From the IMG/VR virus record IMGVR_UViG_3300010281_000272, positions 1 to 30,391 of that record: a DNA stretch of 30,391 nucleotides; one strand, written 5' to 3'. Shown here piece after piece: positions 1 to 30,391 of this stretch; position 1 is the first letter of the stretch, and each line of letters starts with the position of its first letter. The notes under the pieces were generated by a model. That model saw only the letters and a program-made list of their open reading frames with translations. It had not been told where the DNA came from and did no database searches. This DNA is from a virus (taxonomy: Duplodnaviria > Caudoviricetes). A program made the translations under genes and the position numbers.

Positions 1-22
1 ACGCTGGCGAGGCCCATAATTC

Positions 23-62
23 AACGCCCCTGACCACAGAGGTCGGGGGCGTTTTCGTGTTT
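23..62. terminator. Intrinsic terminator hairpin, probably bidirectional
   Basis: Stem AACGCCCCTGACC (23-35), loop ACAGA, GGTCGGGGGCGTT (41-53), with a T-rich tail on the + strand; sits directly after the stop of the minus-strand gene ending at 62. Confidence 0.75.
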
Positions 63-1000
63 CAGGCCGCTTGCGGGGCCATGCGGAAAGCCGCAAGGGG
101 CAGTGTCACCGTGCCTGTGAGCCAGTCCGGGGCGAGCGGCTGGTCCGCCAGGTCGAGCCAGCAGAGGTCGGTGTCTGCCTGGACGGCTACCACGGCTCTG
201 AGCCCGGCCAGCTGGGCCGTCGCCTGGAGGGCCAGGACTCGCCGGATGGGGAGGGTGACCTCCAGGTGCCACTCCGGCGGGAGCGGCAGGATTGTGGTCA
301 GGATCAGGGCCAGTGGGCGGTCACCTCGGGCCACCCAGCAGTCCAGGGGGCTGATCGGACCATGATGGCCCACTCGATCACCGCCGAGGATTGGCGCTAG
401 GCGCCCGGCAATGGCCACCGCCCGGTCGAGTGCAGCCTGATCCCGCAGGAGCGGCTGGCCGTCCAGGTCTACCATCCGGGGCTGGCCGGGGACGGAGGCC
501 GGGCCGCTGATCTCCACCTCGGCGGTCTCCTCCGCCCGGCCCAGCAGTTGCATGGCGCTGACCCGGACCTCCAGAACAGGCTCCAGGGCGGTGGCTCCGT
601 GCCGGACCCGATAACCGTCCACCCGGCACCCGCTCACGGCACCGGGGAGGTCCGCCAGGCTGATGGACCGCACCTGGTCGTCAAACACGGCGATGAACCA
701 GGCCGGAACGCCGAGGCCAACGGAGGCCAGGTACAGGGCTGCCACTTTGCGGAGGTTCATGTAGACCGTAACGTAACTGTCGGCGGCGTGGTGCCGCCGC
801 TTGACCTCGACGGCGCCGGCCAACCGCTCGCCGGCCACGGCTAGAATGTCGATCTCTGTCAGACCACCTGGCTTGATGGCGGCCAGGCCGTGCTGGCGGA
901 GCAGAGCCGCCACCTGTCGTTCGGCGGCGGCGTCCTCCGGGGTGTTCCGGGCCCACGTACCGTCCGGGAGGCGGTAGGCCGGAACTGTATCGTATCGCAT
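62..1000 (-). CDS. PD-(D/E)XK-fold nuclease-like protein with a second, degenerate copy of the domain
   Basis: N-half has E..(helix)..EIDIL...VEVKRR, a D-Xn-EXK motif; the C-half aligns to it (PLDCWVARGDRPLALILTT) but lacks EXK; GGGGGTG RBS-like sequence before the ATG. Confidence 0.6.
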   Translation of the reverse strand: MRYDTVPAYRLPDGTWARNTPEDAAAERQVAALLRQHGLAAIKPGGLTEIDILAVAGERLAGAVEVKRRHHAADSYVTVYMNLRKVAALYLASVGLGVPAWFIAVFDDQVRSISLADLPGAVSGCRVDGYRVRHGATALEPVLEVRVSAMQLLGRAEETAEVEISGPASVPGQPRMVDLDGQPLLRDQAALDRAVAIAGRLAPILGGDRVGHHGPISPLDCWVARGDRPLALILTTILPLPPEWHLEVTLPIRRVLALQATAQLAGLRAVVAVQADTDLCWLDLADQPLAPDWLTGTVTLPLAAFRMAPQAA

Positions 1001-1109
1001 GGGTCATCACACCCCCATGCGCCTGTTTGCAACGTCAGAAAAAGGGCGAAGGTCAGGGCGATCAACAGGGCAGGCGCAGTATTATCGGACGAGTCACAGT
1101 GACTGGATC

Positions 1110-1577
1110 TCAGATGAGCCCCATCGCCATGGCCAGTTTGGACAAGGCCCTCTGCTTGATTCTAGCTGTCTGCGCCCGGCTGTAGCCGATCAGCAGGGCG
1201 GCACCCGTCAGGTTGTGGCTCTGGTCGATGTAGAGGGCCTGGATCAGCTGGTGCTCCACCGGGGCTAGGGCCTCCAGGGCGTGCTCCACGAGCCGGACCC
1301 GCTGCCAGGCCGCCCGGTACTCGGGGTCCGTATCCATCACAACCACCCGGCCCCCAGTCGGGTCGCTCACCCGTCCGACTGGACGGCTGCCGCCTACGTT
1401 CTCGCCAGCGTCCTGCCAGCCAGTGCGCTCCGTCGCGATGCACTCGCGAAGCCAGGCCAGGTGAGCCTGCCGAGCCCGGTGGTTGCGGAGCAGGTCCTCC
1501 ACTCGGCGGACCACCGCCGGATGGAGGATCGGATACGTGGATCTGTTGGTGCCCGTCGATTGCGCTGTCGCCTGCAT
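1110..1577 (-). CDS. RinA/ArpU-family late transcriptional activator (sigma70 region-4-like HTH)
   Basis: VSDPTGGRVV motif, then VEHALEALAPVEHQLIQALY...LTGAALLIGYSRAQTARIKQRALSKLA; RBS AAGGGGAAGG before ATG at 1577; follows rusA. Confidence 0.85.
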   Translation of the reverse strand: MQATAQSTGTNRSTYPILHPAVVRRVEDLLRNHRARQAHLAWLRECIATERTGWQDAGENVGGSRPVGRVSDPTGGRVVVMDTDPEYRAAWQRVRLVEHALEALAPVEHQLIQALYIDQSHNLTGAALLIGYSRAQTARIKQRALSKLAMAMGLI

Positions 1578-1699
1578 GATATACCTTCCCCTTTCGCCGC
1601 TAATGTCGTGTCGTATACGACACACACGGCCCAAAAAATATAACCGTGGCGTCTCTTCTTAGTTTCGAGTATACATCATTTTCGTATCACTGGCAATGG

Positions 1700-2179
1700 C
1701 TAGATGAGAAATATCTGGATTTCCGTCCGGGGCTGGCCTCCCTTTTCTACGTACCATTTCCCCATGGCGCCGTACCCCACGATCATGGAGTCGTCCATCC
1801 AGGCCGTGCCGTTCAAAGCGTCCTCCAACCCTTTAATCAAGTTGCTGAGGTCCGGCCGACCTGTGTGCCAGATCGGGCCGTCTGGGGCTCGCCTGCTCAG
1901 GAGCCGCTTGGGGCGGCTGAAGTAGAAACTGGCAGACAGGATGATGGGACAATCGAGTGGGCGCAGGCCGGCCTGGCGTGCCGCTACCTGGAGTGCGGCC
2001 CGGTAGCTCCAGATCGGGTGGTCGCTGGGGAGGTAGCTGGTGGTGATGGTCTTGCCGCTCCGTGTCCGGTGGCTGGCGTGGCGGTAGCGGGGCTGGGCCA
2101 CGGGCTCGCCGGGGATGACCAGGGACACAACCGGACGGGCCAGGATCGAGGGAGCCAGAGCATGTGCGGTCGCTGTCAT
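1700..2179 (-). CDS. rusA: RusA-family Holliday junction resolvase
   Basis: IPGEPVAQPRYR N-terminus; RPDLSNLIKGLEDALNGTAWMDDSMIV catalytic motif; RBS AGGAGAG. Confidence 0.93.
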   Translation of the reverse strand: MTATAHALAPSILARPVVSLVIPGEPVAQPRYRHASHRTRSGKTITTSYLPSDHPIWSYRAALQVAARQAGLRPLDCPIILSASFYFSRPKRLLSRRAPDGPIWHTGRPDLSNLIKGLEDALNGTAWMDDSMIVGYGAMGKWYVEKGGQPRTEIQIFLI

Positions 2180-2198
2180 GGCTGATCACTCTCCTGCC

Positions 2199-3551
2199 TT
2201 AATGATGGAGGTCGAGGTCGTAGAAGCGGACACGCGCAGGGTCGAAGCCTAGTTTGACGACGCCTGTCCGGCCGTTGCGATGCTTGCCGATGATCACCTC
2301 GGCCACACCGGGGATGGCGCCGGGGTTGTAGTAGTCATCCCGGTACATCAGCAGGACCAAATCGGCGTCTTGCTCGATCACGCCGGAGTCGCGGAGGTCC
2401 GAAAGCATGGGCCGATGGTCTGGGCGGGTTTCTACAGCACGGGACAGCTGGCTGATGACGATGATGTGGGCGCCAGTCTCACGGGCCAGCTGTTTCAGGC
2501 ATCGGCTGATCTCGCCGACTTCGTTGTTTCGGTTCCCAGCGTACCTGTCGCCCGCGTTGATGAACTGCAGATAGTCAACTAGCACCAGATCAACCTTGCC
2601 CCACCGCCGCTGTGCCTGGAGGACAGAGCGCCGGATGTCCTGGACCGAACGGGCCTTGTCGTCGATCGCGAAGGCGCTCTGCATCAAGGCGCTGACTCGC
2701 CGCTCCGCCTCGTCCCACTCCTGTGGCGTCACTAACCTGCCGCGAATTCGCGAGGCGTCGAGCCCACCGACAGAGGAGAGCATCCGCCGCACGATCTGCT
2801 TGGCGGGCATTTCCAGGCTGCAGAAGACCACCTTGCCACCCCGGAGTGCCACCCGCTCACCGATGTTTTGGGCCAGCGTCGTTTTGCCCATGGAGGGGCG
2901 GGCTGCAATGATGGTCATTTCACCGGGCGGCATCCCCTGGATATGAGCGTCCAGGTCCGGGAAACCGCAGGCCAGACCGTCCAGTTCGCCAGGCTTAGCC
3001 CTCCGGCCTTCGGCGATGACTTCCGCTAGAACGTCGCCTGCCATGGCCAGAGTGTTCTCCCGTCCAGTGTCGATGGTGGCCGTGGCGTTGGTGATCAGGG
3101 CCTCTGCTTCGGCGGCGTACTGCTCGATCTCCAGTTCCCTCGTGGCGGCCAGTTTCGCCAGATTTCGGGCCGCATCCAGCAGACGCTGGCGGACGGAGTA
3201 CCGCTTGATGACCTCGCACATGGTCTCCACGGGCTCGTCGGACAGCACGTTGTGCTGGATTGCGTGCAGGGCCTTGGTCAGGTCGCCGAGACCTGTAGGC
3301 GCCGTGCCCGCCCGGCGCATCTCCTCTGCCACCGACAGGGGGGAGGGCTGGGCGCCACGTCGAACGAGCGCAGAGATTGCTGACCAGACATCACGGGCCG
3401 GGAGCCCGCCGACGGTGATGGCGGGGATGTCCTCTGGGACGACCAGTTCGGCTGCCGTCTCGGCGGCTGCCGTCGAAGTCATGGCGGCGGCGGTCAAGGG
3501 CTCCAGAACCGCCACAACAGGGTCAACCGGGACTGAGAACTTGACTGTCAT
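2199..3551 (-). CDS. dnaB: Replicative DnaB-family helicase
   Basis: Walker A AARPSMGKT, SLEM, LVLVDYLQ, ISQLSR, RPMLSDLRDSGVIEQDAD, KHRNG; start placed at ATG 3551 after RBS AAGGAG. Confidence 0.96.
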   Translation of the reverse strand: MTVKFSVPVDPVVAVLEPLTAAAMTSTAAAETAAELVVPEDIPAITVGGLPARDVWSAISALVRRGAQPSPLSVAEEMRRAGTAPTGLGDLTKALHAIQHNVLSDEPVETMCEVIKRYSVRQRLLDAARNLAKLAATRELEIEQYAAEAEALITNATATIDTGRENTLAMAGDVLAEVIAEGRRAKPGELDGLACGFPDLDAHIQGMPPGEMTIIAARPSMGKTTLAQNIGERVALRGGKVVFCSLEMPAKQIVRRMLSSVGGLDASRIRGRLVTPQEWDEAERRVSALMQSAFAIDDKARSVQDIRRSVLQAQRRWGKVDLVLVDYLQFINAGDRYAGNRNNEVGEISRCLKQLARETGAHIIVISQLSRAVETRPDHRPMLSDLRDSGVIEQDADLVLLMYRDDYYNPGAIPGVAEVIIGKHRNGRTGVVKLGFDPARVRFYDLDLHH

Positions 3552-3556
3552 GGCAA

Positions 3557-4528
3557 CTACGCTCCTTTCCAATACTGCTGCTGCTGGCGCAGAACTTCCT
3601 GGAGTTCAAACACCGTCGAGTCTGGCTCAGGCAGGGGCTGGGGGGCTGGATTCTGACGCTTGGGTCGGGCATGGTTCCTGCGGAACTGGGCCCAGAGTGT
3701 GTCGTTCTGTAGGCCCTTGACGTTGGTGATCCTACTGGCCCAGAACTCGTCCTGCCTGGCCCAGTCCCAGCATGCGATGCAGTCTGCCAGGGTCCTGGTC
3801 TGGAGCAGGACCTCCGCTGCTCGGAGGTTCTGGGTCATCCACCGGGGCCAGCCGCAGGCTGGGGGCTCAGGGAGGGTCTGTCGGACGTGTGCTACCAGCG
3901 CCCTGGCGGCCTCGCTGTGCTTCGGGGTGTCATCGGTCTTGCGCCGCCTCTTCGGGGCTGGCACGGCCGCCTCAGACTCATTTTTGGCCTTCCGCTGGCG
4001 CTCTGGCTTGGTTGACGCGGGTGGAGCGGCTGGCGGCTCGTCCAGGGGGAGGGTGATCTGGGTTTCCTCGGCGGCGGCTCCTTTCCTCACTGGCGCCCAC
4101 GGCGGATGGATGCGCCAGACCCGTGTACCGCCTGGCTTGTTGTACCGTCCGGTGTCCTCCACCAGGCCGACCCGCTCCAGTTCCCGCATGCGGCGCCGGA
4201 CGGTGTTGTTATTCCGGTCGTCGATGTTCAGGTAGTGTGAGATCCTGGAGTAGGACGGCCACGACTCGCTATCGCTGTTCATATGCCTCGTTAGGGCTAG
4301 GTACACACCCAGCGACTCAGCATCCAACCGGTATCCGTGGTCCTGCCGGATCACCTGTCTACCGTCGGCATCAACGGCGCCGATCCGGTCACCGGGGATG
4401 GCCAGGAGGTAGTCCAGGATGTGCCTCGAGCCTGCGGCAAATACGAGTTCGCACATCGTTGTCACCACCATTACTACAGGTAAATTCTTGATGGGTGGGT
4501 GTGGGTGGCTTGGATCAGCCACCCTCAC
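3557..4528 (-). CDS. Phage replication initiator / replisome organiser (N-terminal winged HTH); start uncertain
   Basis: LGVYLAL...ESWPSYSRISHYLNI...TVRRRMRELERVGLV wHTH; Pro/Ala/Lys linker; C-terminal DEFWASRITNVKGL domain; immediately upstream of dnaB. Confidence 0.8.
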   Translation of the reverse strand: MRVADPSHPHPPIKNLPVVMVVTTMCELVFAAGSRHILDYLLAIPGDRIGAVDADGRQVIRQDHGYRLDAESLGVYLALTRHMNSDSESWPSYSRISHYLNIDDRNNNTVRRRMRELERVGLVEDTGRYNKPGGTRVWRIHPPWAPVRKGAAAEETQITLPLDEPPAAPPASTKPERQRKAKNESEAAVPAPKRRRKTDDTPKHSEAARALVAHVRQTLPEPPACGWPRWMTQNLRAAEVLLQTRTLADCIACWDWARQDEFWASRITNVKGLQNDTLWAQFRRNHARPKRQNPAPQPLPEPDSTVFELQEVLRQQQQYWKGA

Positions 4529-4533
4529 TCGGT

Positions 4534-4752
4534 CTAGCAGGCACGGGCGTCATGGCTGTCACCGTCGAGCAGGTCAGCCACCGAGCACCCGAGCGCCGAG
4601 GCCAGCCGGAGCAGGATGGTCGTCGAGGGGTTGCTCCGGCGTCCGCTCATGAGGAGCGAGATGTATGCGGGAGTGCAACCCGCCCGTCGGGCCAGTTCTG
4701 CGGCGGTCATATCGGCTCGCACCATCTGGTTATACAGGGTGTGGCGTAGCAT
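4534..4752 (-). CDS. Cro-like XRE HTH regulator (72 aa)
   Basis: MTAAELARRAGCTPAYISLLMSGRRSNPSTTILLRLASALGCSVADLL; RBS GGAGG before ATG 4752; first gene of the early arm, divergent from the repressor. Confidence 0.9.
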   Translation of the reverse strand: MLRHTLYNQMVRADMTAAELARRAGCTPAYISLLMSGRRSNPSTTILLRLASALGCSVADLLDGDSHDARAC

Positions 4753-4869
4753 TTTGAGATCGCCTCCATCCGTTTGTCCGTACCATTGATTACCTTCCGT
4801 TAAGGAGAGTGTATCGCGCACGACACGAAAATGCAATAAGCAAATGCGGTCACACCACAAAAATCTTCT

Positions 4870-4949
4870 TGTCAAGGCTGGTTTTGCGTTTGTCAACTCT
4901 AGTTTTTTGACATTATCCTCTGGTCAACGCTAAGGGTGTGTGCTACACT
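4870..4949. promoter_or_regulatory. Genetic switch region: operator-like direct repeats and a rightward repressor promoter
   Basis: GTCAAGGCTGG (4871), GTCAACTCTAG (4892), GTCAACGCTAA (4923); TGGTCA-17 bp-TACACT with extended -10 TG (4921-4949); TTGACA at 4907. Confidence 0.6.
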
Positions 4950-4989
4950 TAACATGGAAGTTGCAAGTTCGGGTTCGGAGGTGGACGGG

Positions 4990-5541
4990 GTGACGTTCCC
5001 GGATCGCCTGCGCAGGGTTCACGAGCGCGCAGGCTTCAGCTTGCGCGAGGCCGCCGCCAGGAGCGGAGGCGCCTTCACCTTTGCGTACCTAAACAAACTC
5101 ATGAAGGGAGAACACACTCCGACGCTGGACATGCTCACCGTCCTGGCTCGGCTGTACGGAACCACAGTCGAATATCTGAGGGACGGCCGGGTAGAGGTCG
5201 ATCTGCTGGCCGCCCTGATCCGTGATCCGCAGTATCGAAGTATGGGGATGGCGGCGCCGCATGACCGAGCCTTGGGCGTGGCGCTCCTCGCGGCTACCAG
5301 GTATTCCGGGCACCTACGGACCGAAGACCAGGCCGCATATCTGGGGCTGTCGGAGGAGGAGTACCGGGCACAGCTGCACGGCCGGGCGCCACTCACCGAT
5401 GACACACTCCGCGGCCTGGCCCGCCTGACTGGCGTCCCAGTCGGCTGGCTGAGGATCGGGCACTGGTACTGGATTCTGCCGGAGGACGCACAGGCGGACT
5501 GGACTGCCGTGGCGCAAGTGCTGGCGCAAGCCAAAAAGTAA
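4990..5541 (+). CDS. CI-like repressor with two tandem XRE HTH domains
   Basis: HTH1 FPDRLRRVHERAGFSLREAA...PTLDMLTVLARLYGTTVEYL; HTH2 TEDQAAYLGLSEEEY...LTDDTLRGLARLTGVPVGWL; RBS GGAGGTG before GTG 4990. Confidence 0.85.
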   Translation: MTFPDRLRRVHERAGFSLREAAARSGGAFTFAYLNKLMKGEHTPTLDMLTVLARLYGTTVEYLRDGRVEVDLLAALIRDPQYRSMGMAAPHDRALGVALLAATRYSGHLRTEDQAAYLGLSEEEYRAQLHGRAPLTDDTLRGLARLTGVPVGWLRIGHWYWILPEDAQADWTAVAQVLAQAKK

Positions 5542-5549
5542 GCCCCCAC

Positions 5550-5879
5550 CTAAGCGGCGGGGGTCTCGATCTGCCGGAGCAGGCGGTCTGCGGTGTCGAT
5601 GGCCTCCAGATCCGGCGGGTAGCCAGCAGGGAGCGGAGCCTGGTCTCTGGCCGCCAGCACCAGGCACTGCTGGGCCAGGCGAGCGGCTGTGCCGGCCAGG
5701 GCCAGGTGACCGATCAGGGCCTGGTACTGGGCCAGGGTCAGCAGGGCCAGGCCAGCATCTCGGGTGCAGTGGGCGGCGGCGGCACGTTCTGCGGCCTCGT
5801 GGGCCAGAGCGGCAGCTGGGAGCCAGTGCCCATCCGCCAACGCCCGCAGGTGGGCCAGGGTCAAGGCGGTAAGATCCAT
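5550..5879 (-). CDS. Hypothetical Ala/Leu-rich helical (TPR-like) protein, 109 aa
   Basis: RBS GGAGGGA before ATG 5879; upstream ATGACA-18-TATGAT promoter-like sequence (5928-5899, minus strand). Confidence 0.6.
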   Translation of the reverse strand: MDLTALTLAHLRALADGHWLPAAALAHEAAERAAAAHCTRDAGLALLTLAQYQALIGHLALAGTAARLAQQCLVLAARDQAPLPAGYPPDLEAIDTADRLLRQIETPAA

Positions 5880-5975
5880 GGCAATCCCTCCGAGTCTAAT
5901 CATACCAACTTGATGTAGTTGTTGTCATTTCCATCAGCCGTTGATTATTAGGCTTGACATTCTCAGCAGACCCCC

Positions 5976-6228
5976 TATCAGTGTGATAGCCCTATCCATG
6001 TGATAGGAGGTGGGGCCTATCACACAGATAGCCCCCCCTATCACAGGGATAGCCGAAGATATTAAAAGAAGATACCCATATACAGTAGCGCGCGGGGAAC
6101 TGGGAACCACCGAAAGGTCCGGCTTCGCCGGACAGTACCCCCAGCTAGGCCCTGCTGGGGAGGCGCCGTGACGATCTCCAGCAGGGCGGCCCTAAAGGCA
6201 CCACGAGCGGCGTAGCCGCTCCTTTCGG
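5976..6228 (+). repeat. Origin-like module copy 1: four TATC-N5-GATA boxes, AT-rich segment, four-way-junction fold
   Basis: Boxes at 5976, 5993, 6018, 6039; core 6053-6228 is visibly homologous to 9598-9780 and to the reverse complement of 28099-28285. Confidence 0.9.
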
Positions 6229-6314
6229 CTGGTCCAGAACCCGCAGCACAAATGTCGCACAAATGTTCTGCAGATAGACGCCGATCTGGCGTCCACGTAA
6301 GGGAGGTTGATCCT

Positions 6315-6692
6315 GTGACCACGATCTTGTCTCTGGCTGTCGCCGTTCCGGCTGGCTTGGCCGCCTGGCGGCTCGTGACCCCGCTTAGCCTTGCCGTGTT
6401 TTGGGTCTGTGGTGGCCGAAGGACGGCCTCCGGCACCGTGGGCAGGTGGCTGGCCCTCTCGGCCGGGGTGCTGGCTCCGACGGGCCTTATAGCCGCAATC
6501 TGGGCCGTTCTGTTGAACGACCCCACCACCTGGACGGCCCCGCAACCGTACCACCTCGTCCTGATGATGGTGTCCATCGGCCTCTCGCTCGGGTACTTCT
6601 CCAGCCGGCGGCGCCCCGGTACCGTGATCTGGCGGTGGCGGCATGAGCACGCGATCATAATGGAGAGGCGGGCTCAGAGGAGAGGGCTGTGA
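6315..6692 (+). CDS. Hypothetical membrane protein (about 3 TM segments), 125 aa
   Basis: RBS GGGAGGT before GTG 6315; long hydrophobic stretches and a basic C-terminal tail. Confidence 0.65.
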   Translation: MTTILSLAVAVPAGLAAWRLVTPLSLAVFWVCGGRRTASGTVGRWLALSAGVLAPTGLIAAIWAVLLNDPTTWTAPQPYHLVLMMVSIGLSLGYFSSRRRPGTVIWRWRHEHAIIMERRAQRRGL

Positions 6693-6935
6693 TGGTGCGC
6701 AGGTACGAGACGACCGCTCGGCAGCGCAGGCCGGGCGGTCATTTTGCGTGTGGCATTTCCGGTGTCATCCTCGCCTGGTGTCTTGGTAGGTTAGAGCGGC
6801 TGGCAAAACACGAAGCCCCGACAGGCGCGAGCGGCGCAAGCCGATTCGGTGTATACGCAGCCCTGATTTGCCAGCCGCCAAACCCGCTGACCCGCACCGC
6901 GCCTGGCTTGTGGGCATCGGTCCTCTTTCCCCGGC

Positions 6936-7041
6936 GTGGAACCCCCTGGTGGAAAGAGGTGTGGAAACGCCTGTGGAAAATTGCGTGGAAATCCCCGTGG
7001 AAGACTGCGTGGAAAAACCTGTGGAAATCAGCGTGGAAAAT
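6936..7041 (+). repeat. Phased array of nine GTGGAA (DnaA-box-like) motifs
   Basis: GTGGAA at 6936, 6949, 6961, 6973, 6985, 6997, 7009, 7021, 7033; exact 12-bp period except the first gap (13 bp); TGTGGAAAA at 6972 matches the reverse complement of TTWTNCACA. Confidence 0.85.
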
Positions 7042-7232
7042 GGTCAGGCCACGGCCTTGCGGGTGTGTATACACTGCCGAAGCCACATGTGGACAGGGTT
7101 TGGGCCTCGCATGTATACGATTGGGCTCTGGGGTGCCGTCTTGGGGTCACTTTCCCGGTCTATCTGTCGCTGTGTATACATCCGGACGGCTGACCACAGG
7201 CGACCTTGCGGTCGGTCTGTGTACATCCACGG

Positions 7233-7856
7233 TCACTGTATCCTGGCGAGAATGCGCAGGTGGTGTAGGTAGGCCCAGATGATGGCCGGTGCCAGGTCCT
7301 GCGTGGCCCCCTGGCGGCAACGGACCAAATCGTGGCACAGGTCGGCGACCAGGGAGGTGACTCCAGCCTGATAGGTGGATAGCTGGTCATACTGCATCTG
7401 CTCCGCCAAAGGCTCGGCGTAGGCCGGGTCACTGATGATCCGGCTGGCCCACGCCCGGACGGCTGGGTGGATAGTACCTGGCGGGTGGATCTTGAGCAGG
7501 TGGCACAGTATGGTGACGGCTATGGCCGCTACATCAGTCTGGGTCATGGGGGCGGTCCGATCCGTGACGACCCACTCCGCCAGGCGATCGGTGCAGATCC
7601 GGCGGATGATCTGCTCCACAGCCTGGCGGGCGCCCTGGTCGTCGCCGTCATCCGTGGTCACCCGGAGGCAAGCGTCCGGGGCCAGTATCTCCATCGGACG
7701 GGAGACCCGGACGGCCACCTCTGCGCCGGGGTACGCCGCGCACAGCTCCTGTCGGATCAGATCAGCCAGGGTGTCGGCGGAGGCCCACAGCGACACGCCG
7801 GGGGCGTCCGGCACCAGGCGGGCGGGGTAAACGACGTAATCGATGCGCTGGATCAT
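7233..7856 (-). CDS. Hypothetical protein, 207 aa
   Basis: RBS GAGGAGGG before ATG; globular-looking composition; no family recognised. Confidence 0.7.
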   Translation of the reverse strand: MIQRIDYVVYPARLVPDAPGVSLWASADTLADLIRQELCAAYPGAEVAVRVSRPMEILAPDACLRVTTDDGDDQGARQAVEQIIRRICTDRLAEWVVTDRTAPMTQTDVAAIAVTILCHLLKIHPPGTIHPAVRAWASRIISDPAYAEPLAEQMQYDQLSTYQAGVTSLVADLCHDLVRCRQGATQDLAPAIIWAYLHHLRILARIQ

Positions 7857-8027
7857 GGCAGCCCTCCTCTCAGAAACGACACACCCGGCCCCGTGTGGGA
7901 CCGGGTAACACTTCTCTGCGGTTCAGCCTGAATCCTCGGTATCCTCAATGATGGCCGGGCCCGTGCCCACCCGGACGATGTTGCCTCATTTCTGGCTCGG
8001 CCCCGTTGTGGAGCCGGGCGGTGCTTG

Positions 8028-8243
8028 TCACCACAAAGGAGCCAGTGCGGCTAGTTCGGCGTCGATCTCGGCTAGTTCCCGCTCCTGAAACAGGGAGGCC
8101 AGGCGACCGTCGCCGTTCAGTTCCTCAGTCAGTCGGTCCAGATACTCATATGACGTGATCCAGGCCCGCCGCCGCTTCAGTTGCTCCCGCCGGGCCGCTC
8201 GGTACTCCCAGTCGTAGTAGTCGTCATCGTACCAGTCGTACAC
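8028..8243 (-). CDS. Small hypothetical protein with an acidic/aromatic N-terminus, 71 aa
   Basis: RBS AGGAGGGG before GTG; sequence begins MYDWYDDDYYDWEY. Confidence 0.7.
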   Translation of the reverse strand: MYDWYDDDYYDWEYRAARREQLKRRRAWITSYEYLDRLTEELNGDGRLASLFQERELAEIDAELAALAPLW

Positions 8244-8318
8244 TGCAATCCCCTCCTGTTGGTGTGCCCAGCCCCGGCTGGGGCCTGGCGTCTTGGTTTG
8301 CTCGTCTTCTTGATTCTA

Positions 8319-8415
8319 TGTTAGCGTTGACGACAACAAAACACCATAGTCCCTTGTGTTTATTTAGCGTTGACGCCAACATACTATGTTGTTGTGGATG
8401 CTAACATGGTACACT
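8319..8415. promoter_or_regulatory. Divergent promoter region with three ~20-bp operator-like repeats
   Basis: TTAGCGTTGACGACAACA (8321), TTAGCGTTGACGCCAACA (8364), inverted copy TGTTGTTGTGGATGCTAA (8387-8404); TG-n-TACACT -10 at 8407-8415; TAGAAT -10 on the minus strand near 8313-8318. Confidence 0.7.
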
Positions 8416-8435
8416 CAAGATGAGAGGTGATAGCC

Positions 8436-8711
8436 ATGGGCGAGGAGCGGCTGCTGAGCGCAACAGAGGCCGGACGGGCGCTGGGCGTCCCTGCGGCTAC
8501 GGCCAGGTGGCGGGCGAAGCGGGCGCTGGAGGCCGGGGAGCCGGGCGTGACACGAGTGGGGCGGATGATCGTGGCTCCTGTGTCGGTCTGGGAGCGAGTG
8601 CTCCTTCGCGTTGATCCCCAGCAGAGGGGGCCGCGCCGGATCGGTGACCGGGCGTACCGGAAGCGCGAGCTGTTGGAGGAGCGGAAACGGGAGACCCCCG
8701 CCGAGCAGTGA
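8436..8711 (+). CDS. Small excisionase/MerR-like HTH DNA-binding protein, 91 aa
   Basis: RLLSATEAGRALGVPAATARWRAKR HTH plus wing TRVGRMIVAP; RBS GAGAGGTG. Confidence 0.7.
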   Translation: MGEERLLSATEAGRALGVPAATARWRAKRALEAGEPGVTRVGRMIVAPVSVWERVLLRVDPQQRGPRRIGDRAYRKRELLEERKRETPAEQ

Positions 8712-8772
8712 CCCGGCGGGGCGCTTCCATAAATGAAGCAGGCCGCCGGGTGTGATCCCAGCGGCCTTCTGC

Positions 8773-9135
8773 TCACGCATGATGTTCGATTTGGTTCGTG
8801 ACTTCGCCCTCGATCTCGTACCCACCGTACCGGATCACGTGCCGCCCGGCAACGGCCAGGGTCGGCAGGCCCGTGGCCTGGTGGATCGTCTCAGCCAGGC
8901 GCTTGGCGGTGGGACCGTCGGCCACATAACCCGCGTAGGTGTAGCCGGGAACCCGCACGTACACCCGGTACGTGTCACCTACCGTCATCACCTGGTCGGC
9001 CCCGGCCTCCCGGATCATCCGCTCGACAGTGGCGGCCAGCTGCCTGACCTCGGCTGGCATGGCAGCCATGCGGCGGGAACAGTCTTCCTCGATGGCCTTC
9101 GCGAGCTCGGTGATCGGGACTGCGGTCAGTTTCAT
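8773..9135 (-). CDS. Hypothetical protein, 120 aa
   Basis: Strong RBS AAGGAGGAG before ATG; upstream minus-strand promoter TTGCGT-17-TACAAT (9415-9387). Confidence 0.75.
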   Translation of the reverse strand: MKLTAVPITELAKAIEEDCSRRMAAMPAEVRQLAATVERMIREAGADQVMTVGDTYRVYVRVPGYTYAGYVADGPTAKRLAETIHQATGLPTLAVAGRHVIRYGGYEIEGEVTNQIEHHA

Positions 9136-9473
9136 TCTAACTCCTCCTTAGATTCCCCCGGCCTCTGCCGGGGGTGTGATGTATCGCCCGGCAGGGCGGT
9201 GGAACCTATGGAGCGGCTGGTAAGCCACCATCTTACTCCGCTGTTTGCGGAGCGGTTGCGGAGCGGTTGGGAGAGCGCCCGATGAGGCGCCGGACCTGCG
9301 CCTGGTGGTGCAGGCTGGCCCGTGGGCCAGTGTCTGGCCGGTGCGCTGGGGAGCGCCCGCCAGGGGTTGGGTTACTACCTGTAACCATTGTACACCTAGA
9401 CACACCTGGACGCAAGAGGTTTTGCAAGAGAATATTGACAATATCACCATATAATGATATAGAGAGTACCCCT

Positions 9474-9780
9474 TATCACTCGTGATAGGGGGTATCATTA
9501 GCGATAAGGGATGCCTCTTATCACGGGTGATAGGGGGTATCACGGCTGATAGGGGAGGGGTTATCACGGGTGATAACCCCCCTATCACCCCTGATAACCG
9601 AAGTTATTAATAGAAGATACCCATATACAGCGGTGCGCGTGGAACTGGGAACCACCGAGAGTCCGGCTTCGCCGGGAGGGGGGGTGCCACGACATAGGCC
9701 CCGGCCAGGTAAGGTACGGAGTGCCATTCACAGGCAGGGGCCTTGGTTCTGGATCGAGCGGCGCCAGCCGCTCCTTTCGG
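9474..9780 (+). repeat. Origin-like module copy 2: six TATC-N6-GATA boxes, AT-rich segment, four-way-junction fold
   Basis: Boxes at 9474, 9493, 9519, 9538, 9562, 9583, separated mostly by G/C tracts; core 9598-9780. Confidence 0.9.
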
Positions 9781-9798
9781 CGGATCTCTGATCCCATA

Positions 9799-9827
9799 TT
9801 GAGGATGTTGTCTAGTTGGTGTATGAT
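9799..9827 (+). promoter_or_regulatory. SigA-like promoter with no downstream ORF
   Basis: TTGAGG-17 bp-TATGAT. Confidence 0.45.
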
Positions 9828-9861
9828 GACAGCGCAAGTGGGTCCAGTCCACACGATCAGG

Positions 9862-9903
9862 AGAAGACGACCTGGTGCTTAGCGCCGGGCCGTCTTCTTT
9901 TTT
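9862..9903 (+). terminator. Intrinsic terminator with a + strand U-tract; may also stop the convergent recombinase transcript
   Basis: AGAAGACG-ACCTGGTGC / GCGCCGGGC-CGTCTTCT stem followed by TTTTT. Confidence 0.8.
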
Positions 9904-9950
9904 GCTCGTATTGCTAGTCCACGGGTCCGGGCGTGTCGCGGCCGGCATGA

Positions 9951-10922
9951 TCAATCGTCCATCCATCGGGCCAGGTCATCCAGCGACGGGGCGGCGTAGC
10001 GGGCCGTCGTGTCCACGCTGCTGTGCCCGGCCAGCCTGGCAGCCACGTGCAGGGGCATGGGTTCCTTCCGCAGACCATATTTTGACGGGTCAACCAAGGC
10101 GCTGATGAAGGTGGCTCGGAGGTCATGCGGCCCGAGGACGTATGGCAGACGGGCGTCCCGACCCAGCCGCTCCACGATATGGCGCACGCCTCGTACCGTG
10201 AGCGGCCCCCTCTCACCGATAATCACAGGAGCGGAGGGGCCATCCCACCACTCTCGCTGAGCGGCTGGCAGGCGGCCCCGGATCACCCATGCGTCCAGCC
10301 GCTGGCGGCGCTCGCCCTCCAGGTAGGCAGTCAGGGCTTCTCGGGCTTCCAGCACCAGCGGTACCCGGCGGCGCTTCCGGCCCTTTCCGTTGCGGATCAG
10401 CAGTTCACCGGAGCGGGGGCCGATGGTGATGTCGCCAAGCAGGAGGGGGCAGTGGTCGCGGGCGGTCTCCGGTGCGATCTCCCCGACTCGCGGCCCGGCG
10501 TAGCGGAGGAGACACACCAGGGCGGTCTCCAGCTGCCCGGCGGCCTCGGCGGCCCGTCTGACCGCCCGCCACTCGGAGAGGGTCAGGGCCCGGCCCTCAT
10601 CGGAGGGGGCCACATCCGTCAGGCGGGGGACTCTCCGGGCCGGGTTTGAGCGCCCTGTCCGGCCGGCGTGGTCCAGCAGCAGGGCGACGGACACCAGGCG
10701 GCGATTAACGGTGGAGGGCGCCTTGCCAGCCGCTCCAGAGTCCCGCCACTCCCGCACGTCGGCGGTGGTCACCTGCTCCGGCCCCTCGATCCCCTGTGCC
10801 TCCGCCCACGCCGCGAACGCCTCAGCATCGGCCAGGTAGGCCCTGATGCTCCGCTCGGACAGGGCGGTCTCGGTGGTCATTTCTGCGGCCCACGAGTCCA
10901 GCAGTTCAGCCCACTGGCTCAT
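9951..10922 (-). CDS. Xer-like tyrosine recombinase (resolvase/integrase family), 323 aa
   Basis: N-terminal SAM-like domain (LSERSIRAYLAD...KAPSTVNRRL); catalytic residues GPRVGEI (R), GKGRK (K), HDLR, GH, TARY (Y); no arm-binding N-terminal extension. Confidence 0.93.
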   Translation of the reverse strand: MSQWAELLDSWAAEMTTETALSERSIRAYLADAEAFAAWAEAQGIEGPEQVTTADVREWRDSGAAGKAPSTVNRRLVSVALLLDHAGRTGRSNPARRVPRLTDVAPSDEGRALTLSEWRAVRRAAEAAGQLETALVCLLRYAGPRVGEIAPETARDHCPLLLGDITIGPRSGELLIRNGKGRKRRRVPLVLEAREALTAYLEGERRQRLDAWVIRGRLPAAQREWWDGPSAPVIIGERGPLTVRGVRHIVERLGRDARLPYVLGPHDLRATFISALVDPSKYGLRKEPMPLHVAARLAGHSSVDTTARYAAPSLDDLARWMDD

Positions 10923-11161
10923 TTGACACGCACCGCCACGAATCGAGCATCCACCAGGCTCAGATCATCGCCTACCAGCGACTCCGGCGCCATCAGGGTG
11001 GCGGCCAACAGTTCGCAGGCTTCGTTCAATGTGACATCGCCTGGCGTCCCGTAAATACAGCGGGCCCAGCGGAGGAGCGTATCACGGTCCCGGCACGTGA
11101 TTCGGGCCACGAAGGTGACGGGCTGAGGCGCGGACTGGGGCTGTACAGTTTCTAGTGCCAT
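10919..11161 (-). CDS. Hypothetical protein, 80 aa, translationally coupled to the recombinase
   Basis: RBS AAGGAGTG; its TGA stop overlaps the recombinase ATG (ATGA). Confidence 0.6.
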   Translation of the reverse strand: MALETVQPQSAPQPVTFVARITCRDRDTLLRWARCIYGTPGDVTLNEACELLAATLMAPESLVGDDLSLVDARFVAVRVK

Positions 11162-11177
11162 CCTAGCGGCTCACTCC

Positions 11178-11283
11178 TTATTCGGACGTGTCGGGTTATC
11201 GGACAAGAAAATGCGGCCTTACAGCGGGGTCACAGGGCCATTTTGACCTGTATGTTGGTCCTCTAATACCCATTATCGGACAA
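11178..11283. other. Putative dif/res-like recombination site with accessory repeats
   Basis: Core TGGTCCTCTAA-TACCCA-TTATCGGACAA (11256-11283; 11-6-11, arms 8/11 symmetric); a second TTATCGGACAAG at 11196 and TTATTCGGAC at 11178; upstream of the recombinase operon. Confidence 0.65.
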
Positions 11284-11309
11284 GCTGTTACAACTTGCAA
11301 GTCTGAACA

Positions 11310-11386
11310 GATGAGACGATGATGAGACGGGCATGACTCAAGGATGAGATTTCCTACCCTTATCTGGTGTTACATTTTTCTATGAT
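11310..11386 (+). promoter_or_regulatory. Putative activator-dependent late promoter upstream of terS
   Basis: GATGAGAC (11310), GATGAGAC (11321), CATGACTC (11332, weak), GATGAGAT (11343) at an 11-bp period; -10 TATGAT at 11381 with no consensus -35. Confidence 0.6.
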
Positions 11387-11434
11387 GGGGCTCCGCAGGC
11401 AGCGGGGTCCACTTTTTTGGAGGAGGTGACCACC

Positions 11435-12013
11435 GTGGTTGACCTGCTGGATGCGGAGCGCCAGCCGTGGGAGCGCCAGAGGGGCGAGCCTAGCCGGGCG
11501 TTCCGTGCATTCGCCTTGTACCGTGACATGGGGGCTGAAAGGCGGAGTCTGCGGCGTCTGGCGGAAGAGATGGGTGTCTCACTCCGCCTGGTCTCCCGGT
11601 GGTCACGTAAGCATCACTGGGTCGAGCGGTGCGCCGCATGGGACGATGAGGTGGACCGCCTGGCCCGTGAGGAGCAGACCAGGGCAATTGCGGAGATGCG
11701 CCGCCAGCACGCTGAGGAGGCGGTGCGGCTCCGTCTGGCAGCGGTCAAGCGCCTGATGGAACAGCTGGAGGGATTCACGTTGGAGGATCTGGACCAGGCT
11801 GACCTTTTGAAGATCTGGGGCGAGGCGGTCAAGGTCGAGCGGCTGAGCCGCGGTGAGCCTGAGACTGTCCAACAGCAGCAGATCACCGGCCGGGACGGCG
11901 GCCCGGTGCGGGTAGCTGGACCGGACCTCAGCAAGCTGACAGACGCGGAACTGGCCCAACTGGAGTCCCTGCTCTCCAAGGCAGGTGATACAAGTGCTGG
12001 CACAGATACCTGA
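11435..12013 (+). CDS. terS: Terminase small subunit
   Basis: PWERQRGEPSRAFRAF...HTH...W; C-terminal QITGRDGGPV...DLSKLTDAEL; RBS GGAGGAGGTG; directly before terL. Confidence 0.8.
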   Translation: MVDLLDAERQPWERQRGEPSRAFRAFALYRDMGAERRSLRRLAEEMGVSLRLVSRWSRKHHWVERCAAWDDEVDRLAREEQTRAIAEMRRQHAEEAVRLRLAAVKRLMEQLEGFTLEDLDQADLLKIWGEAVKVERLSRGEPETVQQQQITGRDGGPVRVAGPDLSKLTDAELAQLESLLSKAGDTSAGTDT

Positions 12014-13439
12014 TCTGGAGGCCGTCCGCCAGGAACTCGCCCGGCGGCGGCTCCGGTCTTTTTTGGAGTATGACGGCCAGGGGCACTGGCGAACTGCCAG
12101 GCACCTCGAATTGCTGTGTGAAAAGTTGGAGGCCGTCGAGCGTGGCGAGATCAAGCGGCTGATGGTGTGCATGCCGCCCCGGCATGGCAAAAGCGAAGTG
12201 GTGTCCAAGAAGTACCCGGCCTGGTATCTGGGCCGGAACCCCTGGCACGAGGTCATCCTGACTTCCTATTCAGCGGAACTGGCCGCCGACTTCTCCAGGA
12301 TTGCCCGCGGTACGCTCCGGGATCGGGGCGACCTATGGGGCGTCAAGGTGGCATCTGACAGCGCCGCCGTTGGTCGGTGGGGCATCGAGGGCACCCGAGG
12401 CGGCCTGGTGGCGGCGGGTGTCGGCGGTCCCATCACAGGCCGGGGCGCTCACCTGGCCATCATCGACGATCCTGTGAAGAACGCCGAGGAGGCCAACTCG
12501 GCGGTGATCCGGGAGCGGGTCTGGCAGTGGTACCAGTCCACGCTACGGACACGCCTGGCCCCCGGCGGTGCCATCGTTCTGGTGATGACCCGCTGGCACG
12601 AGGACGACCTGGCCGGCCGCCTGCTCCGGCAGATGGAACAGGGCGGCGAACAGTGGGAGGTCGTCTGCATGCCCGCCCTGGCGGAGGAGGACGACCCGTT
12701 GGGCCGGGCGCCCGGCGAACCACTGTGGCCCGAACGTGGCTTTGACGCCCGCTGGGCGGCGGAAACCCGCACGGCGGTCGGCTCTTACGTGTGGGCCGCA
12801 CTCTACCAACAGCGCCCGTCACCTTCTGGTGGCGGGTTTTTCAAACGCTCCTGGTTCCGCTACTTCTCGGTGGAGACCAGCGGCAGCGAGACCTACTACG
12901 TTCTCCACGGCGAGTCCGGTGACACGCGGGTACTGGCCAGTAAGTGCTGGCGGTTCACCACCACGGACCCAGCGGCCACCCAGCAGGAACGCTCTGACTA
13001 CTTCGTGACCTGCCACTGGGGGGTCACGCCTGATAAAGACTTGCTCCTCCTGGACCTATTCCGGGAGAAGGCGGAGACGACCCGGCACCGGGCTATCATG
13101 GAGAACCTGTACCGCTCCTGGCGGCCAAGCCAGATGTTCGTTGAAGACCGAACCTACGGTCTGGCGATCATCCAGGACTGCAAGCGGCTTGGTCTCCCGA
13201 TCCGGCCCCTGAAGGCCGACACGGATAAGGTGAGCCGCGCCCGTCCTGTCCAGGCCCGGTACGAGATCGGAACGGTGTATCACCGGGAGGGTGCGCCCTG
13301 GCTGGCTGACCTGGAAGCGGAACTGCTGGCTTTCCCGCATGGGGAGCATGACGACCAGGTGGACTGCGTGGCTTACGCCGGGCTCCAGGTGGTCACCGGA
13401 GGCGGCGCCACAGTAACTGCGAAACCGAAGGGGTGGTGA
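11985..13439 (+). CDS. terL: Terminase large subunit (start may be GTG 11994)
   Basis: Walker A MPPRHGKS, Walker B AIIDDP, MTRWHEDDL, nuclease domain TTDPA...HDDQVD. Confidence 0.96.
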   Translation: MIQVLAQIPDLEAVRQELARRRLRSFLEYDGQGHWRTARHLELLCEKLEAVERGEIKRLMVCMPPRHGKSEVVSKKYPAWYLGRNPWHEVILTSYSAELAADFSRIARGTLRDRGDLWGVKVASDSAAVGRWGIEGTRGGLVAAGVGGPITGRGAHLAIIDDPVKNAEEANSAVIRERVWQWYQSTLRTRLAPGGAIVLVMTRWHEDDLAGRLLRQMEQGGEQWEVVCMPALAEEDDPLGRAPGEPLWPERGFDARWAAETRTAVGSYVWAALYQQRPSPSGGGFFKRSWFRYFSVETSGSETYYVLHGESGDTRVLASKCWRFTTTDPAATQQERSDYFVTCHWGVTPDKDLLLLDLFREKAETTRHRAIMENLYRSWRPSQMFVEDRTYGLAIIQDCKRLGLPIRPLKADTDKVSRARPVQARYEIGTVYHREGAPWLADLEAELLAFPHGEHDDQVDCVAYAGLQVVTGGGATVTAKPKGW

Positions 13440-14878
13440 CGGTGCTGACTGATATGGAATTCCTGAGTCCCGGCGAGGCGTGGCCGCCACCCTCGGAGGT
13501 GGAGCGGTTGGAACGGTACCACGCCAACCGCCTGCTGTTCGATGGGCGCCACGAACTGGTGTATCGGGACTGGAGCCGCTTCCTCCGGGACGACGGCGCC
13601 CTGGCGATTAAGCTGGTTTTGAATTGGCATAGGCGACTGAGCACCCTTTGGGGCGACCTGCTCCTCGGGGAACCACCCCGAATCCATGCGGGTGATAGCG
13701 GCTCGGTAGAGGAGCAGACTCTGACCCGGCTGATCACCCAGAACCGCCTCTTTTCGGTGGCGTACGCAACGGTGATCGACGCCAGCCGCTACGGTGTCGG
13801 CATTTTCAAGGTCCGCAGCGACGGAAAGCGGGCGGTGATCGAGCCCCAGAACCCAAGCTGCTGGTTCCCGGTGGTCTCGGTGGACAACCTGCATGAGATA
13901 ACCGCCCACGTGCTGGCCTGGCCTGTGGAAGCCACGGTGACCGGGCTGCTCGGTAAGCAGCGCAAGAAGTACATCCGGGTGGAGATCCACCGTAAGGGGG
14001 AAATTGAAAATCGGCTCTATGAGCTTCAGGACACCTGGATTGGCCGCCAGGTGCCCTTGACTACCCTCCCGGAATATGCCAGCCTGCCTCAGACCCAGCG
14101 GACCGGCGTGGACGGCTTCTTGATCGTCCCGTACACCACGATAGAGACGAGTGATGCGCCGTACGGGCCGGATGACTACTCCGACCTGGATTCGATCATC
14201 CAGGAAATGGAATGCCGGTTTGCACAAATTTCCAGAATTCTGGACAAACACGCCGATCCGTCGATGTACGGCCCACCGCTGACTGGCCTGGACGGCGACG
14301 GCGACACGATGATCGGCGGTAGCCACTACATCGCAGTCCAGCCCGGCGAACAGACGCCGGGTTATCTTGTGTGGGATGGGCAGTTGGAGGCGGCCTTCCG
14401 CGAGATCGACCTGCTGATGCAGCAGCTGTATCTCCTCAGTGAGACCAGCCCGGCCGCGTTCGGGAAGCTGGAGGGCGGCATTCAGAGCGGAACGGCTTTA
14501 CAACGGCTGATGTTGGCCCCGTTGAAGAGGGCGGAGCGGATCAGACAGCAACTGGACCCGGCTCTCCGCACAACCATCCAGACGGCGGCGGCCCTGGAAG
14601 CGGCCCACGGGCTGAATAATGCGGTACCGCTGCCGAACCTGACCATCGAGTGGCAGGACGGCCTGCCCATCGACGAGACCGAAGCCACCACCGTCGAGAC
14701 CCAGCGGTACGCGGCGGGTCTGACCAGCCTGGAGGCGTCCCTGCGGCGGCTGTACGGCCTTGAGGGCGAGGCCCTGACCGCTGAAATAGAGCGCATCAAG
14801 GCTGAGCGGGCGGTCAGCGCCCCGGACGAGCGGCCCCGGATCACGCTGGATGATGTCGGCGGCGCCGGGGGTGAGTAG
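13433..14878 (+). CDS. Portal protein (SPP1 gp6-like)
   Basis: 481 aa after terL; LNWHRRLSTLW...GEPP, G-DDYSDL, SGTALQRL motifs. Confidence 0.88.
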   Translation: MVTVLTDMEFLSPGEAWPPPSEVERLERYHANRLLFDGRHELVYRDWSRFLRDDGALAIKLVLNWHRRLSTLWGDLLLGEPPRIHAGDSGSVEEQTLTRLITQNRLFSVAYATVIDASRYGVGIFKVRSDGKRAVIEPQNPSCWFPVVSVDNLHEITAHVLAWPVEATVTGLLGKQRKKYIRVEIHRKGEIENRLYELQDTWIGRQVPLTTLPEYASLPQTQRTGVDGFLIVPYTTIETSDAPYGPDDYSDLDSIIQEMECRFAQISRILDKHADPSMYGPPLTGLDGDGDTMIGGSHYIAVQPGEQTPGYLVWDGQLEAAFREIDLLMQQLYLLSETSPAAFGKLEGGIQSGTALQRLMLAPLKRAERIRQQLDPALRTTIQTAAALEAAHGLNNAVPLPNLTIEWQDGLPIDETEATTVETQRYAAGLTSLEASLRRLYGLEGEALTAEIERIKAERAVSAPDERPRITLDDVGGAGGE

Positions 14879-14880
14879 CC

Positions 14881-15708
14881 ATGCCCGCCTCCCTGCGGAT
14901 ACCGGACCCAGATGGCTGGATCTGGATGATGAGCGAACAGGAGGCCGAGCGGCTGGCCCGGCTCTACCAGAAGGCCGAGCAGGAGATCGAGCGGGCGATC
15001 CTCCGGGCCATCAGTCGGGGGAATGACACCCGCTACTTGGAGGGCGTGAAGCGCAACATCCAGGCCATCCTGAAAGACCTCCAAGAGGGCAGCCGGACCT
15101 GGTGTGAGCAGGCCATTCCGAGGCTCTACGCCGCCGGGGCTAAGGCTGCCGAGGCGGGGCTGGCGGACAAAGGTATGAACCTTGTGACCGGGTTCGGCGC
15201 TGTGCACCAGCAGGCCGCACAGCTGCTGGCCGAGGCCAGCTACAATCGCCTGGTCGAGGTCACAGCCACCATCGGCCGGCGGGTGGACGACATCTACCGC
15301 CAACTGAGCCTGGAGGCCGTCCGGGGCTCGGTGATCGGGTATGACACCTGGCGGACAGCGGCCCGGCGGCTCCGGGATGACCTCGCCGAGCAGGGGATCA
15401 CCGGATTCGCGGACCGGGCCGGGCGGCGCTGGAACATGCGGACCTACGCGGAGATGGTAGGCCGCACGGTGACAGCTGAGGCCCACCGGATGGGCACGGC
15501 CAACCGGATTCTGGAGCACGGGATCGACCTGGTGCGAATCACCGGACACGAAGGCCCTTGCGAGATGTGCGGACCGTGGGAGGGCCGGATACTCTCCTTG
15601 ACAGGCCGCACGGAGGGTTATCCGACGCTGGAGTACGCCCAGAGCCGGGGCCTGTACCACCCGAACTGCCGCCACGCCATGGTGGCTCACGTTGACCTGA
15701 CCACATAA
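14881..15708 (+). CDS. Minor capsid / head morphogenesis (MuF-like) protein
   Basis: GRRWNMRTYAEMVGRT, CEMCGPWEG, GLYHPNCRH motifs. Confidence 0.9.
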   Translation: MPASLRIPDPDGWIWMMSEQEAERLARLYQKAEQEIERAILRAISRGNDTRYLEGVKRNIQAILKDLQEGSRTWCEQAIPRLYAAGAKAAEAGLADKGMNLVTGFGAVHQQAAQLLAEASYNRLVEVTATIGRRVDDIYRQLSLEAVRGSVIGYDTWRTAARRLRDDLAEQGITGFADRAGRRWNMRTYAEMVGRTVTAEAHRMGTANRILEHGIDLVRITGHEGPCEMCGPWEGRILSLTGRTEGYPTLEYAQSRGLYHPNCRHAMVAHVDLTT

Positions 15709-15919
15709 CCACCAGAGCCCCGGAGGGGCTGGGAGTGAACCTGCGGGTTCGGGAGTCGGCGGAGGAGGGCGCCGCGACCTGGTGGGTAAGGTACGCAAAC
15801 ACTGCGGTAACAACGCCGGAGGCCAGTGCCCCGGCGTTTTGATTTCCCGCCCGAGCCAGCCGCTCGGCGGGAGCATCAATTTCTGGGCCAGGTGCCCGCA
15901 TGAAAGGAGGCGCAGCCAG

Positions 15920-16615
15920 ATGCTGCGTTTCGGTGAACTGACCATGACCACGTTCCTGCCTCTTTTCGCTCCCGACGGCGCTGGTGGAGGCGGTGAAGGC
16001 GCCAATCCGGCCCCCGGCAACGGCGGCGGCGACGGAGGCAACAGCGGCAACGCTGGCGGCGGGCAGACGGAGACCTTTGACCGGGCCTACGTCGAGAAGC
16101 TGCGGCAGGAAGCTGCCTCGTATCGGACCAAGGCCAAGGAACTGGAGGGGAAGATCGAGGCCACTAAGACCGAGACCGTAACCGCCATTCTGAAGGCTTT
16201 GGGCATTGATCCAGACCCGGCAAAGTCAGCTGAGCAGCAGGTGCAGGCCGCCAAAGCCAAGGCTCAGGAAGCTGAGGCGAGGGCGAATGAGCGGTTGATC
16301 CGGGGCGAAATCCGGCTCCTGGCTGATCGGGTCGGCCTGGACCCCCGAGCGGCTGATGACGCCTACATGCTGATGGACAAGGCCAAGGTCACCGTGGCGG
16401 ATGACGGCACGGTCCAGGGCGTTGAGGAGGCCCTGAAGGCCCTCTTGGAGGCCAAACCTTACCTGATGCGGCAGACCGCACAGCCTGTCGGCTCGGGCTC
16501 GAACCCCGCCAACGGCGGTAACGCCCCGGCTGATCTCCGCCAGCAGTACGAGGCGGCTATGAAGTCCGGCAATATCGCCCTGGCAATCGCACTGAAGGAC
16601 CAGATGACCCGATAG
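15920..16615 (+). CDS. Capsid scaffolding protein
   Basis: RBS AAAGGAGG before ATG 15920; LPLFAPDG plus Gly-rich N-terminus, YVEKLRQEAASYR coiled coil, KPYL motif; precedes the MCP. Confidence 0.88.
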   Translation: MLRFGELTMTTFLPLFAPDGAGGGGEGANPAPGNGGGDGGNSGNAGGGQTETFDRAYVEKLRQEAASYRTKAKELEGKIEATKTETVTAILKALGIDPDPAKSAEQQVQAAKAKAQEAEARANERLIRGEIRLLADRVGLDPRAADDAYMLMDKAKVTVADDGTVQGVEEALKALLEAKPYLMRQTAQPVGSGSNPANGGNAPADLRQQYEAAMKSGNIALAIALKDQMTR

Positions 16616-16651
16616 GACCCGGCCCCGAAAAACACGGAAGGAGTGAGCAAC

Positions 16652-17563
16652 ATGGCAGTGGGTACCACTCAGAACCTCCCCAACTTCGTGGGCGAACTCT
16701 TCGCGATTTCGCCGCTGGAGACCCCGTTCCTGGCCGCCATCGGCGGCCTGAGCGGCGGCCGGCAGACCATGAGTACCACGTTCGCGATCCAGACGTACGA
16801 TCTCCCGGCGCCCTCCCAGCCCAACCATCGTGAGGGCCAGGAGGCCCCGGAGGCTGCGTACGTCGAGCGCGACCAGGCCGTCAACGTCGTACAGATTTTC
16901 CACGAGGCCCTGGAAATCTCTTACACTAAGCAGGCGGCCATCAACAACATCAGCGGGGCTCCGATCATCGGCGAACAGCCCGTGACCGATGAACTCTCCT
17001 GGCAGACCGCTCGTGCTCTGGAAAAGATCGCCAGGGACGTCGAGTGGACCTTCATCAACGGGGTCTATGACGACGGCCTCTCCACGGGCATCCGCAAGAC
17101 CCGCGGTATCCTCCGGGCCATCACCACCAACGCCATCGACGCCGCCGGCGCTGATCTTGGCAGGGACCTGCTGAACGAACTCCTGCTGGAGATGTTCACC
17201 AATGGCGCGAATTTCGCCAATTCGGTGATCCTGGTGAATGGCAACCAGGCCCAGCGCCTGGCCGACCTCTACGGCACCGCCCCTGCTGACCGCACCATCG
17301 GCGGTGTCAAGCTCCAGGAAATCTACACCCAGTACGGCGTGCTGAGCATCATGATCGACCGTTGGATGCCCGCTGACACGCTGGCGGTGGTCAACCTCGG
17401 CGTCTGCGCTCCGGTCTTCCTGGAGATCCCTGGCAAGGGCCACCTCTTCCGCGAGCCTCTGGCCAAGACTGGCGCCAGTGAGCGGCACCAGATCTACGGC
17501 GAGATCGGCCTGCAGCATGGGCCCGAGACCTTCCACGGCAAGATCACCGGCCTTGCGGCGTAA
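16652..17563 (+). CDS. Major capsid protein (SU10/DUF5309-like)
   Basis: ISPLETPFL, NVVQIFHE, KIARDVEW, LAKTGASERHQIYGEIGL; RBS AAGGAGTG. Confidence 0.88.
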   Translation: MAVGTTQNLPNFVGELFAISPLETPFLAAIGGLSGGRQTMSTTFAIQTYDLPAPSQPNHREGQEAPEAAYVERDQAVNVVQIFHEALEISYTKQAAINNISGAPIIGEQPVTDELSWQTARALEKIARDVEWTFINGVYDDGLSTGIRKTRGILRAITTNAIDAAGADLGRDLLNELLLEMFTNGANFANSVILVNGNQAQRLADLYGTAPADRTIGGVKLQEIYTQYGVLSIMIDRWMPADTLAVVNLGVCAPVFLEIPGKGHLFREPLAKTGASERHQIYGEIGLQHGPETFHGKITGLAA

Positions 17564-17565
17564 CT

Positions 17566-17602
17566 GAGCGGGCGGCTCCCATAGCGGGGGCCGCCCCTCC
17601 TT
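17566..17602 (+). terminator. Hairpin after the MCP gene (probable terminator or attenuator)
   Basis: GGGCGGCTCCC / GGGGGCCGCCC stem with a short U/A tail. Confidence 0.5.
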
Positions 17603-17620
17603 ATTAAGGAGGTGACCGAC

Positions 17621-17851
17621 GTGGCGGCGGTGATTCACGAGTATGACCGGACGGTGGTGATCCGGGTCCACACGCGGGTCTATGACGATGGCACCGTGAC
17701 GGCCCAACTGGCGGTGGACTCCGATATGGCTACCCGTGACGACGTGCTGGCGACGCTGGTGCGGGCCCAGTTCGAGGTGGCTGCCAGCGGCGGCGTCCTG
17801 CATGCCACGCTGGACACGTCGAGCCTGCCTCCGGTCGATTGGGAGGGGTGA
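17621..17851 (+). CDS. Hypothetical protein in the head module
   Basis: RBS AAGGAGGTG; ORF fills the gap between the MCP and connector genes. Confidence 0.6.
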   Translation: MAAVIHEYDRTVVIRVHTRVYDDGTVTAQLAVDSDMATRDDVLATLVRAQFEVAASGGVLHATLDTSSLPPVDWEG

Positions 17852-17857
17852 TGACCG

Positions 17858-18073
17858 ATGCGGTTCTTCATCCCTCGGCCCCTCAAGGTGTGGGACGCCG
17901 AAGCCCGCACCATCCGCCGCTTTCCAGCCGGACCTTACACGACCGCCGATGAGGCCCTGGCGGGCCTGCTCCGGCGGGTGCCCGGCGTGACGGAGGAGGC
18001 GGACGACACGACTGCCCCGGACCAGGCCCTGGCTGAGAAGCCCAAGCCCAAGACCAAGGCCAAGAAGCGGTAG
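17858..18073 (+). CDS. Small hypothetical head-associated protein with a basic tail
   Basis: RBS GGAGGGGTG; ends KPKPKTKAKKR. Confidence 0.65.
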   Translation: MRFFIPRPLKVWDAEARTIRRFPAGPYTTADEALAGLLRRVPGVTEEADDTTAPDQALAEKPKPKTKAKKR

Positions 18074-18076
18074 GGG

Positions 18077-18550
18077 GTGAGTGCCACCATGGCCCTGATC
18101 GCAGGTACTAACTCATACGTGACGCTGGAGGAGGCAAACGAGTACCTGGCCGGTGCGTTCAAGGCTGACGCCTGGACGGAGGCCAGCGAGGCGGACCGGG
18201 AGGCGGCCCTGATTACAGCCTCCCGCCAGATCGACCGCCAGCCCCTGCGCGGGGCCAAGGCGGCAGCTGACCAGCCGCTCCAGTTCCCCCGCGCCGGCCA
18301 GGTGGGTGTACCGCGGGAAGTGAAGGCTGCCGTCTGTGAGCAGGCCATATTTCTGCTCCGGCAGTCGGAGTACGACCGCAAGCGGGAACTGGCCATCCAG
18401 CAGGGCGTCGGCTCCGTGACCATCGGTGATGCCTCCGAGACGATTGACCCGGCGGTGGTCCGGGTGCGGATGACCACCACCACGATCTGCCCGGCGGCGC
18501 AGGAACTCCTGCGGCCCTGGCTCGGCGGGAGGGTGGTGAGGATCGTATGA
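18077..18550 (+). CDS. Head-tail connector/adaptor (DnaT-like family annotation)
   Basis: TNSYVTLEEANEY, ALITASRQID, QPLQFPR, VKAAVCEQA motifs. Confidence 0.85.
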   Translation: MSATMALIAGTNSYVTLEEANEYLAGAFKADAWTEASEADREAALITASRQIDRQPLRGAKAAADQPLQFPRAGQVGVPREVKAAVCEQAIFLLRQSEYDRKRELAIQQGVGSVTIGDASETIDPAVVRVRMTTTTICPAAQELLRPWLGGRVVRIV

Positions 18551-18843
18551 TCGGCAGATTCATGAACACCTTCTGCACCTGGAAAGCCAAGCTCGGAAAG
18601 AACGAGTATGGCGATCCGCAGTACGGCGCCTCGCAACAGATCAGAGCCCGCTGGGAGAACCGGGAGCGGCTGATCCGCACCCCCACCGGGGAGCAGGTCC
18701 AGAGTCGGGCCCGGCTCTGGACGATGGAGCCCATGCGGCCTGGCGACCAGGTGGAGCGGGGCGGCACCACCTACACGGTGCTGGACGTTCGGGAGGCTTC
18801 GGCCCTCGACGGGACGGTTCTGTGGTGGGAGGTGTACCTCTGA
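18547..18843 (+). CDS. Head closure/stopper protein
   Basis: KNEYGDPQY...ARWE...GEQVQSRA; synteny and ATGA coupling. Confidence 0.75.
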   Translation: MIGRFMNTFCTWKAKLGKNEYGDPQYGASQQIRARWENRERLIRTPTGEQVQSRARLWTMEPMRPGDQVERGGTTYTVLDVREASALDGTVLWWEVYL

Positions 18844-19202
18844 TGGGCGACGTGACCTGGACCGCCTGGCGAGCCGAGGAGTTCGAGCGCATCTTCCGAG
18901 CCGCCGCCATGGAGGGTCTGTCGCAGGCCGCCGAGGCGGTCCTGGCAGAGGCGCAGGAGCGGGCGCCAGTCGAGACCGGAACCCTTCGGCGGAGCGGAAC
19001 GGTGACGGATGCTCCGCACGAAATGGCGGTCTACGTGAGTTTCAACACGCCCTACGCGCTTCGCCAGCACGAAGAACTCCGCTATCAGCACCCCAACGGC
19101 GGCGAGGCCAAGTACCTGGAAAACGCACTCACCGATAAAGCCCCGCAGATTCCGGGATACGTCAAGCGGCGGGTGCTGGAGCGGCTGAGGAGGGATGCCT
19201 GA
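18843..19202 (+). CDS. HK97 gp10-like neck/tail completion protein
   Basis: APVETGTLRRS, NTPYALRQHE, AKYLE motifs. Confidence 0.88.
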   Translation: MGDVTWTAWRAEEFERIFRAAAMEGLSQAAEAVLAEAQERAPVETGTLRRSGTVTDAPHEMAVYVSFNTPYALRQHEELRYQHPNGGEAKYLENALTDKAPQIPGYVKRRVLERLRRDA

Positions 19203-19582
19203 TGCTGTTAGACGATGTGGCGAACCTGCTGGAGGTGACAGGGATCGCCCACCGCGGCCAGGACCTCTACCTCGGCGACCTGCCGGACGCCCCGGACCAG
19301 TGTGTGGCCCTGTTCGAGTATAGCGGCGGTGCCCCTGAGGCACTGCCCGGCCTGTACCTCCAGCGACCGCGCCTCCAGGTGCGGGTGCGCTCTGCCAGCT
19401 ACCAGGCGGCCAGGGAACTGGCGGAGCGAATCGAGAGAGCCATGAATGGCCGCCACAACCTGGTGCAGGGCGACACCTTGTATGTGCTGATCCAGGCCAT
19501 CCAGTCGCCTGGCTTCCTTGGCCGGGATGACCGGGGCCGGGCCGAGTTCGTCCAGAACTTTGCTGTCATAAAGGAGGGCTGA
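19202..19582 (+). CDS. Tail terminator (minor capsid 3-like)
   Basis: PDAPDQCVALFEYSG, PRLQVRVR, LGRDDRGRAEFVQNF. Confidence 0.85.
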   Translation: MLLDDVANLLEVTGIAHRGQDLYLGDLPDAPDQCVALFEYSGGAPEALPGLYLQRPRLQVRVRSASYQAARELAERIERAMNGRHNLVQGDTLYVLIQAIQSPGFLGRDDRGRAEFVQNFAVIKEG

Positions 19583-19585
19583 CCT

Positions 19586-19999
19586 ATGGGCATCGCTGGT
19601 GTGGACATCCTGATCCTGGTCAACACGGGCACCGATGCCGAACCTCAGTGGACACCGGTTGGCGGTCAAAAGGGCGCCAAGCTGACGGAGACGGCTGACA
19701 CCGTGGACACCTCGAACAAGGCCGGCGGCGGCTGGAAGACTTACGAATACGGGCTTATCGGGTGGAAGATCACCTGCGACGGTGCCTACGTGCCGTCCGA
19801 TGCCGCTTACCAGCTGCTTCGCAATGCCCTTCGGACCAGGCAGAAGGTCAAGGTGCAGGTGACCGAGTACGGGACCGCCGTCCGGGAGGGCATGGCACTC
19901 GTGACCTCGAACGAGATGGATGCTCCGTTCAACGATTCCGCAACCTACGCTCTCGAACTCCAGGGCGACGGCGAACTCAAGGAGCTGGACGAGGAGTAA
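19586..19999 (+). CDS. Major tail tube protein (TP901-1-like)
   Basis: GVDILI, VGGQKGA, DTSNK..GGW, WKITCDG, ATYALELQGDG. Confidence 0.9.
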   Translation: MGIAGVDILILVNTGTDAEPQWTPVGGQKGAKLTETADTVDTSNKAGGGWKTYEYGLIGWKITCDGAYVPSDAAYQLLRNALRTRQKVKVQVTEYGTAVREGMALVTSNEMDAPFNDSATYALELQGDGELKELDEE

Positions 20000-20005
20000 C
20001 CACAT

Positions 20006-20037
20006 GGCCCCTGCCTTCCGGCGGGGGCCTTCTTCTA
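20006..20037 (+). terminator. Hairpin after the tail tube gene
   Basis: GGCCCCTGCC / GGCGGGGGCC stem followed by TTCTT. Confidence 0.55.
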
Positions 20038-20056
20038 TAGAAGGGAGTAATCGGCT

Positions 20057-20383
20057 ATGGCAATCATCGAACTCGGCGGCAAGGAGCGCACGCTCCGGTA
20101 TGACTACAACGCCTTGGCCGATCTGGAGGAGCGGGCTGGTCTCAGCATTCAGGCTCTCCTAGACGACCAGCGACTCGGCCTGGCGACCATCCGGGCCATC
20201 ATCTGGGCCGGGCTCCGGCATCGCGACAAGGGCCTGACCCCCGCTCAGGTCGGCATCTGGCTCCAGCAGTACATGACCAGCGGTGGCGACCTCCAGGCGC
20301 TTATGGATGCCGTCCAGCGGGCTCTGGAGGAGTCCGGCCTGTTCAAGGCGGCGGCTGGGACTGACGATGAGGGAAACGGATAA
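20057..20383 (+). CDS. Tail assembly chaperone (gpG-like)
   Basis: IELGGKERTLRYDYNALADLEE; position between the tail tube and tape measure genes. Confidence 0.85.
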   Translation: MAIIELGGKERTLRYDYNALADLEERAGLSIQALLDDQRLGLATIRAIIWAGLRHRDKGLTPAQVGIWLQQYMTSGGDLQALMDAVQRALEESGLFKAAAGTDDEGNG

Positions 20384-20736
20384 GCGGAGGCGGCTGTGAG
20401 GCCGACCTCCGCTCCTTCATTGAGGAGTCCCGCAAAGCCGCCTTTGGTGTTCTGGGCCTGATGCCCTGGCAGTTCGGCAGGCTCACTCCGGCGGATCTCC
20501 AGTTGCTCCTGGAGGGCCACAAGCGCCGCCAGGAGGACCAGCTGTACGCCCTGGCGTGGGCTGTTGCCCACATGCTCAACATCGAGGGAAAGACGCTCAA
20601 GTCCCACGTGACCCCCGAAGACCTGCTCGGCCTGCCGCCCCGGCGGCGTCCCAAGGCGCCCGTGGAACAGCGCCGGGCCGAATACGAGGAACTGCTGACG
20701 GCCTACCGCAAGCGTCAGGAACGGGAACGGAGGTGA
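20371..20736 (+). CDS. Tail chaperone -1 frameshift extension (gpGT-like C-terminal part)
   Basis: Slippery G GGA AAC at 20371-20377; the -1 frame is open from 20371 through 20461-20736 (LGLMPWQFGRLTPADL). Confidence 0.82.
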   Translation, partial: GKRISGGGCEADLRSFIEESRKAAFGVLGLMPWQFGRLTPADLQLLLEGHKRRQEDQLYALAWAVAHMLNIEGKTLKSHVTPEDLLGLPPRRRPKAPVEQRRAEYEELLTAYRKRQERERR

Positions 20737-20742
20737 TGCGCT

Positions 20743-22620
20743 GTGGAAGTCGGTGCCGTTTCGGTACGGCTCAACCTGGATGTCAGCCGGCTCCAGGCCC
20801 AGCTTCAGGGGGCGAAGGCCACAATTACTCGATTTTTCAGTTCGGCGGGGTTCAAGGAGTACCAGTCCCAGATGCGCGTCGCCAGCGTGGCCATCAGCGC
20901 CGCTCTCGGCCTGGCTGGGCGGAGTGCCATCACGGCGGCCGGTCAGATCCAGGACGCCCAAACGGCGTTCGCCAAGTTCCTCGGCTCGGCGGAGGAAGCG
21001 GAGCAGTTCGTGACGGCGCTCCAGCGGTTCGCGACCAAGACCCCGTTTGACTTCTCTGGCTTGCAGGACGCCGCGAAGCGGCTTCTGGCGCTTGGCTTCT
21101 CCGGTGAGTCCGTGTTGCCTATCCTGCGCCGGGTGGGCGATGCCGTGGCAGGGATGGGCGGCTCCTCTGCGGATGTCGAGGGCCTTGTGACGGTGCTCGG
21201 CCAGGTTCGCGCCAAGGGCCGGGCCACCGCTGAGGAGATGCTCCAGCTAACCGAGAGAGGGGTCAACGCGTGGGACTACCTGGCCAAGCGGTTGGGTGTG
21301 ACCATCCCGGAGGCCATGGAGCATGTGTCTAAGGGCGCCGTGGACGCCGGAACGGCCTTGGAAGCCATCCTGGAGGGCGTGGATCAGGACTTCGGCGGGA
21401 TGATGGGTGAGCAGGCGAAAAACCTGAATGCACAGCTGGCAAACGTGAAGGACAACCTCTGGCAGGTGTTCGGCCAGGTTGGCTTGAGAATCGCAGAGGC
21501 CATCGGACCCCACCTGGAGCGGATCGCTGACTGGCTCGGTGAACTGGCCGCCAGGATCAAGGCATTCGGCCTGCGCGAGGCGCTAGAGCAGATGGTGCCG
21601 GAAAGCGTCAAAATCGCCATCATCGGCATCGCTGTAGCCCTGGCGACCGCCCTGATCCCGGCGCTGATCAGCACCATCGCCACGATGTGGCCTGTCATCC
21701 TAGTCGTGCTGGCCCTGACCGCCGTGGCCTATGTCTTGGTCAAGACATGGGACTCGGCCGTCAAAGTGCTCAAGGCTGTATGGCGCACGCTGAGGGCGGA
21801 ATGGGGGTTTGTGAAGGCCAGCTTTGTGGCCGGTTTCGCCATTTTGAAGGCGGGTCTGGCCACGTTCCTGCAGTACACCGTCGGCATGCTCGTCAAGTTT
21901 GTGGGCGCTCTAGCGGATGCCTTCTCCTTCCTCGAACACGTACCCGGCCTTGGTGGGCTCTACGCTTCGATGCGTCAGGGTATCCACGGGCTTGACAACC
22001 TGATCACCGAGTTTGGGGAGTCATCCCGACAGGGTATGGTGGAGGCCGTCGCCAACGTCAAGGCCGCAGGGGCTGAGGTGGTGGACGCAGCAAAGGACCA
22101 GTTCGCAGCCATGAAGGAGTTCGGACGCGATGCAGCGGGCGTCGTTAGTGACTTTTTCAAGGAGAAGGACAAGCCGCCCCTGCCAGAGGTGGGGGATGAC
22201 GCCAAGTACGCCTCCGACCAGCTGGGCGACCTCAGCGGCACGGCCAACACGGCGGCCGGCGGCATGGACGCCCTCCGGGAGTCCGCCGAGAAGGCCGGAA
22301 GCGCCGTCCGGGAGGCATTCTCCGGCTTCCGTGCCTACGCTCTCGGCGAGGTCAACTGGCGTTTGGGCGCCCTGGCTCCTGACTGGCAGAGCCTGGCCGC
22401 CCAGCAGTACGCCAGCGCCAACCGCTTCGCGGCGGGGCTGCCGGCGGCGGCCTATGCCGCCGTCCCGGCCACCAGCACCCTGACCGTGGGCGGCGTGGTG
22501 CGGGTCGAGGGCGTTAATTCCCGCGGCGACCTGGTGGCTGTGACCCGGCTCCTGGCCGATGACCTTAGAGCGGAGGCTGAGCGGTATCCGGCGGCTCCGT
22601 CGCAGAGGAGGTGGCGGTGA
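20743..22620 (+). CDS. Tape measure protein, 625 aa
   Basis: FATKTPFDFSGL...LGQVRAKGR...EEMLQLTERG tape-measure domain; hydrophobic mid-section; RBS GGAGGTG. Confidence 0.92.
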   Translation: MEVGAVSVRLNLDVSRLQAQLQGAKATITRFFSSAGFKEYQSQMRVASVAISAALGLAGRSAITAAGQIQDAQTAFAKFLGSAEEAEQFVTALQRFATKTPFDFSGLQDAAKRLLALGFSGESVLPILRRVGDAVAGMGGSSADVEGLVTVLGQVRAKGRATAEEMLQLTERGVNAWDYLAKRLGVTIPEAMEHVSKGAVDAGTALEAILEGVDQDFGGMMGEQAKNLNAQLANVKDNLWQVFGQVGLRIAEAIGPHLERIADWLGELAARIKAFGLREALEQMVPESVKIAIIGIAVALATALIPALISTIATMWPVILVVLALTAVAYVLVKTWDSAVKVLKAVWRTLRAEWGFVKASFVAGFAILKAGLATFLQYTVGMLVKFVGALADAFSFLEHVPGLGGLYASMRQGIHGLDNLITEFGESSRQGMVEAVANVKAAGAEVVDAAKDQFAAMKEFGRDAAGVVSDFFKEKDKPPLPEVGDDAKYASDQLGDLSGTANTAAGGMDALRESAEKAGSAVREAFSGFRAYALGEVNWRLGALAPDWQSLAAQQYASANRFAAGLPAAAYAAVPATSTLTVGGVVRVEGVNSRGDLVAVTRLLADDLRAEAERYPAAPSQRRWR

Positions 22621-22967
22621 TGTCTGATCTGTGGGGAGAGACCCCGCTCAAGGTGGTGAGCATGGCCCGACCCAAGACAACCGTCGGCCTCACCGAACGG
22701 CCGGTGATCCCGGCCCCCGGAGCCAGCGGCCCGCAGTCCATCCTGATGGGCACCGGAAGGCTTCGCCGGCGCCGGGAGATACGGGGCCTGGCGACTCCGG
22801 CTGAATACGATGCCCTGGAGGCCGACTATGAGGCCCTGGTGGTCCGCACGGTGACCTTGGCTGACGGCATGGTGATGCGGGCCATGATCGCAAGTCTGGA
22901 GGCGGACGAGGTGGAGGGGACCGGTGGTTCCCTCCTCTCCTATACCATGACGCTGGTGGAAGCGTGA
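22620..22967 (+). CDS. Putative minimal distal tail (Dit-like) protein
   Basis: Position after the TMP; ERPVIP, Q-MG, YTMTLVEA terminus; TGATG coupling. Confidence 0.6.
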   Translation: MSDLWGETPLKVVSMARPKTTVGLTERPVIPAPGASGPQSILMGTGRLRRRREIRGLATPAEYDALEADYEALVVRTVTLADGMVMRAMIASLEADEVEGTGGSLLSYTMTLVEA

Positions 22968-22981
22968 GGGGGTGACCGACC

Positions 22982-25060
22982 GTGTTTCCAATCCCTGAGC
23001 AGATCAGAAGCCTTCTGAAATCCCGAAGCATGGTCGGCCCCTCCGCCCCCTCGGCGGTGGTTCGATTCGACTTGTCCAGGCTGGCTGGCAAGCCGTACGG
23101 TGAGTGGCCATCCGTGCCCCTCTCCAACCCGCGGGGCATCGCCTGGCGGCGGAGTGACCGGACGTGGATCATTGCCCAGAACTCCCCCCGTGCCCTGGTT
23201 CAGTGCGACCAGGCCGGGAATGTGATCCAGTCGTGGGATATAAACGCCTCAATGATCGGCATTGACCTGGACAGCACCGATGATGACCTCGTGTGGATCG
23301 CCGACTACTACTCGGGCGTCCTGGCCGTGCGGCTCAGCACCGGAGCCATCGATGTAGACCGGGTGATCACAGACCTCCCATATATCACTGCCGTCTGCGC
23401 CTTGCCGGACACCATCTGGGTTGGTTCTGGATACAATTTCCAAAGGAAGATCGCCGTCTATGACCGCCAGGACTGGACTCTCCTGGCGACGATCACCCCG
23501 CCCGTGGGGCCACGGGACATGACGTGGGATGGCCGCTACGTGTGGCTGGCGGGCGACCGGGACATCGCGGCCATCGACCCGGAGACCCTGGAGGCGGTGC
23601 CCGGTCAGGTGGTGAGCGTCCAGGGAGCCATCCGGCTGTACGGGATCGCCGTCGCGGATGACTCATTCGTGGTGACGGACAATGGCAGGATCTACCGGGT
23701 CCACCTGCCCAGCTTGACCGTGCGGCCCGAGCGACTGAGAGTTTCCAAGGAGAAGGGCGCCGTTGCCCAGCGGGCCATGATCTCCTGGCCGAACGGCAGC
23801 CCCTATGACCCCAGAGACCTGCCGGGCTACTACAGCCCCGACCGGGGGATCGACCCCCCGGAGGCCGTGAACGGGTGGAAAGACGTGGTGGTCCCTGGTG
23901 CCGACATCACCATCGAGATGGGCTACGGCGAGGACCGTTCCCTGGCGTTCGCGGGCCAGGTGGATGAGGTATCCATCGACGTGGAGGGCGGGGACTCCGG
24001 GGCCGACTACAGCATCTCCATCGACTGCCGGGACCACGGGTGGCGGCTCCTGGACCAGACGGTCACCAACGATCAGGGCGAGTATTACTTGGCGTACGAA
24101 GACCCAGATGGTATCGAAGCCAGCCTGATCGCCCGTGACCTGCTGATTCGGGCCGGGTTCGCACCCGACAAGGTTTTCACCGAACCGACGGGCATCGTGG
24201 TCCAGTGCAAGGTTTTTGAGAGGCAAAGCTACGCTGACGCCCTGGAGTGGCTGAGCAACATCACGGGCTACGAACTGATGCTTTATGACGACGGGAGCGC
24301 CTACTGGCGCTATCCGTCTGACAGGCAGCCCGCCGAGTGGCGCCAGCCGCTCACGCTGGAGGGCACGGACTGGACACCTCTCGGCCATGCGCCGATTGTG
24401 GCGGGCTCCATGGTGCTGGAGGACCCCACCGAGACGGACGAGGACGGAGCCCCGGTGCGCTACACCGAGGGCGTGGACTATGAGGTGGACCTGGCGGCCG
24501 GCGCAGTCCGGCGGCTGGACGGCGGAGCCATCCCCGACGGCGGCCGGGTGCTGGCCTCGTACGTCTATGCGGCGTGGGTGTTCAAGGAAGGGGAAGACCT
24601 CTTCCGGGTCGGCTACAAGCTGACCCGCCGGGACCAGTACGCCCGAATCCGGGTGGCTGGCGAGGCCACGGACCCGGATGACCCAACCCAGAAATTCCCG
24701 GTCTACGGCACCTGGACACACCCGATCCCGGAGGCGTACGGCCTGCCTCCGGCCAAGGTCCAGTTCGTCGAAATTCGGGAGTTGGACAGTGCCGAGAAGT
24801 GCCAGGCCGCCGCCAACCAGCTAGGCCACGACATGATCCCCCACGCTCGGGAAGTACGGTTCGCGGCAATCACCGTCCCCTGGCTCCAGCCCGGCGACTG
24901 CATCCAGATCGTGGAGAGCAGCACGACCATCAGCGAGGTCTACCGCATCTCCGAACTGGAGATCGAGTACGGCCCGGACGGGGCGATCATGTACGGCGTA
25001 GCCCACCACTACGGTTACGCCCCGCCCCCGGCCACTGAGGAGGTGACACCCGATGCCTAA
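22982..25060 (+). CDS. Baseplate hub/Tal-like protein with inserted beta-propeller and beta-sandwich domains
   Basis: Hub motifs IEMGYG...FAGQVDEV...IDCRD and PWLQPGDCIQI; propeller-like repeats PRGIAW, IGIDLD, PRDMTWDG, LYGIAV; YTEGVDYEVDLAAGAV module. Confidence 0.7.
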   Translation: MFPIPEQIRSLLKSRSMVGPSAPSAVVRFDLSRLAGKPYGEWPSVPLSNPRGIAWRRSDRTWIIAQNSPRALVQCDQAGNVIQSWDINASMIGIDLDSTDDDLVWIADYYSGVLAVRLSTGAIDVDRVITDLPYITAVCALPDTIWVGSGYNFQRKIAVYDRQDWTLLATITPPVGPRDMTWDGRYVWLAGDRDIAAIDPETLEAVPGQVVSVQGAIRLYGIAVADDSFVVTDNGRIYRVHLPSLTVRPERLRVSKEKGAVAQRAMISWPNGSPYDPRDLPGYYSPDRGIDPPEAVNGWKDVVVPGADITIEMGYGEDRSLAFAGQVDEVSIDVEGGDSGADYSISIDCRDHGWRLLDQTVTNDQGEYYLAYEDPDGIEASLIARDLLIRAGFAPDKVFTEPTGIVVQCKVFERQSYADALEWLSNITGYELMLYDDGSAYWRYPSDRQPAEWRQPLTLEGTDWTPLGHAPIVAGSMVLEDPTETDEDGAPVRYTEGVDYEVDLAAGAVRRLDGGAIPDGGRVLASYVYAAWVFKEGEDLFRVGYKLTRRDQYARIRVAGEATDPDDPTQKFPVYGTWTHPIPEAYGLPPAKVQFVEIRELDSAEKCQAAANQLGHDMIPHAREVRFAAITVPWLQPGDCIQIVESSTTISEVYRISELEIEYGPDGAIMYGVAHHYGYAPPPATEEVTPDA

Positions 25061-25937
25061 CCCGGCACGTGAAATCATGCGCATCCAGGATCGCCGGGCC
25101 GCCCTCGGCTCCGTACCAGGCCAGCAGCAGACATTCGGCGAGCGGAGCGGCTGGGCCGGCCAGGTGACCGGGCTCGGAGTGGCGGGGAATCCCCTCCTCA
25201 GTGGGAATGTGATCCTGGTGCCCGGTGGCGGCGTGACCATGGTCCAGGACCCGGCTTCGGGCCGGATCATCATTTCGGCCTCCGGGAGCGGCGGGGGCGG
25301 CGTCGGCTACCCCCGGTATGACCCGGACGAGCCGCCTGCGATCCCCAGCCAGTGGGATGATGAGTTCAACACCAGCGTCCTCGATCCGAAGTGGAGTGTG
25401 CTGAACGTCCATGGCCAGGGCGAGTTCCAGGTGGGGGAAGTAATCAGCATGTTGTCCGCCAGGGGCGCCCATGATGACGTGGACCCCATGGCCCTGCTCC
25501 AGCCTGCGCCGAGCGGCCCTTGGACCGTCACAGCCAAGTTCGTCAACGCCCAGCAGTACCTCGGGAGCACGAGCACTGACAAGTCCGCTTTCGTCGGCAT
25601 CGCAGTGGCGCCTGCAGAGGGCGAAGGTGACGCACTGGACACGTGGATGATCGGGCGCTACAGCGGCGCATACGCCTACCTGCGATCTGAGCAGTGGTCC
25701 ACCCCCGCAGGTTGGAAAGGGTCGAAGGGCACCCACACCTACTATTCACCGTGTGGATACTTGCGGGTCGTCTGGGATGGCTCCAACCTGTCCCACTGGC
25801 ACTCCCCGGACGGCCTCGGCTGGTATCGGTGGACTGCGCCGTATGACCCCGGCTGGACCCCCGGCCGCATCGGAATCGCCGTCCGTGGTGCCGTGGGGCC
25901 GTCGTATGTGGATTGGTTCCGAGTGACCACCAGCTAA
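25053..25937 (+). CDS. Putative receptor-binding tail protein with a concanavalin/lectin-like C-terminal domain
   Basis: WDDEFNTSVLDPKW, YLRVVWDGSNLSHWHSPDGLGW, VDWFRV motifs; last tail gene. Confidence 0.7.
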   Translation: MPNPAREIMRIQDRRAALGSVPGQQQTFGERSGWAGQVTGLGVAGNPLLSGNVILVPGGGVTMVQDPASGRIIISASGSGGGGVGYPRYDPDEPPAIPSQWDDEFNTSVLDPKWSVLNVHGQGEFQVGEVISMLSARGAHDDVDPMALLQPAPSGPWTVTAKFVNAQQYLGSTSTDKSAFVGIAVAPAEGEGDALDTWMIGRYSGAYAYLRSEQWSTPAGWKGSKGTHTYYSPCGYLRVVWDGSNLSHWHSPDGLGWYRWTAPYDPGWTPGRIGIAVRGAVGPSYVDWFRVTTS

Positions 25938-26014
25938 GCGAATAGCGCACGTAGGGCCGCCTGACGCCGGGGCGGCCCTTTCTGATGCAGGCGGCGGGAT
26001 CGGAGGTGAGGCGG

Positions 26015-26218
26015 ATGGAGGAGGGCCTGATGAAGCTGGCCATCGAGCAGGGACTCTGGGCGGCACTCTTTGTGGGGCTGCTGCTGTGGACCTTGCGCCA
26101 GAACAACGCTCGTGAAACCCGGTACCTGGAGATCATCAAGACACTTGGCGAGGAGGTTCGGGCACGACTGGACAGGCTGGAGAGTCTGGCCTCCCGTGGC
26201 CGCCGGGATGACGGATAG
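26015..26218 (+). CDS. BhlA/UviB-family holin-like protein
   Basis: LAIEQGLWAALFVGLLLWTLRQNNARETRY; RBS GGAGGTG. Confidence 0.85.
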   Translation: MEEGLMKLAIEQGLWAALFVGLLLWTLRQNNARETRYLEIIKTLGEEVRARLDRLESLASRGRRDDG

Positions 26219-26273
26219 AGCAAAACGGGCCGCTGGCACACGCTGGCGGCCCTCTCTCATGGAGGTGATACCT

Positions 26274-27128
26274 ATGGCAACCCGGATCGTCCTGGACCCC
26301 GGCCACGGCGGCTGGGACCCCGGCGCTGTGGCGAACGGGATCGTTGAGAAGGACTACCAGCTGGCCATCGGACTGCGGCTCCGGGATGCCCTCCTCGCCC
26401 GCTATGCGGACGTGGAGGTCCGTATGACCAGGGAGACGGACGCCTCGGTGGACCCGGCGGGCATGAGTCTGCCGCCTGACACGGCGAGACTGGCCCGCGA
26501 ACTCCAGGCCAGGTGCAACATCGCCAACGGCTGGCCGGACTCCGTGCTGATCTCCCTGCATCACGACGCCGCTGGTGACAGCCGGGCCCGTGGCGGAACG
26601 ATCTACGTGTATGGCCCGCAGTCGTGGGTGGCAGCTGTGGCCCCTGACGGCAAGATCAACCACCGGGCGCCCCGCAGCTACCAACTGGCGCAGGCCATGG
26701 AGCCGATCTTCCAGGAGACGCTGGCGAAACACGGCATCCCCTGCAACGGGATCAAGGCGGGTGATTTTCAGGTCCTCCGCGCCACGGCAGGGCGGGCCGT
26801 GCTGGTCGAGGCATTCTTCAGCACCTCACCTCTGGACGCCGCCGCCGCCAAGACGGAGGCTTTCAAGGTAGACCTGACGGACGCCTACTGCAGGATGATT
26901 GGAACCGCCCTTGGTCTGCGCGAGAAGGCCCCGGCCCCCTCCGGCCCCCGGCCCGTCCGGGTCGTCCTGCCCAGCGGCAAGGCCATCACCGGGGAGCTGC
27001 GGGACTCCCTGACCTGGATCGAGGTCGGCGGGGTCTGGTGCCCACTCCGGGCGTGGGCAGAACTGCTGGGCTTCGAGGTCGGATGGGATCAGCAGACATA
27101 CACCGCAGCCGTAAGGCTCCCGGACTAG
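26274..27128 (+). CDS. Endolysin, N-acetylmuramoyl-L-alanine amidase (Amidase_3) with a C-terminal cell-wall-binding domain
   Basis: IVLDPGHGG-DPGA, EKD, ISLHHD, AVLVE motifs; C-terminal PLRAWAELLGFEVGWD; RBS GGAGGTG. Confidence 0.93.
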   Translation: MATRIVLDPGHGGWDPGAVANGIVEKDYQLAIGLRLRDALLARYADVEVRMTRETDASVDPAGMSLPPDTARLARELQARCNIANGWPDSVLISLHHDAAGDSRARGGTIYVYGPQSWVAAVAPDGKINHRAPRSYQLAQAMEPIFQETLAKHGIPCNGIKAGDFQVLRATAGRAVLVEAFFSTSPLDAAAAKTEAFKVDLTDAYCRMIGTALGLREKAPAPSGPRPVRVVLPSGKAITGELRDSLTWIEVGGVWCPLRAWAELLGFEVGWDQQTYTAAVRLPD

Positions 27129-27143
27129 AGAGGAGGATGCTCC

Positions 27144-27569
27144 ATGACTGTGACGCTTACCCAGACCCAGCTACTCCTGGCCGCTATTGGCCTGTCCGTG
27201 ATTGTGACCCTGATTATCGGCCCCATCGCCCTGCTGACCCGGCGTGTGCCTGCGTCCACCGTGCGGACGGTCCTGGACGGGGCGGAGCAAGTGGCTCGTG
27301 TGGCGGAGGCCATCCTGCCGGACGGCACCCTGCCGGATAAGATCGCCCGCTACGCCGGCATGGCCGTGGCTGCCGCCGAGCAGATGTTCGATGTGAGCCA
27401 GCGGCAGGACAAGTACACCTATGCCGATGACCTGGTGCGGCAGGCCCTCCGGGCGGCCGGCGTGCCGGAGGAGCAGATCGAGCGGCTGGGCGGAGTGATC
27501 CAGGGCGCCATCGAGGCGGCTGTCCTGGCCCTGCCTGACAGTCACAAGACGGAGGCCGGGGGGAAATAG
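27144..27569 (+). CDS. Holin (LL-H-like)
   Basis: Single N-terminal TM segment; AVAAAEQM...K...A; IEAAV motif. Confidence 0.75.
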   Translation: MTVTLTQTQLLLAAIGLSVIVTLIIGPIALLTRRVPASTVRTVLDGAEQVARVAEAILPDGTLPDKIARYAGMAVAAAEQMFDVSQRQDKYTYADDLVRQALRAAGVPEEQIERLGGVIQGAIEAAVLALPDSHKTEAGGK

Positions 27570-27586
27570 CCCTCCGGCCTCTTTTT
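27552..27586 (+). terminator. Intrinsic terminator ending the late operon
   Basis: GAGGCCGGGGGG / CCCTCCGGCCTC stem followed by TTTTT. Confidence 0.85.
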
Positions 27587-27616
27587 CGCTATCTCTTATG
27601 AAGGAGTGAACCACGG

Positions 27617-27709
27617 ATGGCCAAACTCCACACCTGTCCCGAGTGCGGCGCAGACATCCCGCCGCTCAGCCCGGTCTGTCCGTCCTGCGGCGCCCCGAGC
27701 CCTTGCTGA
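27617..27709 (+). CDS. 30-aa zinc-ribbon micro-protein (absent from the ORF track)
   Basis: Translated by hand: MAKLHTCPECGADIPPLSPVCPSCGAPSPC; two CPxCG knuckles; RBS AAGGAGTG at 27601. Confidence 0.65.
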   Translation: MAKLHTCPECGADIPPLSPVCPSCGAPSPC

Positions 27710-27734
27710 GGGTAGCCGTGGCGCCAGGCTGGCG

Positions 27735-28034
27735 CTACCGCGTGCGCTCCAGTTCTCGCAGGCCCATGACGATCCGGCCGGCCAGCCGCCTGATGCGCCT
27801 GGTGTTCACGGACCGGGCGCCGAAGAAGTGGTTGAAGACCGACTCGCACAGGCGCAAGACGGCCATCGGGTCCGGCCAGGCATCAGCCAGGCCCTCCAGG
27901 AGGTCGCGGATCTCCGGTTCGTACTCGTCCTCTGGTGCGCCGATGGACAGGAGCCCCATCGGGTCGGTCTGGTTCACCGCACGGGTCACTACGGCTGTTA
28001 CGGCCGCAAGCCGGTCCTGATCTCGCATCGTCAT
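27735..28034 (-). CDS. DUF1871/YugE-like small helical protein, 99 aa
   Basis: VNQTDPMGLLSIGAPEDEYEPEIRDL motif; RBS AAGGAGG before ATG 28034. Confidence 0.7.
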   Translation of the reverse strand: MTMRDQDRLAAVTAVVTRAVNQTDPMGLLSIGAPEDEYEPEIRDLLEGLADAWPDPMAVLRLCESVFNHFFGARSVNTRRIRRLAGRIVMGLRELERTR

Positions 28035-28098
28035 CGTTCCTCCTTCTGGCCTGCCTGAGAATGATGGCTGGGTGCTGGTCGGTGGGCTTCTGGGGCCG

Positions 28099-28342
28099 CC
28101 GAAAGGAGCGGCTGGCGCCGCTCTGCTGCCAGAACGGCCCACTGCCCGGTGAATGGCACTCCGTGCTGTTCCTGGCAGGGGGCCTGTAGCGGCACAAACC
28201 CCACCCGGCGAAGCCGGACCTTCGGCGGGTTCCCTGTCCCCTTGTGCGCCGCATATGTATGTATAACTTCTATATATAACTTCGGGTGTGTCTACACACA
28301 TCCCCCTCCTGTGTCTTGGCACACCCCTTGTGTCAGCACACA
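28099..28342 (-). repeat. Origin-like module copy 3: three TGTG-N6-CACA boxes, AT-rich segment, four-way-junction fold
   Basis: Boxes at 28287, 28310, 28329; the reverse complement of 28099-28285 aligns to 9598-9780 (CCGAAGTTAT..., TCCGGCTTCGCCGGG, ACGGAGTGCCATTCAC, GAGCGGCGCCAGCCGCTCCTTTCGG). Confidence 0.88.
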
Positions 28343-28361
28343 GGGGGCAACTACAACTGAA

Positions 28362-28393
28362 GCCCCTGCCGGACTGCCCGGTGGGGGCCTTTT
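28362..28393 (+). terminator. Hairpin with U-tract upstream of the R-M operon
   Basis: GCCCCTGCCGG / CCGGTGGGGGC stem followed by CTTTT. Confidence 0.6.
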
Positions 28394-28473
28394 GCTATTA
28401 GATTCGATGTCCACAATGTTTTCCACAATAGCAGGTTCCGCGCGCAATGTGCCGAACAAATGAGAGAGGGGGG

Positions 28474-29541
28474 ATGACGTTGGCCACCATGTTGGCAGCG
28501 GAGGACCTGGCACAGTACAGGTATCCTCTGTATCGCACATCTAATTATCCGCGCCTGCGGTACATGGGCAGCAAGTATCGGGTGGTCCCTTACCTGGCCT
28601 ATGTTCTCTCCGACATACCTTTCGACACTGCACTGGACGCCTTCAGCGGCAGTGGCGTGGTTGGGTATGCCCTCAAAGAGATGGGGAAGCAGGTCACGAC
28701 GAACGACTTCCTGAACTGGCCTGCCACTGTGGCCCGTGCCGTCATCGAGAACCCTGGTGTCACGCTCACCATGGATGATGTGGAGACAATCCTGTCTCCT
28801 ACCGTCGATGGCCGGGACTTCATCCGCCGTACATTTGACGGCCTGTACTTTCCAGAAGAAGACCATGCCTTCTTGGATTCGGCGTGGTCTCATATTGACC
28901 AACTGCCACTTTACAAGCGAGACCTTGCTATAGCGGCCCTGTGTCTGGCGGCGGCTCGAAAGCAGCCCCGCGGTGTGTTCACCGTGACCAGTTTCCGGTA
29001 TGACGACGGGCGGCGGCAGCTTCGGATGTCGCTCCGTGACCTATTCCTTGAGGCGGTGGCAGAATACAACGCCGCAGTCTTTGACAATGGCAGGGACAAC
29101 CGGGCACTGTGCCAGGATGTTATGACGCTAGACCCTTACGGGTATGACTTGGTCTACTTCGATCCGCCGTATGCCCCGCCGTCTGATGACGCCGACTACA
29201 TCAAACGGTATCACTTCTTGGAGGGGTTGTCGGTATACTGGCGGGGACTGACGATCATGGAGGACACCAAGACCAAAAAGATCACGAAGCGGTACACCCC
29301 GTTTGCTTACAAAACAAGGGTCAGGCAGGCCCTCCGTGAGTTGTTCAGCCGCTTCCGCAAGAGCACCATCGTTCTGTCGTACAGCACCAACTCTGTCCCG
29401 GACGAACACGAGTTGTACGAAATCCTGAAGGGTGAGAAGGCCGAGGTCGAAGTCTACTCCGTGCCGCACACCTACACGTTCGGCACTCACGAAGCGGCAG
29501 AACGCAGGCGGGTATCCGAGTTGATATTCGTGGCAAGGTGA
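28474..29541 (+). CDS. DNA adenine methyltransferase (D12/Dam-FokI class, alpha motif order)
   Basis: RYMGSK, motif I DAFSGSG, motif IV YFDPPY, VLSYS. Confidence 0.93.
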   Translation: MTLATMLAAEDLAQYRYPLYRTSNYPRLRYMGSKYRVVPYLAYVLSDIPFDTALDAFSGSGVVGYALKEMGKQVTTNDFLNWPATVARAVIENPGVTLTMDDVETILSPTVDGRDFIRRTFDGLYFPEEDHAFLDSAWSHIDQLPLYKRDLAIAALCLAAARKQPRGVFTVTSFRYDDGRRQLRMSLRDLFLEAVAEYNAAVFDNGRDNRALCQDVMTLDPYGYDLVYFDPPYAPPSDDADYIKRYHFLEGLSVYWRGLTIMEDTKTKKITKRYTPFAYKTRVRQALRELFSRFRKSTIVLSYSTNSVPDEHELYEILKGEKAEVEVYSVPHTYTFGTHEAAERRRVSELIFVAR

Positions 29542-29545
29542 TAAC

Positions 29546-30391
29546 ATGGCAGTCATTCCATTTGACGATTTCAAGCGATCTTTGACCGACCTCGGGGGTG
29601 TGTCAAGGCAAGACCCGGTACTCCTTATGAGAATGCAGGCCACTGTCTCGGGTCTCCGCCAGTTGGACGAGATTACCAGAGAGACCCTTGCACGCTTCAT
29701 AGAGGAAAACCCGCACTCGTTTCCTGCGCTCGCTTCTTGCGTGGGTCTTGGGCAGGAGCAGCTGAAGAATCAGCTGAAGTATCGGTTCGACACGACTGGT
29801 TGGGTCACTCTGGCCAGGGAACGGGCCGACGACCTCATCGAGGAGCTTGATGAGGAGTTTGGGTTGGTAGACCATGTAAAGGCTCAACTAGAGAAGGACT
29901 GGACCTTCGCAGACGTGTTGACCGAACGGAGTCTATGGTCCCGGCGGACTGGTTCCAAGGCGGTTTCGCAGGGCCGTAGCCTGGAGGACGAAGTTGAAGA
30001 CTTGGTGAAGCGACTGGGTTTTTCCTATCAAATGCGCTGCCGGTTCATGGGACGGGACAGACAGGACGCTCCGTGCGACCTGGCTATCCCGGCCGGCGGC
30101 ACAGATGCTCTGATTGTGATTGCGCTGAAGAGCAACAACTCTACTGGCAGCAAACAGACCGACGCCGTGCGTGAGATTGAGGAGATGGCAAACAAGCGGC
30201 TACCCCGCCAGTTTGTGTACGCCGTGTTCGACGGCATCGGCTGGCTCTCTAGAGAGTCAGACCTTCGTAAGGTCCATGACCTATGGGCCAGGGGCATGAT
30301 CGATGGCCTGTATTCGCTGGCCTACCTGGACCGCCTGGAACAGGACTTGATCGACGCAGCTAACATTCTCAGGATTCCTCGCAACCAGTAG
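29546..30391 (+). CDS. Putative type II restriction endonuclease (DpnII/MboI-like fold)
   Basis: G-LEDEVE helix, CDLAIP, IALKSNNSTGSKQ, AVFDGIGW resemble the DpnII-family G-S-K and DG-GW motifs; starts 4 nt after the MTase stop. Confidence 0.75.
   Translation: MAVIPFDDFKRSLTDLGGVSRQDPVLLMRMQATVSGLRQLDEITRETLARFIEENPHSFPALASCVGLGQEQLKNQLKYRFDTTGWVTLARERADDLIEELDEEFGLVDHVKAQLEKDWTFADVLTERSLWSRRTGSKAVSQGRSLEDEVEDLVKRLGFSYQMRCRFMGRDRQDAPCDLAIPAGGTDALIVIALKSNNSTGSKQTDAVREIEEMANKRLPRQFVYAVFDGIGWLSRESDLRKVHDLWARGMIDGLYSLAYLDRLEQDLIDAANILRIPRNQ

Follow-up and report, generated by a model that had tools for sequence, protein, structure and literature searches.

In lambda-type phages the replication origin and the initiator are coupled, because the origin lies within the initiator gene. 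The prophage described here, within a window of 30,391 nucleotides (the whole stretch of DNA that was analyzed), raises the question of what three origin-like modules do outside that gene, each with a different palindromic box array on one scaffold. As originally predicted, the three copies share a single order: a box array, 1 base, CCGAAG, an AT tract, a GGGAACC-like sequence, and a block of ∼125 nt. The predicted coordinates proved exact; CCGAAG starts at 6053 (+), 9598 (+), and 28285 (-), 1 base after the last box in each copy. The features are as follows.

2199..3572, - strand: DnaB-like replicative helicase, directly after the initiator
3557..4528, - strand: winged-helix (HTH_36, O-like) replication initiator, without an internal repeat array; start probably near 4456
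5954..5959, + strand: TTGACA hexamer upstream of array 1; may be a weak promoter reading into the module
5976..6051, + strand: site 1 box array, likely iterons, 4x CTATC-N5-GATAG
6053..6089, + strand: site 1 AT-rich tract, likely unwinding element, 13-bp-period repeats
6095..6234, + strand: site 1 hairpin block, with a closing stem, two fixed hairpins, and one variable hairpin
9435..9463, + strand: TTGACA-17-TATAGA upstream of array 2; may be a weak promoter reading into the module
9474..9596, + strand: site 2 box array, likely iterons of the phage's own origin, 6x TATC-N6-GATA
9598..9631, + strand: site 2 AT-rich tract, 13-bp-period repeats
9640..9786, + strand: site 2 hairpin block
28093..28240, - strand: site 3 hairpin block, also present without the array before the same ORF in contig L009
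28248..28285, - strand: site 3 AT-rich tract, 13-bp-period repeats
28287..28342, - strand: site 3 box array, likely iterons, 3x TGTG-N6-CACA

Within each array of the window, spacing and half-site are uniform (the TATC-N5-GATA boxes of site 1 start at 5976, 5993, 6018, and 6039), and the half-site TATC is common to sites 1 and 2. Each AT tract contains two GAAG(A/T)TA repeats with a 13-bp period; the window is 64% G+C and has only six AT-rich patches, three of which are these tracts. The ∼125-nt block of every copy holds two near-invariant hairpins, and the distance from array to hairpin is either 65 to 68 or 76 bp, a difference of one helical turn (+11 in run X4). None of 100 Markov resamples of the window produced an array of at least three identical 4-N-4 palindromes, and matches to the box patterns exceeded expectation (7 versus 0.18; 5 versus 0.38).

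All three modules are intergenic and none lies inside the initiator gene, from which they are 1.4, 4.9, and 23.6 kb away. The ORFs overlapping the copies (6062-6658, 9607-9966, and 27883-28254) match no Pfam or PHROG family, in agreement with the prediction that the modules stand outside credible genes. Equally as predicted, a palindrome scan of the initiator gene (3557-4528) revealed no array of at least three palindromes. In L211, a kin initiator, the gene contains 12 palindromes, with 12-bp repeats after them; the linker of the window initiator is ∼55 residues shorter than that of L211, exactly where L211 carries these repeats.

Box classes inside initiator genes

Triple arrays of TATC-N6-GATA were found at 119 loci in viral contigs. 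With the loci that have no spanning ORF left out of the classing (20 of 119), 99 lie inside an ORF of at least 80 codons, and 56 of these match initiator families; after clustering at 70% identity, the match extends to 39 of 60 non-redundant ORFs, with AT content higher after the array than before it in 28 of the 39 initiator clusters. For TATC-N5-GATA, where 60 of 119 loci were left out in the same way, initiator genes account for 10 of 27 cluster representatives, and for TGTG-N6-CACA, the last of the window's three palindrome types to which these in-gene counts are confined, for 4 of 10 foreign loci. In other phages' initiators of all three classes the array is usually followed by an A-rich tract, and the viral arrays inspected contain one box class per gene. 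L165, an HTH_36 initiator, and L091, which has weak winged-helix matches only, also resemble the modules in having G/C runs as spacers and, beyond the final box, a CC..GAAG AT tract.

The DNA-binding domain of the initiator is, by sequence, present in divergent versions within the phage family: the winged helix of P0003/P0004 is 40 to 47% identical to that of other versions, versus 81 to 93% for the C-terminal domain. The best winged-helix match to the window initiator is L165 (14 to 21 bits, the best of 55 comparisons, 40 of them with N6-type initiators; pairwise identity ∼19%), a weak link to TATC-N6 boxes. In no locus was an array seen together with an initiator of the P0003/P0004 type. A structure model had low confidence (mean pLDDT 44.8).

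Array exchange in a related prophage

Modules also occupy these three sites in G005, a related prophage; the flanking DNA is 75 to 92% identical between the two, and the G005 arrays are different. Site 1 carries 3x TATC-N6-GATA where the window has 4x TATC-N5-GATA, site 2 retains TATC-N6-GATA with five boxes, and site 3 is a mixed TGTG/TATC array; a hybrid TGTC/GATA box is also present. Sites 2 and 3 of G005 have 96 identical bases in common, counted from CCGAAG, and beyond that stretch site 3 has 55 identical bases in common with site 3 of the window. These identical stretches show that the array-plus-AT front half was copied between sites. Box arms and hairpins are intact between the two prophages while spacers have drifted. 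G005 is decayed and no initiator was found in it, yet its modules are intact, which counts against the origin reading preferred below.

Across strains the arrays at sites 1 and 3 vary; that of site 2 is stable, being kept in three of four runs, and the site 2 substitutions listed in three other runs spare the box arms. In G005 and run X4, the site 2 AT tract has a three-repeat form that is 10 to 11 bp longer. Every site retains the AT tract with its phasing, as well as the hairpin block. The suggestion that the modules are modular origins thus gains from three observations: their box types are the repeat classes of initiator genes, the window initiator has no array of its own, and the arrays differ in G005. 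The accompanying suggestion of three specificities agrees with the three box types of the window but is weakened by G005, which has mostly TATC-N6-GATA across all its sites.

Searching for the core, as had been proposed, recovered matches in G005, G001, and L009 but no significant BLAST match, with one insignificant match in phages and none in plasmids. Scaffold patterns matched the window phage alone in viral contigs, whereas 1 of 16 matches in genome contigs was a true homologue (L009); of the seven loci matched in metagenome contigs, three were the contig holding the window prophage and four were due to chance. Among 19 genomes of the order, an RNA model detected G005 (three sites) and G001 (one site) plus two weak matches, L182, which has no array, and L183, and across 61 genomes of the class, matches to the hairpin pattern were at control level outside G005. 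Tandem TATC-N6-GATA pairs were present in G005 alone among the 19 genomes and, one or two at a time, in 15 other genomes of 401 in the phylum; TATC-N5-GATA pairs occurred in none of the 19. The element at 6780-7260 had no match in plasmids. Likenesses to the DnaA-trio, loxP, Fur, and omega-heptad sequences were rejected for misfit in polarity or base make-up.

The conserved scaffold is borne out by its order in all three copies, but the hairpin block is separable from the rest: in L009 it stands with neither array nor AT tract. It corresponds to no known noncoding RNA family, with no Rfam match at gathering score and only sub-threshold miRNA matches, which fall on the palindrome array. Covariation among seven related sequences was not above shuffles, and folding gave no consistent strand preference. 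RNA-run contigs give almost no cover of the modules and are uninformative either way. The block may represent a signal for priming or helicase loading in Bacillota phages that has not been described before.

Candidate origins and competing readings

On balance we lean toward the modules being lambda/SPP1-type origins located outside the initiator gene, with site 2 belonging to the phage's own initiator and sites 1 and 3 to other versions in the family. Dimers of the winged-helix initiator would bind the palindromic boxes and melt the adjacent 13-bp AT repeats, at which the phage DnaB-like helicase would be loaded; the hairpin block, ∼66 or 76 bp downstream, could then work on the opened DNA as a signal for priming or for the primosome. 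We infer from the features described which initiator reads which array, as well as binding, firing, and the hairpin role. The common scaffold would provide the homology for recombination that swaps front halves between sites, the exchange seen in G005. Origins would have left the initiator gene and increased in number, after which origin and DNA-binding domain, no longer in one gene, would be free to change separately. A genome with several arrays might still replicate once its initiator had been exchanged, and could be open to firing by a relative that co-infects the cell; given the different box sets of the modules, it would be startable by more than one initiator version.

More tentatively, the family may have uncoupled the origin from the initiator gene altogether, leaving an exchangeable panel of origins keyed to initiator versions, so that the initiator of a superinfecting relative replicates the prophage or is trapped. 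Such an uncoupling is suggested by the loss of the gene array, the variation of the DNA-binding domain, and the movement of arrays between three fixed sites. If true, this would be a multi-key origin system with a role in conflicts among related phages. The modules would be a natural set of matched parts with which to study changes in initiator specificity, and to ask whether prophages exploit foreign initiators for their own replication or for blocking competitors. We found no report of origin decoys or foreign-fired origins in the literature, in which coverage was thin for subscription journals.

The strongest competitor, which we regard as unlikely but substantial, is that a single initiator serves all three modules, as origins or as fork-control sites, tolerating N5/N6 spacing and changed half-sites. 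The boxes of G005 fit one initiator reading several origins, TATC-N6-GATA being present at all three sites alongside the hybrid box, as does the TATC half-site of sites 1 and 2; in the available text on SPP1, G38P binds both oriL and oriR (PMC5737612, PMC6316719). Such tolerance sits poorly with the uniformity of each window array, with the single box class per gene in the viral arrays inspected, and with the divergent winged-helix versions of the family.

We consider it improbable that the boxes are operators controlling a promoter before a structured leader or small RNA. TTGACA precedes the array at site 1 of G005 as well, and the TTGACA-17-TATAGA before array 2 is identical there, yet a promoter scan called nothing into any hairpin block, 5954..5959 and 9435..9463 included. 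In L278 (a TATC-N5-GATA cluster with five members) box triplets lie at the start of a cI-like gene, showing that TATC-N5-GATA boxes can be operators; the cI-cro interval of the window (4790-4935), however, contains no box match at up to 1 mismatch. The array-less L009 block before the same ORF, and one-sided changes that keep G-U pairs more often on the top strand, would suit a transcript, against which stand the Rfam and covariation results. Spacing that shifts by one helical turn and an array-then-AT order identical to that of initiator-gene origins also speak against operators.

Less probable again is the possibility that sites 1 and 3 act only as decoys, on which the initiators of rival phages are bound and exhausted in a naturally occurring version of origin-based (PER) resistance. 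Their box types match initiator repeat classes, their arrays vary between strains, and a prophage-borne PER-like region is proposed in the available text of PMC6356513; binding alone, however, would not need the AT tract, phasing, and hairpin block that are kept at all sites, and PER is described there as copy-number dependent, whereas a prophage is single-copy. It is very improbable that a single module is a functional origin and the others are neutral copies or remnants that recombination has spread: the intact modules of decayed G005 and the array-less L009 block suit this, but none of the three sites is empty in either of two prophages with flanks 75 to 92% identical, and box arms and hairpins are intact while spacers drift.

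Comparison with known systems

The modules resemble lambda-type origins (O-like, HTH_36, or DnaD-like) in their tandem palindromic boxes with an A-rich repeat tract on one side, and the window's three box classes occur inside such initiator genes. They differ in being non-coding and three per genome, in a 13-bp repeat period that is not codon-bound, and in the hairpin block, which a model search found beside none of eight foreign initiator/array loci. The block is similar in layout to the primase origin of phage G4, which has three hairpins in ∼140 nt, and the bottom strand of its first hairpin has 11 of 12 bases in common with the G4 primer hairpin, but the 13-mer is near control frequency (two to seven occurrences per genome). 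Moreover, CTG lies 3 nt after the stem in G4 and is absent or 15 nt away in the window block, and the hairpin-block model does not score the G4 origin. In its position, the block is like ssiA of pAM-beta-1, described in the available text as a structured single-strand signal downstream of the origin (PMC5703833).

The PER of Streptococcus phage Sfi21 is a non-coding origin that can be activated by an infecting phage and can bind its proteins (PMC6356513). Besides its copy-number dependence, it differs in having the phage's own specificity, and the available text describes no panel of different arrays (PMC6356513). A further parallel is SPP1, a siphophage of Bacillota in which repeats next to AT-rich sequence occur at more than one site, including an intergenic one among moron genes; gene 38 contains oriL, and a single protein has similar affinity for both sites, according to the available text (PMC6316719, PMC5737612). 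The window likewise has extra intergenic repeat-plus-AT sites far from the initiator gene. It differs from SPP1, so far as the latter is described in that text, in having no site in the initiator gene and three box types rather than the same boxes throughout, a sameness that largely holds in G005. Because SPP1 oriR is already known, the window arrangement, originally thought to match no described system, is a variant and not wholly undescribed.

The phage and its three modules

The window is a temperate siphophage, and its main features are as follows.

Leftward early operon: cro (4534-4896), an HTH_36/O-like initiator (3557-4528), a DnaB-like helicase (2199-3572), RusA and a late activator
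4936-5541: cI
5976-6234 (+): site 1 module, four TATC-N5-GATA boxes
9474-9786 (+): site 2 module, six TATC-N6-GATA boxes
9951-10922: tyrosine recombinase
From 11417, rightward: head, tail and lysis genes
28342-28093 (-): site 3 module, three TGTG-N6-CACA boxes

The original prediction of one module in three copies (a box array, an AT tract starting at CCGAAG, and a hairpin block) was confirmed in every element at these sites. When the window was resampled 100 times with a Markov model, an array of three identical palindromes never arose, and TATC boxes are nearly absent from the rest of the window. The AT tract is built from GAAG(A/T)TA repeats with a 13-bp period; folding of the block downstream gives a closing stem, a pair of near-invariant hairpins and one long variable hairpin (z-scores -0.9 to -4.9, neither strand consistently favoured). 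Covariation in the block did not rise above shuffles, and an Rfam scan of the modules gave sub-threshold miRNA matches only, on palindromes. CCGAAG lies 65-68 bp from the first hairpin in four of the modules and 76 bp from it in two others, and one sequencing run adds 11; this step of one helical turn, resting on one or two events, is what a double-stranded protein platform should show.

A 275-kb metagenome contig contains stretches (L027, L030, L031) that are 100% identical to the window, and just past the prophage's right end it has an ORF read by eye as a serine recombinase. Close homologues of the window's initiator and recombinase carry the source label Symbiobacterium. Beside site 3, a D12-class adenine methyltransferase and then an ORF without assignment (28447-30388) are probably a restriction-modification pair. 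The 11-bp motif TTAGCGTTGAC, at 4923 (-) in the cI-cro interval and again at 8321 and 8364 before the 8436 ORF, may be an operator or shared promoter element.

The initiator and the box classes in other phages

The window's initiator gene was predicted to lack an iteron array, and no run of three palindromes was found in it. A kin initiator with DnaB next to it (L211 943-1881, in genome G019) has a conventional internal array, two interleaved sets of six GTGCA-N-TGCAC palindromes and then 12-bp repeats, and is a natural control for array-less initiators. In an alignment, ∼55 residues are missing from the window initiator and 11 homologues where L211 has its array; with no array in the gene either, the phage's origin therefore likely lies outside it. 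Beside a conserved C-terminal domain (81-93% identical), the winged helix of the homologues P0003 and P0004 is 40-47% identical to the others and that of P0002 69-73% to the window type, which suggests that initiator versions differ in DNA specificity. Of 55 array-bearing initiators, an N6-heavy set, the best but weak match to the window and P0002 domains is the HTH_36 initiator at locus L165, whose boxes (TATCAC-N2-GTGATA) are those of site 2. L165 and L091, the latter with weak winged-helix matches only, share the G/C-run spacers of the window modules, and their last box is followed by a CC..GAAG AT tract.

Viral contigs were scanned for three consecutive boxes of each class. TATC-N6-GATA gave 119 loci among the matches listed, 99 inside an ORF of at least 80 codons; 56 of these ORFs match initiator families and 11 tail proteins (counted from the table), and after clustering at 70% identity initiators form 39 of 60 clusters, a classification that omits 20 loci without an ORF. 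Since phages have about one initiator gene each, this enrichment appears large. AT content is higher in the 50 bases after the array than before in 28 of the 39 initiator clusters (means 0.72 versus 0.66). For TATC-N5-GATA there were likewise 119 loci; the 59 that lie within ORFs of at least 100 codons form 27 clusters, 10 matching initiators, with 60 loci omitted. TGTG-N6-CACA occurs at 10 foreign loci, four within initiator genes, three of which need TGA read-through. The AT-rich viral contigs L171, L176 and L178, whose initiator genes are open only with TGA as a residue, carry such arrays spaced by G runs. In lambda, in-gene arrays of this kind are established iterons. The same is described for SPP1 in PMC5737612.

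Array exchange among related prophages

A decayed related prophage in genome G005 has modules at all three corresponding sites. Site 1 holds three TATC-N6 boxes where the window has four N5, site 2 holds five TATC-N6 boxes, and site 3 combines a single TGTG box with two of the TATC-N6 type and one hybrid. Its site 3 equals its site 2 for 96 bases starting at CCGAAG, then window site 3 for 55 bases starting at the first hairpin; as read from these sequences, the front half of the module was copied between sites. Matches to initiator, helicase, cI and cro were absent from the 95 kb of G005 examined, and the search of the whole genome found no initiator. The prophage is split into two pieces 55 kb apart (300378-306413 and 361931-370171), with transposon parts in place of replication and immunity genes, an AAA ATPase and ISL3 and Mu-type transposases nearby, and a frameshifted amidase.

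The six-box array of site 2 is covered in three of four other runs, and the substitutions listed (n = 6, three runs) all fall in spacers or box centres, with 1-5 further differences per contig outside that list. Over window 9647-9682, contigs from runs X4, X6 and X8 place different sequence upstream of the first hairpin; further module versions therefore exist, with arrays not visible in these contigs. Outside these genomes and the contig L009 (below), the scaffold was not found among the genomes and contigs searched.

Two other elements lie near the modules. One (window 6850-7235; G005 304091-304609, L332) has about eight GTGGAAA units with a 12-bp period, some of which resemble DnaA boxes, and spaced TGTA(T/C)AC motifs; it is kept in G005 despite drifting flanks, matched no plasmid and could be another protein-binding array. 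The other, directly after site 2 (9799-9905; L033 1835-1990), is likely a small RNA of ∼80 nt that has a promoter-like site and a terminator of its own. It is almost the same in G005 apart from the promoter spacer, and it has no Rfam match.

Proposed mechanism and comparison with known systems

The modules most likely work as origins: initiator dimers would bind the boxes, the 13-bp repeats would melt, the phage helicase would be loaded, and a structured single-strand signal downstream would act thereafter. For that signal, ssiA downstream of the pAM-beta-1 origin, described in PMC5703833, is an analogue. The primer hairpin of the G4 primase origin agrees with the bottom strand of the module's first hairpin at 11 of 12 bases, but the G4 start triplet is missing here and the motif occurs at control frequency in host genomes, so this likeness is no more than a lead. 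Site 2 has the stable array and is the strongest candidate for an origin of the phage's own; the arrays at the other two sites vary and would match other versions of the initiator.

Against this reading, the G005 arrays are nearly uniform, as would suit a set of sites all serving one protein, described for SPP1 in PMC6316719. Operator arrays before a structured RNA have some support: TTGACA stands before two of the three arrays, a genome contig (L009) has the hairpin block before the same ORF as at site 3 without array or AT tract, and one five-member TATC-N5-GATA cluster sits where a cI-like gene begins (three boxes at L278; by eye also L291, L309 and L318), so that another phage group apparently uses this class as operators. 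However, the promoter scan called none pointing into any block, and the cI-cro switch has none of the module boxes. A pure decoy would have no need of AT tract and hairpins. The phage-encoded resistance origin PER is described as copy-number dependent in PMC6356513.

The original prediction recognised no described system with this arrangement. This does not hold for its component parts, which are already known; it stands for a candidate origin uncoupled from its gene, triplicated and exchanging box types, which the open-access literature searched does not describe. Judged by sequence, the arrangement is real, and the modules are candidate origins that vary the lambda/SPP1 type.
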